A DNA stretch of 58,346 nucleotides from assembly GCA_043803945.1 (NCBI GenBank), contig JAZDJN010000059.1, forward strand, positions 1-58,346, in the 5' to 3' direction. The stretch comes from a bacterium. GTDB lineage: Bacteria; Bacteroidota; Ignavibacteria; UBA10030. The notes under the pieces are model-generated. The model searched no databases, had not been told where the DNA came from, and saw only the letters and a program-made list of their open reading frames with translations. The translations under genes were made by a program, and so were the position numbers. Below, in pieces: positions 1 to 58,346 of the stretch; positions within the stretch are counted from its first letter, which is position 1; every line of letters starts with the position of its first letter.

Positions 1-315
1 GCGACCGATGCTGTTTACGCAATTACGACAGCCAATGAGCAGTTGATCCCGACAGTCTTCAGTCTCGATCAGAACTACCCGAATCCCTTCAATCCCTCGA
101 CGACAATTCGCTACGGTTTGCCAAAGGATGTGAAGGTAACGCTGGATGTCTATGATCTTCTTGGAAGAAAAGTTGCCTCCCTGGTGAACGCGGAACAAAA
201 AGCCGGATACTATTCGGTGGTGTTCCAGAACCGTTCCTTCTCAAGCGGCGTCTATATCTATCGCGTTGCCGCCGGAGAATACAAGGCGTCGAAGAAGTTT
301 GTGTTGATCAAGTGA
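1..315 (+). CDS. 3' end (partial) of a T9SS type-A sorting domain protein
   Basis: Frame open from base 1; ends LDQNYPNPFNPSTTIRYGLP...SSGVYIYRV...KKFVLIK, a typical T9SS C-terminal domain. Confidence 0.9.
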   Translation, partial: ATDAVYAITTANEQLIPTVFSLDQNYPNPFNPSTTIRYGLPKDVKVTLDVYDLLGRKVASLVNAEQKAGYYSVVFQNRSFSSGVYIYRVAAGEYKASKKFVLIK

Positions 316-367
316 GCGCAGAGCGTATATGAAACCTCTGAGAGATTAGGGGCAATGTTCCCGATGA

Positions 368-406
368 AAATCCCTCTGTCAAGAAACCTGGTTGGCAGAG
401 GGATTT
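368..406 (+). terminator. Stem-loop, probable intrinsic terminator
   Basis: AAATCCCTCTGTCAA...TTGGCAGAGGGATTT inverted repeat about 50 nt after the stop at 315. Confidence 0.55.
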
Positions 407-506
407 CTCTGTACTCGATAAGGGGAATCGGTGTTAAAATTCCATCTTACCTGACTCAACTTCTTAGGAAATCTGATTTGCTGATGCTATGCAGGAAGAA
501 GAATCC

Positions 507-605
507 TTTTAATGTTGGGTTGATCTGAATCGTACGGTTCCCGGCACCCCGTTTACAGAACTCTGCAACAGGACAGTTACGACAATCCTCACACTGATAG
601 ATCCG
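507..605 (-). pseudogene. Short remnant of an IS1182-family-like transposase
   Basis: RIYQCEDCRNCPVAEFCKRGAGNRTIQINP resembles the Cys-rich C-terminal segment of IS1182 transposases; abuts the repeat at 615-789. Confidence 0.6.
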
Positions 606-614
606 TGCAAGCTT

Positions 615-789
615 GGGTGTCACGGTCCCTGCCCGACGTATTAGATCTAAAGAGGCAGGCGGGCACACCGTGACACTTCAAATATATATATTCAGCTTTG
701 TGCGTCACGAAATCCTGCCCTCCTCATTTGAATCTGTGTAGGTAGGCGGGGATTCGTGACGCCTGTTGTATTTCTTTTTGGACAACCTT
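615..789 (-). mobile_element. IS1182-like MITE, copy 1 (one terminal repeat plus double hairpin)
   Basis: Highly similar to 33379-33553; ends TTTTTGGACAACCT; two hairpins GTGTCACGG..CCGTGACAC and GCGTCACGAA..TTCGTGACGC. Confidence 0.75.
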
Positions 790-1165
790 CCGGCCAGCTC
801 CACCGCAGCGGGAGCGAGGCGAGTGAGATTCTTCGGGAAGCTGCAGATTAATCTCGTTGAGAATTCCATCGATCTTACCGAATACCTCGATAGTGTACTT
901 TTTAGACAATCCCAAAATGCTCCTCACATACGAACAACATTTCATCAACCAGTCTACGCACCATCTATCTCCCATATAAACAGGTGGAACATACATTGTC
1001 TCCTCCTTTGGAAGTACTATGCTGAGTAGTTACCTAAAATGATGTAAATGCATTATTGAGTCCAGGAGCATTGTTTCTCATTATTCATATGAATAATACC
1101 TATCTTTCAGAAAGGTATGAAGCGGAAGTGTTGACTATTGTACTCTTAATCTTAAAAGGTGCTCT

Positions 1166-4100
1166 ATGAAATCCTTGCTCACCATCTGTTGCAGTATTGC
1201 AGTGACGATCATTCTGTTCGAATCGGTTGTTGATGCACAATCTATAACGAATTATTCTCTTGCAGCGTCCAGCGGAAGTTATACACCATTGAGCAGCGGG
1301 ACGGCGGTCTCGTGGTCCGGCGCAAACTACTCTCCGGCAATACCTCTTGGATTTGATTTCTACTATATGGGAACGAAGTACAAGCAAGTATATACATCGT
1401 GGGCAGGTTTTCTCACCTTCAACAGCGCAGCTCTCTCACATGATCCTTACACAGAAGGAAATCATTTAGGTTCAAGCATTACCGAGTTCCGGCCATTGAT
1501 TGCTCCACTCTGGGATGATGCAGTAAACAGCGCTTCAGGGAAATACAGAACGGATGGAATTACCGGCAACCGTACCTTTACCTTTGAATGGGTCTCAGTG
1601 AAATGGGCACCTTTTGCAGGTGACGCTACAATTTCTTACCAGCTGATTTTGTATGAAGCTACGGGGAAGATTGAATTTGTCTATCAACAGCTAGATGGAG
1701 ATATCAATAATCCAAGTGCTTCCATTGGACTTGCAGCCGCCGGAACCGGTGCCAATAATTTCCTTTCGCTCGATACAACCGGAACACATCCCAATGCAAG
1801 TTCCACAATTGCATTTGATTCTCTTAATGCAAAACCAGCAACCGGTCAGGTATATGCGTTTACTCCAGCAGGAACTTCTGCTCCCACGAATTTGACCTTC
1901 TCCAATGTTGGTGCACGCGGGATGGATCTTCACTGGACCGACACTGCAACGGATGAACTTCGGTATGAGATATATTCTTCAACCGATGGAACGACGTATG
2001 CCTATGTTGATTCTGTTGCAGCGAATAGCAATTACTACACTGCAAAATATCTTTCGCCAAATACAACATATTATTGGAAGGTGTTTGCCGTACGTGAATT
2101 TCTGAGCACGCCGCTGACTAGTTCACAGACAACGGGCAGCCCTTCGCTTTCGGGCACAAAAACAGTTGGCCCAACGGGTGAGTATCCCACACTCACCGCA
2201 GCAGTCTCCGCAATAAATCTTTACGGTTTAATTGGAAACCTGATTCTTGAACTCCAGGGCAGCTATTCGAGTGCATTAGAAACATTTCCGATCACGTTTG
2301 CAAACCTCAGCAACGCCGCAGACAAAACAGTAACAATCCGGCCGGCAATAGGGGCAAGTAATCTGACAATTTCTGGTGCCTCGACATCTTCTATGATTAT
2401 ATTCAATGCGGGGGACTATATCACCATCGATGGAAGACCGGGAGGAACCGGTTCATCACAAGAATTGACAATTCAAAACATCGAGACATCCGGCGGTTCG
2501 GCAATTTCGTTCTCGAACGACGCAACAAATAATATCGTACGCTATTGCAAACTGAAATCGATCGATACGTTAGCTAACCGAGGCGTTGTATTTTTTGGTA
2601 CAACGGCAATTGAAACCGGTGTGGGAAACGACAATAACACGATCGATCATTGCGATATCGATGCCTCTCAATCCGGGCTCGGTATATATTCTGTCGGTTC
2701 AACTGCAACAAACAGAAATAGCGGTAACGTCATCAGCAGCAACACTATTCATGATTTCTATCCTTTTCAATATTCAACGACAGCGTTGGCGGCAGGCGTA
2801 TATCTTGGTTTAGGCAATAAGGAGTGGATAATCACTGGCAACAGTATTTATCAAACGGCGACGCGTCCGTACGTTAAACCAACAATTGGAGCGTCAGCGA
2901 CATATTATGGAGTTGTCGTTAATGATCAATCGGATGGATACTCATTCGATATATCCAATAATTATATTGGGGGGAGTGCTGCGAACGCCGGCGGCAATGC
3001 ATGGACGATGAGTGGAGCAATGAAATTCTGGGCCATCTATTTTGGCGGTACCAATACGAATGCACCAGCACCTTCCAGCATTCAGGGAAATACGATAACA
3101 AATATTAATATCTCATCGTCATTTCCTACGGTGAGTGATATATTCTCTGGCATCTATATCCAATACGGACCTGTGGATATCGGCACCACGACTGGGAACA
3201 TCATCGGTTCTGAAACAACGACCGATGCAATTTCAATCACCCTAGCTTCTTCATCACCTGCGTTGTATGGGTGGGTCTCAGGTATTCGCAGAGTAAATAA
3301 TCACAGCGGAAGCACTTCAAACAACATCGTAGGCGGATTTACGCTTGCTTCTCTGGATCCATCGGTTGCGATTTATTTTTATGGCATTTATGTTTCTGGT
3401 ACCGGAAGTATCAGCAACAATATTATTGGAAACCGCACAGTGGCAAACAGCATCGTTAATAGTTCGGGAGGCAGCTTCACTGGAACAGGATTTATCTCCT
3501 ACGGCATTTATGCCTCGACGGGTGGCCTCGTTGTATCTGGAAATACGATTGCCAATCTCAATTTCAGTTCGACCGGTTCAGGATGCCAGTTCATCGGCAT
3601 CAATTCCATCAATGGCAGTTCATCGATCGAGCGTGCCATTGCCAATAATACGATCCGTGATATTACACTTGCAGGTACAAGCGCCACACTTATCACAGGA
3701 ATAAAACTTACAGTACCTATTACTAGCGGCTATACGTATTCAATTTCTGGAAATCAGGTCTTTAATATCCAAAGTACACATACAACAGCGGCTGTTGGTC
3801 TGCGTGGTATTTGGATTATGGGATCGACGAAACCGGGTGTGGTGGAGAAAAATCTGATCCATGGATTATCCATGGCAACGAGTTCTGAAGCGACGGTAAT
3901 GCTAGGATTCTATGTCAGAACAGGTTCTACGTTCCGGAACAACATTGTCCGGCTTGGCATAGATGCAAGCGGCAATTCAATAACCTCACCGATCAATATA
4001 TGGGGATTCTATAAAGATATATCCTCTATCAACAACAGTTACTTTCACAATACAGTATATATCGGTGGGAGTGGTGTAACAACCGGAGCCAAAAGTACTT

Positions 4101-7100
4101 CTGCGTTTTGCAGCGCAGTGAGCACTGGAACAGATACGTTATGGAACAATATTTTCATGAACGCCCGTTCTTCCGTTGATTCCAGCGGAACACATTTTGC
4201 AATTTTGCTGCCCAATATAAATGTGATCAGCGACTATAATGTGTACTATGTCAATGGTAAGGGAGGAAACATTGCTTCCTTCGATAATGCGACAACTTCG
4301 TTGAATTCTATAAATGCGATCCGTGAGAGGTTGGTGCACCAGATTCACGAGAATCAGGAACTTCACTCTGCTGTCGGCGATCCACACTTTGTGAATACAT
4401 CGGGAGCTGCGTTTGATCTTCACGTTCAATCCCCGACACCCGCCGAAGGATCTGGACTTCCTTTAGCATCTGTTACTACGGATTTTACCGGCAACTTGCG
4501 CAGCAGCTATACTCCAACCGATATCGGTGCATACGCAGGCACGTTCACGCTGGCTGACTATTTCACACCGAATATTTCATATACCAATCTGACTCCCGGC
4601 CGTGTTGGAAGTACACGGGTAGCCGCAGGCATAACAATTACCGATGTTGGTTCGGGTGTGCCTACGTCCGGCGGCTACAAACCGCGTATCTGGTTCCGTA
4701 ACCAAACAAAGAGCAGTGCCTGGGCAAGTGTAGCGGGTGTGCTCCAATCCGGAAATGGAAATAATGGAGAGTGGAATTTTACCATCGACTATGCGCTGAG
4801 CGGTGGAACGCCAGCGATGGGAGATACGATTCAATATTATTTCACAGCTCAAGACCAGGAATCGACGCCGAATATTTGGTACAGTCCGTATGTGGGTGCA
4901 AACCATTCGGATGTTGCAGCACAAATATCGGCGCCGATTACACCGCAAACATACGTTATCCTCGGTGAATTGAGCGGCACATTGAACGTCCCCGGCGATT
5001 ATTCATCATTGACAAAAAGCGATGGATTGTTCGCCGCTCTGAGAAATGCCGTGCTCGCGGGCGACCTGACAATCAACATTACTGCTGATCTTACTGAAGA
5101 TGGAGCAATGTCATTAGCGAGTGTCTTTCAGGAGGTTCCAGGTACGTATCACCTCTCTATCCGACCGAACGGGACGACCGTGCGAACGATCTCCGGTGCT
5201 GGAGCATCGGGCTTGATTATGCTGGATGGTGTTCGGGATGTGGTGATTGATGGAAGGTATGGCGGCAGCGGGAAATATCTGTTGTTCAGGAATACAGCCA
5301 ATGCACCGACGCTGACATTTTCTAATGATGCCAGTCTGAACACGATTGTTTCGTGCACATTCGAAGGTGCGCCTACATCAACAACAAAGGGCGTTGTTAC
5401 ATTCGCTGCCGGTTTTACGACAGGGAACAATCAAAACACGATCAGCGGATGCACTATCCGGAGCCGAAGTGATTCCTCGAGAACACCAATGATTGGAATT
5501 TTTTGTGTTCCGTTCGGTGACGTAGAGGGTACCGTAGGTGGTTCAAATAATTCTATTGTACAATGTGAGATCTTTGATTTTAGTATGTTTGGAATCATCG
5601 TCAATAGCGCGGTTCAGGAAGAGACTGGGAACACTACCGCGTATCAGAATTGGACTATTACCGGTAATACCATCTATGGACTGACGGAACAAACGAGTTC
5701 ATCTCAATATCAGTCCGGTGTCCTGACTGGCATATCACTCACTTCTGGCGGAACAGCAAATACTATCTCCAACAATATAATCAGAGATCTTACCACAATT
5801 GATTATTATGTGAATGGCATTGTCGTCACAGGATCCACTGCCATCATCAGCGGCAACAAGCTCTATAATCTGGTGAGCAGGCCAGCCGGCGGATATATTT
5901 ATGGCATTAATGTGACCGGTTCACAACCAGCGACGGTGAGAGTGTTCAACAACATCATTTCACTTGTCACCAACGATAGTTCCGGAGCATATGTCATCGG
6001 ATTAGGAGATCAATATTATCATGATTTGGCAAAATCGTATTTTGAGTATAACACGGTTTACATTAGAGGAACGGCACCGGCAGATCCTTCAAACGGCCAA
6101 TGGTCGTGTGGCTATTATCGGCAGGGATATGGAGAAAGTTATCTGCGGAACAACATTCTGATTTGCAAACGAGTGTACACCGGTGATCGGTACGAAAATC
6201 CCATTGCCGATGATCAAAGTGGTGGTGTGTTAATATCGAACTACAATTTCTGCGCAGGAAACGGATTCTGGGCAGGCAGTATTGGAATGTTGGATATTGC
6301 GGGGTGGCGGAGTGCCGGATATGGTGATTCTTCGTCGTGGGTTATGAGTGCCGATAGCATTACCACGGACAGTCTCTTTACCGATGCAGCCAACCATGAT
6401 CTTAACATCAAAACAAATAGTCCGTACGCGTGGTACGTAAACGGCAAAGGCATCCCTCTTGCCAGTGTTGCGTCCGATTGGAATGGAACACCGCGCAGCG
6501 TATCTGTCGCAAATGGAGCGACAGATATCGGCATGGATGAATTTACGCCCTCCTCACTTCCACCGCTGGCGAAAGTAGACAAGTCCCCAATGCTCCGCGA
6601 TTCTTCCATCTTCTCATTTGCGGGGAGGATGCTCGGAGTCGTCCGGTGGGATTCTACTGGAACGGTACCTGACTCAGTACAATTCCGCTACTATTCTGGA
6701 ACGCCGCTTCCCGGTTCGCCAGAACAGAAGCATAGTGATGGTTATTGGGGAATTCAGGCAATTGGAGGATCCGGATATCGCTATGACCTCTCGCTCAACT
6801 TCGATGATGCAATACTCGGGACGATCATTTCGATAGATGCGATGAAAATGTTGAAGAGAGATGGTGGAGCATGGCAAATGCTCGGGAATTCAACCGTGAA
6901 CCTCTCGAACAAAACAATCAGTGTTAAAGGATTAACATTGTTTTCAGAGTTTGCAATCGGTGATACCTCTAACGTCGTTACCCCGCCTGGTGCTGGAGTG
7001 TTTACGCCATCGAAAACGATTGTCAGCTTCGGAACAGTCAGAAGAGGTACTGTTAAAGTTGATAGCGTCTTCATTAAAAATACCGGCACCGATAGTCTTA

Positions 7101-9181
7101 AGATTACCTCTGTAGTATCGTCCAATACTCACTTTACGATTTCTCCAAAGGATACTGTGGTGAAAGTAGCGGATTCGATCCGTTATTTCATCACCTTCCA
7201 TCCCGATGCTGTTGCTAAGGATACAGCGTTCATCCTGTTCTCCCATGGCTCACCGGTAAAGGTCGATACGGTGAAGGTAGTAGGCACGAGCATCTGGCCA
7301 ATCTTCTCGGCTTCTGCTGATAGTATCCAGTTTCCGCGAACGCTGGTCGGTTCTTCGAAAGTGGATACATTGGCGGTGATCAATACAGGAACAGCGGATC
7401 TCATCATTACCTCAGTGACAAGCTCCGATACATCACAATTCAAAGTAGTACCACTCACTGATACCTTGAGCATCGGAGAGAAAGGGAAATTCGCTGTACG
7501 ATTCATCCCTTCTTCACCGGGAAGTAAGAATGCAACAATAGTGTTTTCTCAGAATAGTCCACTGTCACCCTTTACACTGAAAATCAGCGGTATTGGAGGT
7601 GCGACAACTCCGCCGTGGTCGGTTGTACAAAACACCGGGAAAAATGCAAATATCGCCATTCCAAACTCCATTAATCCAGCCATTGGAAGCCAGGTGTTAA
7701 AGACAGGTGATGCAGTGGGTGTCTTCTTTAAGCGAAACGACAGTCTGTTCTGTGCAGGGTATACAGCATGGCAGGAAGGACAAAACGCTGCAATAACAGC
7801 ATGGGGTGATAATGATCAAACGCCTATGAAGGATGGTTTGACAGAAGCTGAGTTGATGCAGTATAAAATATGGAGTGCGGAGCTTGATCGGGAGTATACA
7901 GCGAAAGTTCTCTATCAATCAGGCCCGAGTGTTAATTATCAGACGAATGGTATCTATGTCCTTAGTTCTCTGGTCGGAATGATAACGATAACACATAATA
8001 TTGTTCTTCCTAAGGGTTGGAATATGATTTCGAGTTTTGTCATGCCGAAAGATACTCTAGTCGACACCCTGTTTGCAGCGGTGAAACTGCGCCTCACCAT
8101 TATGAAAAACAATGGAGGACAAGTCTATTGGCCGGGGCAAAGCATTAATACAATCCAATCCTGGAATAAGTACCATGCCTATCAGATTTATATGCAGTCT
8201 AAAGATACGTTACGTTTTCTCGGCGAAGAGATCGATCCGCAACTGACACCGATCTCGCTGCCCCAGGGGTGGAATCTATCACCGTATTTACGCAATACCG
8301 AGATGCGTGTTGATTCGGCACTGAAAACAATTGAGAGTTCTTTAATCATCGTAAAGTCTGGCATTGGGAAAATTTACTGGCCGACGTTTGCCATTAATAC
8401 GATCGGCACGATGAAGCCAGGTCAGGGCTACCAGTTCTATACCGTTGCATCATCAACGTTAACATATCCATCGAATACTGGAAGTGCACCGCCCACCGTT
8501 TTTACAAAGATCGCATTGGCGGAAGGTGAGACAATTGTTCTAGAGCCAACTCATTATAAACCAGGAAACACTGAAACCGGATCGAATGCGATCATATTGG
8601 TTCAGAATGGTAAATTAAATGACGGAGATGAAATTGGCGTTTGGACATCAATGAATAAGTTGGTCGGAAGCGGGATAGCTCTCCATGGGAAGGCAGTTGT
8701 GACAATATGGGGAGATAATTCTATGACCTCGGAATCAAAGGAAGGTGCATCGGAGGGAGAAGTATTAACACTAACTCGCTGGTCGCAGAAGGAAGAACCG
8801 GTCTCCATAATCTCATTGGTTAATGGACTGACGAATGCCGTGGAACCTTGTGTATTGTGCTATCGGGCCGATGCCCTTTGGATAGCGGATGTTAAAACGG
8901 CCGCAGAGATGATTCCGGTTCAATTTATACTTGACCAGAACTATCCGAATCCCTTCAACCCATCGACAACCATTCACTACGGCTTGCCGAAGGATGTGAA
9001 GGTTTCCTTGGACATCTATGACCTCCTTGGCAAGAAAGTTGCCTCGCTTGTAAATTCAGAGCAGAAAGCGGGTAATTATACTGTGGTGTTCCAGAATCAA
9101 TCACTCTCAAGCGGAGTCTACTTCTATACGATTGTTGCTGGAGATTTTAAATCGACGAAGAAATTAGTCCTCTTAAAGTGA
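1166..9181 (+). CDS. Giant T9SS-secreted protein (2671 aa): FN3, two parallel beta-helix modules, Ig-like domains, GWN repeats, type-A CTD
   Basis: Signal peptide ending VDA-Q; FN3-like APTNLTF..LHW..YYWKVFA; many IxGNxI repeats; NTG..L.ITSV Ig-like repeats; QNYPNPFNPST CTD. Confidence 0.9.
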   Translation: MKSLLTICCSIAVTIILFESVVDAQSITNYSLAASSGSYTPLSSGTAVSWSGANYSPAIPLGFDFYYMGTKYKQVYTSWAGFLTFNSAALSHDPYTEGNHLGSSITEFRPLIAPLWDDAVNSASGKYRTDGITGNRTFTFEWVSVKWAPFAGDATISYQLILYEATGKIEFVYQQLDGDINNPSASIGLAAAGTGANNFLSLDTTGTHPNASSTIAFDSLNAKPATGQVYAFTPAGTSAPTNLTFSNVGARGMDLHWTDTATDELRYEIYSSTDGTTYAYVDSVAANSNYYTAKYLSPNTTYYWKVFAVREFLSTPLTSSQTTGSPSLSGTKTVGPTGEYPTLTAAVSAINLYGLIGNLILELQGSYSSALETFPITFANLSNAADKTVTIRPAIGASNLTISGASTSSMIIFNAGDYITIDGRPGGTGSSQELTIQNIETSGGSAISFSNDATNNIVRYCKLKSIDTLANRGVVFFGTTAIETGVGNDNNTIDHCDIDASQSGLGIYSVGSTATNRNSGNVISSNTIHDFYPFQYSTTALAAGVYLGLGNKEWIITGNSIYQTATRPYVKPTIGASATYYGVVVNDQSDGYSFDISNNYIGGSAANAGGNAWTMSGAMKFWAIYFGGTNTNAPAPSSIQGNTITNINISSSFPTVSDIFSGIYIQYGPVDIGTTTGNIIGSETTTDAISITLASSSPALYGWVSGIRRVNNHSGSTSNNIVGGFTLASLDPSVAIYFYGIYVSGTGSISNNIIGNRTVANSIVNSSGGSFTGTGFISYGIYASTGGLVVSGNTIANLNFSSTGSGCQFIGINSINGSSSIERAIANNTIRDITLAGTSATLITGIKLTVPITSGYTYSISGNQVFNIQSTHTTAAVGLRGIWIMGSTKPGVVEKNLIHGLSMATSSEATVMLGFYVRTGSTFRNNIVRLGIDASGNSITSPINIWGFYKDISSINNSYFHNTVYIGGSGVTTGAKSTSAFCSAVSTGTDTLWNNIFMNARSSVDSSGTHFAILLPNINVISDYNVYYVNGKGGNIASFDNATTSLNSINAIRERLVHQIHENQELHSAVGDPHFVNTSGAAFDLHVQSPTPAEGSGLPLASVTTDFTGNLRSSYTPTDIGAYAGTFTLADYFTPNISYTNLTPGRVGSTRVAAGITITDVGSGVPTSGGYKPRIWFRNQTKSSAWASVAGVLQSGNGNNGEWNFTIDYALSGGTPAMGDTIQYYFTAQDQESTPNIWYSPYVGANHSDVAAQISAPITPQTYVILGELSGTLNVPGDYSSLTKSDGLFAALRNAVLAGDLTINITADLTEDGAMSLASVFQEVPGTYHLSIRPNGTTVRTISGAGASGLIMLDGVRDVVIDGRYGGSGKYLLFRNTANAPTLTFSNDASLNTIVSCTFEGAPTSTTKGVVTFAAGFTTGNNQNTISGCTIRSRSDSSRTPMIGIFCVPFGDVEGTVGGSNNSIVQCEIFDFSMFGIIVNSAVQEETGNTTAYQNWTITGNTIYGLTEQTSSSQYQSGVLTGISLTSGGTANTISNNIIRDLTTIDYYVNGIVVTGSTAIISGNKLYNLVSRPAGGYIYGINVTGSQPATVRVFNNIISLVTNDSSGAYVIGLGDQYYHDLAKSYFEYNTVYIRGTAPADPSNGQWSCGYYRQGYGESYLRNNILICKRVYTGDRYENPIADDQSGGVLISNYNFCAGNGFWAGSIGMLDIAGWRSAGYGDSSSWVMSADSITTDSLFTDAANHDLNIKTNSPYAWYVNGKGIPLASVASDWNGTPRSVSVANGATDIGMDEFTPSSLPPLAKVDKSPMLRDSSIFSFAGRMLGVVRWDSTGTVPDSVQFRYYSGTPLPGSPEQKHSDGYWGIQAIGGSGYRYDLSLNFDDAILGTIISIDAMKMLKRDGGAWQMLGNSTVNLSNKTISVKGLTLFSEFAIGDTSNVVTPPGAGVFTPSKTIVSFGTVRRGTVKVDSVFIKNTGTDSLKITSVVSSNTHFTISPKDTVVKVADSIRYFITFHPDAVAKDTAFILFSHGSPVKVDTVKVVGTSIWPIFSASADSIQFPRTLVGSSKVDTLAVINTGTADLIITSVTSSDTSQFKVVPLTDTLSIGEKGKFAVRFIPSSPGSKNATIVFSQNSPLSPFTLKISGIGGATTPPWSVVQNTGKNANIAIPNSINPAIGSQVLKTGDAVGVFFKRNDSLFCAGYTAWQEGQNAAITAWGDNDQTPMKDGLTEAELMQYKIWSAELDREYTAKVLYQSGPSVNYQTNGIYVLSSLVGMITITHNIVLPKGWNMISSFVMPKDTLVDTLFAAVKLRLTIMKNNGGQVYWPGQSINTIQSWNKYHAYQIYMQSKDTLRFLGEEIDPQLTPISLPQGWNLSPYLRNTEMRVDSALKTIESSLIIVKSGIGKIYWPTFAINTIGTMKPGQGYQFYTVASSTLTYPSNTGSAPPTVFTKIALAEGETIVLEPTHYKPGNTETGSNAIILVQNGKLNDGDEIGVWTSMNKLVGSGIALHGKAVVTIWGDNSMTSESKEGASEGEVLTLTRWSQKEEPVSIISLVNGLTNAVEPCVLCYRADALWIADVKTAAEMIPVQFILDQNYPNPFNPSTTIHYGLPKDVKVSLDIYDLLGKKVASLVNSEQKAGNYTVVFQNQSLSSGVYFYTIVAGDFKSTKKLVLLK

Positions 9182-9518
9182 GCTGCCAGAGATAAGCGAA
9201 AAATGTTTACGTTATCGGCGGTGCCGGTCCGAGAAGTTCCGGACCGGCATCACCAGATCGATGAGTTTCTCACAGCATTGTACCATCCCGCTGCAAGCAC
9301 ATGTTGTCTGGTCAAACAATATTTTCCCTCCCGTCTCCTGTACCAAATCGCCCTCTGTTGCATGCTTAGGCAAAGGAGGTTTTTCGCTCAAAAGGGAGGA
9401 GTGATAATCCAAAAAAATATTCCTCCCGACCTGTTCTCTCGCCTCATTATTCGTTGTTTCTATCGTAACGCATGAAATGTTCCCGGCGAATAATTTTTTT
9501 CCTTTGTGATTTCAAGAA

Positions 9519-9547
9519 TTGACTATGTACTTGAAATCAAGTACTAT
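9519..9547 (+). promoter_or_regulatory. sigma70-type promoter overlapped by an operator-like palindrome
   Basis: TTGACT(9519-9524)-17 nt-TACTAT(9542-9547); GTACTTGA-AA-TCAAGTAC palindrome at 9527-9544. Confidence 0.65.
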
Positions 9548-9711
9548 CATCACAGAGTCAACATGGGTTTGCTTGTTCTTGGTACCCTGAGAACAAATCA
9601 TCCATTCGAATCCTCACTAACGATTCTGGGGAGTTTATCGTCCTAACGATACAAGAATCGATGCAAGATTATTTTCGTGACTACCATTCAATTCAATTGA
9701 TGGAGGGATTT

Positions 9712-12700
9712 ATGGGAGCACAGTTCGCCCGCCGAGCCATTACCCTGGCAATACTACTGGTTATCGCGCTCTTCCTGATGCAAGCAGAAGCGATTGCTGC
9801 ACCGGGGAACGTTACATTGAATGTCCCTTCAGGAGCAACGGCTCATTCCCTGTTGCTTAGCTGGACGCAGAGCGCCGATACGATCTTTAAAGAGTATCGG
9901 TTGTACAGGAGTCTGACGACGCCGGTCACACAAAGTTCGCAACTGATCGCATCAATTACTTCTAAGAGTACAATCAGCTATAAAGATTCTTTATTGAGAG
10001 CAGGCACAAAGTATTATTATAAAGTCTTTGTGGTGGATACTCTTGGGGGGATAAGCACCGGGAGCAACGAAGTGAATGGCACCACAGTGCCGAATACATT
10101 CCCCTTTGCTGATGATATGGAAGGCAATACCGAACTCAATTATACTGCCGAAGGATTGTGGGGGCTCACAACAACTGCTGCGAACTCTCCAGGCAAAAGC
10201 TGGACAGACTCTCCGGTTGGCAATTACGCGAATACTGTCGATGCTTCTCTCAATCTTCCGATCAATCTGTCGAATGCCACGATGCCGATACTGACATTTT
10301 GGACCCGCTTTGGCACAGAGCCGAACGGTGATTTTGGACGAGTCGAGGTAAGCATTGGCACCGGGTGGACTGTTGCGGGGTATTGGACAGGAAGTCAAAC
10401 GGCGTGGAAAAAAGTGACGTTGGATCTTACACAGTGGGCAGGCTCAAGCAATGTTACCGTACGCTTTCGGTTCACAACCAATGGCAATGCCACGGTAAGT
10501 GACGGCTGGTATATCGACGATGTAATGATTGCGGAAACGACAAATCCTACGTTGGGCTATCCCTTTTATGAAGCGTTTGATGATTCAACGTATATCACCA
10601 GATGGAACATGGCTCAGTGGCAAGTGGTCACCGATGGCAGAAGTGTGCCGGGGAGAGTTCATGATTCTCCGCAAGGAAATTATCTCCAGTCAGGGGGAAC
10701 AGGCGCTTCGGATGATCCAAATAGTTTTACAAGCCTTACCACCGCGGGTACTATTGACCTCATCTCAGCCATTGAACCTGTGTTGACGTTCTGGCAAAAG
10801 TACGATTTAAAGTATTACAATGGCAGCTACCACTACGAAACCGATGCTGGTCGTGTCTACATTTCGACCAACAATGGATTACCGGGAACATGGGTCCAAA
10901 TCTATTCTGTGTCGAACGCCGGACAAACCGCTAGCTGGCAGCGTGTTGAGGTCGATCTCTCACCGTACGTCGGAAACTCTTCGGTACGATTCCGTTTTGT
11001 TGTTGATGATCAGCGGGATCAAGATCCGAATACGTATGGTGATCAGTCAGAAAGTGGTGATGGTTGGTGGATCGATGACATTCGCATTGAAAATCGACCG
11101 GCGAAAGTTACGATGAATGCCCCTGCAAATGTTTCGATGCATGGTGTAACATTAAGCTGGACACAGAATACAGATACAGATTTTCAGCGGTATGAAATCT
11201 ATCGAAATACTTCAACCGCCATCGACCGCTCCAGCCAGCTCATTGCGACAATCACAGATAAAGCTACAACCTCATACTACGATGTATCTCAGGTTTTACA
11301 GCCGACAAACTACTCCTATCGCGTCTACGTTCTCGATACACTCGAGACCGTCAGTACAGGAAGTACTATCGTTACCGCATCCTATTCGGTTCCAACGGTA
11401 ACGTTTCCATTCGCTGATAGCGTCGATGTAGCTGCAGACACCACAAAATGGGCATGGAGCTCGCCATGGGGTCGCACCAACAGTAAATCGCATTCAGGTT
11501 CGTTCAGTTGGACAGACAGCCCGAATTCGAGTTATTCTCCCAACAGCAATACCGCACTCTCGACGAATATCAATCTTTCTTCAAGCACATCACCTGTGCT
11601 TACGTTCTGGCATCAGTACAGCCTGGAGACGAATGTCGATTATGGCTATGTCGAAATATCCACCAATGGAGGTTCTTCCTGGGCAGCGATACATACGGTG
11701 ACGGGTATCGATACTTCGTGGAAACAGGTGCGGATCGATTTATCCGCCTATATTGGCAGCACCATCGGCCTGCGATTCCGGCTTATGTCCAGTGCATCAA
11801 TGCACCTTGACGGCTGGTACATCGATGACATCGTGCTGAATGATGGGATACGAATTGTCGGCTATCCCTTCACAGAGGATTTTGAACAGGGATTCAACCG
11901 CTGGTTTGTTGAGAACCCATGGGGCCTTACACAGGATAATCCCCATGGCGGCAACAATGCAATGACAGACAGCCCCTCTGGAACCTATGCTGATAATTCA
12001 GACACCGAACTGCTGATGCATATCAATCTTGCCTTAGCGCAAATGCCTGTACTCAAGTTCTGGACACGCTTTAGTACCGAAGTGAATGTCGATTATGGAA
12101 GAGTAGAGGTGAACATCGGCTCGGGCTGGATTGTTGCGGGGTATTGGACTGGAACGCAATCGACATGGAAACAGATTTCTGTCGATCTCACGCCCTGGGC
12201 GGGATCCAGCGACGTTCAGATCCGGTGGCGTCTCACATCGAATGGATCCATGTTCAGCGATGGATGGTATATCGATGACATCTCCATAGCGGAATCCTCT
12301 ATGCCAACGATGAGTTATCCCTTCATTGAGAGTTTCGACGATTCGACGAGCCGGGGGCGATGGTATTTCTCTCAATGGGAAATTGTGACTGATGGGAGAA
12401 GTGTGCCAGGGCGGGTTCATGACTCGCCAATGGGGAACTATCTCCAATCTGGCGGGTCCGGAGCATCGGATGAACCGAATAGCTTTACATCGTTGACAAC
12501 TTCCGGTCTCATCGATCTCTCGACTGCTGTGGATCCCATTCTTTCCTTCTGGCAAAAGTACGATCTTAAGTACTACAATGGTAATTATCACTTCGAAACC
12601 GATGCTGGTCGTGTCTATATTTCCTCCAATCGGGGAGCACCCGGATCGTGGGCACAGCTTTACTCAGTGACAAACGCCGGTCAAACAGGTTCATGGCAGC

Positions 12701-15700
12701 GCGTTGATGTCGATCTCTCAGCGTATGTCGGACAATCGAATGTGCGGCTGCGATTTATCATGGATGATCAACGGGATCAGGATCCGAATACGTACGGTGA
12801 TCAATCAGAAAGTGGTGATGGTTGGTGGATCGACGATATTCGCATTGAAAATCGTCCGACGAAAATAACGCTCGCTCCGCCCTCCCATGTGTCGATGCAT
12901 GGGGCTAGCCTGAGTTGGAATAAGAATAATGACGGCGATTTCCGTCGGTATGAACTCTATCGGTATACAACAAATGCAGTCGATCGGTCGTCGCAACTGA
13001 TCGCGACAATTTCCAATGCAGAACAAATAACATTTACCGATACCTATTCGGCAATTCACCCAACGCACTATTTCTATCGAATCTATGTTCTTGACACTCT
13101 TGGTACAGTGAGCCTAGGAAGCAACGTTGTCGAAGCAACATATGCTATTCCCACAGTGACATTTCCGTTCGTCAATGATGTTGAGACTGCTGCTGACACG
13201 GTAAAGTGGGCATGGGGAGATCCCTGGGGAAGAACATCAGTTCGGGTTCACTCCGGAAGTTATAGCTGGACTGATAGTCCAAACTCCAACTATCCTCCAA
13301 ATGCAAATGCGGTGATGATGAACTTTGTCAGTCTCTCGGGCAGTACTTCTCCGGTGCTTACCTTCTGGCACTCTTATATGCTTGAGGAAGGGTATGACTA
13401 TGGCTATGTTGAAGTCAGCACCGACAATGGCTCGACGTGGCAGGCGATTCATGCCGTCACAGGTATCGATACAGCGTGGAATCAGGAGCGTATCGATCTG
13501 TCAGTCTATACCGGCAGCACAATTGGTTTTCGGTTTAGGTTAACATCGAATGCATCGAACCAGCTCGACGGATGGTACATCGATGATATTCGAATTGAAA
13601 ACGGTGCCCTCATCGCCGCTTACCCTTTTTCCGATAATGTCGAGAGCGGCAATCCTATTTGGTTTATGGATTCTCCATGGAGCATGACCAATATTGATGC
13701 CCATGGCGGACAAATGAGCTGGACTGATAGTCCGGCCGGCAGCTATACCAATAACACCGATAATAGCCTGAAACTTCACATTAATCTCTCACTGGCAAAA
13801 ATGCCCGTACTGACATTTTGGACACGCTATGCAACCGAAGTCAACGTCGATTATTGCCGTGTCGAAGTGAACTCCGGAACAGGATGGACAATTGCGGGGT
13901 ACTGGTCAGGATCGCAATCGACGTGGAGACAAATCCGTGTCGATTTATCTCAGTGGGCCGGCAGCAGCGATGTGCTTATCCGCTGGAGACTTACCTCGAA
14001 CTCCGGAGGTGTGAGTGATGGGTGGTATATCGACGACATTGAAATCAAAGAGACCACGATTCCAAAACTTGTCTATCCTTTCCTCGATTCCTTCGATGAT
14101 TCGACCACCTACTCGAAGTGGAATACTTCTCAATGGGATATCGTCACGGGAGGCAGAAGTCCGCAGGGAACAATTCACGACTCTCCTACGGGGAATTATC
14201 TCCAATCGGGAGGCACCGGAGCTTCTGATAATCCAAACAGCTTTGCTGCTCTCGTGAGCGCGAATGTGATCGATTTAAGCAGGGCAGTAAACCCCATACT
14301 CACGTTCTGGCAAAAATACGATTTGAAATTTTACAACGGAAACTATCATTTTGAAGCAGATTATGGGCGTGTCTATGTCTCTGCAAATTATGGCTTGCCC
14401 GGTACCTGGACACAACTTTACTCGGTAACGAATGCAGGACAAACATCTACCTGGCAGCAAGTCTCCATCAGTCTTTCGGTGTACGCCGGCCTGCCGAATG
14501 TCCGTTTAATGTTTGTTGTCGACGATCAACGAGATCAAGACCCGAATACCTATGGCGATCAGTCTGAAAGCGGCGGTGGGTGGTGGATCGATGACCTTCG
14601 TATTGGCGAAAATATCAGCGCAACAGCGGTCGTCGACTCCGCAATCGTCGAGAGCCCGGCTCAAACGACATCGACACCCGCTCAGCCGATAGAACGAATC
14701 TATGGCTTGGTGTACGAGCCAGCGAAAACAACGGTTGCAGGTCAGGGGGCTGGAATCCTTGCGCAACTGGGCCTTGGTCCCCATGGAAGCTATCCCAACG
14801 ATACAACATGGAGCTGGATTAATGCAACATATCTGAACGATGCCGGCGGCTCCGATCGATACTTTGGTTCGCTCACCGCTCCATCGATTGGTACATACAG
14901 CTACACGTTCCGCTTCTCTGCCGATGGAGGCACAACGTGGATCTATGCAGATCTCAATGGCAATTACGAAGGCACAAATAGCTCTAATGGATTCTCCCCT
15001 GAAAAAACCGGAACGCTGGTTGTATCGAACCGCCCGGATATGCAGCTCTCATTAGATTCGATTCTGGTGTACTTGCCTGTCGGTTCCCTCCAGAATTGGA
15101 GCTTTTATCTCGGCAATGGCGGTGCCGATGCTCAGGGTCCGTTAGGATTCAACATACTCGAAAGTACCGATGGGACTAATCCAGCAGAGATTATCTGGTA
15201 TGGAATTAACATTAGAAGCGGTTCTATCCTGCCGAAGAATCGTTCCGTTATCATGTTGACCTTTGATGCGACAGGATTAAAAACAGACACAACATATCGC
15301 GCCTACCTGGTGATCAACAGCAACGATCCCAACCGAAGTAAAGTCTCTGTTCCCGTTATCCTTCGCACAGTTGCATCGAGCACAACATTGCTTCGGGGTG
15401 TTGTGACAGATCTACAAGACCAAAGAATTTCAAACTTTGCCCGGGTGGAAGTGTTCCAGAATGGCTCGCTCGTTACCAGCGTGACCTCTGACGCAAACGG
15501 GAACTTTATTATCTATGGTTTATCCAACGGCATCTATGATTTGCGTGTTGTTTCAGAAGCCTTTTTCCCGAAATTGTTACCTTCCATCAGTGTGCCAATC
15601 AGTCCTGTAACGATTCGTCTCAGCAATATTCCGAAGCACTTTCCGACGAACAAGAGCATCAATGCATACAGTACGTCTGCCATGTTTGGAGGTAGCGGAG

Positions 15701-17154
15701 TTCGACCGGGAGATGTAATTACAGTCGCAGATCCAAGCGGAGTGTTCTGTGGCGTATTTATGGTGCACACTGCAGGACAATATGGTTTCATGCATGTTTA
15801 TGGAGACGACGCTACAACACCGACAGTTGACGAAGGCGCGGTTGCGGGCGACACGCTGAAGTTCTTCATCAACGAATATCCGGCACAGACTCTTGGACCC
15901 GATGCGCCAAGATGGATGAGTGAAAACGCGGTCATCCAGGTTGCCCTTGCTGCACAGAACCTCGATATCATTCCCCTCGTATTGAACTGGAATCTCATCT
16001 CCTTTACATCGGTGCCGCCGAATGATTCCATTAAGGCTGTTCTCAACTCTATCGATGGGAAGTATTCACTCGTGAGCAGTTTTGATCTTTCGTGGGGAGG
16101 TGCGCGGACGTATGATCCTGCCCTGCCACAATTCAGTGATCTCTCCAAAATGGATGCACAGAATGGCTATTGGATCAAGCTGACTCAGGCAGATACATTA
16201 CGCATTCCGGGTGAGCGAATAAACACCGATCTACCGCTGGCACTGGAACAGGGGTGGAACCTTATCCCCTACGTACCAGAGATTGCGCTCCCTGTTGCCA
16301 CTGCACTCTCAAGTATCGCCGGCAAATACAGCATTGTCAGCGGATTTGAGAACGGAGCAAAAACATTTGTTCCCGGAAGCCCATTCAACGATCTTGCAGC
16401 AATGAAAAACGGCCTGGGCTATTGGGTGAAAACCAGCCAGCCGGTAGTAATGAATTATGCGGGGGGAACGATGGGTGCTCAGAAAATGGATGAACTCCTT
16501 CTTACTACATCGCTCGTCTCCAATCCTGTGCAGGCCACTCCGCTGTGGACGGACTACTACGGCTCGTTCACCATTGGCGGAAAACCTGTTCCACGAGGCG
16601 AAACGGTCGAAGCGTTTGATAACAACGGCATCAAGTGCGGAGAAGTTGTTGTTAAGACCGATGGGATCTATGGCTTCCTCCATGTCTATGGCGATGATCC
16701 GAACACACCGGGTATCGACGAAGGGGCGAGACCGGGCGATGTGATAACCTTGAAATATCGCAGCCAGATTATTGCACAGATGGAGTTGAAAGAATTACGA
16801 TGGAATGGCGATCACACCTCACGCCGATTCGATGTCTCCATCGCTCAACTCGGTGAGAGTAATAGCCTTCTCCCGACGACGTATGACTTATTACAGAACT
16901 ATCCGAACCCCTTCAATCCGACGACGCGCATCCGATATCAAATGCCGGAGGATGGTATCGTCACGGTGAAGATCTTCGATGTGCTTGGACGTGAGGTCCG
17001 CTCATTGGTGAATGAGCAGCAGAAGGCGGGCTTCTATTCACTGGAATGGGATGGGAAGAACAGCTATGGCTTAGATGTCTCCGCCGGCACCTACTTCTGC
17101 CGGATGCAGTCAGGACAATTCTCTAAATCGATGAAAATGGTCTTCGTAAAGTAA
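9712..17154 (+). CDS. Giant T9SS-secreted protein (~2480 aa): tandem FN3 plus MAM/jelly-roll-like repeats, carboxypeptidase-regulatory-like domain, FlgD-Ig/type-A CTD
   Basis: ORF 9661-17154; start moved to ATG 9712 (GGAGGG RBS, then signal peptide). Repeated WTDSP..Y..N / RFRL.S....DGWYIDD units; CTD QNYPNPFNP..WDGKN..SAGTYFC. Confidence 0.9.
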   Translation: MGAQFARRAITLAILLVIALFLMQAEAIAAPGNVTLNVPSGATAHSLLLSWTQSADTIFKEYRLYRSLTTPVTQSSQLIASITSKSTISYKDSLLRAGTKYYYKVFVVDTLGGISTGSNEVNGTTVPNTFPFADDMEGNTELNYTAEGLWGLTTTAANSPGKSWTDSPVGNYANTVDASLNLPINLSNATMPILTFWTRFGTEPNGDFGRVEVSIGTGWTVAGYWTGSQTAWKKVTLDLTQWAGSSNVTVRFRFTTNGNATVSDGWYIDDVMIAETTNPTLGYPFYEAFDDSTYITRWNMAQWQVVTDGRSVPGRVHDSPQGNYLQSGGTGASDDPNSFTSLTTAGTIDLISAIEPVLTFWQKYDLKYYNGSYHYETDAGRVYISTNNGLPGTWVQIYSVSNAGQTASWQRVEVDLSPYVGNSSVRFRFVVDDQRDQDPNTYGDQSESGDGWWIDDIRIENRPAKVTMNAPANVSMHGVTLSWTQNTDTDFQRYEIYRNTSTAIDRSSQLIATITDKATTSYYDVSQVLQPTNYSYRVYVLDTLETVSTGSTIVTASYSVPTVTFPFADSVDVAADTTKWAWSSPWGRTNSKSHSGSFSWTDSPNSSYSPNSNTALSTNINLSSSTSPVLTFWHQYSLETNVDYGYVEISTNGGSSWAAIHTVTGIDTSWKQVRIDLSAYIGSTIGLRFRLMSSASMHLDGWYIDDIVLNDGIRIVGYPFTEDFEQGFNRWFVENPWGLTQDNPHGGNNAMTDSPSGTYADNSDTELLMHINLALAQMPVLKFWTRFSTEVNVDYGRVEVNIGSGWIVAGYWTGTQSTWKQISVDLTPWAGSSDVQIRWRLTSNGSMFSDGWYIDDISIAESSMPTMSYPFIESFDDSTSRGRWYFSQWEIVTDGRSVPGRVHDSPMGNYLQSGGSGASDEPNSFTSLTTSGLIDLSTAVDPILSFWQKYDLKYYNGNYHFETDAGRVYISSNRGAPGSWAQLYSVTNAGQTGSWQRVDVDLSAYVGQSNVRLRFIMDDQRDQDPNTYGDQSESGDGWWIDDIRIENRPTKITLAPPSHVSMHGASLSWNKNNDGDFRRYELYRYTTNAVDRSSQLIATISNAEQITFTDTYSAIHPTHYFYRIYVLDTLGTVSLGSNVVEATYAIPTVTFPFVNDVETAADTVKWAWGDPWGRTSVRVHSGSYSWTDSPNSNYPPNANAVMMNFVSLSGSTSPVLTFWHSYMLEEGYDYGYVEVSTDNGSTWQAIHAVTGIDTAWNQERIDLSVYTGSTIGFRFRLTSNASNQLDGWYIDDIRIENGALIAAYPFSDNVESGNPIWFMDSPWSMTNIDAHGGQMSWTDSPAGSYTNNTDNSLKLHINLSLAKMPVLTFWTRYATEVNVDYCRVEVNSGTGWTIAGYWSGSQSTWRQIRVDLSQWAGSSDVLIRWRLTSNSGGVSDGWYIDDIEIKETTIPKLVYPFLDSFDDSTTYSKWNTSQWDIVTGGRSPQGTIHDSPTGNYLQSGGTGASDNPNSFAALVSANVIDLSRAVNPILTFWQKYDLKFYNGNYHFEADYGRVYVSANYGLPGTWTQLYSVTNAGQTSTWQQVSISLSVYAGLPNVRLMFVVDDQRDQDPNTYGDQSESGGGWWIDDLRIGENISATAVVDSAIVESPAQTTSTPAQPIERIYGLVYEPAKTTVAGQGAGILAQLGLGPHGSYPNDTTWSWINATYLNDAGGSDRYFGSLTAPSIGTYSYTFRFSADGGTTWIYADLNGNYEGTNSSNGFSPEKTGTLVVSNRPDMQLSLDSILVYLPVGSLQNWSFYLGNGGADAQGPLGFNILESTDGTNPAEIIWYGINIRSGSILPKNRSVIMLTFDATGLKTDTTYRAYLVINSNDPNRSKVSVPVILRTVASSTTLLRGVVTDLQDQRISNFARVEVFQNGSLVTSVTSDANGNFIIYGLSNGIYDLRVVSEAFFPKLLPSISVPISPVTIRLSNIPKHFPTNKSINAYSTSAMFGGSGVRPGDVITVADPSGVFCGVFMVHTAGQYGFMHVYGDDATTPTVDEGAVAGDTLKFFINEYPAQTLGPDAPRWMSENAVIQVALAAQNLDIIPLVLNWNLISFTSVPPNDSIKAVLNSIDGKYSLVSSFDLSWGGARTYDPALPQFSDLSKMDAQNGYWIKLTQADTLRIPGERINTDLPLALEQGWNLIPYVPEIALPVATALSSIAGKYSIVSGFENGAKTFVPGSPFNDLAAMKNGLGYWVKTSQPVVMNYAGGTMGAQKMDELLLTTSLVSNPVQATPLWTDYYGSFTIGGKPVPRGETVEAFDNNGIKCGEVVVKTDGIYGFLHVYGDDPNTPGIDEGARPGDVITLKYRSQIIAQMELKELRWNGDHTSRRFDVSIAQLGESNSLLPTTYDLLQNYPNPFNPTTRIRYQMPEDGIVTVKIFDVLGREVRSLVNEQQKAGFYSLEWDGKNSYGLDVSAGTYFCRMQSGQFSKSMKMVFVK

Positions 17155-17209
17155 CAGAAGACCGATGGGTGAGCAGGCACAACGATGAACCCAGACTCTA
17201 TCATGAGGA

Positions 17210-18808
17210 ATGAGGAGAATTGACTTGAAAAAACGATGGAAAATAGTATTGCTGCTGATGGGAGGAGTGGTCAGCTTGTTGCAGGGACAAGTTGTACCGA
17301 CCACAACATGGACAGACTTCTACAGCAGCAACACAACGCTGAATGGCTCACCAATACAGGTTGGGGCAGTGATAGAAGCCTTCGATGCGCAGGGAGTATT
17401 GTGCGGCCAATTTACTGTGACAACAGCGGGGATGTATGGATACCTCCATGTGTATGGTGATGATCCAACCACGACAGGTGTGGACGAAGGAGCAAGCCCG
17501 GGAGATACGATTCGCTTTAAGATCAATGGAACGCCGGCAACATCAACGGTGGCAGCAATCTGGGTTGCCGGCAATCCCGGAGCAATCCTGCAGATCGATC
17601 TCACAGCGATATCGGAGATCCGTCACAGCATTGTGCTGCCGCAAGGCTGGAATATGGTGTCGAGCTTTGTGACACCGAAGTACTCACATCTTGACAGCGT
17701 ATTTTCGAAACTGAAGACGAGGATGGTGATCGCCAAGAATGGAGCAGGTCAGATCTATTGGCCGGGCTTTAGTATAAACACGATTGTAAACTGGAACATT
17801 CGTCACGGTTATCAGATCTATATGCTGATGGGAGATACGCTGCATATAAGTGGAAGTGATGTTGATCCTCAGCAGAATTCATTCTCGCTTCCTCAAGGGT
17901 GGAATATGATCTCGTATCTCCGAAACAGTCCAAAGCGAGCCGATTCGGCACTTGCAACCCTAACAGGGAGTCTGGTGATAGCGAAGAATGGAGCGGGACA
18001 GATCTATTGGCCTTCCTTTAATATCAACACCATGGGGAATATGAAGCCGGGACAGGGATACCAGATGTATCTTTCGAGTTCTGCGACATTGACATATCCG
18101 GCGAATACGAGTCCTGCACCTCCAACGATACTTACGAAGAGAATGATGGCGGAGGATGCATCAGCGAATCCTCAACCTACAATTTATAGAACAGAGAACA
18201 CCAAGACTGGTTCCAATGCAACGCTATTGATAGTTGGGAATGGGATTAAGGATGGAGAAGAGGTTGGAGTCTGGACGCAGGAGAAGAAGCTTGTGGGGAG
18301 CGGCGTTGTAACGAACGGAATAGCATTGGTAACGATTTGGGGAGATGATGAAATGACAGAAGGGATGAATGAGGGAGCGGGTGAGGGGGAGAAGTTAACG
18401 ATGAGTGTGTGGTCGGGGAAAGAACGGGAGTTGAAGATTGGCAGTCTTACCAACGGCCTAACGAACCTTATAGAAGGAAAGGAATTACGATATAAAAAGG
18501 ATGGTGTCTGGATAGCACGGGTTGATGAAGTGGAGGAGACAGTGCCGGAGAGGTTTGTGCTCGAACAAAACTATCCGAATCCGTTCAATCCATCGTCAAC
18601 GATTCAGTATCAGCTTCCCGTGTCTGCTCACGTCTGGCTGAAAATCTTCAACACGCTCGGGCAGGAAGTTGCAATGATCGTTGACGAAGTAAAAGAGCCA
18701 GGTCGATATCAGGTCCATTGGTCAGCGAACATACCCAGTGGACTTTATTTTTATCAACTGAAGGCTGGCAGCTATATTGAGACCAGAAAGATGATTGTCT
18801 TGCGTTGA
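17210..18808 (+). CDS. T9SS-secreted protein (532 aa) made only of the modules shared with its giant neighbours
   Basis: Signal peptide; YGDDPTT.GVDEGA module; two LPQGWNM(V/I)S repeats; type-A CTD. Confidence 0.88.
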   Translation: MRRIDLKKRWKIVLLLMGGVVSLLQGQVVPTTTWTDFYSSNTTLNGSPIQVGAVIEAFDAQGVLCGQFTVTTAGMYGYLHVYGDDPTTTGVDEGASPGDTIRFKINGTPATSTVAAIWVAGNPGAILQIDLTAISEIRHSIVLPQGWNMVSSFVTPKYSHLDSVFSKLKTRMVIAKNGAGQIYWPGFSINTIVNWNIRHGYQIYMLMGDTLHISGSDVDPQQNSFSLPQGWNMISYLRNSPKRADSALATLTGSLVIAKNGAGQIYWPSFNINTMGNMKPGQGYQMYLSSSATLTYPANTSPAPPTILTKRMMAEDASANPQPTIYRTENTKTGSNATLLIVGNGIKDGEEVGVWTQEKKLVGSGVVTNGIALVTIWGDDEMTEGMNEGAGEGEKLTMSVWSGKERELKIGSLTNGLTNLIEGKELRYKKDGVWIARVDEVEETVPERFVLEQNYPNPFNPSSTIQYQLPVSAHVWLKIFNTLGQEVAMIVDEVKEPGRYQVHWSANIPSGLYFYQLKAGSYIETRKMIVLR

Positions 18809-19163
18809 TCATTGGTATCCACGATGCCTCGTGTAATACGGTAAGAATATCTTTTTGACACGCCCATGTTTTGCATAGGAACCCTAGCTTACCAGGCAAT
18901 GCATTGGAGCAGTATGACCAATCGCCATCATTCTGTCCCAGAACATCGCCATTGCTTCATTGGTTTACGAAATGGGATTTTATCATTCGGAACGGAGAAG
19001 TACTTGCCTTTGATTGCAGAGTATGTTAGGTTTAAGACGAACAAGGATGAATCGTTGATTAGAGAGCAGCATAGATTAGGATAGAGTGTTCCCTGGGGAA
19101 TCACGATTGATATCGTCACGTTAGCATTATCGGAAAATCATCTATTAATCGAGGAGCGAAGGC

Positions 19164-19598
19164 ATGACAACTGTCCGACATCTCTTACAAAATAAAGCGG
19201 AAGGACTCTGGACAATTTCACCGGGTGCGATGGTTATCGATGGCCTTAAATTGATGGCCGAGAAAAATATCGGTGCCTTGATTGTAGTGGAAGGAGAACA
19301 ATTAGCAGGCATATTTTCTGAGCGTGATTATGCCAGAAAGATTATTCTCAAGGGAAGATTTTCTCATGATACAACCGTAAAAGATATTATGACCTCCGAT
19401 GTTGTTTCTGTTAAGCTGGATCAATCGATTGAAGAATGTATGATGCTCCTGAGCAATTATCGGATTCGCCATCTCCCTGTCGTTGAGAATGAGAAACTTA
19501 TCGGTATAATCTCCATTGGCGATGTTGTGAAAGCTCTTCTAACGGACAAAGAATCGACAATCAAGCATCTCGAAAATTATATCACAGGTGCCCGTTAG
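19164..19598 (+). CDS. CBS-pair domain protein
   Basis: NIGALIVV..GIFSERDY..VKDIMT..IRHLPVV..GIISIGDVVK; GAGGAG RBS. Confidence 0.93.
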   Translation: MTTVRHLLQNKAEGLWTISPGAMVIDGLKLMAEKNIGALIVVEGEQLAGIFSERDYARKIILKGRFSHDTTVKDIMTSDVVSVKLDQSIEECMMLLSNYRIRHLPVVENEKLIGIISIGDVVKALLTDKESTIKHLENYITGAR

Positions 19599-19642
19599 GA
19601 ACAGTTGAGCCTGTGACGTGGTAACATAAAAGAATGGTGAAG

Positions 19643-19687
19643 TACCCTGGATGAAAATGTGTTAGTCATGCAGGGTATTATTTTTTG
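19643..19687 (+). terminator. Intrinsic terminator after the CBS gene
   Basis: TACCCTGGATGA..TCATGCAGGGTA stem followed by TTATTTTTT. Confidence 0.55.
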
Positions 19688-19771
19688 GCTCCTGAGCTGA
19701 GTCGATCAATATTTCTGGTATCATTCATAGCATCTTGGAATCACTTCCTTATGGAATGGCAGTATAGACCA

Positions 19772-19861
19772 GTGTTCCTCGAATGGTTCTATCGAGGATC
19801 TGTCATGCGGAATATCTCAATACCTTGTGATAGATTCCAAACAGAGTCACTTTGGAATCAC
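19772..19861. repeat. Paired-palindrome (REPIN-like) intergenic repeat
   Basis: GTGTTCCTCGA..TCGAGGATC hairpin, spacer, then GATTCCAAA..TTTGGAATCAC hairpin. Confidence 0.45.
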
Positions 19862-20059
19862 TGTTCTTTCCTATTTAGGGAGAGATTTATCTAATTCCCC
19901 TCTTATAAATCCAAACTCTTCATTATCCAGATAATTCTCACATTCTAGAAAAGTCGTTCTTCTCCGAATTTGCCAATAAATGAGGCCTCCTTTTCACCTT
20001 GCTTTTTCTTGTGGAATTCACCTTTTTTACCTTATCACATCTGAAACGTATCAATACTA

Positions 20060-20668
20060 GTGAGAGAATCAGAGACCGATATATTCAGCGGTAATGCTCC
20101 CGCCGGGCAAGGTATGCCGGGGGTTGAAGAGGTAGCCGATTTCGATTCCTTCGAGCGGTTGGTGCGTCAGTATCAACCGTATGCTTTTTCTCTCGCTATG
20201 AGATTCCTCTGTGATGAATCCGAAGCGTCCGATGTTGTTCAGGATGCCTTTATTCGTGTCTGGAAGCATCTCGATCGATATGATCGTGGAAAGAAATTCT
20301 CAACCTGGCTCTATTCGATTGTGACGAATCTCTGTCTCGATCGTTTTCGTTCACTGAAGCGGCGAAGGTTTTTGTTCATCTCACGGGAACAGTATCCGGA
20401 GCTGGAAGAACTTCCGGATAAGAGGGATTGGGAAACAATACGTACATACGAAGAGTTAGCTGCTCTCATAAATAAACTGGCGGGTTGCCTTTCAAAAAAA
20501 CAGAGACTTGTGTTTACGCTGAGAGACCTTCAGGATTTGACAATAGAAGAGGTTGTTGAAATTACAGGGATGTCGATCGGCAGTGTGAAAATGAATCTCC
20601 ATTTTGCCCGCAAAGCATTGCGGGATTTACTGGCGCGGCGATATGGAATTACAAGGATTGACCTATGA
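20060..20668 (+). CDS. ECF-family RNA polymerase sigma factor
   Basis: Region 2 DVVQDAF..FSTWLYSIVTNLCLD; region 4 LSKKQRLVF..EEVVEITGMSIGSVK; exact start uncertain. Confidence 0.92.
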   Translation: MRESETDIFSGNAPAGQGMPGVEEVADFDSFERLVRQYQPYAFSLAMRFLCDESEASDVVQDAFIRVWKHLDRYDRGKKFSTWLYSIVTNLCLDRFRSLKRRRFLFISREQYPELEELPDKRDWETIRTYEELAALINKLAGCLSKKQRLVFTLRDLQDLTIEEVVEITGMSIGSVKMNLHFARKALRDLLARRYGITRIDL

Positions 20669-21363
20669 ATTGTTACCAGTTTCAACAGTTGCTTCACCTG
20701 AACAGGCCGGGCGAACGCAATGAACGGGAAACGATAGAACTTCGCGAACACCTCGCTGCGTGCAAGCGATGCTCACTCGAGCAGCAACAAATCGATAATG
20801 TTGGCCCAATGCTAGAAACTCTCGGTTCACTAATGCCTGTACATGAACATGCAGAGCAACTCACTGCGGAGATCATGAGGAGAGTGCGCGCCGTGGAGGC
20901 TCCGGCTCGAGAAAATAATCTGACAGATCGGCTGTTTGATTTCTTTCTTCGACCGGCGGTACGGTTTGCCACCATGGCACTATCATTTGCAGCAATCGGG
21001 ATCTTCACATTTCAATGCCTGAATGTGTTGAGCGATATTCGTGTCCTTGAATCGACAGTGAATCAGGCGACACAGGCTACTGCATCATCAGAAATTTCCT
21101 ATTCGGTGGATTCTGAACACATACAGGAACTTGCCCAATCACCGGTGCTCCATCAATTCATTCCACCGGGACGCTCAACGGCGGCCAAAGGCCGGATCAG
21201 CATCAGTCAACGCGATATTGCCATGATACTTTCCTCCTCTGGATTTCGGTCGTTAACCACAACGACAGCATCTTCAATGATTCAGGTCGATAAAGATAGA
21301 CTTGACAACATTCTGAAGGATGTCATTAACAACGCAACCAATATTATCCATCTCGCACAATAA
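20665..21363 (+). CDS. Zinc-binding (HxxxCxxC) transmembrane anti-sigma factor
   Basis: MNC...HLAACKRC motif, one TM segment, ATGA overlap with the sigma gene. Confidence 0.8.
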   Translation: MNCYQFQQLLHLNRPGERNERETIELREHLAACKRCSLEQQQIDNVGPMLETLGSLMPVHEHAEQLTAEIMRRVRAVEAPARENNLTDRLFDFFLRPAVRFATMALSFAAIGIFTFQCLNVLSDIRVLESTVNQATQATASSEISYSVDSEHIQELAQSPVLHQFIPPGRSTAAKGRISISQRDIAMILSSSGFRSLTTTTASSMIQVDKDRLDNILKDVINNATNIIHLAQ

Positions 21364-21374
21364 GAGGTGTCTCC

Positions 21375-22430
21375 ATGCGCACATTTAAGATTACGATACT
21401 TATCATCATATCCGGCTTTGCTTTCCTGCTGCAGGGATGCCTCGATATCAATTCTATCAGTCAGGTGAATAGCGATGGATCGATTCTCCGCACCATAGTC
21501 ATTACTGGTGATTCCACTGCAATCTTTACCGGTAAGTATCCCTTTATGATAGACTCAACATGGGAGAGAACAACAGAATTTATACAGGAGAAAAAACAAT
21601 ACAAACTGACAGTGAAAAAATTGTTTCGCACTGTCGAGGATATGAATGCCGCTCTCTCCGGTGTCTTCAGCAAGACACTTCAATACCGGTTTGAGTTTGA
21701 GAAGAGTTTCCAATGGTTCTTTACGGTTTATCGATACAATGAAGTAAATATCCCATTTATACAATACAGATCAATCCCATTATCTGATTTTGTCACTGCA
21801 GAAGAAATCGAATCCTATCGCAAGTATCAGATTGATAAAATACCATTTCAGTCAAAAGAAGACAGTCTCTCCCTTATCGCATCTGCCGAGCGTGGAGAGG
21901 AGTGGGAGTCACGGAATCGTTTTGAAGCCATTTTCAAAGTATTTCTGAGCGGAGTGCAATCTCTGAATAATCCTTCACTCGTTGTATCATCTGTTGAACA
22001 AAGAAAAGAGTTTCTCTATAAAGGATCAGTGGAAGAGAGCGATAACTTTAAAGAAAAGAAACTGGACTCTCTCCGATTTATTTTTGCATCTCTGCTGAAG
22101 TCTTCCTTGGTTCATCAAGTGTGGGAAGCTCAAGCGAAGGAATTTACTGAGATTAAAGAAAAATTGACCTTCGAAGAGAAGACGGGTGAAAACTCTTACA
22201 CCACCAGTGTGGTTATGCCCGGATTGATTACAAAAACGAATGCCGGCACTATTGAAGGAAACAAAGCGACATGGAAGGATTTTCTTGAGTATTCAAAAAT
22301 ATTCGAATACACCATGTGGGTGGAATCGCGGCAAGTCAATTGGTGGGCAGTAATCCTGACCGGTGTGATTGTCTCTGCACTGTTGATTGGTGTCGCTGTA
22401 TCGATGATAGCAAAGAGAAAACGGCGGTAA
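21375..22430 (+). CDS. Hypothetical lipoprotein with a C-terminal TM anchor
   Basis: Lipobox LLQG-C; C-terminal hydrophobic helix followed by KRKRR; GAGG RBS. Confidence 0.75.
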   Translation: MRTFKITILIIISGFAFLLQGCLDINSISQVNSDGSILRTIVITGDSTAIFTGKYPFMIDSTWERTTEFIQEKKQYKLTVKKLFRTVEDMNAALSGVFSKTLQYRFEFEKSFQWFFTVYRYNEVNIPFIQYRSIPLSDFVTAEEIESYRKYQIDKIPFQSKEDSLSLIASAERGEEWESRNRFEAIFKVFLSGVQSLNNPSLVVSSVEQRKEFLYKGSVEESDNFKEKKLDSLRFIFASLLKSSLVHQVWEAQAKEFTEIKEKLTFEEKTGENSYTTSVVMPGLITKTNAGTIEGNKATWKDFLEYSKIFEYTMWVESRQVNWWAVILTGVIVSALLIGVAVSMIAKRKRR

Positions 22431-22574
22431 CATCATGTTTATCAAATTATATGACTACTCTATTGTATGAGTTCACTCATATGTGATGTGTGGGCAGTGC
22501 CTGAGAGGGTCGGTCTGGATACTTGGAATAATTGTAAAGTCTCTGGTAAATGGTATTCGATTAGGAAAACACAC

Positions 22575-23843
22575 ATGAATCGAACAGGCCTATCGCTCTA
22601 CTCCGTTCTGGCGGCATTCTGTGTATTGTGGTTCAATACGACTGGTGTGATGTCGCAAACAATCAGCGGAGAGAAATCACAGTACGATGATCTCCCCAAT
22701 GTTTTTATCGATTGCTTTTTCTGTCCGATCGACTACTTCAAGAAGGAGATGGCATTCGTCAATTATGTCCGTGATGCCAGCCAGGCGGATGTCTTTGTCA
22801 GCCTCACCGAAAGAAGAACGGCAAGTGATGGGACCGAACATACTTTCACCATTATTGGACAGAATCGATTCGCAGGGATGAGTGATACCCTCAAATGCTT
22901 TACGAACAATTCAGACGCAGAAGAGACTATTCGTGCTGAACAGGTGAGGGTGTTAAAGATTGGATTAGCACGGTACGCACTCCGTACCTCTGGATCGAAA
23001 ATGCTCTCATTGCTCTCAACTCAACCAGGTGTTCTTCAATCCGTTGAAGATCCCTGGAATCATTGGGTGTTTACCTTTTCGGTAGATGGTTCACTCAATG
23101 GCGAGGAACAAAGAACCACAAGCAATTACTCGGGGCGATTCAGTATCAAGAGGATTATGGAACAATGGAAGGTGGCTCTGGAGGGCCATATCTCAGCGCA
23201 GGAAAACAGGTACCTGGCAAGCCCCGGTACTATCATAAGTCTCCAGCGCGATCGCGGACTGGATAGTTGGGCCGTCCGAAGTATCGATGATCACTGGTCA
23301 GTTGGATGGGCTGCCTCGATAGGCTCCTCCACTTACACCAATGTCCGGATTTCGGGCAAGCTGATAAGTGGAATTGAATACAATATCTTTCCATACACCG
23401 TATCGACACGAAAGGAACTTCGTTTGAATTATATTCTTCAGGGATCGAGAATCTGGTACAATGAAGAGACCGTCTATAGTAAACTATCAGAGGGACTCCT
23501 CCAGCACTCGTTCGGTCTCAACTTGAGTATCAAACAGATTTGGGGTTCGGCGAACAGCTCGATCTCCCTCTCGCAGTATCTCCATGATCTGTCGAAGAAT
23601 CAGATAGGTGTAAATCTCTGGTTGTCGGTGAGGCTGGCGGAAGGATTCTCAGCAAACATTTCCGCCAATTACTCGCAGATCCATGACCAGTTATCGCTTC
23701 CAAAAGGGAGTGTGAGTACAGAAGACTTGCTTCTTCGAAGGAGGGAATTGGAGACGAACTATAATTATTCGACCTCCATCGGCCTCAGCTACAGCTTTGG
23801 ATCAATCTACAGTACCATCGTCAATCCACGGTTTGGATTGTAA
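22575..23843 (+). CDS. Hypothetical outer-membrane beta-barrel protein
   Basis: ORF 22467-23843; likely start ATG 22575 with a signal peptide; alternating amphipathic strands, ends GLSYSFGSIYSTIVNPRFGL. Confidence 0.7.
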   Translation: MNRTGLSLYSVLAAFCVLWFNTTGVMSQTISGEKSQYDDLPNVFIDCFFCPIDYFKKEMAFVNYVRDASQADVFVSLTERRTASDGTEHTFTIIGQNRFAGMSDTLKCFTNNSDAEETIRAEQVRVLKIGLARYALRTSGSKMLSLLSTQPGVLQSVEDPWNHWVFTFSVDGSLNGEEQRTTSNYSGRFSIKRIMEQWKVALEGHISAQENRYLASPGTIISLQRDRGLDSWAVRSIDDHWSVGWAASIGSSTYTNVRISGKLISGIEYNIFPYTVSTRKELRLNYILQGSRIWYNEETVYSKLSEGLLQHSFGLNLSIKQIWGSANSSISLSQYLHDLSKNQIGVNLWLSVRLAEGFSANISANYSQIHDQLSLPKGSVSTEDLLLRRRELETNYNYSTSIGLSYSFGSIYSTIVNPRFGL

Positions 23844-24049
23844 TGCCCATTCAGTGTGGATGAGAAATCGAATAGATAGCATTACCAACTCACATCACGC
23901 AAAAAAGAAAAATCATCAATCAATCTGGTTCTCATTAGCAAATCTAAAACCACCCCATATCCCTTGCCAAGCAGGGGGAAAAGGGGAGGTCAAAAACAAG
24001 ATTAAACGCTTCAATCAAATAGATTCTTCTTCCTGCGTAACGTCAGTTA

Positions 24050-24271
24050 TTAAAACAAGTCCATCTGTGGATCGAATAACCTGCCTTTGTCCAATTTCTT
24101 TTTAAGCTTATTCAGCCGGCTATTGACCCCGGTAAGTTTGCGGAGAGCATCCTGAGCGGAGAGTTGATGAGTTCTGGTGAATTCAATTTCTCGTCGTAAT
24201 TGAGCCTGAAGAACCAGCAATTGAGTAAGTTCAGTCTCAACGGTTATTTGTCGCTGACTCTTGTCCTTCAT
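24050..24271 (-). CDS. Small coiled-coil protein with C-terminal QMDLF (clamp-binding-like motif)
   Basis: 73 aa; paralogous to 27740-27967 (L.REIEF.R...LS...A.RK). Confidence 0.7.
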   Translation of the reverse strand: MKDKSQRQITVETELTQLLVLQAQLRREIEFTRTHQLSAQDALRKLTGVNSRLNKLKKKLDKGRLFDPQMDLF

Positions 24272-24568
24272 TGAACTAAAGGTAGCTATTTACCATATTA
24301 GGTTCCACAAGGATATCGACTTACTTTTCTGGATGGAGTGCGATGGGATTGGTTTCGATGGCAGGAGCTTCCGGAGCCTCTTTTTTTGCCAATTCAGAAT
24401 TTATTGAAGCAGTCTTACAATCCTTTTTCTTCATAGATAGACTATGCTGTACCGCAATGGTGGAAAGAACAATTCCCAATTACATTCGTTTTATGCTATA
24501 TTACCCCGGTCTCTATATTTATCCAAATCTATAGTAAAGAGTTAATGATTCAATGCATCCAAGCAATT

Positions 24569-24676
24569 GCCATAGAGACACTGAGAACACAGAGGTATCT
24601 ATTAAGATTCCCTTAAAATTACGCATTTAGACATCGCTGCATTCTCTTTTCTCTGTGTGCTCTGCGTCTCAGTGGC
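24569..24676. repeat. CACAGAG/CTCTGTG-type inverted repeat element, copy 1
   Basis: GCCATAGAGACACTGAGAACACAGAG..spacer..CTCTGTGTGCTCTGCGTCTCAGTGGC; similar to 58230-58325. Confidence 0.65.
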
Positions 24677-24810
24677 TGAGGTACTACGCAAAGAGTTACA
24701 AGAAAGGCGGCTGGCATTTCTTGGGAGATAATCGAAGTATCGAAACTGAACATTTTTCAAACAGACTTGGCTTGTCACATCATATCAATTCACTATTGGA
24801 GGTCAAACGT

Positions 24811-26940
24811 ATGCGAAAACAACAATCACGATGGATGAATGGAGTGGTATGGACGGTCTTCGTCGTCATGCTTGGACTCATGGTTGGCAGTGTTATTGCA
24901 CAGGATCGTCTTCCTTCGATGCCGGGGTATGAGCAGTACAAAAAGATGAGTCCGGAGATTAGGGACTCTGTGAAACTGGGCTCTTTCTCCGTCATCTGGA
25001 AGGATGATAGTAAATCTTTCGAGTATAGACGGGACGGTAAGACCTATCGTTATGATATTAAAACCCGCAAAGCGACTGAAGTGAAGGGTGCCGTTGCCCC
25101 AGCAGCCGCACCGATGGGTCGACCGGGAGGCCGCCAGATGTCAAGGTTTGCGGGGAGTGGACCGCGTCCGGAGCGCGGCCGGCAATATATTGCTGCAATT
25201 TCTCCTGATGGGAAACGGAAAGCATTTTATCGAAACCGCAATTTCTGGATCAGCGACTCCAGCGGTGCGAACGAATTTGCCGTTACAACTGAGGGTAATG
25301 AAAAAGCTCGGATTAAATACGGAACGGCAAGCTGGGTGTATGGAGAAGAGCTGAATCAAGTAACGGCGATGTGGTGGTCACCCAATAGCAAAAAGGTTGC
25401 ATACTATCGCTTCGATGAAAGTCAGATAAAGGATTATTACCTGCAATTCAAACAAATCGAGCTGCAGGATAGCATGGATATCGAACCATACACCAAGGTT
25501 GGCGCACCCAATCCGGTGGTGGATATTTATGTCTATGATCTTGACACAAAGAATATCGTAAAGGTAGATGTGCGGGACGAGAAGCCGTTTGATAATAACG
25601 TTGTCGGCCACTATATCTATGGAATTTCCTGGACCACGGATGGAAGTGAATTGCTATTCCATCGGACAAACCGGCGGCAGAATATTATGGAATTGACAGC
25701 GGCAGATCCGACATCAGGAAAATGCCGTGTTATTGTTCACGAGGAATGGCTGCCCAGCTTCACAGAAAACACGCCCTTCATGCAATTTATGAAGGATAAC
25801 AAGCGGTTCATCTGGATGTCCGAGCGGAATGGATTTAATAATTATTATCTCTACGACCTCAGCGGCAAGCTGCTGTCGACACTTACGAATCATCAATTTG
25901 AAGTCGCCAATATTGTGCGCGTCGATGAGGATGCTAAGTTGATCTACTACATGGCCCGTGACGGTGACAATCCTATGAAACTCCAATTGCATCGGGTCGG
26001 CCTCGATGGCAAAGGCGATGTGCGGCTTACCGATCCGGCATACAACCACACCGTGAACGTTTCACCTGATGGCAAATACTTCGTCGATGTTGCTCAAACC
26101 CACGATAGTCCTCCCTTTTCGCGGTTAATGGATATCAAAGGGAAAGTAGTGGACGAACTGGTGAAGAGTGATATGACAAAATTTGAGCAACTCGGGTTAA
26201 AAAAAGTGGAGTTGATTACATTCAAGGCTGCAGATGGGAAAACCGATCTTCATGGCATGTTGAATTTTCCATCGAACTTCGATCCGAATAAGAAATACCC
26301 GGTGCTTGTCAGTGTCTATGGCGGACCCGCGACGAATGCAGCACGGGAAACGTTCTCTATACCTTCTGCAATGGCAGAATATGGATTTCTGGTTGCATCA
26401 TTCGATGCGCGCAGTGCCGGCGGGCGCGGCAAGCGCTTCCTGGATCAATACTACGGTCATTTTGGGATTGTCGAAATGGATGATTTTGCAGAAGGGGTGA
26501 AATCTCTGTGGAACAGGCCGTATGTCAATAAAGAAAAGGTCGGAATTTTCGGGACGTCGTTTGGTGGAACCTCTTCAGCTACTTGTCTCTTGCGATTTCC
26601 CGATGTGTTTCACGCGGCAGTCGCCAATTCCGGTGTCTACGATTTCCGGAACTACGATAATATCTATACCGAACGCTATATGGGTTTAGTCCCAGAAGAT
26701 AAAGCCGGTTATGATGCAGGCAACACGTTGAACTTCGTCAATAATTTAAAAGGCCACTTGATGATTTACTACGGGACATCTGATAATAATGTTCATCCTT
26801 CAAATTCTATGCAGCTCATCAATTTATTGCAAATAGCAAAGAAGAGCTTCGAGGTTCAGGTCGGTCCGGATAGAGGCCACACCGCTGTCAATCAGGAACG
26901 CATGATGGAATTCTTTATCGAGAATCTGGTTTTGAGATAA
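24811..26940 (+). CDS. S9-family dipeptidyl-peptidase IV-like serine peptidase
   Basis: WVYGEEL, WWSP, VYGGP, nucleophile GTSFGG, DNNVH, RGH; start moved to ATG 24811 (GGAGG RBS, signal peptide). Confidence 0.92.
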   Translation: MRKQQSRWMNGVVWTVFVVMLGLMVGSVIAQDRLPSMPGYEQYKKMSPEIRDSVKLGSFSVIWKDDSKSFEYRRDGKTYRYDIKTRKATEVKGAVAPAAAPMGRPGGRQMSRFAGSGPRPERGRQYIAAISPDGKRKAFYRNRNFWISDSSGANEFAVTTEGNEKARIKYGTASWVYGEELNQVTAMWWSPNSKKVAYYRFDESQIKDYYLQFKQIELQDSMDIEPYTKVGAPNPVVDIYVYDLDTKNIVKVDVRDEKPFDNNVVGHYIYGISWTTDGSELLFHRTNRRQNIMELTAADPTSGKCRVIVHEEWLPSFTENTPFMQFMKDNKRFIWMSERNGFNNYYLYDLSGKLLSTLTNHQFEVANIVRVDEDAKLIYYMARDGDNPMKLQLHRVGLDGKGDVRLTDPAYNHTVNVSPDGKYFVDVAQTHDSPPFSRLMDIKGKVVDELVKSDMTKFEQLGLKKVELITFKAADGKTDLHGMLNFPSNFDPNKKYPVLVSVYGGPATNAARETFSIPSAMAEYGFLVASFDARSAGGRGKRFLDQYYGHFGIVEMDDFAEGVKSLWNRPYVNKEKVGIFGTSFGGTSSATCLLRFPDVFHAAVANSGVYDFRNYDNIYTERYMGLVPEDKAGYDAGNTLNFVNNLKGHLMIYYGTSDNNVHPSNSMQLINLLQIAKKSFEVQVGPDRGHTAVNQERMMEFFIENLVLR

Positions 26941-26979
26941 GTCTTCTCGAACTGTTTCTGGATCTATTCCAACTGAAAG

Positions 26980-27008
26980 GTAGGGAGCGCCCCACATCGT
27001 GGGGCGCT
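26980..27008 (+). repeat. GTAG-type REP-like palindrome (may also terminate transcription)
   Basis: GTAGGG-AGCGCCCCAC-ATC-GTGGGGCGCT. Confidence 0.55.
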
Positions 27009-27043
27009 TGTTTGGCTATGAATAGACCATACTACGCCAATAA

Positions 27044-27099
27044 ACTGTCTTCTGTCTGCTCTCTGCAGTCTGTGCTCTGCAATCTCTATACTTTATACT
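27044..27099 (+). repeat. Degenerate 7-nt periodic tandem repeat (8 units)
   Basis: ACTGTCT TCTGTCT GCTCTCT GCAGTCT GTGCTCT GCAATCT CTATACT TTATACT. Confidence 0.6.
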
Positions 27100-27351
27100 T
27101 ACTGCAATATATTTTCTACTTTATCCATTACACTTCTTACCATAAAACCTCGTTGATTTTGGTTGAGGGTTTCCTTACTATTAATCAGGATCAAATGGAA
27201 AGAAAAGAGGCTTGATCGCAGCTTATCATTCCAATCATCGTTCAAGAGCAGGCGAGATTTGTGATCATGCGTTCGAAGTATCAGACTATGGATAATAGAA
27301 TACCAATTATCGTCGAAGGGAAGGACAACCCATTCCACGAGAGGAGAAGCT

Positions 27352-27555
27352 ATGCCAACAATTGATCTTCATGATTTTATCAATCAGCTTCACTCACAAT
27401 TTCCCAAGTTGAAGAATTACGATGAGACACGGATCCTCAGCATTTTGATGGAGGCAGGGATGAATGTTGAATTCGAATTTGACGCCGATGGGAATACACT
27501 TGTGAAATATGATGATATGACTCCAGAAATAAAAGAGAAACTCGTACATATCTAA
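27352..27555 (+). CDS. Small acidic hypothetical protein (67 aa)
   Basis: GAGGAG RBS, ATG start, protein-like composition. Confidence 0.65.
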   Translation: MPTIDLHDFINQLHSQFPKLKNYDETRILSILMEAGMNVEFEFDADGNTLVKYDDMTPEIKEKLVHI

Positions 27556-27739
27556 ACCATCATTCACTTCGTACACTCTGTATTTTAAGCTTCATACTTC
27601 TCTGTACCGTCCGAATACCGCTCTCCCGGGTCTTCAAACACTATCAATGCTCGTCTTAGAATATTGCTGCTCTTGGATTAGAAAGGGCAGATGCTGTAAC
27701 AAACTATTCTTTCAAGATGAATATTCGAAAAGTGCAGGC

Positions 27740-27967
27740 CTAAAAATTAAAATCCAATTGCGGGGTGAGGAAATGTGCGTTTGCGGTCCTGGACTTCAAC
27801 CGCTCAATTATTTTATCAAGAGAGGCAATCTTCCGTTCAGCGGCAGCCGGACTCAGATTATTCCGTCTGGCAAATTCAATTTCGCGGTGGAGTTGATTGT
27901 GTTGTCCAATGAGCCGGTTCAGTTCGGACTGCAATAAACCGATGTTGTTCTGGAGGTCTTCAATCAT
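27740..27967 (-). CDS. Small coiled-coil protein with C-terminal QLDFNF (clamp-binding-like motif)
   Basis: 75 aa; paralog of 24050-24271. Confidence 0.7.
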   Translation of the reverse strand: MIEDLQNNIGLLQSELNRLIGQHNQLHREIEFARRNNLSPAAAERKIASLDKIIERLKSRTANAHFLTPQLDFNF

Positions 27968-28090
27968 ATGGGCAAAAATAATAAAACATAATGTAAGATA
28001 TCATGTCCTGCGAATGCCTCAATCCCAATTCGCGAGATGGATTTATTGAACTTCCGAATCGCATCCAGAACCAGCGTAAGCCCAGTGCAC

Positions 28091-30382
28091 TCACTGAGCC
28101 GGCAAGATGACAATATCCTTTTTTCGGTTTGTTGGCTGCACACGTAATTGAACCAGCGTTCCCTGTTTCACCGAAGCCTCGATAAGTGTGTTGAATGGAG
28201 CATGAAGTTTAAAATCGGCGCTCCACTCTTTTGGCCAGGCAGGCAAAAGATAAATCTTGTTTCCATCCGTTTGGATCAACATCGACTGTAACGTTTTCAT
28301 TAAGACACTTCCATGGTCCTGGTCTGGAATCCAGTCATAGTTCGGCCCCCAGAATGTAGGAAAGCGCGAGCCCTTATTTGTATTGCGTGCACGGCTCACA
28401 AGATAATTGCGGGCCGAATCTGCAAATCCCAGGTAGGCCATAAAGATATCATCCTGGCGCCAGCCGGAGTTTCCTTTATCCCACCGGTGTTTGAGAGCCT
28501 CAATACCAAGACTGCTATTTGGCTTTTCAAATGAGATCAGCCGGAAGGGAAATACGGCGTAGAGTTCAGGATTTTCAATATTTTGTTTTTTCGCGAAGAG
28601 TGAAGCGGGAGCAAGCATTACTGTGTCATTCACCGATCGGGTAGGGAGGCCGGGAAGTTTCTTTTTTAATTCAGCCCAGAATGATCGCTCTTTGATTGTT
28701 GTCAAGTGATCAGGCATTGCCAGTAATCGTTCGATCACCGAGTGAAGGCCGGCTACTTCCGGCATCGGATTGGTACACTCCCACCAGGTTTCAAGCGCCT
28801 GTGAAGGATGCATAACGAGTGTGCCGAATTCATTGGTGGCATAATGTTGGTCGAAAAATGAAAGGATATCACGGGCTGTCGGGAGAACCATTTCTCTGAG
28901 GAACCGGCCATCGAGTGTATGATCGTAATACTCCAACATCAGGTAGACGAGTTCAAGGCCGGAAACCCACTCCCACTTATGCCAGCCGCTGTTCTGCAGC
29001 TTGTCCGTCCGTTCTTGTGCGGGTGTCCATCCATACGACTCCGAGAACACATCACCCCAGAAATAGATGCACTCCGGAATATAGGCACCGTCATGATTGA
29101 AGTAGGCACGAGTCCGATAGTTGAATAATGGCATAAGGTCTTTGCCATACATTCGGAACAATGGTTCTGTTAAATCGAAATCTCCAGAGGCGCACATGCT
29201 GAAGTAGGGGAGACGGGTATTCTGCCACCAGTACCCCGGACCCCACTGCCGATAATCAGCATCACCCGGCTTGCCGGGGAATGGTACGGTAAAAATTGAT
29301 CCGTTAAACTTGATAGGAAATTGACCCCGGCCTGCGCATGCAGTAATGAATCGCTGCAGTGCATAGGCCCGGCTCACGGTGTAACCATCGCTCTCCATTG
29401 ATGAATCGTTTTTCGGCGACGAAGTTACTATAATCCAGCTTCGATTCCAGAATTTTTTCCACCATTGCACATGGTCTTTCCACAGTGTGTTGAAACCAAC
29501 ACGTTCGCTTTCCCTCTGTTGCTTCTCAATAGCCCCGAGCCACTTGTGTGGTGTGGAGGGATGCTGAGTGAGCACATAAATCGCAAAATGGTGTCTCTTC
29601 GAAGAGGTGGATTGCAGAGCGACATCGTCAACACGCTTTGCCTTTTCGCATGTGATGAGTGCACCAAACGTTCGGTGCAATAAGGGATCGGGGCGATTGA
29701 ATCCTTGTACTCCCTGGATTTCGGCACCGAGTGCAGGGCCAATCGATTTCGAGTTGTGATGATACCACCCAATGCGGTCGGGAAGATTTCTTAGGAGGGA
29801 ATCCGGTGCTACAATCGTTGGCGCGTGCTGCTGGTTCTTCTGTGTTCGATCAAGCAGAACATCACTCACTTCAATGGAACGCAGTGTATCCGACGCTGTT
29901 CTCCAAAGTTCGATGGAGGCGACAGGTGTCGTGATTAGTGTGCTCTCTATTTCAATGTGAATAACAGGATGATTGGCATCTACCCAGAGCCGAAGTGTGG
30001 TGAAAGCTTTCTGTTCTCCATACCGAATTGTGATTGATCCATCAGGCAGGTTCAGCGTTTGAAGAAAGGCCTTCAGAGGCTGTTCAGGTTTGGGATTAAT
30101 TGACAGGCGCACTCTGCCAACTTTCAGTAACCTTCCATAGTCATCCCAACTGTCTGTTTTCCCAATATAGAAGACGAGATCCCCGGATTCCTCCACCCAC
30201 GCGTTCAGGCCGATATCACCATTCCCAAGCGGCATTGAGCCGTTGTAATCCTTGCTCGGCGAATCCCAGCGTACATTGTATTGTGCGGCTTTTGCTCTCC
30301 CATCTTCAATTTGAAGTATCGGTACCGATGTGCAAATGGAATTAAGCAGCAGTATCGTAATCAGAATGAAGGGTGTTCTCAT
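28091..30382 (-). CDS. Secreted glycoside hydrolase-like protein (DUF5703/GH95-like)
   Basis: Signal peptide; SMPLGNGDIGLNAW, PIKFNGSIF, YWWQNTRL, ENPELYAVFPF, C-terminal LLPAWPKEW..FKLHAP. Confidence 0.8.
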   Translation of the reverse strand: MRTPFILITILLLNSICTSVPILQIEDGRAKAAQYNVRWDSPSKDYNGSMPLGNGDIGLNAWVEESGDLVFYIGKTDSWDDYGRLLKVGRVRLSINPKPEQPLKAFLQTLNLPDGSITIRYGEQKAFTTLRLWVDANHPVIHIEIESTLITTPVASIELWRTASDTLRSIEVSDVLLDRTQKNQQHAPTIVAPDSLLRNLPDRIGWYHHNSKSIGPALGAEIQGVQGFNRPDPLLHRTFGALITCEKAKRVDDVALQSTSSKRHHFAIYVLTQHPSTPHKWLGAIEKQQRESERVGFNTLWKDHVQWWKKFWNRSWIIVTSSPKNDSSMESDGYTVSRAYALQRFITACAGRGQFPIKFNGSIFTVPFPGKPGDADYRQWGPGYWWQNTRLPYFSMCASGDFDLTEPLFRMYGKDLMPLFNYRTRAYFNHDGAYIPECIYFWGDVFSESYGWTPAQERTDKLQNSGWHKWEWVSGLELVYLMLEYYDHTLDGRFLREMVLPTARDILSFFDQHYATNEFGTLVMHPSQALETWWECTNPMPEVAGLHSVIERLLAMPDHLTTIKERSFWAELKKKLPGLPTRSVNDTVMLAPASLFAKKQNIENPELYAVFPFRLISFEKPNSSLGIEALKHRWDKGNSGWRQDDIFMAYLGFADSARNYLVSRARNTNKGSRFPTFWGPNYDWIPDQDHGSVLMKTLQSMLIQTDGNKIYLLPAWPKEWSADFKLHAPFNTLIEASVKQGTLVQLRVQPTNRKKDIVILPAQ

Positions 30383-30627
30383 GGCAGGGGTATTCCTTTC
30401 TTATTCATGCTGAACAGTAGCGCTCTTGTTCACGAATTGCCTGTCGAGAAAAAGCTGAAGGGAAGATAGTATCAAAGTACTCTTTATTCAAGAGTCAGGA
30501 ATCGTTAGCAAGAACAATGGCCATGATAATCTATGAGATGGCTCTTGCCCGGAAGTCATTTTGTTTTTGATATTGAATATGGTATTATAGTCCTAAATAA
30601 TAGTGTCTCAATTTCTTAGGAGAATAT

Positions 30628-31026
30628 ATGGAATCTGAACAGAACTATAAAAGAGTATTTCTCGCCGGCAGTTTCTGGAACTGGGGGGTCTCGATTCCCT
30701 TGTTTGCGCTCGTCTGGTATCTTCCGACGATGATCAAAATTGCAGATCCACTTTATCCAATTTTCATCTATTTCAACTTGATGACGGTGAGCATGTTTGG
30801 CTGTGTGCAGTATACTGTCTCAAAGAATCCCCCAGGATTACGGGGATTTGTCAAAATACTTGCCTGGTCGAAGTTTCTCACCTTCTTCATCTTTGTTGGT
30901 GCTGTGGCGATGCTGAAGATGCCCTCCGAACTCACACAATTCCTTGCTGGTGGAATGGTGATTGACCTCTTGTTTGGGATCTTGTTCTGGCGCTATCTGG
31001 TGTTTTCGAAACGAAATATTGCTTAG
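30628..31026 (+). CDS. Hypothetical 4-TM membrane protein
   Basis: AGGAG RBS; four hydrophobic segments. Confidence 0.7.
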   Translation: MESEQNYKRVFLAGSFWNWGVSIPLFALVWYLPTMIKIADPLYPIFIYFNLMTVSMFGCVQYTVSKNPPGLRGFVKILAWSKFLTFFIFVGAVAMLKMPSELTQFLAGGMVIDLLFGILFWRYLVFSKRNIA

Positions 31027-31083
31027 GCAAAACTCTTTCTTCAAAAAGATACTCTTTATTCATGATCGATTGATTTTCTGAAA

Positions 31084-33345
31084 ATGCTCGATATCCAAAA
31101 GATTCTCTCTGCCGAATTAACCATCAATCTTTCACAAGTTCAAAGTGCCCTTCAGCTTCGCGAGGAAGGGGGAACGATCCCGTTTATTGCACGGTACCGG
31201 AAGGAACGGACAGGTGAAATGGACGAGACGCAACTCCGTGCCCTTTTCGATCGTTTAGACTATCTGGAGGAATTGGAGGAACGCAAAGCATCGATTCTGA
31301 AATCGATTGAAGAACAGGGCGAGCTCACCGATGAACTCCGGAGCAAGATTGAATCATGCCTCTTAAAAATGGAACTGGAGGATCTCTATCTTCCTTACAA
31401 GCCGAAGAAGCGCACACGTGCAACAGTTGCCCGGGAGAAGGGGCTTGAACCTTTTGCCGAGTATATCCGCTCGATCAACACTCCTGAAGCTAAAAGGGTA
31501 GATCTCCAGAAAGAAGCTGAACGCTATCTCTCTGAGGAACTCGGCGTGATTACGGTACAAGATGCTTTTGCCGGAGCTTCGGATATTCTAGCGGAAGAAG
31601 TTGCCGAGACAGCCGACTATCGCCAGCATCTCCGGGAATTTCTCCTGAACGAAGGAGTATTCATCTCAACGATCGATGATGAGAAATATCCTCTCGGCAC
31701 TACAAAATATGAAATGTACAGAAGCTACAAGCAGAAGGTAAAAGACATTCAGCCGCATAACATGCTCGCCCTTCGCCGCGGGGAAGAGGAAGAGATTGTA
31801 ATGTTCGGAGTACAATTCGATGAGGCATACTGCGAACAGTATCTCGAAGCGCAAGTGATCAAAACGCGGGATGCGGGCGTAAGGGAGTTTTATCGCGAGA
31901 TGCTGGGGGATGCCTTCAAACGCTTGATGCGAACGACATTGGTTGGGGAAGTTCGTTATGAGAAGAAGCAAGCCGCCGATTGTGAATCAATAAAGACCTT
32001 CGAAGCGAACCTGCGTGAACTTCTCCTTGCCTCACCGGCAGGCATGAAACCCACTCTCGGTGTCGATCCGGGTTTCCGCACAGGATGCAAAATAGCCGTT
32101 ATGGATGCCACAGGTAAGTATATTGCATATCATCCAATCTTTCCGCACACCTCTTCGGAGGCCGAACGGGACAAAGCGAAAAAACTTGTAGTATCATTGA
32201 TAGAGAAACACAAGATCGAGCTGATTGCCATCGGCAATGGAACAGCGAGCCGGGAAACAGATCAGTTTATTGTTGAGATTCTCAATGAGATGAAACGGAA
32301 ACCGGTAAAGGTCGTGGTGAATGAATCAGGGGCTTCGGTCTATTCGGCAAGCGAGGTGGCCATCGATGAATTTCCCGATCTCGATGTGACTATCCGCGGT
32401 GCAATTTCCATTGGCCGGCGGCTCCAGGACCCGCTTGCCGAACTTGTGAAGATTGATCCAAAATCGATTGGTGTAGGCCAATACCAGCACGATGTCGATC
32501 AGAAATTACTGAAGAAGAAACTCGAAGAAACGGTGGAGATCTGTGTGAACTACGTTGGTGTCGATCTGAACATGGCGTCAAAGGAACTTCTCAGCTACGT
32601 GGCAGGTATCAATTCGACGCTGGCAAAAAACGTTGTTGCATACAGGAATGACCATGGGCCGTACGAAAGCAGGCAGGATCTCCTCGATGTTGCGCGATTT
32701 GGCCCCAAGGCATTTGAACAATCGGCAGGCTTTCTTCGAATCCGGAATGCAAAGAATACTCTGGACAATTCCGCAGTACATCCGGAAAGTTATGAAATTG
32801 CAGAATTGATGTTGAAGGATTTGAAACTCTCGTTTGATGAGGCGATGAAGAGTCCGGCCATGCTCGATAGCCTCGATATTAAAAAGTATGTCACAGCTAC
32901 TGTCGGTGAGCCAACCCTCCGCGATATCATCGCCGAACTGAAAAAGCCGGGACGTGATCCTCGGGAAGAATTCCACTATGCGACATTCAAAGAAGGTATT
33001 ACCGCAATTTCCGATTTACGGATTGGAATGGAACTTGAAGGTGTGGTAACGAATGTGGCAAATTTTGGTGCATTTGTCGACATCGGAGTTCATCAGGATG
33101 GATTAGTCCACGTGTCGCAGCTTGCCGATCGCTTTGTTCAGGATCCGAAAACCGTAGTGAAGGTCGGACAGATTGTCAAAGTGCGCGTTCTGGAAGTGAA
33201 CGAACAGTTGAAGCGCATTGCTCTCACAATGAAACTTCAGGCCCCACATACACCGTCGGGTACGAGCAAGAACACCGGCAAGAGTCAGAAGGAACCGACC
33301 TACACGCTGGAAGATTTAAAAGCACGTTTCAATAAGAAGTCATAA
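31084..33345 (+). CDS. tex: Tex-family RNA-binding transcription accessory protein
   Basis: TIPFIARYRKERTG, DPGFRTGCK, GRRLQDPLAELVKIDPKSIGVGQYQHDV, C-terminal S1 domain. Confidence 0.96.
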   Translation: MLDIQKILSAELTINLSQVQSALQLREEGGTIPFIARYRKERTGEMDETQLRALFDRLDYLEELEERKASILKSIEEQGELTDELRSKIESCLLKMELEDLYLPYKPKKRTRATVAREKGLEPFAEYIRSINTPEAKRVDLQKEAERYLSEELGVITVQDAFAGASDILAEEVAETADYRQHLREFLLNEGVFISTIDDEKYPLGTTKYEMYRSYKQKVKDIQPHNMLALRRGEEEEIVMFGVQFDEAYCEQYLEAQVIKTRDAGVREFYREMLGDAFKRLMRTTLVGEVRYEKKQAADCESIKTFEANLRELLLASPAGMKPTLGVDPGFRTGCKIAVMDATGKYIAYHPIFPHTSSEAERDKAKKLVVSLIEKHKIELIAIGNGTASRETDQFIVEILNEMKRKPVKVVVNESGASVYSASEVAIDEFPDLDVTIRGAISIGRRLQDPLAELVKIDPKSIGVGQYQHDVDQKLLKKKLEETVEICVNYVGVDLNMASKELLSYVAGINSTLAKNVVAYRNDHGPYESRQDLLDVARFGPKAFEQSAGFLRIRNAKNTLDNSAVHPESYEIAELMLKDLKLSFDEAMKSPAMLDSLDIKKYVTATVGEPTLRDIIAELKKPGRDPREEFHYATFKEGITAISDLRIGMELEGVVTNVANFGAFVDIGVHQDGLVHVSQLADRFVQDPKTVVKVGQIVKVRVLEVNEQLKRIALTMKLQAPHTPSGTSKNTGKSQKEPTYTLEDLKARFNKKS

Positions 33346-33353
33346 AAAATAAA

Positions 33354-33553
33354 GAGGCTGACAAAAAAAGTACTTCTAGGGTATCACGGTCCCTGCCCGA
33401 CATTGTAGATCTAAAAGGGCAGGCGGGCATACCGTGACACACAAAATTTTGATGTTTTCCATATTTTGCGTCACGAAGTCCTGCCCGCCTCATTTGAATC
33501 TAATGCAGCAGGCGGGGGTTCGTGACGCCCGAGTGTTTTTTTTGGACGACCTC
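33354..33553. mobile_element. Complete 200-bp IS1182-like MITE, copy 2
   Basis: Imperfect terminal inverted repeats GAGGCTGACAAAAAA / TTTTTTGGACGACCTC enclosing two hairpins; between convergent tex and helicase genes. Confidence 0.78.
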
Positions 33554-33595
33554 CACACCGGGTCAAGTGAACAATCCCATTATTTGGGAACAACA

Positions 33596-35143
33596 CTACG
33601 ACGCTGATCTTCTTCTTGGAGGCCGTCGGCGTGGATGGAATGGTTTTCGTTCGCGTTTTTCGGATGCAGGCCGCGGCGGGAGTTCAGGTATCGGCTCCAG
33701 TAAATGCGCTTCCGGGTAGATGCACTTTATTTTCTTCCCTAGAAATTCTTCCAGTGCTCCAAGTTCGTAGGAATCATCCTCATCGGCGAAGTTGATAGAA
33801 ATGCCGCTCGCTCCTGCCCTTCCGGTGCGCCCGATGCGGTGCACATATTCCTCTTTATCACGCGGCATATTGTAATTAATGACATGCGAGATCGCCTCGA
33901 TGTGAAGCCCTCGTGAGGCGACATCAGTCGCAACGAGAACACGAATCTTCCCCGACCGGAACTGTTCCAGCCGATGGATGCGCTGTTTTTGCTCCACATC
34001 GCCGGAGAGGAGTGCACAACTGATGCCGTACGTTTCGAGTTTCTCCTTCAGAAGCCGCGCTTCGGAACGACGGTTGACAAACATCAACACCCGCTCGAGG
34101 TGCTTTTGCATGATGAGGTTGTAGAGGAGAGCAGGTTTTTCTTCGCTCGTGGTGATGTAGGTGATCTGATCGATACTCTGGACGGCTACTTCACCAGGCA
34201 TGATTCTGACTTCGAATGCTTCCCGGGTCCATGATTCCGCGAGGCGTTGAACCTCCGGAGTGATGGTGGCAGAAAAGAACATGGTCTGACGTTTTGCCTT
34301 CGGGGGTGTGCTTTGTACGATTGACCGCACCGCCGGAATAAATCCCATATCGAGCATACGGTCGGCTTCGTCAAGGATAAGTATTTCAACCTTGCTGAGG
34401 TGCACCAACCTCTTTTTCTGAAAATCCATGAGGCGGCCCGGAGTGCAGATGAGGATCTCACAGGGTTCGTTCTGAAGTACTCTTTGCTGCTTCACATAAT
34501 CCATACCACCGAAGAGGGCAAGCACGGTGCATGGGATGTATTTCCCCAGATCGCGTGCGTCTTTTTCAATCTGCATGACCAATTCGCGTGTTGGAGCAAG
34601 AATGAGGGCGCGTGGCGTACCAGTTCTCCTTGGTTCATCAAGCGGCTGCTTTAGCATATGTGAGAAAATTGTGATGAGAAACGCTGCAGTTTTTCCTGTA
34701 CCGGTCTGCGCCTGCGCCGCAACATCTCCGCCGGCGAGCGAGCGCACCAGTGTCTCTGCCTGAACGGGCGTGCAGTATCGAAATTTCAAATCGTAAATGG
34801 CACGCATCACTTCATCTGGAAGCTCAAAATCATGAAAGCGTGTCTTCTCTGCGACGGCGGGAACCTGAAACACGGATCTGCTCCACGTTTCCTTTTGTTT
34901 CACCTCGACAGGAGGTGTCGGGTGTGGTTGGCGTTTTTCCCGACGAGCCCGATATTCTTCAGGGGTCTCTTTTTTCCGATGTTCACGCGGATGATGTCTA
35001 TCCCCTGATGGTTTATGATGGACTCTGTTCCGCTGGCTGTGCGATGTGCGGGATTCGAATGATGATGGAGTAACTGGCTTTGAAGCGGGTTCTGCTTTTT
35101 TGCCGAAGATGGTTTTTATCCTGGAGACGAGTTTTTTTAACAA
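33596..35143 (-). CDS. rhlB: DEAD-box RNA helicase, RhlB-like
   Basis: AQTGTGKT, PTREL, TPGRL, DEAD, SAT, HRIGRTGR; N-terminal KTRFHDF; TTG start. Confidence 0.85.
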   Translation of the reverse strand: MLKKLVSRIKTIFGKKAEPASKPVTPSSFESRTSHSQRNRVHHKPSGDRHHPREHRKKETPEEYRARREKRQPHPTPPVEVKQKETWSRSVFQVPAVAEKTRFHDFELPDEVMRAIYDLKFRYCTPVQAETLVRSLAGGDVAAQAQTGTGKTAAFLITIFSHMLKQPLDEPRRTGTPRALILAPTRELVMQIEKDARDLGKYIPCTVLALFGGMDYVKQQRVLQNEPCEILICTPGRLMDFQKKRLVHLSKVEILILDEADRMLDMGFIPAVRSIVQSTPPKAKRQTMFFSATITPEVQRLAESWTREAFEVRIMPGEVAVQSIDQITYITTSEEKPALLYNLIMQKHLERVLMFVNRRSEARLLKEKLETYGISCALLSGDVEQKQRIHRLEQFRSGKIRVLVATDVASRGLHIEAISHVINYNMPRDKEEYVHRIGRTGRAGASGISINFADEDDSYELGALEEFLGKKIKCIYPEAHLLEPIPELPPRPASEKRERKPFHPRRRPPRRRSAS

Positions 35144-35224
35144 GGGTACATTGCTCGTTAGTGATATGGTTCTATGAATTCCTTTTCAATATACAAAGTA
35201 GATAAAGAAAATGCTATTGCGCCA

Positions 35225-36613
35225 TTATTCTGATTCTCCTGGTTTTGAGAGCTTTATTTTGTACTGCTTCATCTTCGAAAAGAGTAAACGGCGGTGAATA
35301 TCGAGAATCTCGGCAGCCTTTGTCCTGTTCCAGTCGGCTTGTTCGAGAGCACGGAGGATGAGGCGCTTTTCCACATCTTCAATCGTCTTCTTGAAGGGTA
35401 TCTCCTCCTGAGTGAGGAGCTCTTTTGGCAGAATGTCCTTACCGGCACGAATACTCATAGGAAGATGCTCAAGCGTAATAATGCCGCTGTTGGAAAAGAC
35501 AATTGCATGTTGGATGACATTCTCAAGTTCTCTGATGTTTCCGGGCCAGCCATAGGCCTGGAATTTTTCAATCACAGGAAGCGATACAGCCAGAATTTTT
35601 CCTTCACCATGCTTTTGCAGGAAATGATCAATGAGGTAGGGTAAATCGCTGAGCCGGTCCCGTAATGATGGGACTTTCAGGTGAATGACATTCAAACGAT
35701 AGAGCAGATCATCGCGAAACCTTCCTGACTTGATCTCTCTATTCAGGTCCTTATTAGAAGCCGCAAGAATTCGGACATCGACTGTCAACGTTTCTTTTCC
35801 CCCTACGCGCTCAAATGTTTTTTGCTGCAGCACACGCAGCAGCTTCATCTGCAGGGTGAGGGGCATATTATTGATTTCGTCAAGGAAGAGTGTCCCCCCG
35901 TTCGCAAGTTCAAATCGCCCCTGGCGTTGGGCAATGGCTCCTGTGAAGGAGCCTTTCTCATGACCAAAGATCTCACTCTCCAGTAATGTTTCCGGCAGCG
36001 CCCCGCAATTAATTTTTATGAAGGGCCTGTCCCGCCTCAGCGAATGGCGCTGGATGGCATCTGCAATGAGTTCTTTCCCGGTTCCGCTTTCACCTTCGAT
36101 GAGCACCGGCGTGTCGGTCTGAGAAACCTTGCCGATGGTTTTATAAATCTCCTGCATCGCCGGGCTAGTCCCAACAATCAAATCCTGCTCAATCTTGGCT
36201 TTTTGTCCAGAGACTCGTGCGCGAAGATCGCGCACCTCGTTGAGCAAGTCGTTATGGGTAATTGCCCGCCGAATGATTAAAAGGAGTTCATCGAGGTCGA
36301 ATGGTTTTTCAAGATAATCGAATGCACCAATCTTCATTGCCCGGATCGCACGTTCGCTTGTGCCGTAGGCCGTGAACACAATGACACTGGTTTCCGGAAC
36401 CTGTTTCTTCACTTCTTGAAGCACCGAAAAACCATCGAGAACTGGGAGATTAATATCAAGGAGAAGTACAGGCGGGTGCTGGTTCTGAACCGTTGCGAGA
36501 GCATCCGGGCCGTTGACGGCAAGAAGCACCTCAAATCCCTCCTCCGTTAATACGTCGAAGAGATTTTTCCGCATTATCGGATCGTCGTCAGCGATGAGAA
36601 TAGTATTATTCAT
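35225..36613 (-). CDS. sigma54-dependent response regulator (NtrC/AtoC family)
   Basis: Receiver (ADDD, LLDINLP), GESGTGKE, ESEIFGHEKGSFTGA, WPGNIREL, Fis-type HTH. Confidence 0.95.
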   Translation of the reverse strand: MNNTILIADDDPIMRKNLFDVLTEEGFEVLLAVNGPDALATVQNQHPPVLLLDINLPVLDGFSVLQEVKKQVPETSVIVFTAYGTSERAIRAMKIGAFDYLEKPFDLDELLLIIRRAITHNDLLNEVRDLRARVSGQKAKIEQDLIVGTSPAMQEIYKTIGKVSQTDTPVLIEGESGTGKELIADAIQRHSLRRDRPFIKINCGALPETLLESEIFGHEKGSFTGAIAQRQGRFELANGGTLFLDEINNMPLTLQMKLLRVLQQKTFERVGGKETLTVDVRILAASNKDLNREIKSGRFRDDLLYRLNVIHLKVPSLRDRLSDLPYLIDHFLQKHGEGKILAVSLPVIEKFQAYGWPGNIRELENVIQHAIVFSNSGIITLEHLPMSIRAGKDILPKELLTQEEIPFKKTIEDVEKRLILRALEQADWNRTKAAEILDIHRRLLFSKMKQYKIKLSKPGESE

Positions 36614-38165
36614 TGGTCGTTATGTTCTGATTCAGTGGATGGAGAGGCAGTGTGATCTGACATATTGTGCCTTCTCCATTATGTTGTAAAAACTCCAGAG
36701 TGCCTCCATGGGAGCGAATAATTTCGTAGGAGATGCTTAAACCAAGTCCGGCCCCATGCTCCTTGGTTGTAAAAAATGGTTCAAAGATTTTTTCCTTTTT
36801 ATCAACAGAAATTCCGCTGCCGGTATCCTGGATCACGACATGGACGGAGTCTGTTGCAGGGTGGAACTCTGATCGCATCGTAATTTGGCCTCCGGCCGGA
36901 GTCGCTTCGAATGCATTGGTGCAGATGTTGAGAATGACCTGCTCGATAGCGGTTGGATCGAGATACGGCTGCGGAAGGTCAGCGGTAAGGTGTGCTTCCA
37001 GGGTCACCAGTTTATTTTCTGCATCAGGTTGGATGAGAGCGAGTACTTGTTCGATAATGCGGTTCACATCGGATGGTTGTTTCCGCTGGGCCACCGGCCG
37101 CGAGAAAACCAGCAATCGTTTTACCAGATCGGAGAGGCGGTTAATTTCATCGAGAACAAGCCTTAGTGAAGGCTCGGTGATTGTGGTGGATGGTTCTTCC
37201 GAGGGTGAATCCTTCTGAAGTTTACGCTGCCACATCTGCATGCGGGTTTTGATATTCGCAAGCGGAGTTTTTACCTCGTGTGCAACGCGTGCAACGAGTT
37301 TTCCAAGTCCGGCAAGTTTTGCTCGCTGCTGTAACTCTCGTTCCAGTTCCTCCCGTTCGCGCTGGTCCCGGGCGAGTGCATCAACCATCTTATTGATTGA
37401 TCGGGTGATCGTACCGAACACACCCCGCTTTGACTGGAATCGAAATGAAGGATTTTCCTCAAGCTGCTCTAGTCCCAGGCGGATTTCCTCAACGCGTTTC
37501 CGCAGGCTCCAGGAGACGAAGATCGCGATGGCAAACGCCAGAAGAGAGAAGAGGGCAGCAAATGCAAAAATATTGCTCAGGTTGTGAATCGGCAGCGAGC
37601 GTTCGATATGTGTCCGGGCCCATGCGGCGCCAACAATCTCGCCATCGACCTGGAGTGGTATTGTTGTCAACGGAAAAATCGCAGGGTCAAATTGATGAAG
37701 CCGTGTGATCTGTTTTTCATCGAGCACAGTCTCAAGAATTTGATCCTTGATAATCTGGTATGAACGGGGGGGAGGACCAAATGCTGGTTTTGGTGCAGGT
37801 GACGTTGGATAGGCGTATCCCAGAAAGTCTCCAACACCCGTAAAATAGTAGCCTCCCTCTGCACCTTCAAAAAATGAAAGTTCTGAGGAGGTGATTGCTG
37901 TGAGAATTGAATCAACCCGTTTCTCTTCTATTCGTGTCAGCTCCGAGCGGTTAAAAAAATCCGATTTCTTCAATGACCGGAGAAGATTCTCAATATCCCG
38001 AACGAGCTGGTGGGCCGCCGCCTGTGTCAGTTGTTCATTGCTCTGAATGATCTGCTGAGTCGACTGTTCAAATGTGGAGATAATATAAAGCGTCGTTGCG
38101 CCGATGAGGATGACGAAGAGGGTGGCGATTCCGAGTGCCTTTGTGCGCAGATTGAGCCTTTGCAT
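36606..38165 (-). CDS. Membrane sensor histidine kinase
   Basis: Two TMs flanking a periplasmic domain; H-box VAHEVKTPL; NAFEA, DTGSGI, PFFTTK, GAGLGL. Confidence 0.95.
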   Translation of the reverse strand: MQRLNLRTKALGIATLFVILIGATTLYIISTFEQSTQQIIQSNEQLTQAAAHQLVRDIENLLRSLKKSDFFNRSELTRIEEKRVDSILTAITSSELSFFEGAEGGYYFTGVGDFLGYAYPTSPAPKPAFGPPPRSYQIIKDQILETVLDEKQITRLHQFDPAIFPLTTIPLQVDGEIVGAAWARTHIERSLPIHNLSNIFAFAALFSLLAFAIAIFVSWSLRKRVEEIRLGLEQLEENPSFRFQSKRGVFGTITRSINKMVDALARDQREREELERELQQRAKLAGLGKLVARVAHEVKTPLANIKTRMQMWQRKLQKDSPSEEPSTTITEPSLRLVLDEINRLSDLVKRLLVFSRPVAQRKQPSDVNRIIEQVLALIQPDAENKLVTLEAHLTADLPQPYLDPTAIEQVILNICTNAFEATPAGGQITMRSEFHPATDSVHVVIQDTGSGISVDKKEKIFEPFFTTKEHGAGLGLSISYEIIRSHGGTLEFLQHNGEGTICQITLPLHPLNQNITTNE

Positions 38166-38208
38166 AGAGCATAATAGAGAGATTTATGCTAAGTTTCAAA
38201 ATCCAAAT

Positions 38209-38263
38209 AATGCTCTCACTTGTAAATGCAGCTATGTTGCCGGGATTTGTTTGTGAGAGCATT
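38209..38263. promoter_or_regulatory. Candidate activator (UAS) site
   Basis: Perfect 11-bp inverted repeat AATGCTCTCAC (38209-38219) / GTGAGAGCATT (38253-38263) in the divergent intergenic region. Confidence 0.45.
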
Positions 38264-38363
38264 TACTATGATGTACTCTTTTCGCCCATCGCGTTCAGGG
38301 CGAAAGTAGCCCATCGACGATACTACAATTGGTTTTTGAACCGGATTGGGTGCTATTGATTGA

Positions 38364-38378
38364 TGGTACATTTCTTGA
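38364..38378 (+). promoter_or_regulatory. Candidate sigma54 -24/-12 promoter
   Basis: TGGTAC-ATTTC-TTGA versus consensus TGGCAC-N5-TTGC; points into the 38.4-55.7 kb cluster. Confidence 0.45.
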
Positions 38379-38514
38379 GCAATTCTATGTTTGGAGTGTG
38401 CCTCATTGTTTCCTTTCATCCTCTATGAGGAACGGAAGTCGAAACGCTATTCAAGCGAAAAAACACATCAACGTCTGACGGTCCTGCATTGTGGTGAGAA
38501 TTCTTGCGCTGTGT

Positions 38515-38927
38515 CTCAATCTGGAATTGAACTTGGATATCTCCTCGTAAACAATCAATTGATGCTGAATGATTCGGATCTCGACGGTGCGGCGAATTAT
38601 CGTTCAACAAGTCTTGCCGCTATTATCCATGGGGAGAAATCTTCACTGGCTCAGTGGATCAGAGGGAAGCGGAGCTTTGGATCTCTCTTAGAGAAGTACG
38701 GCTATTCAACTGTCCCGAGCCCAGCGCATCCGAATCCGGAAGGGGAGACGTACTTCAGCGGTGGATACAATCTGGAGCAGCATAGTGCATTTTCCGGCAA
38801 AGTCATCACCGGCATTCAGGTAGAGCTGCCAACCGGATTGCGTGAGGATGACAACAAACGGAAAAAGTTTGCACAAGCATTTGTGGACTCGATTCTTGAG
38901 TATTTAAAGTATCTTGGATTGGGATGA
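38515..38927 (+). pseudogene. 5'-truncated Zn-amidohydrolase (N-formylglutamate amidohydrolase-like), paralog of the 53776 N-domain
   Basis: IELGYLL..RG..SFGSLLE..GY..VPS..YFSGGYN..H..GIQVE..LREDDNKRKKFA aligns with the 53776 protein, but the APHGG and DLHGH motifs are missing. Confidence 0.7.
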
Positions 38928-39049
38928 TGAAGAGAGCACCAATGGAATATGTTGAAACGGGACTCTTATCTTTTCGCATGCCTGGATAAGGGAAATTTAA
39001 GGGATTAATCGTTATAGTCTTTCACTCTCATAATAATGGAGGTACATCC

Positions 39050-40093
39050 ATGAAAAACCTTACTATTGTTATCCTTCTTGCTCTGCTGAGTTCAGCAGCG
39101 TGGACACAAGTGAAACTGCCGCATTATGAAGGCTTTAATTATCCAACTGCATCGCCCCTGGGAGGGCAAGGGGGCTGGGTTTTCAACAACTCCGGAGATT
39201 CCATCTTTGTCTCAGCCGGAAATCTCAGTTATTCAGGCTTCCCTGCTTCATCCGGCAATATGATTAAGTTTGATGGGGCTGGAATGGATCCGACAAAGCG
39301 ATTTGATTCAACAGCAACAGGGTCTGTCTATTTTTCATTCCTGGTGAAAGTAACAAGTCTTGGATCACTCAATGCGACCGGCGGATATTTTGCAGGCTTC
39401 TACAATACTGTCACAGGTACCACAACAGGAGTTCCGGTATGGACAAGACTTGATGGCGACAGCTTTGACTTCGGCATCAGTACGCGAATTACAACACCGG
39501 TTTCATGGTCCTCCCTACAATCTTTGAACACCACGTATCTCATCGTTGCCGCGTACACATTTGTCGAAGGAAGTACAAACGATTCTGCGAAGTTATGGAT
39601 CAATCCACCCGCTTCCACATTTGGCAAAACAGAACCCGCTCCCACATTAGCAGCAGTCAATACGACAACCGATTTGGCAAGTGTTATGCGATTTATGATC
39701 AGACAGGATGCTGCAACCTTGACACCTTTTATTGAGATGGATGAGCTCAGAATTGGCACGAAATGGGCAGAGGTGACGTCGGCGATCGCAGCAACGCATG
39801 TCGCTGAGAACGACGGGCGCATGGCCCCGGGCGAATTTCGTCTAGACCAGAATTATCCAAACCCCTTTAACCCTTCAACAACGATCCGATTTGCGATTGA
39901 AGCAACAAGTAATGTTTCAGTCGCGATTTCCGATATGCTCGGCAGGGAAATAACAACACTGGTCAATGAGACCCTTACTCCAGGCGCGTACTCCATAAAA
40001 TGGGATGCTCTCTCTTGCCCAAGCGGTGTCTATTTCTATACTGTGCGATCAGGCAACGCGTCTGCAACCAGGCGCATGCTACTGATGAAATAA
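39050..40093 (+). CDS. T9SS-secreted protein (347 aa) with a jelly-roll-like domain
   Basis: GGAGG RBS, signal peptide, DELRIGTKWAEV, type-A CTD. Confidence 0.88.
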   Translation: MKNLTIVILLALLSSAAWTQVKLPHYEGFNYPTASPLGGQGGWVFNNSGDSIFVSAGNLSYSGFPASSGNMIKFDGAGMDPTKRFDSTATGSVYFSFLVKVTSLGSLNATGGYFAGFYNTVTGTTTGVPVWTRLDGDSFDFGISTRITTPVSWSSLQSLNTTYLIVAAYTFVEGSTNDSAKLWINPPASTFGKTEPAPTLAAVNTTTDLASVMRFMIRQDAATLTPFIEMDELRIGTKWAEVTSAIAATHVAENDGRMAPGEFRLDQNYPNPFNPSTTIRFAIEATSNVSVAISDMLGREITTLVNETLTPGAYSIKWDALSCPSGVYFYTVRSGNASATRRMLLMK

Positions 40094-40115
40094 CTTGAAG
40101 AGTATTCACGTTCCG

Positions 40116-40161
40116 CTGGCTGTTCGTTGATCCCTCCAGAATAGCGACAACGAACAGCCGG
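40116..40161 (+). terminator. Strong intergenic stem-loop (terminator or mRNA stabiliser)
   Basis: CTGGCTGTTCGTTG..CAACGAACAGCCGG, then TTCTCCTTTTTT. Confidence 0.55.
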
Positions 40162-40201
40162 TGAGTTCTCCTTTTTTCCACAACACTTGTAGGAAGGTCG
40201 C

Positions 40202-42895
40202 ATGAATTATTCAACGTATTTTCCTTCAATGCGATGGCTCTCGCTGGCCATGCTTTTCCTTTTGGCAGCCACGAGCTACGCCGGCATCTATGGTAAAATT
40301 GTCGGCAAAGCCATTGATAAAAAAACCGGTGAAGTAATCCCCTCCGTGAATGTGCTTCTCGAAGGAACATCCATTGGAGGCGTAACTGATCTTGAAGGAC
40401 GCATCACGATCATCAATGTCCCGCCCGGCACCTACCAGGTGCGCGCGACAATGATCGGGTACGCTCCCCAGATTGTTACCAAGGTGGTTATCCGCGCAGA
40501 CCTGACAACAACGGTCCAATTCGACATGACTGAATCGGTTGTTCAGGGAAGGGAGGTTGTCGTCACTGCCGAACGCCCCATGATCAACAAAGATGAAACA
40601 TCCAAGATGTCTATCATCTCTTCTGAAATATTCTCTGATCTTCCGGTCGTAAGTTTCCAGCAGGTCGTTGCTTTGCAGGCGGGATTCATTACCGATGCCA
40701 GCGGCGAATTGCATGCTCGAGGGGGACGCAGCAATGAAGTGGTGTACCTTGTCGATGGTGTTGCAACTCGTGACCCGATGTCGGGCGGCATGGGAACCCA
40801 GCTTGACAAATATGCCATCCAGGAGCTGCAGGTGCTCACCGGCGGTTTCAGTGCCGAGTATGGTCAGGCTCTCTCTGGTGTCGTGAACATCGTCACAAAA
40901 GAGGGGGGCGCCAGATATTCAGGGAGGATTGAATTCGAGTCGAGTCAATTCAATCCCTCTCCCTACCATAACGTTGATGCACTTGCGAACGATTATATGG
41001 GAGTTGATGCAGCAGGTGTTCATAAACCCCGGATCGATGATAAAGGGAGGCTCATACTCGATATTCCATCGGCGTATCAAGGACAAACACTCGACGGAAC
41101 ACCGGCACTTTTCCCCGATGTTGACTATCTCGGTCAGTTGTCGCTCATCCTCAGCGGTCCTCTCCCTTTTGTGCCGGAGCTAAAGTTCTTCGCTACAGCA
41201 CGGATGGAAAATGCTCTCAGCCAGCTTCCATGGGGATACAATAAAGAACGTGAGACCAATCTCAAGCTCACCTATTCACTCGGCAATTGGAAATTCAGTC
41301 TGGCGGATCGAAGGTTTTGGCGTGCCAATAAATTCTATTCTCATGCCTGGAAATATCTTCCCGAAGGATATCCTAGCCGCGAGGAACAAACTTCCCGAGA
41401 CAACTTTTCCATCAACTACTTTCCGAGCACTGAAACATACTACACCTTGAATGTCGTCTACAACTATCGGCATTTCCGCCTTTACACTCCAGGCAAGTAT
41501 GCAATTTTCTCGGATGATGGTATCCTGTTAGAATCAAATTATGTCAAAAATTCGGGAAATCAATTTATTCAAGGAGGCGATCTGGGTGATTATACGGAGA
41601 ATAGACTTGGAACACTCATCGCAAAAATTGACCTGACCCATCAATTCAATAAGTATAATCTTGTGAAATTGGGGACGGAAGTTACCACCTATGACATTAA
41701 GAGATTAGATTACCAGCAACCGTGGAGCGGCGGATTCTGGGCATACGATAATACCCACCGCAATCCTATGGAGGTCGCCGCATACGTCCAGGACAAACTG
41801 GAATTCAGTTCATTCCTCGTCAACGCCGGCATTCGCCTGGACTATGTTGATGTGAGAGATAAACGCTGGATCGATGTGACGACGCCGGGCGGCTATAAAG
41901 ATGAAGTAACAAAAAAGTGGATTGCAACAAATGAAATTGATACTGAGCCATTCCTCCAAGTCAGTCCACGTCTTGGAATTGCTTTCCCAATCACTGAGTC
42001 CACGGTATTTTACAGCTCCTATGGACATTTCTTCCAACGTGCAGATTACACGGAAATGTACACGCTCCGCGATCCTTCAGTGAATGCAGCTCTTGTCGGA
42101 AATCCCGCTATTGAACCTCAGCGGACTGTTGCGTTCGAGTTCGGTGTCAAACAACAGTTGAGCGACAATTATTCGATTGATGTCGGTGCATACTTCAAGG
42201 ATATCACAAATCTTGTCGGCAGTACGTATCACGCTCTCTTTCCCTACGCCTATACCATCTACGATAATTCCAATTATGGCAAAGTCAACGGCGTCGATCT
42301 CACGGTGCGCAAGCGGATGAGTGATTACTTCAGTGGAAGTGTGACATACACCTATTCGGTTGCACGTGGGAACGAATCGGATCCTTCAGAGGGATACCTT
42401 GACTACAGGGGTTCGACGGCGATCCTGCGGCCCAAGCGTGTCTTTTATCTGGACTTCGACCGGCGCCATGTCGTGTCGGGTCTTCTGAATATTTCCTTGC
42501 CGGAAAATTTCGGACCGGTGTTGTTTGGAATCTATCCGTTCGAAAATTTGAACACGAATTTTGTGGTCCAGCTTGCAAGCGGCCTCCCGTATACTCCGAA
42601 TACATTGGAAGATGGAGATCAGCTTATCGTTGAGAAGAATTCGGGTCGAAAAGGAGGCACGTCCCAAATTGATATGCGCCTTGAGCGAATTGTAAAAATA
42701 TCCGATGTCCGCTGTTCTGCTTTCTTGAAAATCATTAACCTCTTTGATGCAATCAATCCGCAGTTGGTATGGACTGCGACGGGTGATTCGTGGGATGGCG
42801 GACCTATTACGCAGAATACTCCTGATCGGCAGCGGAATCCTGGGAGCGTTGATGTTCGCCGGAGAATCCAGGTCGGCATACGAATTGACCTTTGA
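40202..42895 (+). CDS. TonB-dependent receptor
   Basis: Carboxypeptidase-like N-domain (GKIVGKAIDKKTGE), plug RGGRSNEVVYLVDG..GGFSAEYGQALSGVVNIVTKEG, beta-barrel ending GIRIDL. Confidence 0.93.
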   Translation: MNYSTYFPSMRWLSLAMLFLLAATSYAGIYGKIVGKAIDKKTGEVIPSVNVLLEGTSIGGVTDLEGRITIINVPPGTYQVRATMIGYAPQIVTKVVIRADLTTTVQFDMTESVVQGREVVVTAERPMINKDETSKMSIISSEIFSDLPVVSFQQVVALQAGFITDASGELHARGGRSNEVVYLVDGVATRDPMSGGMGTQLDKYAIQELQVLTGGFSAEYGQALSGVVNIVTKEGGARYSGRIEFESSQFNPSPYHNVDALANDYMGVDAAGVHKPRIDDKGRLILDIPSAYQGQTLDGTPALFPDVDYLGQLSLILSGPLPFVPELKFFATARMENALSQLPWGYNKERETNLKLTYSLGNWKFSLADRRFWRANKFYSHAWKYLPEGYPSREEQTSRDNFSINYFPSTETYYTLNVVYNYRHFRLYTPGKYAIFSDDGILLESNYVKNSGNQFIQGGDLGDYTENRLGTLIAKIDLTHQFNKYNLVKLGTEVTTYDIKRLDYQQPWSGGFWAYDNTHRNPMEVAAYVQDKLEFSSFLVNAGIRLDYVDVRDKRWIDVTTPGGYKDEVTKKWIATNEIDTEPFLQVSPRLGIAFPITESTVFYSSYGHFFQRADYTEMYTLRDPSVNAALVGNPAIEPQRTVAFEFGVKQQLSDNYSIDVGAYFKDITNLVGSTYHALFPYAYTIYDNSNYGKVNGVDLTVRKRMSDYFSGSVTYTYSVARGNESDPSEGYLDYRGSTAILRPKRVFYLDFDRRHVVSGLLNISLPENFGPVLFGIYPFENLNTNFVVQLASGLPYTPNTLEDGDQLIVEKNSGRKGGTSQIDMRLERIVKISDVRCSAFLKIINLFDAINPQLVWTATGDSWDGGPITQNTPDRQRNPGSVDVRRRIQVGIRIDL

Positions 42896-42920
42896 TTATC
42901 AGACTTTCGAGGAGAATAGA

Positions 42921-45917
42921 ATGAACAAATTTATCTCTACAGTAATCCTATTCGGAATTCTCTTTGCAGTTTCCCCAACAGTCCGTGCACAGGAGGAAAC
43001 GCTCAGTGATACAACGGGATTGAAAAAGACGACCCGCAGTATTGAAGACAACTGGGGAATTCTGGACAAAGGAGAATTGATCAATGTGTGCGGGAATCAA
43101 GGACTGATTTCCGACAGTTATCAGAGATCGCAAATGTATGTTTTCCGATGGCCAAAAAGTAAAGGTTTGGCGACGAACACCGGCGATGTCAATGCCATCA
43201 ATCGGCAAGGACTCATGTTTGGATACAAAGGAAATGTGATCGACTCCTACAACAATAGATTTAATGAAGATTGGCAGGGAGTTGCCGGCGGCCTTGGAAA
43301 ATATTACGCGGATGATCAGCCGACGGAATTGAAAGCACCCGACGGCACACCCCGTATGGCGCATAGTGATATTCCGAAAACGTGGCCGGCGGGATACTTC
43401 GATTCGTTGAAAGTGTGGCATCCAAGTCCTGTCGGCGCATTCGAAACACTCTCGTCTGCGGATCAAGCACAGGTGACCAAGCGAGCCGGTTGGTACGATC
43501 CGGAAAAGAATCTCTGGCGTTTCTGGCCAGGAAGATTTCGGATTGATATGGATAGCATCTCTGCAACATACCGAAAGCAGCTCCCCGGCGAATTTGCCGC
43601 TGATCGTGAAGTTTATGCCATCTTCAACGATCGCAATACGCAAACTCCTGATAAGCCGATTGGTATTCAGGTCGAAATGCAGGCGTATAGCTGGGGAAGA
43701 AGATTTGGCCAGGATATTCAGTTCTACGATTTCATTATCACGAATACAACTAATGTGCAACTTGATTCGTGTGCCTGGGGATATTTGCTTGATTTCCGCT
43801 ACGGTGATGCCAACGAAGAGGGATACACGACGTTTAATTCCGGCATCAATCCTGCAGGATTTGACAATTGCCTTGTCAATTGGGATTGGAATGGCGCGAC
43901 CGATCCTATTCGCGGCATTAATAATGGCTATTTTGGGAGCGCGATTCTTGGAACTCCAAAAAATATGGGAGTGACGGATGGACATTTTTTCCGCATGAAC
44001 ACCACCTATCAGCCTAAGAAAGCGAGCCGGAATGTCTGGCCGGTGATGATTAGCAATCCGAACGATCCCGCTTTTACAAAGTCGGGATATCCCGCTGCCT
44101 CGAACTATTTTCATGGCGGTGCCAACACCCATTTTGATGTGTTCGATTCAACCTATTGGGTTCCTTCTCGATGGGACTTTACACAATTCGGCGCAATCAT
44201 GTCGACAAGTCTCTTCACATTGAAGCCGGGTGAATCCGTTCGGGCATGCATTGCATATACTGCGGCCTCAACGCTGGATCAATTCAAGCGCAATGTGGCA
44301 ATAGCTCAGAAGCTTTATTTGGCAGAATATAATGGCCCTTCTGTTCCGCCTTCGCCTAAACTCACAGGTGTAGCCGGCGATCGGAGAAACACCTTGTATT
44401 GGTCTGACACTCCGGAAAAAGTTCTCGATGTTATGTCGAGGAAAATCGATTTCGAAGGGTATAAAATCTATCGCAGCCAGGATAAGGGAGCTACTTGGGG
44501 CAAAGGCATTGTGGACGGTCAGGGGAGGCTGATTGGATACGTTCCAATTGCCCAATTTGACAAGATCGATGATGTTCAAGGTGTTGACCAGCTCAACAGC
44601 TTTAATTATCTCGGATCGAATACCGGACTTCGTCATATGTGGGTGGATTCAACTGTCTCGAATGGCGTTGAATATTCCTATACGATCACTTCATACGATA
44701 CCGGTGATCTGGCTGCCTTACTTGAATCAAATGAATCGTCGAGAGGGACCACTTCTTCTGACATCAATCTGGTTGATCTTACTCCCCGAACAGATCCTGC
44801 TGGAAGTGTCCCTGCACAATCCGTCCTGACACAGTCTACATCGATAGGGAAGGCATCGGTGAAGCTGTTTCGTGCTGATCCGAGTATGGTGACGGGGAAT
44901 CAGTACAAAATCACATTCAATAAGACAGTTGCAGATACATTCTTCGTCTACAATGATAAAAACGTACTGCTCGCAAAATCGCCTCTCGCATCGGATGAGA
45001 TGAATGTCGTTGATGGATTCCGGTTACGGGTAGAAACTGATGCACAGATTGGCGGCATCAAGAGAATTACCGACGAAGTAGGAAAAGTCGTTTCCAGTTC
45101 AACAAACAAGAATGCCTCGAATCTCTGGTTTGTGACACTCAAGTCGAATTACCTCAGTGCCGATACGGTTTCCCGGGCAAGCGATTATGAATTTCGCTTT
45201 ACTTCAACCGGGTCCTTTGTCGATACTCTGGTGACAAACGGTTCGGCAATGGTTGCCAAGGTGAAAGTGCCATTTGAAGTGTGGAATGTTACCACTGCGG
45301 GTGCCTCACAGGAGGTTACTGCGGTGCTGGAGGATGCGAATCGAAACGGATCGCTCGATCTTGGAGAAGGCATTCGGATTGTCAATCTTCCTTACAAAGC
45401 ACCAAGTGCTGTCGGAGGCGATCTTGGAGTGTATTCAAACGCCAAAGTACCCTATACGATTAAAATCGATACACTCGCAAGCGATGCTTCGAAGGGTGCA
45501 AAACTGCCTGTTCTTGGTCAATCCTTCAAGATCGAAACATACAGTGCTGTAACAAAGAAGGATACTTTCTATTTGCGCATGACCAGACCTGAAGTCACGA
45601 CGTCCGGGAAGAATGTCGATTCATTATTGAATCGCATCCGTGTGGTTCCCAATCCCTACATCGGGGCTGCGAAATGGGAACAAGTGGTGAACACGCGAAG
45701 ACTGCAATTTACCTTCTTACCTGCTGAATGCACAATCTCGATCTTTACAGTGCGCGGAGAATTGATCCAAACACTTCGGCATAATAATAAAACGGGAACT
45801 GAAGATTGGAACCTCACGAATCAGTCTGGAGTAGAGGTTGCTTTCGGCCTCTATATCTATATTGTCGAGACTCCCGACGGTCACAAGGTAACTGGCAAAT
45901 TTGCAATAATTAAGTAA
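42921..45917 (+). CDS. Large exported protein with an FN3-like DFEGYKIYRS module and an atypical T9SS-like 'VVPNPY' CTD
   Basis: Start moved to ATG 42921 (GAGGAG RBS, signal peptide); CTD IRVVPNPY..LQFTFLP..WNL.N..VAFGLYIYIV. Confidence 0.85.
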   Translation: MNKFISTVILFGILFAVSPTVRAQEETLSDTTGLKKTTRSIEDNWGILDKGELINVCGNQGLISDSYQRSQMYVFRWPKSKGLATNTGDVNAINRQGLMFGYKGNVIDSYNNRFNEDWQGVAGGLGKYYADDQPTELKAPDGTPRMAHSDIPKTWPAGYFDSLKVWHPSPVGAFETLSSADQAQVTKRAGWYDPEKNLWRFWPGRFRIDMDSISATYRKQLPGEFAADREVYAIFNDRNTQTPDKPIGIQVEMQAYSWGRRFGQDIQFYDFIITNTTNVQLDSCAWGYLLDFRYGDANEEGYTTFNSGINPAGFDNCLVNWDWNGATDPIRGINNGYFGSAILGTPKNMGVTDGHFFRMNTTYQPKKASRNVWPVMISNPNDPAFTKSGYPAASNYFHGGANTHFDVFDSTYWVPSRWDFTQFGAIMSTSLFTLKPGESVRACIAYTAASTLDQFKRNVAIAQKLYLAEYNGPSVPPSPKLTGVAGDRRNTLYWSDTPEKVLDVMSRKIDFEGYKIYRSQDKGATWGKGIVDGQGRLIGYVPIAQFDKIDDVQGVDQLNSFNYLGSNTGLRHMWVDSTVSNGVEYSYTITSYDTGDLAALLESNESSRGTTSSDINLVDLTPRTDPAGSVPAQSVLTQSTSIGKASVKLFRADPSMVTGNQYKITFNKTVADTFFVYNDKNVLLAKSPLASDEMNVVDGFRLRVETDAQIGGIKRITDEVGKVVSSSTNKNASNLWFVTLKSNYLSADTVSRASDYEFRFTSTGSFVDTLVTNGSAMVAKVKVPFEVWNVTTAGASQEVTAVLEDANRNGSLDLGEGIRIVNLPYKAPSAVGGDLGVYSNAKVPYTIKIDTLASDASKGAKLPVLGQSFKIETYSAVTKKDTFYLRMTRPEVTTSGKNVDSLLNRIRVVPNPYIGAAKWEQVVNTRRLQFTFLPAECTISIFTVRGELIQTLRHNNKTGTEDWNLTNQSGVEVAFGLYIYIVETPDGHKVTGKFAIIK

Positions 45918-45930
45918 CCGGAGGTTCACA

Positions 45931-46947
45931 ATGAGAACGACATTTATCGGAATTCTGGCTGTCATGATAAGCTCGAGTTTGTTTTCCCAGACCTATACGA
46001 AGGTTGGGACCACAGCAGCACAATTTCTGAAAATTCCTGTGGGGGCGAAGGCCGCTAGCATGGCAAATACCTACTCCTCAGTCGCGGATAATGCTACCGC
46101 GATGTACTGGAATGCTTCAGGTATAGCCCAATTGGACCGAATGCAGGTCAGCATCTCGCATTCATCCTGGCTGGCTGGATTAACACATGCGTATGCCGGC
46201 ATCGTTATCCCGGCAGGAGGAAAAAGTGCCGTCGGCTTGAGCGGTATCGCACTTCAATCAGGCAAGATCGAGCAGACGACGATTGAACGACCTGAAGGCA
46301 CCGGTGTATCATACGATGCACTCGACTTTGCACTGGGCTTGACGTACGCCCGTTCGATGACAGAGTATGTTGACATCGGTGCGACAGTGAAATATATCAA
46401 TCAGCGAATATGGAGCGAAACCGCCCACACTGTTGCGGTCGATTTTGGCGCACTGCTCAGAACGGGATTTAAGGATCTAACGATCGGTCTATCATTTCAA
46501 AACTTCGGACCTGGGCTGAGTATGGCGGGCCGTGAATTAATCCGTCAGCTCGATCAAGATCCAGCGAGTACGGCAAATCCCTATGTACAAACAAACCTTC
46601 AGACGCAAGAATGGGATTTGCCGACATCCTATCGTGTCTCCACTTCGATATCGTTGATTGGCGATAATGGCATTACTCAAATTCCAAACTCCCGTTTCAT
46701 ACTTGCGTTGGATGCCGCTCATCCAACCGATAACCCGGAACATTATAGTATCGGCGGGGAGTATGAATTCGCTGGAACGATTGCCATTCGCGGTGGGTAT
46801 GCCTTTCAAACGGATGAAGAGGGATTAACGTTAGGAGTTGGGCTAAAGCTCCCTGTACAAGGAAGCATATTCTCCTTCGATTATGGCTACGCAGCGTTCG
46901 GAGTATTAGGATCGGTACAGTATGTGACACTGAATGTGATGTTCTAG
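45931..46947 (+). CDS. PorV/PorQ-family outer-membrane beta-barrel
   Basis: AQFLKIPVGAKAASMAN..AMYWNASGIAQL; C-terminal Phe. Confidence 0.85.
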   Translation: MRTTFIGILAVMISSSLFSQTYTKVGTTAAQFLKIPVGAKAASMANTYSSVADNATAMYWNASGIAQLDRMQVSISHSSWLAGLTHAYAGIVIPAGGKSAVGLSGIALQSGKIEQTTIERPEGTGVSYDALDFALGLTYARSMTEYVDIGATVKYINQRIWSETAHTVAVDFGALLRTGFKDLTIGLSFQNFGPGLSMAGRELIRQLDQDPASTANPYVQTNLQTQEWDLPTSYRVSTSISLIGDNGITQIPNSRFILALDAAHPTDNPEHYSIGGEYEFAGTIAIRGGYAFQTDEEGLTLGVGLKLPVQGSIFSFDYGYAAFGVLGSVQYVTLNVMF

Positions 46948-46966
46948 AAACTTGAACGAAAAGTCC

Positions 46967-47056
46967 AACCACTGCGCCAGGCGCACATGTCCGCCCTGCC
47001 TGCGGCAGGCAGGCGTCTGTTTGGCGGATCAGCCTCTGGCTGAGAAGGACACAAAG
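46967..47056. repeat. Nested cluster of short palindromic repeats
   Basis: TGCGCCAGGCGCA; TCCGCC..GGCGGA enclosing CCTGCCTGC-G-GCAGGCAGG; TCAGCCTCTGGCTGA. Confidence 0.65.
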
Positions 47057-47128
47057 TATAAGAAGACTGTATTAGGAAATCGACATGCGCGACGGGGATG
47101 TGACCCCATCTTAAAGGGTGACTTCAAT

Positions 47129-47152
47129 GTAGGACGAGTCGCTGACTCGCCC
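47129..47152 (+). repeat. GTAG-type REP-like palindrome
   Basis: GTAGGA-CGAGTC-GCT-GACTCG-CCC. Confidence 0.45.
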
Positions 47153-47227
47153 ATGTTGGGTTTGCGAAAATTCAGTGTGATGCACACAGTCAAAGTATGA
47201 AATACACACGATAATAACTTTCAGGGA

Positions 47228-48289
47228 ATGGCACTGGTAATGTTGAATTCGACAACGAAACGCGGTAATAGTTTTTTGTTGAGAGTAGCGATTGGTATTG
47301 GAGTTGGTGTACTCAGTGCATTTCTATTGACTCAATCTTTTGCACAGGGTGGAGCGAAGATCCAACAACAGCACTTGTTCCAGCGTGACTCCATTACTAT
47401 CCTCATCACTGACTCGGGATTGGGCGGGCTTTCCGTCTGTGCTGAGCTGGAAAAACGATTGGAGAGCTATCGGGCATTTCGTCAGGTGCGGCTCATTTTT
47501 GTCAATGCCCTTCCCGATGCATCTCAGCCGTACAATGGGATGCAGAACAAGCAAGAGCAGCTTCGTGTTTTTGATGACGTTCTCACCGGACTGAATGCTG
47601 GTTTTCATCCGGATGTTATCCTGATTGCCTGCAATACCTTGTCCGTGTTGTTTCCAGAGACCCGGTTTGCGCAATCCGCAACCATCCCGGTGAAGAGCAT
47701 CGTCGAAGCCGGTGCCCGGGTTCTGGCTGAGAAGGTGAGGAAAAATAATAATTCACAAGTCATCATCTTTGGCACAGAAACAACAATTCGTTCCGGAGCA
47801 TATCAGCGGCTGCTGATGGCAGCCGGTGTATCGAAGGATCGAATTACAGTACAGGCCTGCCATCTTCTGGAGAGTGAAATTCAGACAAACCCGACAAGTG
47901 ATATTGTGTCGAATTTGATCGATATGTATACGTCTGAAGCTCTGGAGAAGACGACGAACAAAGGAATGTCTGCGTATATAGCGGGGCTCTGCTGCTCTCA
48001 CTATGGTTACAGTTCTAATATGTTTCAGCAGACACTCAAGCGCCAGCTTGGCAGCGATTGTGATCTGGTAAATCCTAATGAGTCCATGGTTGATTCGTTT
48101 TTCGAGTCACGTCCCATCCGAATATGGGAGTCGACGGCGATTTCTGTCGAAGTCGTTTCCTGTGTTCGGTTCAGTCCGGAAGAGGTTAGTTCAATCAGTA
48201 CTGCGGTAGAACCGGTCTCACATAAGACTGCCGTCGCATTGCAAGGATATCGGTTTGATAAGAATCTTTTTTCCTTTAAGACTAAGTAA
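47228..48289 (+). CDS. Glutamate-racemase-like protein with an N-terminal signal peptide
   Basis: MurI-type motifs DSGLGGLSV, PY, ACNT, GT..TI, CCSHY; hydrophobic leader ending SFA-Q. Confidence 0.85.
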   Translation: MALVMLNSTTKRGNSFLLRVAIGIGVGVLSAFLLTQSFAQGGAKIQQQHLFQRDSITILITDSGLGGLSVCAELEKRLESYRAFRQVRLIFVNALPDASQPYNGMQNKQEQLRVFDDVLTGLNAGFHPDVILIACNTLSVLFPETRFAQSATIPVKSIVEAGARVLAEKVRKNNNSQVIIFGTETTIRSGAYQRLLMAAGVSKDRITVQACHLLESEIQTNPTSDIVSNLIDMYTSEALEKTTNKGMSAYIAGLCCSHYGYSSNMFQQTLKRQLGSDCDLVNPNESMVDSFFESRPIRIWESTAISVEVVSCVRFSPEEVSSISTAVEPVSHKTAVALQGYRFDKNLFSFKTK

Positions 48290-48319
48290 CACGTGCAACC
48301 ACGATGAGAGACTGACTAC

Positions 48320-49585
48320 GTGTCTATCGAATTGATCATCCTGATCATCATGCTCTCAGTGTTCGCTCTGAGCGTATTTTGGTTCAAACTCCCATCCGGC
48401 GTTGCCCTTGCGCTAGCTGCTCTCATCGGAGCGGTTGTTGGCGGCTATGGTGTGCCGGTACGGCATCTTGTGGAGGGAACGTTTGGATATTTGGATGCGG
48501 TTCTGATCATCGCCACAGCGATGATCTATATGAAGGTTCTTGAACAGAGCGGTGCGTTAGGGACGATCAGTTATCTGATCATGAAATCGTTGCATCGCTG
48601 GCCCACAATGCTCCTTATTTTCATCGCGCTCTTTGTGATGTTCCCCGGCATGATGACCGGACTCTCTTCCGCATGTGTTCTGACAACCGGGGCACTGGTG
48701 GCTCCGGCGTTGCTTGCCATTGGGATTCCCTCCGCTGCGGTTGGTGCCTTCATAGCGGTGATGGCGGTGTTTGGGATGATTGCCCCGCCGATCAATATCC
48801 CGGTGATGATCATCGGCGGCGGAGTCGATATGCCCTACATCGGATTTGAAAAACCGCTCGCACTGGCTTCCTTCCCTCTGGCCATTGTCTGTGCGCTCTA
48901 CTATCGAATCCGTTATGTACGTGCAATAGACATCGATGATGTTCTCTCTCGCCTACAGGGCCCGTTGCATAAGAAGCATGGCTTGAAACTCTTCATTCCT
49001 CTGCTGATTGTTGTCGTGCTGATGCTTGCGGTGCGGATCTTCCCTGAGTATGTGCCGGATATCGGAATCCCCTTCATCTTTTTGTTAGGCAGCATCGCCG
49101 GCCTGGTAACGGGAGAGCGCTTTGAAATCTGGCCGGCAGCGCAACAGGCCATTCGCGGGGCGTTGCCCGTGATGGCAATTCTGATTGGTGTCGGGATGTT
49201 CGTGCAGATAATGACCCTGACGGGAGTGCGGGGATTTCTTGCTGTCAGTGCCTTGAAGCTGCCGCCAGCGTTTCTTTACCTTGGTATTGCAGTCTTCATG
49301 CCGGCGTTCGGTTCTGCATACGCGTCGGCATCTGTCCTCGGCGTGCCGCTGGTCTATGTGTTTTTGGGAAAGAATGAAATTATCGTCACTTCGGCCTTAT
49401 CGCTCATTGCGGGGATCGGCGATTTAATGCCTCCTCCCATGCTGCTCTGCGCGTTTGCCTCGCAGATTGTCGGGGAGAAGAACCAATTCCGCATTCTTAA
49501 GCAATGCATTCCCATGATCATCCTTTCATTATGTGTCGGGATTGCGATGATACTCTTCGCGAATGAAGTGGCCTTGATGTATTAA
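48320..49585 (+). CDS. DctM/IT-superfamily multi-TM permease
   Basis: 421 aa, highly hydrophobic; GMIAPPINIPVMIIGGG, GDLMPP. Confidence 0.85.
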   Translation: MSIELIILIIMLSVFALSVFWFKLPSGVALALAALIGAVVGGYGVPVRHLVEGTFGYLDAVLIIATAMIYMKVLEQSGALGTISYLIMKSLHRWPTMLLIFIALFVMFPGMMTGLSSACVLTTGALVAPALLAIGIPSAAVGAFIAVMAVFGMIAPPINIPVMIIGGGVDMPYIGFEKPLALASFPLAIVCALYYRIRYVRAIDIDDVLSRLQGPLHKKHGLKLFIPLLIVVVLMLAVRIFPEYVPDIGIPFIFLLGSIAGLVTGERFEIWPAAQQAIRGALPVMAILIGVGMFVQIMTLTGVRGFLAVSALKLPPAFLYLGIAVFMPAFGSAYASASVLGVPLVYVFLGKNEIIVTSALSLIAGIGDLMPPPMLLCAFASQIVGEKNQFRILKQCIPMIILSLCVGIAMILFANEVALMY

Positions 49586-49632
49586 CAGAGAGATGGCAAG
49601 AAGAGTCATAGAAAGGAAATTCAAAAAAGACT

Positions 49633-49779
49633 ATGCTTCATTGGGTCTATATCGGTATTGCAGTTCTTGTGCTGGGATTGGTGTTGCGAGAATTGTATGG
49701 TGAACGGAATTGGAAAAACCAGATTGCTCTTGCACTGGTTGTCATTCCACTTCTTCTTCGAATTCTCCACATCAAGTAA
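49633..49779 (+). CDS. 48-aa two-TM small membrane protein (absent from the ORF track)
   Basis: My translation: MLHWVYIGIAVLVLGLVLRELYGERNWKNQIALALVVIPLLLRILHIK*; fills the operon gap, stop 9 nt before the next ATG. Confidence 0.75.
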   Translation: MLHWVYIGIAVLVLGLVLRELYGERNWKNQIALALVVIPLLLRILHIK

Positions 49780-49788
49780 AAAGGAGCT

Positions 49789-50907
49789 ATGGAACGACAT
49801 CATCTTCGCGCAACTGTTTTCCTGATTGGAACCGTACTCCTCTGTTCCATTGCTGGATGGGAATTTTTGCAGATGCATCATCAAGATAAAATTCTACCTG
49901 GCTCCGGAGTCACGGGTACACGAACGTTGAGCTCATACTCTTCCACGCTCGCCGGAACTCAATCCGATGTTTTGATGTATGAGTTGAACAGCGGAAAACC
50001 GGGAGCAACAATCTTGGTGCTCGGCGGAACGCATCCCAACGAAGCTGCCGGATTTATGGCTGCAGTGCTGCTCATTGAACATGTAGTGATGAAGGAGGGA
50101 CGGTTATTAGTAATTCCCCAGGTGTGCGGCAATGGATTTACATGCACCGATCCGCTGGAAGCATCTCCCCAATCATTTGCACTTCAGTCAAAATCGGGAG
50201 AGAGACAGTTCAGATTTGGTTCACGCGGCAGCAATCCCATTGAGTCCTGGCCGGATCCGATTGTCTACCTCCATCATCCTTCAGGGCAGCAATTGTCTGG
50301 AAACGAAATTAGAAATCTCAACCGCTCCTATCCGGGCCGCGTCGATGGAACAATCACAGAGCAAATCGCCTATGCTGTTATGCAACTCATTAAGCAGGAG
50401 AAAGTCGATCTTGCGTTCGATCTCCACGAGGCTGCGCCGGAGATTCCGATTATCAATGCCATTGTGACTCACGAAAAAGGAAAGGAGATCGGTGCCAGCG
50501 CACTGTTGAATCTCGAGTTTGAAAATTTGCAATATGCCCTGGAAATGTCCCCTCCGAATTTCCATGGACTCAGTCATCGGGAATGGGGCGATTGGTCAAC
50601 CACCTATCCCTTTCTCATGGAAACGAGCAATCCAATCCAGGGTCGCCTGCGAGGACCAACAAGTGCTGCACTAATTCTTGAAGGACTCGATAAACGGTAT
50701 CAGGAGGCTGCAAAGCTTGTCACTGTTCGAATTACCTATGATGAGAAAGGGGAACCTCTGGCACGCCGTGTTGGCCGGCACTTGCGTGGATTGCAGGCGA
50801 TTTTCATCGCATTTCAGGAGGCGTTTCCCGACAAACGGATTACAGTGAATGGCATACCATCGTATGAGGAAATTGTGCAACGAGGAGTCGGTGACTATTT
50901 GCAATAG
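49789..50907 (+). CDS. M14/succinylglutamate desuccinylase-aspartoacylase family Zn hydrolase, N-terminally anchored or exported
   Basis: GGTHPNE, NLNRSYPG, DLHE; AAGGAG RBS; N-terminal hydrophobic segment. Confidence 0.88.
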   Translation: MERHHLRATVFLIGTVLLCSIAGWEFLQMHHQDKILPGSGVTGTRTLSSYSSTLAGTQSDVLMYELNSGKPGATILVLGGTHPNEAAGFMAAVLLIEHVVMKEGRLLVIPQVCGNGFTCTDPLEASPQSFALQSKSGERQFRFGSRGSNPIESWPDPIVYLHHPSGQQLSGNEIRNLNRSYPGRVDGTITEQIAYAVMQLIKQEKVDLAFDLHEAAPEIPIINAIVTHEKGKEIGASALLNLEFENLQYALEMSPPNFHGLSHREWGDWSTTYPFLMETSNPIQGRLRGPTSAALILEGLDKRYQEAAKLVTVRITYDEKGEPLARRVGRHLRGLQAIFIAFQEAFPDKRITVNGIPSYEEIVQRGVGDYLQ

Positions 50908-50943
50908 ATATTCAACCGTATGAACATAACAACTGGAGAATGT

Positions 50944-51501
50944 ATGAAAACACGAATCGTGGTTATGGCAATTGCAATCGTCTTGCTGGTGGTATTCCAA
51001 AGCGTGGTTTGCCTGGCGCAATTAAAAGCAAAATTTGAGCAGCCTGTTCTGGTGACCTCAGCGGGACAGAGTGCAGACGTGACCATAGCCGGTATGTTGT
51101 TTAAGAGAGCGAAAATCGTTGCGAACACTGTACCGATGGCAAAAGTCGGCGATCTGGATGGTGTGAAAACTCTCGTGATCGTCGCTGGATTCAGTTCCAA
51201 GGGGTTGGGCGCCGCAGGGATCAGCCGCGAGCAGGAACTCGCCCGCGTGAAATCTATTCTTGCCACAGCCAAAGAGAAAAAGATCAAAATTCTCACACTC
51301 CATCTTGGAGGCAAAGCACGAAGGGGAAATCAGTCCGATGACTTCAATGCCCTTGCGGCTGAAGCTTCAATCCACCTCATCATTGTGAAGCAGGGTGATG
51401 AAGATCAATTCTTCTCGAAGATTGCAGGAGAGAAAAAAATCCCAATCGATCTCGTCGATAAAATTGCTGATGCCATGACCCCGCTCGGTAAAATATTTTG
51501 A
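50944..51501 (+). CDS. Exported DUF6305-like protein
   Basis: VLVTSAGQSAD..GFSSKGLGAAGIS..E..R..LHLGGKARRG; signal peptide from ATG 50944. Confidence 0.75.
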   Translation: MKTRIVVMAIAIVLLVVFQSVVCLAQLKAKFEQPVLVTSAGQSADVTIAGMLFKRAKIVANTVPMAKVGDLDGVKTLVIVAGFSSKGLGAAGISREQELARVKSILATAKEKKIKILTLHLGGKARRGNQSDDFNALAAEASIHLIIVKQGDEDQFFSKIAGEKKIPIDLVDKIADAMTPLGKIF

Positions 51502-51596
51502 ACCTTGATGCTGGTACCTGAGTTTGGTGAAGGATTCTCCCCCTGCTCAGGGAGAGCAGTGTTCATTTAAGCATACTTGATTCTGGAGATGAAATC

Positions 51597-53492
51597 ATGA
51601 GTGTTCCGCGAAAAACTCGTCAGTACATTCTGTCGATCGTACTGTTTACGCTGGTTCCTCTTCTGCTGGTAGCTCAGCAGCTTTCTGTTGGAGCAAGAGG
51701 AAAGGAAGCCGTCGGTTCCAGGGTGATGGTAGCGACAGCACATCCGCTTGCGTCTGAGGCAGCGATTGCGATGGTTCAAAAAGGGGGGAATGCAGTTGAT
51801 GCAGCGGTCGCGGCAGCATTTGCTATCGGTGTCGTTGAGCCGGACGGTTCCGGAATTGGCGGAGGCGGGGGAATGCTGATTCGTCTGAAGAATGGATCGA
51901 ATATCTATATTAATTATTATCAACAAGCCTCTTCGAGGGTGAATGAAAATGGTTTTGTTGGAGGGAGAGACAATCAGACTGCCAAGGCAATATTGATACC
52001 CGGTACAGTCGCAGGACTCGCATTCGCAGTGAAAGAATACGGAACATTGCCCCTTGCCACCGTGCTTGAACCTGCCATCCGCTTGGCTGAGCAGGGTTTC
52101 CCCATCGATGAAACATTGAGCAAGATTATTCTAGATAATGTATCACTTCTGCAAAAACATCCGGCGACAGCATCGGTCTATTTACGCGATGGTTTTCCGC
52201 TCGCCGAAGGCGATCTCATTCAGCAGAAAGAACTGGCGAAGACTTTACGGATTGTTGCAGAACAGGGTGTCAAGGGATTCTATTCAGGCGATGTTGCACG
52301 AACAATTGTTGATGAAATCGTTTCCAGAGGCGGCATGGCAACGTTAGAGGATTTTCAGAATTGCAGTCCAACAGTAAGTGAACCGCTCCTGGGGAGTTAT
52401 CGGGGGTATACGATTATTTCCGCACCGCCGCCGCATTCGGGCGCAACCGTAATTGAAGCATTGAATGTTCTGGAAAATGTCGGCTTGAAGAAGATGGGAT
52501 ATTATGCAAATTCGACCGATGCATTCCATCTGCTTGCAGAAACTGTACGCCGTGTCTATGCCGATCGCGTTGCTACTCTTGCCGATCCACGCTTCGAGTA
52601 TGTCCCGATTCGCGGACTGCTTTCCAAGGATTTTGCCAAATCTCGATTCGCTGATATTAGTATGGCTGCTGTTAATCCACCGGAATATCGGCAGACCAAG
52701 GCGGGAAACCCCTTATCGTATGATACGGTTGATCAGAAAAGTTCACTCAAAAAAACTCCCGATCAGATGCCGGAGGCAAAACGCAGAGATAACCAGATTG
52801 ATGGAGATTCCTCCCCATCTTCTCGCCGGGGGGCGAAGGATATGAGTATGAATATTGCTGGTCTCAAGAATAAGAGAATTTTGAATTCGTTGAATGCGAA
52901 GACGATCCATGCTGTTGATGATATTCCTTTTGAAGCAGCGGGCGGCCATACAACGCATATCTCCATCATGGATCGAGATGGGAATATGGTCTCGCTTACA
53001 CAAACGCTGGGTACATTTTTTGGCTCCGGAGTCACCGCTGCTGGCGTCCTGCTAAATAATGCCATGTCGAATTTTGCTGCAACAGCACGGGTGAACAGCA
53101 TCCAGCCGAATAAACGGCCGAGAAGTTCCATTGCTCCAACCATTCTTCTGAAAGATGAAAAACCTTTCATGGTCGTTGGATCACCAGGAGCCACCCGGAT
53201 CATGGCCACTGTCATTACGCTCATCGTCAATGCGGTCGATTATGGGCTCGATGCAGCCGCCACCAACCGTGCTCCAAGATTTCTCTGCCAACGTTCTGAT
53301 GATGCCCTTTCACTTGAATCCCGGTTCACTCCCGAGGTGCAGGAAGGGATGAAAAAGAAGGGGCATAAGCTTCAATTATATGGCGATTATGATCTCTTCT
53401 TCGGCGGAGCCCAGATTATTCTTGTGGATCCATCCGGTATAATGCATGGTGTTGCCGATCCTCGACGGGGTGGGACTGCGATGGGATATTAG
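51597..53492 (+). CDS. ggt: Gamma-glutamyltransferase family protein (atypical, lid-less)
   Basis: GGNAVDAAVAAAFAIGVVEP..SGIGGGG, autoprocessing H-TTHIS, KRPRSS, ADPRRGG; signal peptide. Confidence 0.92.
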   Translation: MSVPRKTRQYILSIVLFTLVPLLLVAQQLSVGARGKEAVGSRVMVATAHPLASEAAIAMVQKGGNAVDAAVAAAFAIGVVEPDGSGIGGGGGMLIRLKNGSNIYINYYQQASSRVNENGFVGGRDNQTAKAILIPGTVAGLAFAVKEYGTLPLATVLEPAIRLAEQGFPIDETLSKIILDNVSLLQKHPATASVYLRDGFPLAEGDLIQQKELAKTLRIVAEQGVKGFYSGDVARTIVDEIVSRGGMATLEDFQNCSPTVSEPLLGSYRGYTIISAPPPHSGATVIEALNVLENVGLKKMGYYANSTDAFHLLAETVRRVYADRVATLADPRFEYVPIRGLLSKDFAKSRFADISMAAVNPPEYRQTKAGNPLSYDTVDQKSSLKKTPDQMPEAKRRDNQIDGDSSPSSRRGAKDMSMNIAGLKNKRILNSLNAKTIHAVDDIPFEAAGGHTTHISIMDRDGNMVSLTQTLGTFFGSGVTAAGVLLNNAMSNFAATARVNSIQPNKRPRSSIAPTILLKDEKPFMVVGSPGATRIMATVITLIVNAVDYGLDAAATNRAPRFLCQRSDDALSLESRFTPEVQEGMKKKGHKLQLYGDYDLFFGGAQIILVDPSGIMHGVADPRRGGTAMGY

Positions 53493-53562
53493 GTCAACAG
53501 CTTCGTTGATGCATTCAAAAATCGTATCTACTCAGCGAGATAAAAAATATCATTCTTTTTTT

Positions 53563-53640
53563 TGACCCCCTCTTAAATCTCCCCCTCTGAGGGGGAGTTA
53601 TATAAATCCCTCGCCTCTAAGGGGAGGTGTGGTGGGGTCA
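53563..53640. repeat. Composite C-tract/G-tract palindromic repeat
   Basis: TGACCCC..[CTCCCCCTCTGAGGGGGAG]..[CCTCGCCTCTAAGGGGAGG]..GGGGTCA. Confidence 0.6.
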
Positions 53641-53775
53641 GGCTTTGAGATGTACGATATTCATTTTGTGCAGACCTTTATGAATCACTATTCATCCTGA
53701 GTAATTTCAAAAAAACTATTGTATGTTAAAATAGAAATTATGTTGTAGATCGATGTTGTACTGTTTTGAAACGTT

Positions 53776-55671
53776 ATGTGTTTATTGAAAGAACAGATGA
53801 CCCACTTCGATAACTACGCTTCTGAAAGATCACAAAAAAGATTATGGAGAGGGCTACTTACCATTCTCCTGGTTTTAATCACTGAGTGCACATTCGCTGC
53901 ATTTGTTGACACGACCTTCATTCCCGGGAAATCCTATTTCGGCCGCAATGAGTATATCGAATATATCGCCGGGGACACGCCATATATCCTTTCTGCGCCC
54001 CACGGGGGTATTCTGAAGCCGGTTGAAATCCCAGATCGGGATAGTGGAGAGACAGTGATGGATAGTAATGTTCGAGAACTGGCTCGGTCGGTAAGTGAGG
54101 CAGTCTTTGCCCGCGAAGGAAAGTACCCCCATATCATCATCTGCCATCTTAGTCGTATAAAACTCGATGCGAACAGAGATCTTCCTCAAGCAACGAAGGG
54201 AGGCAATCCTGCTGCGGTTCAAGCATGGAAAGAATTTCAATCCTTTATCGATACAGCTAAACAAACGGTTGTTAAACAGTATGGAAAGGGATTTTACATC
54301 GATCTTCATGGTCATGGCCATCCAAATCAGAGGCTCGAATTAGGGTACATCCTCACCAGCTCAATGCTTTCTTACACCGATGCCGTTCTTGATCAACCCG
54401 CGTATGGAAATGCAAGCAGTATCCGGACGTTGATTCAGTATGCACAACTTCCATTTTCACAATTACTACGCGGCCCCCGAAGCCTGGGAAGTTTCTTTGA
54501 GAATCGCGGCTATCCTGCCACACCGAGCGAAATGCAGCCTAGTCCAAATGATCCAAGCTTTTGGTCGGGAGGATACAATACACAACGGCACGGTTCAAGT
54601 TCTGGCGGCCCGATCAGTGGTGTTCAGATTGAATGCAATATGACAGGTGTGCGTGATACGGATAAGAACAGGAAAAAATTTGCAGAAACGATTGCTGAAG
54701 TGTTCGACTATTACACCGCTCTCAATCTTTTCCGAAATCCGGTTGCAACCTCAAAACTGGCTCTCAACGAAATACTCTTTGATATTCCAGCAGACGATCC
54801 GGCGACACCGTTGTTGGAAGGGGATGTCAATGGCGATGGTGTTCGAAGTCCACGGGGGGATGAATTTATTGAGATTGTGAACGCAGGAACGACCGACGCA
54901 GACATCAGCGGGTATCGGATTTTGGAGAAGAATGCCTATCCAATTTTTACATTTCCTCAAAACGTAGTTCTGAAACCGAAGGAATATACCGTCGTTTTTG
55001 GGGGAGTAGATTCGAAGGGCTTTGGAAAACAATTTCCACCATCGCTGAAGCTCTTTGCGGCACAATGGGGCACCCCAGACTCGGGATTCTATTACTCGTC
55101 GAGCAAGACTAATCTGCTTGATACAACTGATAACGTTATTCTCTTCAATCCAAGAGCAAACGACATCATGGATGAAGTGCTTTGGGGCGCAGCGAAACCT
55201 CGCACGAAGAAAGGTGCGAAGCTGTTGAAACCATTTACTCTCCGTGGGGATAGCATCGCCGGCCCCATCGCTCAATCGGTAACGCGGAGTCCGGATGGCA
55301 CCGGACTCTGGGCACTGCATAAAACCGTCAGCCCCGTTGGAGGCGCATACTCGCCGGGCTTCTCGGCGACAACGGTCGTATCGACCACAAAAAATCCTGA
55401 ATCTACCGAAGCATATTCACTCTCACAAAACTATCCCAATCCTTTCAATGCCAGTACGCGGTTCGAAATCCAAATGCCTGAACAAAGCGATGTGTCTCTG
55501 ACAGTCATCGACCTCCTGGGCCGCCGAGTGGGCGAGATACTGCATAAGACATTGGAGCCGGGAACTCATCGTCTCCAATGGGATGCCGGGGTATTATCGA
55601 GCGGTGTGTATATTATTCAGCTCATGACCCGCACTCATACATTGAGACAGCGTGTCTTATTGATCAAATAG
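53776..55671 (+). CDS. T9SS-secreted Zn-amidohydrolase (N-formylglutamate amidohydrolase-like) with a lamin-tail-like domain
   Basis: SAPHGG, KLDANR, DLHGH, QIE; LNEILFD..GDVNGDG..DEFIEIVN..DISGY; type-A CTD; start may be 53797. Confidence 0.85.
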   Translation: MCLLKEQMTHFDNYASERSQKRLWRGLLTILLVLITECTFAAFVDTTFIPGKSYFGRNEYIEYIAGDTPYILSAPHGGILKPVEIPDRDSGETVMDSNVRELARSVSEAVFAREGKYPHIIICHLSRIKLDANRDLPQATKGGNPAAVQAWKEFQSFIDTAKQTVVKQYGKGFYIDLHGHGHPNQRLELGYILTSSMLSYTDAVLDQPAYGNASSIRTLIQYAQLPFSQLLRGPRSLGSFFENRGYPATPSEMQPSPNDPSFWSGGYNTQRHGSSSGGPISGVQIECNMTGVRDTDKNRKKFAETIAEVFDYYTALNLFRNPVATSKLALNEILFDIPADDPATPLLEGDVNGDGVRSPRGDEFIEIVNAGTTDADISGYRILEKNAYPIFTFPQNVVLKPKEYTVVFGGVDSKGFGKQFPPSLKLFAAQWGTPDSGFYYSSSKTNLLDTTDNVILFNPRANDIMDEVLWGAAKPRTKKGAKLLKPFTLRGDSIAGPIAQSVTRSPDGTGLWALHKTVSPVGGAYSPGFSATTVVSTTKNPESTEAYSLSQNYPNPFNASTRFEIQMPEQSDVSLTVIDLLGRRVGEILHKTLEPGTHRLQWDAGVLSSGVYIIQLMTRTHTLRQRVLLIK

Positions 55672-55932
55672 TCATCTGATAAATTGCTTGCTCTGACCTC
55701 TCCTCCTTGTCTTCGTGCGTATATGGATTCTCGGTGCTTGCTCAAAGAATCCGACCCTTGTCATTGATCCTTTCTTCCTGACAATTGATTTTACTCCTCC
55801 GATTCCATATGTTATTCATATTACTGCTGGCTCGGTTAATTGGCCAGATTGAAGGGAAGGTGTTACTGATGCTGATAACAACGGCTCGCTAGCCGGAACT
55901 CGAACAAGAAAATCCATATATACGAGGTAAGA

Positions 55933-56439
55933 TTGATGATGGAGAGTGGCAGAGAACTACACAATGAGGGGAAACACCCATCGCAGCATCGTATGCTTAT
56001 TGCGATTCGGGATGCGCTCAATGGATTTCTTCTCAACCTCCAACGCTATGTTGGCCTGCGGGTGGCTATTGGTATATTCATCATCATTGTTATGGCAAAT
56101 CTGGATGCTCTTGTTGATGTTTTTGTCAATCCCGACTTGCCGTACTTCCATCATCAGCATCTCATTGTTGGTTTGGTTACCGGACTTGTGACCACGGTCC
56201 TTTTCGGCATGTTGTCGATTTATGTAGCGAGTCTGAAACGCGCAATGAGCGAGATCAAAACCCTCAAGGGATTACTCCCAATCTGCAGTTCGTGTTATAA
56301 AATTCGTACGCAGGAGAATGAATGGCACTCCCTTGAAAAGTATATTTCGGCAAGAACAGATGCCCGATTTACCCATAGCCTTTGCCCCGATTGTGCACAA
56401 CGGCTCTATCCTGAAATGTATACGCAAGGGAATAAGTAA
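55933..56439 (+). CDS. Two-TM protein with a C-terminal CxxC..H.xCxxC zinc-binding-like tail
   Basis: LKGLLPICSSCYKIR..W..LEKYI..FTHSLCPDC, a tail I recall from sensory/receiver proteins. Confidence 0.78.
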   Translation: MMMESGRELHNEGKHPSQHRMLIAIRDALNGFLLNLQRYVGLRVAIGIFIIIVMANLDALVDVFVNPDLPYFHHQHLIVGLVTGLVTTVLFGMLSIYVASLKRAMSEIKTLKGLLPICSSCYKIRTQENEWHSLEKYISARTDARFTHSLCPDCAQRLYPEMYTQGNK

Positions 56440-56700
56440 AGGGTCAAGTATCGTTCAAACCGTAATGGGTGGTGAATCTCGTTCTTCTTTTCTCTGCTAT
56501 GCATAGTGAAGCGCCATCAATTCAAATTCGTTATACTCATCATCCTTTTTTATACTCGATGACGGAGACCCAGCTGATGCTGCCATCATCTCTGGCGATA
56601 ATGAACAAGGGCAGATATATAATAACAGGATTGGCTGTACCTTGTAAATGCAAAAGGATATTAGGTAAGTTCGGGAATAGAATATTTGGAAAGAGTCTCT

Positions 56701-57390
56701 ATGAAAACCATCGGCCTAATCGGTGGAACCATGTGGGTTTCCACTGCTGAGTACTATCGACGGATTAATGAAGGGATCAATAAAAAGCTGGGTGGCCTTG
56801 ATTTTGCCCGCTGTATTCTCTTTTCACTGAATTACGGCGACATTGATCGGTATAGTCGGACACAGGATTTCCAGCAAATCCATTCGCTCTTACTCGATGC
56901 TTCAAAAAAAGTGGTGGCTGCAGGTGCAGAATGCATTGCGCTTTGTGCCAATACCATGCATTACTATGCTGATGATTTGGAACGAGAAATCAATGTTCCC
57001 TTGATCCATATTGGCACCGCAACGGCAAAGGAAATTCAATCAAGAAAAATCTCTACGGTGGGCCTTCTTGGCACGAGAATGACAATGGAAAAAGATTTCT
57101 ACAAATCGAAATTACACCAGTATGGAATAACAACGCTGGTGCCCGATGAAGGTGATCGAGAGTACATTCACCGGGCAATCGATACTGAGCTTTCACAAAG
57201 TGTATTTTCGAATTCGTCGCGGGAGCGGTTTCTGAGGATTATAGGAAATCTCAGTGCACAGGGAGCGCAGGGCATTGTTCTTGGATGCACGGAAATTCCG
57301 CTCCTCGTCAAGCAGGAGCATTCAACGATTCCGCTCTTCGATACCATCGAAACACATACAAAGGCGATTCTGGAATTTGCGCTGCAGTAA
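56701..57390 (+). CDS. Aspartate/glutamate racemase family (RacX/YgeA-like)
   Basis: MKTIGLIGG..ST.EYY, CANTMH, GLLGTRMTM, LGCTEIPL. Confidence 0.92.
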   Translation: MKTIGLIGGTMWVSTAEYYRRINEGINKKLGGLDFARCILFSLNYGDIDRYSRTQDFQQIHSLLLDASKKVVAAGAECIALCANTMHYYADDLEREINVPLIHIGTATAKEIQSRKISTVGLLGTRMTMEKDFYKSKLHQYGITTLVPDEGDREYIHRAIDTELSQSVFSNSSRERFLRIIGNLSAQGAQGIVLGCTEIPLLVKQEHSTIPLFDTIETHTKAILEFALQ

Positions 57391-57561
57391 TGATTCAGTA
57401 TTCCCCATCTGGCCTGGATGCACTTTGTGACTTGATGGATTTGCCAAAAAGAGTGTTCGACGGAGTGATATTGCTGCAATCCTTTATTGTCATCAGATAA
57501 TCGGGTACTATTCATCACTGCAATTGATTACTCATCAATCATCAGTTCAGGAGACTCCTGG

Positions 57562-58011
57562 ATGAAGTCACAATCGTTGTTCCGATATGTATCCCCCTCG
57601 TTCTGGCTGCTTGCCATCGCACTCTGGAGCTGTTCAAATAAGACTGATACGACAACTGCTCAAGAGTTTATTGATCTCTACGTCAAGGCCTATAAAAGTG
57701 AAAATGTCGAGGCGATCCTGGCAATGCAGGCGAGTCTGGAAACGCTGAAGAAAACACCCATCACGCCTAAGCTGAAAGAACAACTCGAAAATTATTCCAT
57801 TGAAAAGGAACGAGAAAGAATTCAGAAGGATCTCGAAAGAAAAGGCCTTGGATATATCATGGGGACGAACACCAGGTATGAGAGCGAAAAGGATCATGAC
57901 GACCATATTCATGTTCGGGTCAAGGTTGATATCGCGTATTCCGAAATCGTTCTTGTAAGGGAAAATGGCTTGTTAAAAATTCATCCATGGCCAAGCTCGT
58001 ATATCAATTAG
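57562..58011 (+). CDS. Hypothetical lipoprotein
   Basis: AGGAG RBS, ATG 57562, lipobox LWS-C. Confidence 0.7.
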   Translation: MKSQSLFRYVSPSFWLLAIALWSCSNKTDTTTAQEFIDLYVKAYKSENVEAILAMQASLETLKKTPITPKLKEQLENYSIEKERERIQKDLERKGLGYIMGTNTRYESEKDHDDHIHVRVKVDIAYSEIVLVRENGLLKIHPWPSSYIN

Positions 58012-58056
58012 TACTGTTACCATATAGCATTACTGTGTTTTCTGACTCCATCGTCA

Positions 58057-58182
58057 GAGGTTGTCTACAAAGAATATACTAGGGCGTCACGAACCACTTC
58101 GTGACGCACAATGCGGATACCATTCAGAATTTTGGGATCACGGTGTGCCCACCCCGTGTTTTTTGCGGGGGACGTGATTCCC
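58057..58182 (+). mobile_element. IS1182-like MITE, copy 3 (inverted relative to copies 1 and 2)
   Basis: Begins GAGGTTGTCTACAAAG; GGGCGTCACGAACCACTTCGTGACGC and GATCACGGTGTGCCC..GGACGTGATT hairpins match the reverse complement of copies 1 and 2. Confidence 0.65.
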
Positions 58183-58216
58183 TTAGCACACTAGCTCATA
58201 TATCAACTAGAGAGCC

Positions 58217-58342
58217 GGTCGAAAAGTCCGCCACGGAGACACAGAGTTCACTGAGATCAATAAATGTTTGCTATATCCTCAATATTTCAAAAAGACTATC
58301 TCTGTGCTCTCTGTGACTCAGTGGCAAAGTCACTTTTCGACC
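58217..58342. repeat. CACAGAG/CTCTGTG-type element (copy 2) enclosed by an outer 11-bp inverted repeat
   Basis: GGTCGAAAAGT..GCCACGGAGACACAGAG..CTCTGTGACTCAGTGGC..ACTTTTCGACC. Confidence 0.65.
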
Positions 58343-58346
58343 AGAT

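Follow-up and report, generated by a model that had tools for sequence, protein, structure and literature searches.

Two paralogous microprotein genes in an Ignavibacteriales genome

The window, a stretch of 58,346 nucleotides, comes from an Ignavibacteriales genome and carries two short genes of interest on its minus strand. ORF A (24050..24271, stop codon included) encodes 73 amino acids and was defined by the ORF listing, paralogy with ORF B, family profile matches and an AlphaFold2 hairpin; ORF B (27740..27967, stop codon included) encodes a 75-aa paralog, defined by the ORF listing, BLASTP and its standing as the second copy in the genome. Between them, in a gap of 3,468 bp, is a plus-strand gene for a DPP-IV peptidase. 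The two genes, their lengths and strand and a spacing of about 3.5 kb were found as in the initial annotation, and the paralogy claimed there was borne out by a single BLASTP comparison (21/62 identities, 34%, no gaps, E 5e-12), in which the string EL..L.....QL.REIEF.R...LS...A.RK was common to both. ORF A ends in GRLFDPQMDLF and ORF B in AHFLTPQLDFNF, each followed by the stop codon, and these two are the only copies in the 5.54-Mb genome.

Both ORFs are short, lack a Shine-Dalgarno sequence and have no family annotation, as would be expected if they were chance open frames rather than genes. This is extremely improbable, and is already contradicted by conservation at the protein level despite saturated synonymous change; homologs were also found in several genomes and metagenomes, and the AlphaFold2 fold prediction was confident. 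Between the copies in genomes G009 and G140, pN was 0.112 against a pS of 0.835, and dN/dS in three other family pairs was 0.21, 0.39 and 0.215. A six-frame translation of this genome holds 28,536 ORFs of 50 aa or longer; ORF A alone ended in Q[LM][DSNE][LMF]F, and only four, ORF B included, ended in Q[LMV]x[LIFM]x[FL]. Because homologs exist elsewhere, substitutions are biased to synonymous sites and such endings are rare genome-wide, the pair goes beyond chance. ORF A and ORF B are under purifying selection and are predicted to be protein-coding genes of the expressed type.

A small, lineage-restricted family

Family members beyond this genome were recovered by a profile search, proposed earlier as a check, across 1.84 billion representatives. 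Eleven proteins matched at E<=1e-3: eight short family members (counting P0009, a truncated P0004-like sequence), two long carriers and one spurious match (P0008). More members were found in genomes G009, G140 and G155, as a decayed copy in G156, and in metagenome loci L085 and L086; the copies in G155 and L086 are decayed as well. The members are cytoplasmic microproteins of about 64-108 aa, and their range covers a few Ignavibacteriales genera plus metagenomes. No Pfam or NCBIfam family was found for them and no enzyme domain is present in the family, in agreement with the initial description of an unrecognised and enzyme-less group; all seven source names among 13 listed cluster members read "hypothetical protein". 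A match to effector-associated domain 11 (EAD11, PF19964) was obtained for ORF A only, one of 11 members, at 17.6 bits (E 0.0039) against a gathering cut-off of 26 bits, and membership in that family was rejected. The ORF A/ORF B family is therefore real and undescribed, small and restricted to its lineage.

A helical hairpin with a conserved, flexible tail

AlphaFold2 predicted ORF A with a mean pLDDT of 80.9 (about 86-95 over residues 11-60) as a helical hairpin of residues 2-65 (24077..24268, minus strand; helices 2-34 and 40-65). Conserved columns in the hairpin are E14, L25, E28, I29, A42, K45 and L46, which include the QLRREIE and A..KL positions. The hairpin pattern noted initially was thus recovered by modelling for ORF A, while that of ORF B is inferred from the alignment, since the ORF A/ORF B alignment is ungapped.

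The tail of ORF A (residues 63-73, G-R-L-F-D-P-Q-M-D-L-F; 24053..24085, minus strand) follows the hairpin and ends in the pentapeptide QMDLF (24053..24067); that of ORF B (residues 64-75, A-H-F-L-T-P-Q-L-D-F-N-F; 27743..27778, minus strand) was placed by sequence, alignment and the hexapeptide pattern and ends in QLDFNF (27743..27760), which matches that pattern. The tail is the most conserved segment of the family, with a mean pair score of 2.46, against 1.56 for the body and 0.57 for the N-terminus. The family consensus at the extreme C-terminus is G-x-L-F-D-x-Q-[LM]-[D/E/N]-[L/I/F]-(x)-F. Residues G63, L65, F66, D67 and Q69 are near-invariant and the final L-F columns vary more. The upstream G-x-LFD extension of the conserved element had not been noticed in the initial annotation.

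In the monomer model, residues 61-73 of ORF A have a pLDDT below 60 and are not packed. A tail that serves within the protein or an oligomer, by packing on the hairpin or locking a four-helix bundle, would need no external partner and would make the family a small structural or regulatory coiled-coil protein. A short amphipathic element could arise from the hydrophobic pattern L65, F66, L/M70, L72, F73, and in the AlphaFold2 model there is a one-turn helix at residues 67-69 of ORF A; the hairpin resembles generic oligomerising hairpins, with a weak profile resemblance (hhalign 48%) to the C-terminal helix-loop-helix of MutS, which is an oligomerisation domain. We consider such a role improbable, given the low pLDDT and lack of packing, the Pro or Gly at position 68 in several members, which disfavours a continuous helix, and the exact C-terminal end kept in 10/11 members, more typical of a terminal docking peptide.

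Resemblance of the tail to sliding-clamp motifs

The initial annotation had read both endings as motifs binding the DnaN sliding clamp. Both do carry Q-[LMIV]-x-[LMIF]-(x)-[FL] at the C-terminus. Excerpts of a review (PMC11139829) name QLDLF as the strongest-binding clamp peptide and describe a preference for Leu or another aliphatic residue at position 2, a free position 3 with slight preference for Asp, and F, L or I at the last position; penta- and hexameric motifs bind with similar strength, the flanks are mostly acidic or the motif stands at a free C-terminus, and a second pocket buries the Met that precedes the Pol IV motif by three residues. The motifs of bacterial clamp clients covered there (QL[S/D]LF and hexapeptide forms; Pol II, Pol IV, the Pol III alpha C-terminus) have the same Q-aliphatic-x-aliphatic-(x)-F/L pattern of 5-6 residues, and the clients likewise have a disordered terminal tail, acidic flanks and a free carboxylate; two family members carry QLDLF itself. 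The family differs in placing the motif on a 60-residue hairpin without a catalytic domain, in the conserved G-x-LFD that precedes it and in the four of 11 members that depart from the pattern.

Loss of the tail in homologs had been named as a finding on which the clamp reading would fall, and the outcome was mostly in favour of that reading: the Gln is present in 10/11 non-redundant members, but four break the canonical motif. Position 3 is acidic or Asn in all 11, and in 10/11 the motif is at the extreme C-terminus, with the stop codon directly after the last hydrophobic residue, despite saturated synonymous divergence. A strict penta- or hexapeptide clamp motif stands at the end of 7/11 non-redundant members (11/15 with near-duplicates), as QMDLF, QLDFNF, QMEIEF, QLNLF, QLDLF (two members) and QMELF; the L086 copy ends in QLELF after a 1-nt frame shift. 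The non-canonical tails are three of the g10 type, Q[QE]DH[AST]L, with polar residues at motif positions 2 and 4 (QQDHAL in G009, QEDHSL in P0003, and QEDHTL followed by seven more residues in G140), and one RLDLF, without Gln, in G155. Clamp-like short motifs are degenerate and difficult to call from sequence, as parts of PMC9690074 point out.

DnaN is canonical in this genome, and its gene stands in the order dnaA-dnaN-recF. The DnaE of the genome carries QSNLF and the MutS of the order carries Q[LM][TA][LMI]F in 30/30 sequences; the lineage uses the same form of clamp motif. The DnaN columns that we take to be pocket residues were invariant across 30 relatives, G009 included, and therefore no compensating change of the clamp explains the Q[QE]DH[AST]L and RLDLF tails.

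Co-folding with DnaN, a check proposed at the outset, placed ORF A above its controls but only at a grade of weak: ipSAE was 0.57 (runs 0.59, 0.56 and 0.57) against 0.26 for the best of three controls. In the calibration 58/80 solved complexes and 2/110 mismatched pairs reached the mark, and those that did so at <=0.60 were only seven of the 80 solved complexes but both mismatches. By the tool's calibration, most passes at such a score are wrong, except where the guess had a high prior likelihood. The runs had no less than 87% of their contacts in common, and partner pLDDT was at least 75. The pass may also reflect memory, because clamp-peptide complexes have already been solved.

In the loci examined, the gene context of family members does not point to replication or repair. 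In the window, an ECF sigma operon and a glycosidase gene are neighbours along with the peptidase gene; the G009 gene lies between two response-regulator genes, and an amidohydrolase-like gene lies alongside the G155 and L085 genes. The tail could be a short linear motif directed at a different partner, recognised through G-x-L-F-D-x-Q and an acidic-hydrophobic end, with the likeness to clamp motifs coincidental; a receiver domain, an RNA polymerase surface or a protease adaptor are possible hubs. The general architecture is similar to that of CheZ, in which a helical hairpin is followed by a CheY-binding peptide at the C-terminus. The near-invariance of G63, L65, F66, D67 and Q69 rather than of the terminal L-F, the loss of hydrophobic positions 2 and 4 in Q[QE]DH[AST]L tails and of Gln in G155, the weak grade of the co-fold and the gene contexts all suit this explanation. 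Against it, the strict motif was matched by only 2,121/300,000 shuffled tails (0.7%), compared with 7/11 actual ones; both accepted length classes are present, and the substitutions follow the per-position tolerance given in the excerpted review (PMC11139829). None of the searches run indicated an alternative partner, and the response-regulator neighbourhood was seen at one locus only. We regard a different partner as somewhat unlikely. The conserved element, whose most invariant residues are mostly upstream of the pentapeptide, may nevertheless represent another motif with which a clamp-like ending overlaps. The clamp interpretation was thus upheld in part: an unrecognised, enzyme-less family with a mostly kept tail was recovered, but the non-canonical tails do not fit it.

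Comparison with known systems

T4 gp33 is, in the excerpted account of PMC2988020, a non-enzymatic late-transcription co-activator of 112 residues that contacts the RNA polymerase flap through one surface and the sliding clamp through a C-terminal epitope that is both hydrophobic and acidic. That clamp is the phage gp45 and not DnaN, and no sequence relation to the family was detected (PHROGs matches in 0/10 members). Mu MuC, as described in parts of a preprint (10.1101/2025.01.04.631326), is a 16.5 kDa transcription factor with an N-terminal QHDLF needed for function, and its overexpression is toxic through the clamp; it differs from the family in the N-terminal motif and in being DNA-binding, and is unrelated in sequence. 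The two are precedents for small non-enzymatic proteins tethered to a clamp.

The end of the order's MutS reads Q[LM][TA][LMI]F-E-x-K-D-D-x-LREE...TPL[ED]ALQKLAELKK (30/30 sequences). Here a clamp motif and a helix-loop-helix stand side by side as in the family, but in reversed order, the motif preceding the helices in MutS, an 870-aa enzyme, and following them in the family. The family profile matched the MutS C-termini of G038 and G055 at E about 1e-3 to 6e-3; hhalign of the family against the MutS C-terminus gave 48.2% (E 1.8e-4, 33 columns), against 6.7% with the single own sequence, and BLASTP gave E 0.01.

YabA has a C-terminal Cys/His zinc-binding domain. Membership in its family, which we take to be PF06156, was rejected, with no match in 11 members at E<=0.1 and no Cys/His cluster in the sequences. 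As a small coiled-coil protein that binds DnaN and, as a second partner, DnaA, YabA nonetheless resembles the design proposed for the family; it controls replication initiation in low-GC Gram-positives (excerpts of PMC4705661), a lineage different from that of the family. SocB of Caulobacter and RipA of Streptococcus pneumoniae are clamp-targeting toxins with cognate antitoxins, whereas the family has no conserved partner gene. A type II toxin-antitoxin pair (SocAB/RipAB type) was rejected, as neighbours differ in every locus examined: the 67-aa neighbour of ORF B is absent in G009 but present in genomes that lack the family, and a 79-aa ORF is not conserved.

The module in polyvalent proteins of mobile elements

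The whole hairpin-plus-tail module is also present inside two giant polyvalent proteins of mobile elements, P0010 and P0011, copies that the initial annotation had missed. In P0010 (hhalign 95.8%, E 6.8e-9) it carries ...PLFGTEQETLF... and lies directly after ART-PolyVal, in a protein that also has LPD23; in P0011 (hhalign 95.3%, E 2.4e-8) it carries ...GDMFNKQEDIF..., in a protein with PHROG matches to a DarB-like antirestriction protein and a ParB C-terminal domain and with relatives on 14 IMG/VR contigs. Q-x-x-[LI]-F is kept in both embedded copies. As the motif is internal there, the module can do without a free carboxylate, and its presence in two polyvalent proteins suggests that it behaves as a portable docking module. 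Among polyvalent proteins it is sporadic, being absent from P0013 and 14 phage loci. The paper defining polyvalent proteins (PMC5512222) gives no description of the module, and its main text contains "clamp", "coiled-coil" and "helical hairpin" 0 times each. ORF A and ORF B are not polyvalent proteins themselves; they are homologous to a segment of these, free-standing at 73-75 aa and in an ordinary chromosomal setting.

The window genes might be domesticated or leftover pieces of such proteins, with a role in conflict (decoy, immunity factor) or no present host function. Besides the embedded copies in P0010 and P0011, this would account for the 35% identity of each of ORF A and ORF B to the P0010 module (BLASTP E 1e-7 and 4e-7), the 10-residue string common to ORF A and P0010, the patchy distribution and the decayed copies. 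We consider it hardly likely: no integrase, phage gene or tRNA was found around the window genes, PHROGs matched 0/10 members, PADLOC gave two marginal single-member matches only, no family relative was found in viral contigs, and purifying selection argues for a present function. It is moreover compatible with clamp docking and not an alternative to it.

A putative clamp-docking adaptor or competitor

The best reading, which we hold tentatively and at a little under even confidence, is that the family comprises putative clamp-docking adaptors or competitors. Each member combines an antiparallel helical hairpin with a short flexible tail bearing a linear motif, the last 5-6 residues of which would enter the hydrophobic cleft of DnaN. 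Extra contacts could come from the acidic flank and from the conserved Phe that precedes the Gln by three residues, as for Pol IV, and the hairpin, with its conserved charged surface residues, may self-associate or bind a second partner. As an adaptor, the protein would tether a partner to DNA-loaded clamps in the manner of T4 gp33 or Mu MuC; as a modulator or inhibitor, it would occupy clamp clefts in competition with polymerases, MutS and other clients. The role as replication or repair modulator, inhibitor or adaptor proposed initially is thus a candidate by analogy.

A broader scenario, which is quite unlikely in full, would have a clamp-docking module move between phage or conjugative polyvalent proteins and chromosomes. 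Invaders would park injected effector domains on the DNA-loaded clamps of the host, and the microproteins would be host-kept copies that tune clamp occupancy (polymerase and MutS access, hence replication and mutation rate) or decoys that block the docking site. The hairpin may even derive from the MutS C-terminal helix-loop-helix and pair with MutS itself.

Bacterial replication and repair both centre on the sliding clamp, which is also an antibiotic target, and most of its known docking partners are from a small number of model organisms. The practical value of the family is limited because of its narrow distribution and the lack of a cultivated, tractable host. If the clamp reading is true, a minimal natural ligand would join the known clamp clients, a 60-residue scaffold with the strongest-binding peptide of the review, from a phylum that has been little studied, and the presence of the module inside giant phage polyvalent proteins would suggest clamp docking as a means of host takeover or targeting, unmentioned in the polyvalent-protein literature. 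Should the tail have some other target, the family would still provide a new, conserved docking peptide at the C-terminus.

Two paralogous microprotein genes in an ordinary chromosomal setting

Two small ORFs were found on the minus strand of the window, where the initial annotation had placed them: ORF A (24050..24271; 73 aa), with the C-terminus GRLFDPQMDLF, and ORF B (27740..27967; 75 aa), which ends in AHFLTPQLDFNF. Their proposed paralogy was confirmed, with 62 residues aligning gap-free at 34% identity (E 5e-12), and they are the only two copies in the 5.54-Mb genome. The ORFs flank a gene for a DPP-IV-type S9 peptidase on the opposite strand, which probably starts at the signal-peptide Met some 52 codons into the listed ORF with its GTG start; the divergent intergenic region between ORF A and this likely start (24272..24810) is unusually long (~540 nt) and gave no Rfam match. 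The setting includes an ECF sigma/anti-sigma pair, two unknown proteins, a DUF5703/GH95-like glycosidase and Tex, and the window also encodes a DEAD helicase, a two-component system and giant proteins with T9SS sorting domains. The sigma/anti-sigma operon is on the other strand, with ORF A just downstream of it. Two giant secreted proteins of 2,671 and 2,497 aa are encoded on the plus strand at 1166..9181 and 9661..17154, and carry T9SS C-terminal sorting, Ig-like/ASH, MAM/InhA-like and reelin-subrepeat-like domains. Neither tRNAs nor mobile-element genes were found in the window, and Rfam gave no match over its whole length. The chromosomal setting of the two ORFs is ordinary.

Scanning for promoters and terminators gave counts at the level of shuffled sequence (promoter-like sites, 12 versus a mean of 8.8; terminator-like sites, 3 versus 3.9), and the upstream regions of seven family members revealed no common operator. 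GGAAC is located 35 nt upstream of the ORF A ATG and TATTTTTG 6 nt upstream of that of ORF B.

The stretch separating ORF B from the peptidase gene contains a conserved 67-aa small gene of unknown function (27352..27555, plus strand). Of 24 other genomes from the taxonomic family of this organism, 10 had it, at 46-58% identity, and neither Pfam nor NCBIfam gave a match. As it occurs in genomes without the microprotein family and is absent from G009, a relative carrying that family, it is not a partner. In the overlapping region, a 79-aa ORF (27099..27338, minus strand) was found in this genome only, 1 of 41 searched. A toxin-antitoxin partnership was therefore rejected for both.

Distribution and selection of the family

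Against 1.84 billion representative proteins, the family profile returned 11 matches at E<=1e-3, and a metagenome scan added two more loci, L085 and L086. When relatives were searched in six frames, G009 and G140, both of the same sister genus, yielded clear homologs. In a sample of the order, 7 of 277 genomes matched at E<=0.01: five with family copies (this genome, G009, G140, G155 and the decayed copy of G156) and two with MutS C-termini. The G155 copy is shortened, lacking the QLRREIE part of helix 1 and having Arg in place of Gln; that of G156 is decayed by an in-frame TAA, yet its C-terminus is still FDTQMEREF followed by a stop; and in the metagenomic locus L086 the frame shifts by 1 nt within a G-run, the tail GLFDTQLELF and its stop being intact in the next frame. 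These decaying copies (L086, G156 and G155) are located at about 330-390 of L086, about 1441-1700 of L049 and 1495..1737 of L047. In the class and phylum samples (2 of 401 genomes matched in each), the family was found in no genome besides this one, and the second match was judged spurious, being inside a long ORF and without the tail.

Other searches returned little. A word-index protein search with ORF B found ORF B alone, and one with the family alignment against longer proteins, a search type that is itself weak evidence, gave nothing at E<=0.01. Scans with the family query matched 56 pattern stretches in genome contigs and 58 in viral contigs, of which none was confirmed, and none of 10 members matched PHROGs. 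No Pfam or NCBIfam model matched, beyond coiled-coil noise under the threshold; EAD11 was rejected, having matched one of 11 members with a score under the cut-off, and two single-member PADLOC matches (E about 6e-3 to 8e-3) were disregarded. Seven of the 13 listed cluster members have a source name, in every case 'hypothetical protein', and literature searches turned up no paper on the family. As far as these searches show, the family is undescribed.

The family is under purifying selection: pN was 0.112 versus a pS of 0.835 between G009 and G140, and dN/dS was 0.21-0.39 in three other pairs. This substitution pattern contradicts the explanation that the ORFs are chance open frames, which is extremely improbable.

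A predicted helical hairpin with a conserved terminal tail

AlphaFold2 predicted ORF A to be an antiparallel helical hairpin (helices 2-34 and 40-65, pLDDT about 90) with a tail of pLDDT below 60. Foldseek against the PDB returned nothing at E<=0.001, its hits being hairpins of generic type (the seryl-tRNA synthetase arm, for example); ESM Atlas scores (0.80-0.81) were no better than chance on the figures that the tool supplies, and the best PDB sequence match of the family profile had an E of 0.37. Alignment of 11 members showed conservation to be highest in the tail (mean pair score 2.46), followed by the helices (1.56) and the N-terminus (0.57). Near-invariance was observed for G63, L65, F66, D67 and Q69, and 10 of the 11 members have their stop directly behind the final hydrophobic residue. 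Being terminal, predicted to be disordered and most conserved, the tail has the look of a docking motif; that it is instead a structural element of the protein appears improbable. Charged positions are retained in the hairpin as well (E14, E28, K45 and the string QLRREIE), which argues for a second interface or self-association.

The tail as a candidate clamp-binding motif

The initial annotation interpreted the tails as DnaN-binding motifs, a reading that the evidence supports in part. A strict penta- or hexapeptide motif was found at the C-terminus of 7 of the 11 non-redundant members (of 11 among 15 when near-duplicates are counted), as against 0.7% of composition-matched shuffled tails. 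Among 28,536 six-frame ORFs of the genome, only ORF A has the strict pentapeptide C-terminus and four, including ORF B, the hexapeptide one. A 2024 review (PMC11139829) describes the motif as having an important Gln, an aliphatic residue at position 2 (Leu best), a free position 3 with slight preference for Asp, and F, L or I at the last position, with five- and six-residue forms equivalent and the flanks acidic or a free carboxylate. The tail variants QLDLF, QLNLF, QMDLF, QMELF, QLELF, QLDFNF and QMEIEF are all within these tolerances, and the same review gives QLDLF as the strongest clamp-binding peptide. It also describes a Met, located three positions ahead of the Pol IV motif and buried in a second pocket (PMC11139829), which the family's invariant Phe, at the same spacing from Gln, may parallel.

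The genome encodes a canonical DnaN, adjoining dnaA and recF; by comparison of this protein the organism falls among the Ignavibacteriales, at no more than 68% identity to named MAGs. Co-folding of DnaN with ORF A scored 0.57 (0.59, 0.56 and 0.57) versus 0.26 for the best control, with at least 87% of contacts agreeing between runs and partner pLDDT of at least 75. This score reaches the tool's mark, as do 58 of 80 solved complexes and 2 of 110 mismatches; at or below 0.60, only 7 of those 80 passed, along with both mismatches. The result was graded as weak support and may reflect memory, as clamp-peptide complexes have already been solved.

The lineage itself makes use of this motif form, in MutS as Q[LM][TA][LMI]F and in the DnaE of this genome as QSNLF at about residue 943, both presumably at canonical client positions. 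At the C-terminus of this genome's DinB, no Q-type motif was evident. A second, divergent beta-clamp-like ORF of 386 aa was observed on contig C35 at ~118.8-121.3 kb (L054 643..1803 and 2491..3156, minus strand), with 27 bits to PF00712 when summed with in-frame neighbours (cut-off 24.4). It adjoins an ORF resembling, by eye, a phage RecT/Bet-type recombinase, and the two are probably a prophage replication module.

Several findings are against clamp binding. Three members (one from a database, and those of G009 and G140) have tails of the form Q[QE]DH[AST]L, polar at positions 2 and 4, one of which, in G140, continues seven residues beyond the motif, and G155 lacks the Gln. The DnaN columns that we take to be the cleft are invariant in 30 relatives, and the clamp therefore cannot account for these variants. 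Moreover, the most invariant residues lie mostly upstream of the canonical pentapeptide, and no neighbour gene suggests replication or repair, the neighbours changing from locus to locus. The tail could thus bind some other, unnamed partner, which we consider unlikely while giving it appreciable weight.

The family profile also touched the MutS C-termini of two relatives. All 30 MutS sequences compared from the order have the clamp motif, with Gln and Phe invariant; a variable low-complexity linker lies between it and the ATPase domain, and directly behind it is a terminal helix-loop-helix (LREE...TPL[ED]ALQKLAELKK), which resembles the family hairpin core LRREIE...DALRKL. Profile-profile comparison gave 48% probability (E 1.8e-4) over 33 columns, and 6.7% with the single MutS sequence of this genome. 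If real, the relationship would supply a candidate partner.

Embedded copies in polyvalent proteins

Polyvalent proteins are thought to be delivered into cells by mobile elements. P0010, a giant one of 3,667 aa with ART-PolyVal and LPD23 domains, has the full module directly after the ART domain (QAQLRREIEF...PLFGTEQETLF; hhalign 95.8%, E 6.8e-9; BLASTP 35% identity to both ORF A and ORF B). P0011 (1,429 aa), which matches the PHROG families 'DarB-like antirestriction' and 'ParB C-terminal domain' and whose relatives occur on 14 IMG/VR contigs, has a module with GDMFNKQEDIF (hhalign 95.3%, E 2.4e-8). A second, weaker GDTFNK...NDIF element (GDTFNKANANDIF) is located ~20 residues past the first, within residues about 245-290, and the doubling suggests tandem docking peptides. 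As profile matches the two proteins are not noise, and the motif is internal in both.

The occurrence of the module among these proteins is sporadic. A word-index search with the P0011 module region returned P0011 alone, none of seven stretches from a viral-contig scan with P0010 was confirmed, and the module is absent from P0013, a member of the P0011 cluster. Its recurrence in the phage relatives of P0011 was rejected, as the family HMM matched none of 14 loci (best E 3.2). The main text of the paper defining polyvalent proteins does not contain the word 'clamp'. The embedded copies indicate that the hairpin plus tail behaves as a portable module common to host microproteins and polyvalent proteins. 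The two genes could accordingly be a domesticated mobile-element module with a role in conflict, an explanation that can coexist with clamp docking and to which we give a low probability.

A possible clamp-docking microprotein

The best reading of the family, held tentatively and at a little under an even chance, is that of a clamp-docking microprotein. The tail would enter the DnaN cleft, and the hairpin would either recruit a partner to DNA-loaded clamps or self-associate, so that the protein would occupy the clefts and compete with polymerases and MutS. T4 gp33 (PMC2988020), Mu MuC (preprint 10.1101/2025.01.04.631326), YabA (PMC4705661) and the clamp-targeting toxins SocB and RipA would be analogues by mechanism, without common descent. 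If it does bind the clamp, the family would join the known small non-enzymatic clamp-tethered proteins, with added interest in its minimal size, in tails that equal the strongest-binding peptide, and in its presence in phage polyvalent proteins.

Follow-up and report, generated by a model that had tools for sequence, protein, structure and literature searches.

Bacillus subtilis, which carries pgsBCAE together with pgdS and ggt, combines synthesis of poly-gamma-glutamate (PGA) with co-located and late-phase degradation: it later breaks down PGA of its own making to obtain glutamate. The cluster described here lies in a window of 58,346 nucleotides, by which we mean the whole stretch of DNA that was analysed. 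Like B. subtilis, its organism, an Ignavibacteria-type bacterium, has PgsB and PgsC homologues above the equivalog cut-offs and an exported gamma-glutamyltransferase (GGT) without a lid loop, and in most relatives hydrolase genes stand beside the synthase genes. Unlike B. subtilis, it is a diderm organism, TIGR04332 takes the place of PgsA/CapA as third synthase gene, the synthase genes are unlinked in the cluster's own genome, and the NlpC/P60-type PgdS is absent, with an FGase-family enzyme and an AstE-like protein plus DUF6305 instead. Also beyond the B. subtilis system are the exported racemase (MurI-like), the permease (DctM-like) with its probable 48-aa subunit, the receptors that depend on TonB, the cargo of the T9SS and the sigma54 regulator pair. 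As in capBCADE loci, where CapD lies beside the synthase, the GGT gene is found directly upstream of pgsB/pgsC in 50 of the 80 closest loci; unlike CapD, however, the cluster GGT is nearer to ordinary GGTs (E 1e-104 versus 1e-47 for CapD in a PDB search).

The cluster also resembles the SusC/SusD PULs in having a surface enzyme, TonB-dependent import, periplasmic trimming, an inner-membrane permease and a dedicated sensor, and related Bacteroidales loci contain true SusC-SusD pairs, as PULs do. It differs from PULs in that it has no carbohydrate-active enzyme, no SusD-like gene is present within the 58-kb window, and loci of this type are linked to a polymer synthase. Its receptor was considered as a SusC/RagA member and rejected, with 61.5 bits to TIGR04056 against a cut-off of 368. 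A literature search found no paper on such a cluster.

A divergent sigma54 two-component pair and a same-strand run of envelope genes make up the cluster (35225 to 55671; Table 1), and the arrangement is far from chance. The sigma54 pair and all eleven run products of the original prediction are confirmed at their positions, most of them by Pfam or NCBIfam family matches, and a Pfam search of 35225-55671 gave zero glycoside hydrolase family matches, as had been claimed. A GH95-like gene is located at 28091-30382, outside the cluster. The hairpin downstream of the PorV-like gene separates the outer-membrane module from the periplasmic/inner-membrane module.

Table 1. Features of the cluster, with positions in the window and the family matches on which the names rest
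Positions	Strand	Feature	Matches and remarks
35225..36613	-	sigma54-dependent response regulator (NtrC/AtoC type)	Pfam Response_reg, Sigma54_activat, AAA_lid_14, HTH_8
36606..38165	-	sensor histidine kinase	HisKA, HATPase_c
38391..38927	+	truncated remnant of a second FGase-like hydrolase	encodes just the C-terminal half
39050..40093	+	T9SS-sorted surface protein, 347 aa	N-domain without family match; Por_Secre_tail at residues 269-343
40202..42895	+	TonB-dependent receptor	N-terminal CarbopepD_reg_2 (CarboxypepD_reg), Plug, TonB_dep_Rec_b-barrel
42921..45917	+	998-aa exported protein	weak T9SS-CTD/PorZ C-terminal match (NCBIfam)
45931..46947	+	PorV/PorQ-family outer-membrane barrel	NF033709, 185 bits vs cut-off 90
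46995..47013	+	terminator-like hairpin	8-bp stem, 6 G-C pairs, then T-rich tail; consensus match only
47228..48289	+	MurI-like glutamate racemase homologue, exported or membrane-anchored	Asp_Glu_race, 40.5 bits vs 31
48320..49585	+	DctM-like (TRAP large-subunit-like) permease	PF06808, 31.9 bits vs 23.8
49633..49779	+	48-aa membrane protein (tm48)	two hydrophobic segments
49789..50907	+	membrane-anchored AstE/AspA-type (M14-like) Zn hydrolase	PF24827 (AstE_AspA_cat), 33.4 bits vs 25
50944..51501	+	exported DUF6305 protein	PF19823, 165 bits
51597..53492	+	exported gamma-glutamyltransferase without lid loop	TIGR00066, 468 bits vs 358
53776..55671	+	T9SS-sorted FGase-family Zn amidohydrolase	enzyme residues about 47-321, then LTD (lamin-tail) and Por_Secre_tail

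The main new result is the link between the neighbourhood of this cassette and the PGA synthase genes. Related loci were fetched via DUF6305, and the closest 80 of the 279 relatives found, from Ignavibacteria, Bacteroidales, Zixibacteria and Calditrichota, were searched by tblastn with the cluster proteins; many of these loci run off the end of a contig, which makes all counts given for them lower bounds. The predicted co-occurrence is seen in most loci for the permease (at least 73 of 80), the AstE-like Zn hydrolase (at least 77) and the GGT (at least 76), and in part for the racemase-like gene (at least 35) and the TonB receptor (at least 10). The run of DctM-like permease, tm48, AstE-like, DUF6305 and GGT genes occurs in 51 loci. 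Among the same 80, pgsB is present in 62, pgsC in 59 and TIGR04332 in 59; GGT, PgsB, PgsC and TIGR04332 are consecutive in 50, with the cassette upstream and co-directional, and the full eight-gene run is found in 41 loci plus eight more without a tm48 match. The synthase assignments pass the NCBIfam cut-offs (PgsB 247.9 versus 222.7, PgsC 124.4 versus 96.45, TIGR04332 284 versus 100).

The cluster's own 58-kb contig contains no pgs genes, and PgsB-PgsC-TIGR04332 are encoded on a separate contig (C106) of the same genome, where genes for a TonB receptor, a large protein, a PorV-like barrel and T9SS proteins precede them. The cassette of L004, the closest relative, is arranged as in the cluster: it stands apart from the pgs genes and has a regulator pair of its own. 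At the genome level, DUF6305 is above its cut-off in 9 of 401 genomes of the same phylum, with a clear match in 8, and TIGR04332 is present in 8/8 of these against a background of 12/401; in a second phylum of 201 genomes it is present in 7/7 DUF6305 genomes against 35/201, though the sampled relatives are not independent and such nesting counts overstate the evidence. Where a DUF6305 locus has no adjacent pgs genes, TIGR04332 lies elsewhere in six of seven genomes; it was not found in the seventh (G401, completeness not known). The pgs neighbourhood and the presence of TIGR04332 in all 15 DUF6305 genomes of the two phylum samples support the connection to PGA made in the original prediction. 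Since the cassette normally forms one run with the pgs genes and, in the two phylum samples, was seen only in TIGR04332 genomes (as in six of the seven with unlinked loci), the polymer is most likely self-made, by the cell or its kin. What is not supported is the idea of a stand-alone locus for a foreign polymer: the cluster seems rather to be that half of a PGA system which breaks down and recaptures what the cells themselves have made, and not a foraging PUL. We put the probability at about 0.55 that it is the envelope half of a PGA system, conserved in the FCB group, which breaks down and recaptures the polymer.

The individual proteins bear out the earlier view of the cluster as a functional unit whose chemistry revolves around amides of the gamma-glutamyl and N-acyl-glutamate type. 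A simple hydropathy test for N-terminal hydrophobic segments, taken here as export signals, was positive in 66/66 GGT, 74/76 AstE-like, 12/12 DUF6305, 40/44 FGase-like and 20/21 racemase-like sequences. In the cluster GGT the small chain begins at T452 in a TTH motif, so the catalytic threonine is present. Alignment to E. coli GGT leaves an 11-residue gap at the extra loop of the E. coli enzyme, with zero gap against Bacillus GGTs, and the gap is shared by all 15 cassette orthologues that were sampled; of the genome's two further GGT paralogues, one does have the lid loop. The lid loop restricts access of large substrates to GGT, and its absence, as in Bacillus GGTs, counts in favour of a tie of this enzyme to PGA.

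For the AstE-like enzyme, a PDB profile search retrieved AstE/AspA-family deacylases including DoeB, and its zinc-binding and carboxylate-binding motifs (GGtHpNE, RNlNR-YPG, fDlHE and LME) are kept across 76 sequences. The DUF6305 gene adjoins the AstE-like gene in 75 of the 80 closest loci, and the pair stays together where the cassette splits. The AlphaFold2 (AF2) model of the DUF6305 protein (pLDDT 87) has a three-layer alpha/beta fold, for which structure comparison gave no clear functional relative. DUF6305 is predicted to bind the AstE-like hydrolase: a model of the complex scored 0.67, a level that 116 of 157 solved complexes but just 2 of 215 mismatched pairs attained, while the best of three controls scored 0.00, and the runs share at least 97% of contacts with a partner pLDDT of 91.

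The T9SS-sorted amidohydrolase had been likened to the phage PghP hydrolases, a family assignment that does not hold. Its own match to PF05013 is below the Pfam cut-off (E 0.014, 16 bits versus 28.9), but all 24 aligned orthologues match PF05013 at E<=1 (best 2.9e-10), whereas PF05908 (PghP/YndL) gave no match to it at E<=5 and none anywhere in the genome. In structure comparison by VIA, its AF2 model (pLDDT 85) matched FGase structures best (Z 17.9 over 205 residues with rmsd 3.0, and 17.6), compared with 11.6 to YndL-PGA and 11.3 to a phage PGA hydrolase. The kinship of fold with PGA hydrolases was correctly foreseen, as PF05013 FGases and PF05908 PghP/YndL have a common Zn-hydrolase fold. 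Residues H76, D131/N133/R134, D176/H178, E188 and E286 do not vary among 24 sequences, and an FGase-like domain occurs in at least 41 of the 80 closest loci. Known FGases are cytoplasmic enzymes of the histidine pathway; the cluster enzyme, in contrast, is extracellular and fused to lamin-tail and T9SS sorting domains.

The racemase-like protein is under the cut-off of the MurI equivalog TIGR00067 (60.6 bits versus 146.65), and 21 sequences retain its DSGLGG, ACNT and C-x-H motifs. The permease, with about 11 hydrophobic segments, has TRAP large permeases as its atlas structure neighbours (TM 0.94-0.97), in agreement with its Pfam match. As in TRAP (DctPQM) systems, a gene for a small membrane partner comes next, since tm48 lies immediately 3' of the permease gene in 59 of the 80 closest loci; it is present in at least 63 of them, always 48-49 aa long, and is likely the small subunit of the permease. 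Unlike TRAP systems, the cluster lacks both a binding protein of the DctP or TAXI type and a four-helix DctQ, its small partner is 48 residues long, and the exported proteins that travel with the permease are a Zn hydrolase and DUF6305.

The surface module is less widely conserved. The 347-aa T9SS-sorted protein has full-length relatives (52-57% identity) in four loci and elsewhere shares the sorting domain alone. The 998-aa protein has no family match in a Pfam search, and the proteins nearest to it in the atlas carry T9SS sorting domains and come from Ignavibacteriota, WOR-3 and Zixibacteria. Among the 80 closest loci it is present in at least 17 and the PorV-like barrel in at least 15; the run of TonB receptor, 998-aa protein and PorV-like barrel occurs in seven and is a module of Ignavibacteria and Calditrichota loci. 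Bacteroidales loci have SusC (20 of 80) and SusD (16 of 80), so that the outer-membrane import modules differ by lineage, as in PULs.

From the observed gene content, conservation, pgs linkage, folds, catalytic motifs and export signals we infer the substrate, the sequence of events, which way transport runs (uptake, or export and anchoring) and the physiological role as follows. The sigma54 pair would switch on two units. In the first, at the cell surface, the T9SS protein, TonB-dependent receptor, 998-aa protein and PorV-like barrel would bind the gamma-glutamyl polymer or its oligomers and carry them across the outer membrane, with the polymer being cut outside the cell by the T9SS-displayed amidohydrolase. 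In the second, in the periplasm and inner membrane, the lid-less GGT could take glutamate off the free-amino end, and the AstE-like enzyme with DUF6305 may remove the C-terminal glutamate, which would chemically be an N-acyl-glutamate comparable to N-succinyl-glutamate. The racemase would interconvert D- and L-glutamate, and the permease with tm48 would import it; the pgs genes on the other contig sit behind a second TonB-receptor module. If the polymer is made by the cell or its kin, the system would trim, turn over and recapture PGA, possibly as a glutamate or nitrogen reserve or for control of polymer size.

A co-directional synthase, three hydrolases and an importer could amount to a futile cycle, and the same genes could serve synthesis instead, through supply of glutamate and D-glutamate and CapD-like anchoring. 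In such a set for production and display rather than breakdown, the permease would feed glutamate to the synthase and the exported racemase would supply D-glutamate, the GGT would anchor or size the polymer as a CapD-like transpeptidase, the Zn enzymes would trim chain ends, and the TonB receptor or SusCD, PorV-like barrel and T9SS proteins would form an outer-membrane exit or anchor. The upstream, co-directional position of the cassette favours this, and CapD, of the GGT family, beside capBCA is an established precedent, found also in PMC5542703. In 14 of the 80 closest loci (Bacteroidales), SusC-SusD-racemase directly follows TIGR04332, the position occupied by outer-membrane-barrel-like and lipoprotein-like genes in those pgs loci of the same phylum that have no DUF6305; tblastn did not detect the barrel-type genes in the own genome or the 80 closest loci, so no other path through the outer membrane is apparent for the cassette-type systems. 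However, plug-domain TonB receptors and SusCD pairs are, to our knowledge, known only as importers, a periplasmic racemase could feed a cytoplasmic ligase only with re-import of D-glutamate, and three different exported amidohydrolases plus a permease are a better match to breakdown than to anchoring. The own genome and L004 also keep the cassette apart from pgs, with its own regulator pair. We consider a biosynthetic role unlikely.

That same separation, with a TonB receptor, a T9SS-displayed hydrolase and an identical layout in L004, would suit a PUL-like locus foraging on foreign PGA or D-glutamyl polymers independently of synthesis, as would the lineage-specific exchange of the outer-membrane module. 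A pure scavenger would also be expected in genomes that do not make PGA, and the presence of TIGR04332 in every clear DUF6305 genome of the two phylum samples and in six of seven genomes with unlinked loci, together with the synthase genes of the own genome, makes this quite unlikely. Least probable is general salvage of small molecules of the gamma-glutamyl or N-acyl-glutamate kind (for instance peptides like glutathione, muropeptide stems, the polyglutamate tails of folates or peptides rich in glutamate), with the pgs linkage secondary. The GGT, AstE/AspA and FGase families are, as their names say, best known from small substrates, and a paralogous DUF6305/permease/AstE-like cassette in the own genome adjoins a C69 dipeptidase, without a pgs or GGT gene, which suggests that the four-gene core may handle other glutamate-containing peptides. 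Small diffusible compounds, however, need neither TonB-dependent uptake nor a surface-displayed hydrolase, and both the frequency of pgs genes and the lid-less form of all 15 sampled cassette GGTs argue against it.

The response regulator has AtoC as its top NCBIfam match, under the AtoC cut-off, and the kinase has an extracytoplasmic loop of ~165 aa between hydrophobic segments starting at residues 8 and 193. They occur in at least 17 and at least 19 of the 80 closest loci, respectively; relatives of the regulator over its full length (49-56% identity) stand beside the cassette in loci of Zixibacteria and Calditrichota and in some of Ignavibacteria, and relatives spanning at least 96% of the kinase are found in 11-13 loci. 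A scan of the intergenic regions of the cluster gave no convincing sigma54 promoter. Beside the kinase gene is the truncated FGase-like remnant, which was absent from the gene list of the original prediction. It matches residues 185-314 of the FGase-like protein of another locus (L045), and its residues 46-177 match the complete amidohydrolase of the cluster; the space between it and the kinase gene is too small for the N-terminal catalytic half.

The cluster at 35225-55671 encodes all of the products named in the original prediction, as judged from the ORF list together with Pfam and NCBIfam scans. A minus-strand regulator and kinase pair diverges from a plus-strand run that opens with a T9SS-sorted protein, and a terminator-like hairpin lies between the outer-membrane genes and the racemase-to-GGT run. 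The absence of glycoside hydrolases was also confirmed, as Pfam matched none, and likewise no lyase family, among the products of the cluster. The closest protein matches come from Ignavibacteriales-type metagenome bins.

Features of the cluster and its surroundings, in order along the contig
Feature	Coordinates	Strand	Remarks
DUF5703_N and GH95-like gene	28091-30382	-	
Sigma54-type response regulator	35225-36613	-	Pfam and NCBIfam
Histidine kinase	36606-38165	-	Pfam and NCBIfam
Truncated FGase-like ORF	38391-38927	+	Matches C-terminal half only; 38% identity to part of the closing hydrolase
T9SS-sorted protein		+	347 aa
TonB-dependent receptor		+	Second in run; CarboxypepD_reg and Plug domains
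998-aa protein	start set at 42921	+	No Pfam family; signal-peptide-like N-terminus
PorV/PorQ-family barrel		+	NF033709, 185 bits (cut-off 90)
Terminator-like hairpin	46995-47013		
Racemase-like protein	47228-48289	+	Asp_Glu_race; N-terminal hydrophobic segment
DctM-like permease	48320-49585	+	
tm48		+	48 aa; two hydrophobic segments
AstE/AspA-type Zn hydrolase	49789-50907	+	
DUF6305 protein	50944-51501	+	
GGT	51597-53492	+	TIGR00066, 468 bits (equivalog cut-off 357.85)
Inverted repeats	53560-53640		Two, adjacent, G/C-rich
Closing T9SS hydrolase	53776-55671	+	631 aa; N-domain, lamin-tail domain (LTD), T9SS sorting domain
168-aa membrane protein	55933-56439	+	Cys-rich C-terminal tail (CxxC...CxxC)
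Asp/Glu racemase, cytoplasmic	56686-57390	+	TIGR00035, 191 bits (cut-off 93)

An alignment of DUF6305 proteins (A1) was used to fetch loci from contigs representing one genome per species. A DUF6305 relative is encoded in 279 stretches, of which the best 80 were taken with up to 10 kb on either side and searched by tblastn with the proteins of the window; the locus counts are lower bounds because many of the 80 loci stop at contig edges. Four genes accompany DUF6305 in most of the best 80 of 279, namely the permease (at least 73), tm48 (at least 63), the AstE-like gene (at least 77) and GGT (at least 76), and we refer to these five as the cassette. The FGase-like domain (FGase, N-formylglutamate amidohydrolase) was found in at least 41 of the same 80 loci, the racemase-like gene in at least 35, the kinase in at least 19 and the sigma54 regulator in at least 17 (13 each with at least half the length), the 998-aa protein in at least 17 (10), the PorV-like barrel in at least 15, and the TonB receptor in at least 10 (7). 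Genes flanking the cluster (Tex, DEAD helicase, downstream Asp/Glu racemase, orf168 and orf174) were matched in 0-1 of these best 80, and the racemase, orf168 and orf174 (0, 1 and 0 loci) were dropped as parts of the cluster. The 80 loci, the best of 279, belong to bins labelled Ignavibacteria, Bacteroidales (Marinilabiliaceae, Prolixibacteraceae and Rikenellaceae), Zixibacteria, Calditrichota and Krumholzibacteria. The cassette thus recurs in loci from several phyla, and the co-occurrence by which the original prediction proposed to be checked is borne out among them.

The neighbourhoods of these relatives link the cassette to poly-gamma-glutamate (PGA) synthesis. In locus L045, from Bacteroidales, and locus L027, from Zixibacteria, GGT is directly followed by three genes, the first Mur-ligase-like and the second of the CapC family, and the NCBIfam assignments are PgsB (TIGR04012, 247.9-249.5 bits, cut-off 222.7), PgsC (TIGR04011, 124-126 bits, cut-off 96.45) and TIGR04332, a "poly-gamma-glutamate system protein" (281-284 bits, cut-off 100). 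In contrast to PgsBCA/CapBCA systems, the third synthase gene is therefore TIGR04332 (284 bits against 100) and not PgsA/CapA (PF09587). Among the best 80 of 279 loci, PgsB occurs in 62 and PgsC and TIGR04332 in 59 each, with the order GGT-PgsB-PgsC-TIGR04332 in 50; the eight-gene run from the permease to TIGR04332 is complete in 41, with 8 more lacking only a tm48 match, and in 14, all of Bacteroidales, it goes on with SusC, SusD and a racemase-like gene. Neither PgsB nor PgsC was found within the window, and the pgsB-pgsC-TIGR04332 set of its own genome lies on another contig (C106; loci L084/L085), with all scores above the NCBIfam cut-offs. That set is preceded by genes for a second TonB receptor of 1062 aa, a protein of 863 aa, a PorV-like barrel, a TIG-domain protein and a T9SS protein. 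On its immediate downstream side, genes for a glycyl-radical enzyme and its activase, a member of the proline-racemase family, a POT peptide transporter and peptidases of the M24 and S37 families look like a hydroxyproline/peptide catabolic set. A PGA_cap gene is found elsewhere in the genome (contig C18), unlinked, and the same family was also matched in 7 of 14 control genomes.

The phyletic distribution points the same way. Among 401 genomes of the window's phylum, DUF6305 scores above the cut-off in 9, of which 8 are clear (E 2e-43 or better) and one is borderline (24.8-25.3 bits), and one further genome falls below the cut-off; TIGR04332 is present in 12 of the 401, including all 8 clear DUF6305 genomes. 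The two marginal DUF6305 matches in this sample lie within long unrelated frames, in genomes with no TIGR04332. Among 201 genomes of the phylum of the Zixibacteria locus, 7 carry DUF6305 and 35 carry TIGR04332, the former all lying within the latter. Seven genomes have a DUF6305 locus without adjacent pgs genes, and 6 of these carry TIGR04332 elsewhere, the completeness of the seventh not being known. We put no probability on this nesting, since related genomes are not independent, but the pattern is that the cassette is confined to genomes with this type of synthase, while the synthase often occurs without the cassette. Neighbourhood and phyletic evidence together support the link to PGA that had originally been proposed. 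TIGR04332 consistently scores lower in cassette-carrying genomes (about E-66 to E-92) than in cassette-free ones (about E-88 to E-103), a hint that the synthase partner accompanying the cassette forms a subclade of its own.

Synthase loci without DUF6305 have different accessory genes. Four such pgsB-pgsC-TIGR04332 loci (L086-L089; genomes G145, G097, G353 and G089) carry an outer-membrane-barrel-like gene, an LVIVD-repeat gene and giant T9SS proteins, which include a protein with PKD, PGA_cap and sorting domains and a C25-peptidase-like protein. The barrel, LVIVD and T9SS PGA_cap genes gave no match in the window's own genome or the 80 cassette loci (tblastn, E<=1e-4, coverage >=0.4, a search that distant homologues may escape), so that the two accessory sets do not overlap in the material searched.

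Features of the window GGT are also in keeping with a polymeric substrate. Its small chain starts at T452 (motif TTH), matching solved GGTs in the alignment. Aligned with the E. coli small chain, it shows an 11-residue gap after small-chain position 48; aligned with those of B. licheniformis and B. subtilis, it shows none. By its alignment, the window GGT thus lacks the lid loop over the active site, as do the PGA-accepting GGTs of the B. subtilis GGT or CapD type, whose pocket becomes accessible to polymeric gamma-glutamyl donors through loss of the lid. The same short form is seen in all 15 of the cassette-linked orthologues that were sampled from 65; of the two other GGT paralogues in the genome, one has the longer loop.

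The AstE-like protein matches PF24827 (33.4 bits against 25), and its motifs HxxE, DLHE, RNLNR-YPG and LME, which we take to be Zn-binding and carboxylate-binding, are conserved in 76 sequences and align to structures of the AstE/AspA family, the deacetylase DoeB among them. Its neighbour is a clear DUF6305 protein (PF19823, 165.5 bits, cut-off 25), modelled (pLDDT 87) as a three-layer alpha/beta domain with no decisive relative. Foldseek placed SGNH/GDSL hydrolases at high probability with a TM of only 0.30-0.40, and a wide VIA search gave generic three-layer alpha/beta folds (Z 7.5-9.7; ribokinase-like, GT-B and SGNH among them), which point to no functional family and leave an SGNH-type catalytic role unsupported. 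A complex model of mature DUF6305 with the periplasmic AstE-like enzyme scored 0.67 (runs 0.67, 0.59 and 0.67), the best of three controls 0.00; in the benchmark, that mark was attained by 116 of the 157 solved complexes and by 2 of the 215 mismatched pairs, counts that hold only roughly because our own alignments were used. Between runs, at least 97% of contacts are shared, the partner pLDDT is 91, and the model supports the prediction that DUF6305 binds the AstE-like enzyme. The modelled interface uses conserved DUF6305 segments (44-55, 84-90 and 122-125). The gene order agrees with this, as the two genes are adjacent in 75 of the best 80 of 279 loci and stay paired when the permease and tm48 are relocated. 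A PDB profile search found no similar solved complex.

The racemase-like protein is above the Pfam cut-off for Asp_Glu_race and is not a MurI equivalog, since it scores 60.6 bits against TIGR00067 (cut-off 146.65). The motifs DSGLGG, ACNT and C-x-H, presumably the racemase catalytic motifs including the two Cys motifs, are conserved in 21 sequences, 20 of which have an N-terminal hydrophobic segment. The permease is a divergent DctM-type large subunit (PF06808, 31.9 bits against 23.8), with atlas structure neighbours at TM 0.94-0.97. In this the cluster resembles a TRAP transporter; unlike one, it has no match to DctQ or DctP/TAXI (Pfam, NCBIfam), and its sole small membrane product is the one of 48 residues.

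The probable family of the closing hydrolase comes from Pfam scans of its orthologues and from fold comparison, including Foldseek; PDB sequence searches with its N-domain, as a single sequence or a 24-sequence profile, gave nothing meaningful. In an alignment of 24 orthologues (A2), H76, D131/N133/R134, D176/H178, E188 and E286 are invariant. All 24 match PF05013 at E<=1 (best 2.9e-10); the window protein itself scores 16 bits (cut-off 28.9) and the L045 orthologue 31. Its AF2 model (mean pLDDT 85) compares best with FGase structures, at Z 17.9 for 2odf (205 residues aligned, rmsd 3.0) and 17.6 for 2q7s, against about 12 for M14 carboxypeptidases and 11.6 and 11.3 for two PGA hydrolases, YndL and a phage enzyme. 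Since the FGase scores are well above the others, the modelled protein probably belongs to the FGase family; it is not a member of that of PghP, with which it shares a common fold. The comparison with PghP that had been drawn earlier does not hold beyond that fold (Z 11.3-11.6), as PF05908 has no match in the protein at E<=5, in the 24 orthologues at E<=1, or genome-wide. The majority of the orthologues are exported proteins of 300-330 aa without the LTD and sorting domains, and some loci have both forms.

As a whole, the cluster resembles a SusC/SusD PUL only in part. The receptor has generic TonB receptor domains, while TIGR04056 matches it only at residues 32-249 (61.5 bits against 368). 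Unlike such a PUL, the cluster has no SusD-like Pfam match among its products and, by Pfam, no carbohydrate-active enzyme family at 35225-55671; the related Bacteroidales locus L045 does encode SusD-like_2, and SusD is found in 16 of the best 80 of 279 loci. To our knowledge, what is known of PGA biology comes almost entirely from Bacillus and a handful of other monoderms. In B. subtilis, pgdS lies after pgsBCAE, and late in growth PGA is degraded by GGT. A literature search, with subscription journals mostly outside it, found no published work on DUF6305 or TIGR04332 and no relevant link of PGA to TonB-dependent or SusC/SusD transport. PgsB/PgsC-type systems are predicted in most phyla (PMC5542703), and hydrolases of the PghP type have been reported from Bacillus and from its phages (PMC4497714).

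The cluster belongs with pgs/cap loci that have associated hydrolases, and several of its components are unstudied. We propose that its exported set would dismantle a gamma-linked glutamate chain stepwise. GGT would attack the chain end with the free alpha-amino group. The C-terminal residue is an N-acyl-glutamate with a succinyl-like acyl group, and on chemical grounds, from the reactions of the named families, it could be the substrate of the AstE-like and FGase-like enzymes. The racemase would equilibrate D- and L-glutamate outside the cytoplasm and the DctM-like permease would import glutamate, while capture, passage of the outer membrane and control may fall to the TonB receptor (SusCD in Bacteroidales), the T9SS surface proteins and the sigma54 sensor pair. 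Since the cassette is nested in pgs-carrying genomes and usually fused to pgs genes, the producer's own PGA is the most likely substrate. The role would then be size control, turnover or recapture of PGA as a glutamate or nitrogen store, for which B. subtilis offers a precedent, and we give this reading a probability of roughly 0.55. If so, the cluster and its fused form in relatives are a concrete parts list for PGA turnover in two-membrane bacteria of anaerobic sediment and groundwater lineages (Ignavibacteria, Bacteroidales, Zixibacteria and Calditrichota). It would offer a function for DUF6305 and a candidate for a new class of PGA exo-hydrolase, together with an exported MurI-type racemase, a TRAP-like permease that has no binding protein and TonB-dependent transport tied to a polyamide; as PGA is an industrial polymer, it may also yield new PGA-degrading enzymes.

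The same genes could instead serve a biosynthetic, anchoring or export role, which we think unlikely. The stand-alone foraging PUL first envisaged has a TonB receptor and surface proteins in its favour, and the nesting of the cassette in pgs-carrying genomes makes it more doubtful still; we replace it with the envelope half of a system that makes and processes PGA. Salvage of small gamma-glutamyl or N-acyl-glutamate compounds, and not of PGA, would fit a paralogous DUF6305, permease and AstE-like cassette that adjoins a C69 dipeptidase on contig C87; beside the usual fusion of the cassette to pgs genes, we consider it improbable. That paralogous cassette (locus L003, 5669-10907, minus strand) encodes a DUF6305 protein of 242 aa, a 430-aa permease, a 391-aa AstE-like protein and the C69-family dipeptidase, and GGT and pgs genes are absent nearby; locus L005 also has a second cassette of the C87 type, there adjoining pgsBC.

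The processing of self-made PGA could be extended, tentatively and against the odds, to a full cycle in which the polymer is released, retaken through a TonB-dependent or SusCD gate and dismantled, and its glutamate re-imported. PGA would here be an extracellular or periplasmic polyanion, serving as a nitrogen or glutamate store or a cation sorbent. It would be dismantled by a surface FGase-family amidohydrolase, a C-terminal-acting AstE-like/DUF6305 heteromer and a periplasmic MurI-type racemase, enzyme types that would not so far have been tied to PGA, and a TRAP-like permease without a classical binding protein would re-import the glutamate. More boldly still, the SusCD or TonB module might double as the exit route of the polymer. 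If the cycle is real, no utilisation locus before this one would have been dedicated to a non-sugar polymer of the cell's own making.

A pattern scan for sigma54 -24/-12 promoters gave 69 matches against 48.7 expected, with none having both GG and GC elements in the intergenic regions read. A look-up of public sequencing runs listed none for 47228-55671, and likewise no RNA data set. The N-terminal catalytic half of the truncated FGase-like ORF is absent, so that it probably arose by duplication and decay of the short periplasmic form, which is found beside the long T9SS form elsewhere. The spacer between GGT and the closing hydrolase is 283 nt long, and its inverted repeats (CCCCCTCTGAGGGGGAG type) could represent either a terminator or some small repeat element. 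The GH95-like gene is the sole glycoside-hydrolase-like gene near the cluster, and the Tex and DEAD-box helicase genes lie between the two. Immediately past the downstream end of the cluster, the cytoplasmic racemase gene follows that of the 168-aa membrane protein, whose Cys-rich tail has at least 6 paralogues across the genome (tblastn).
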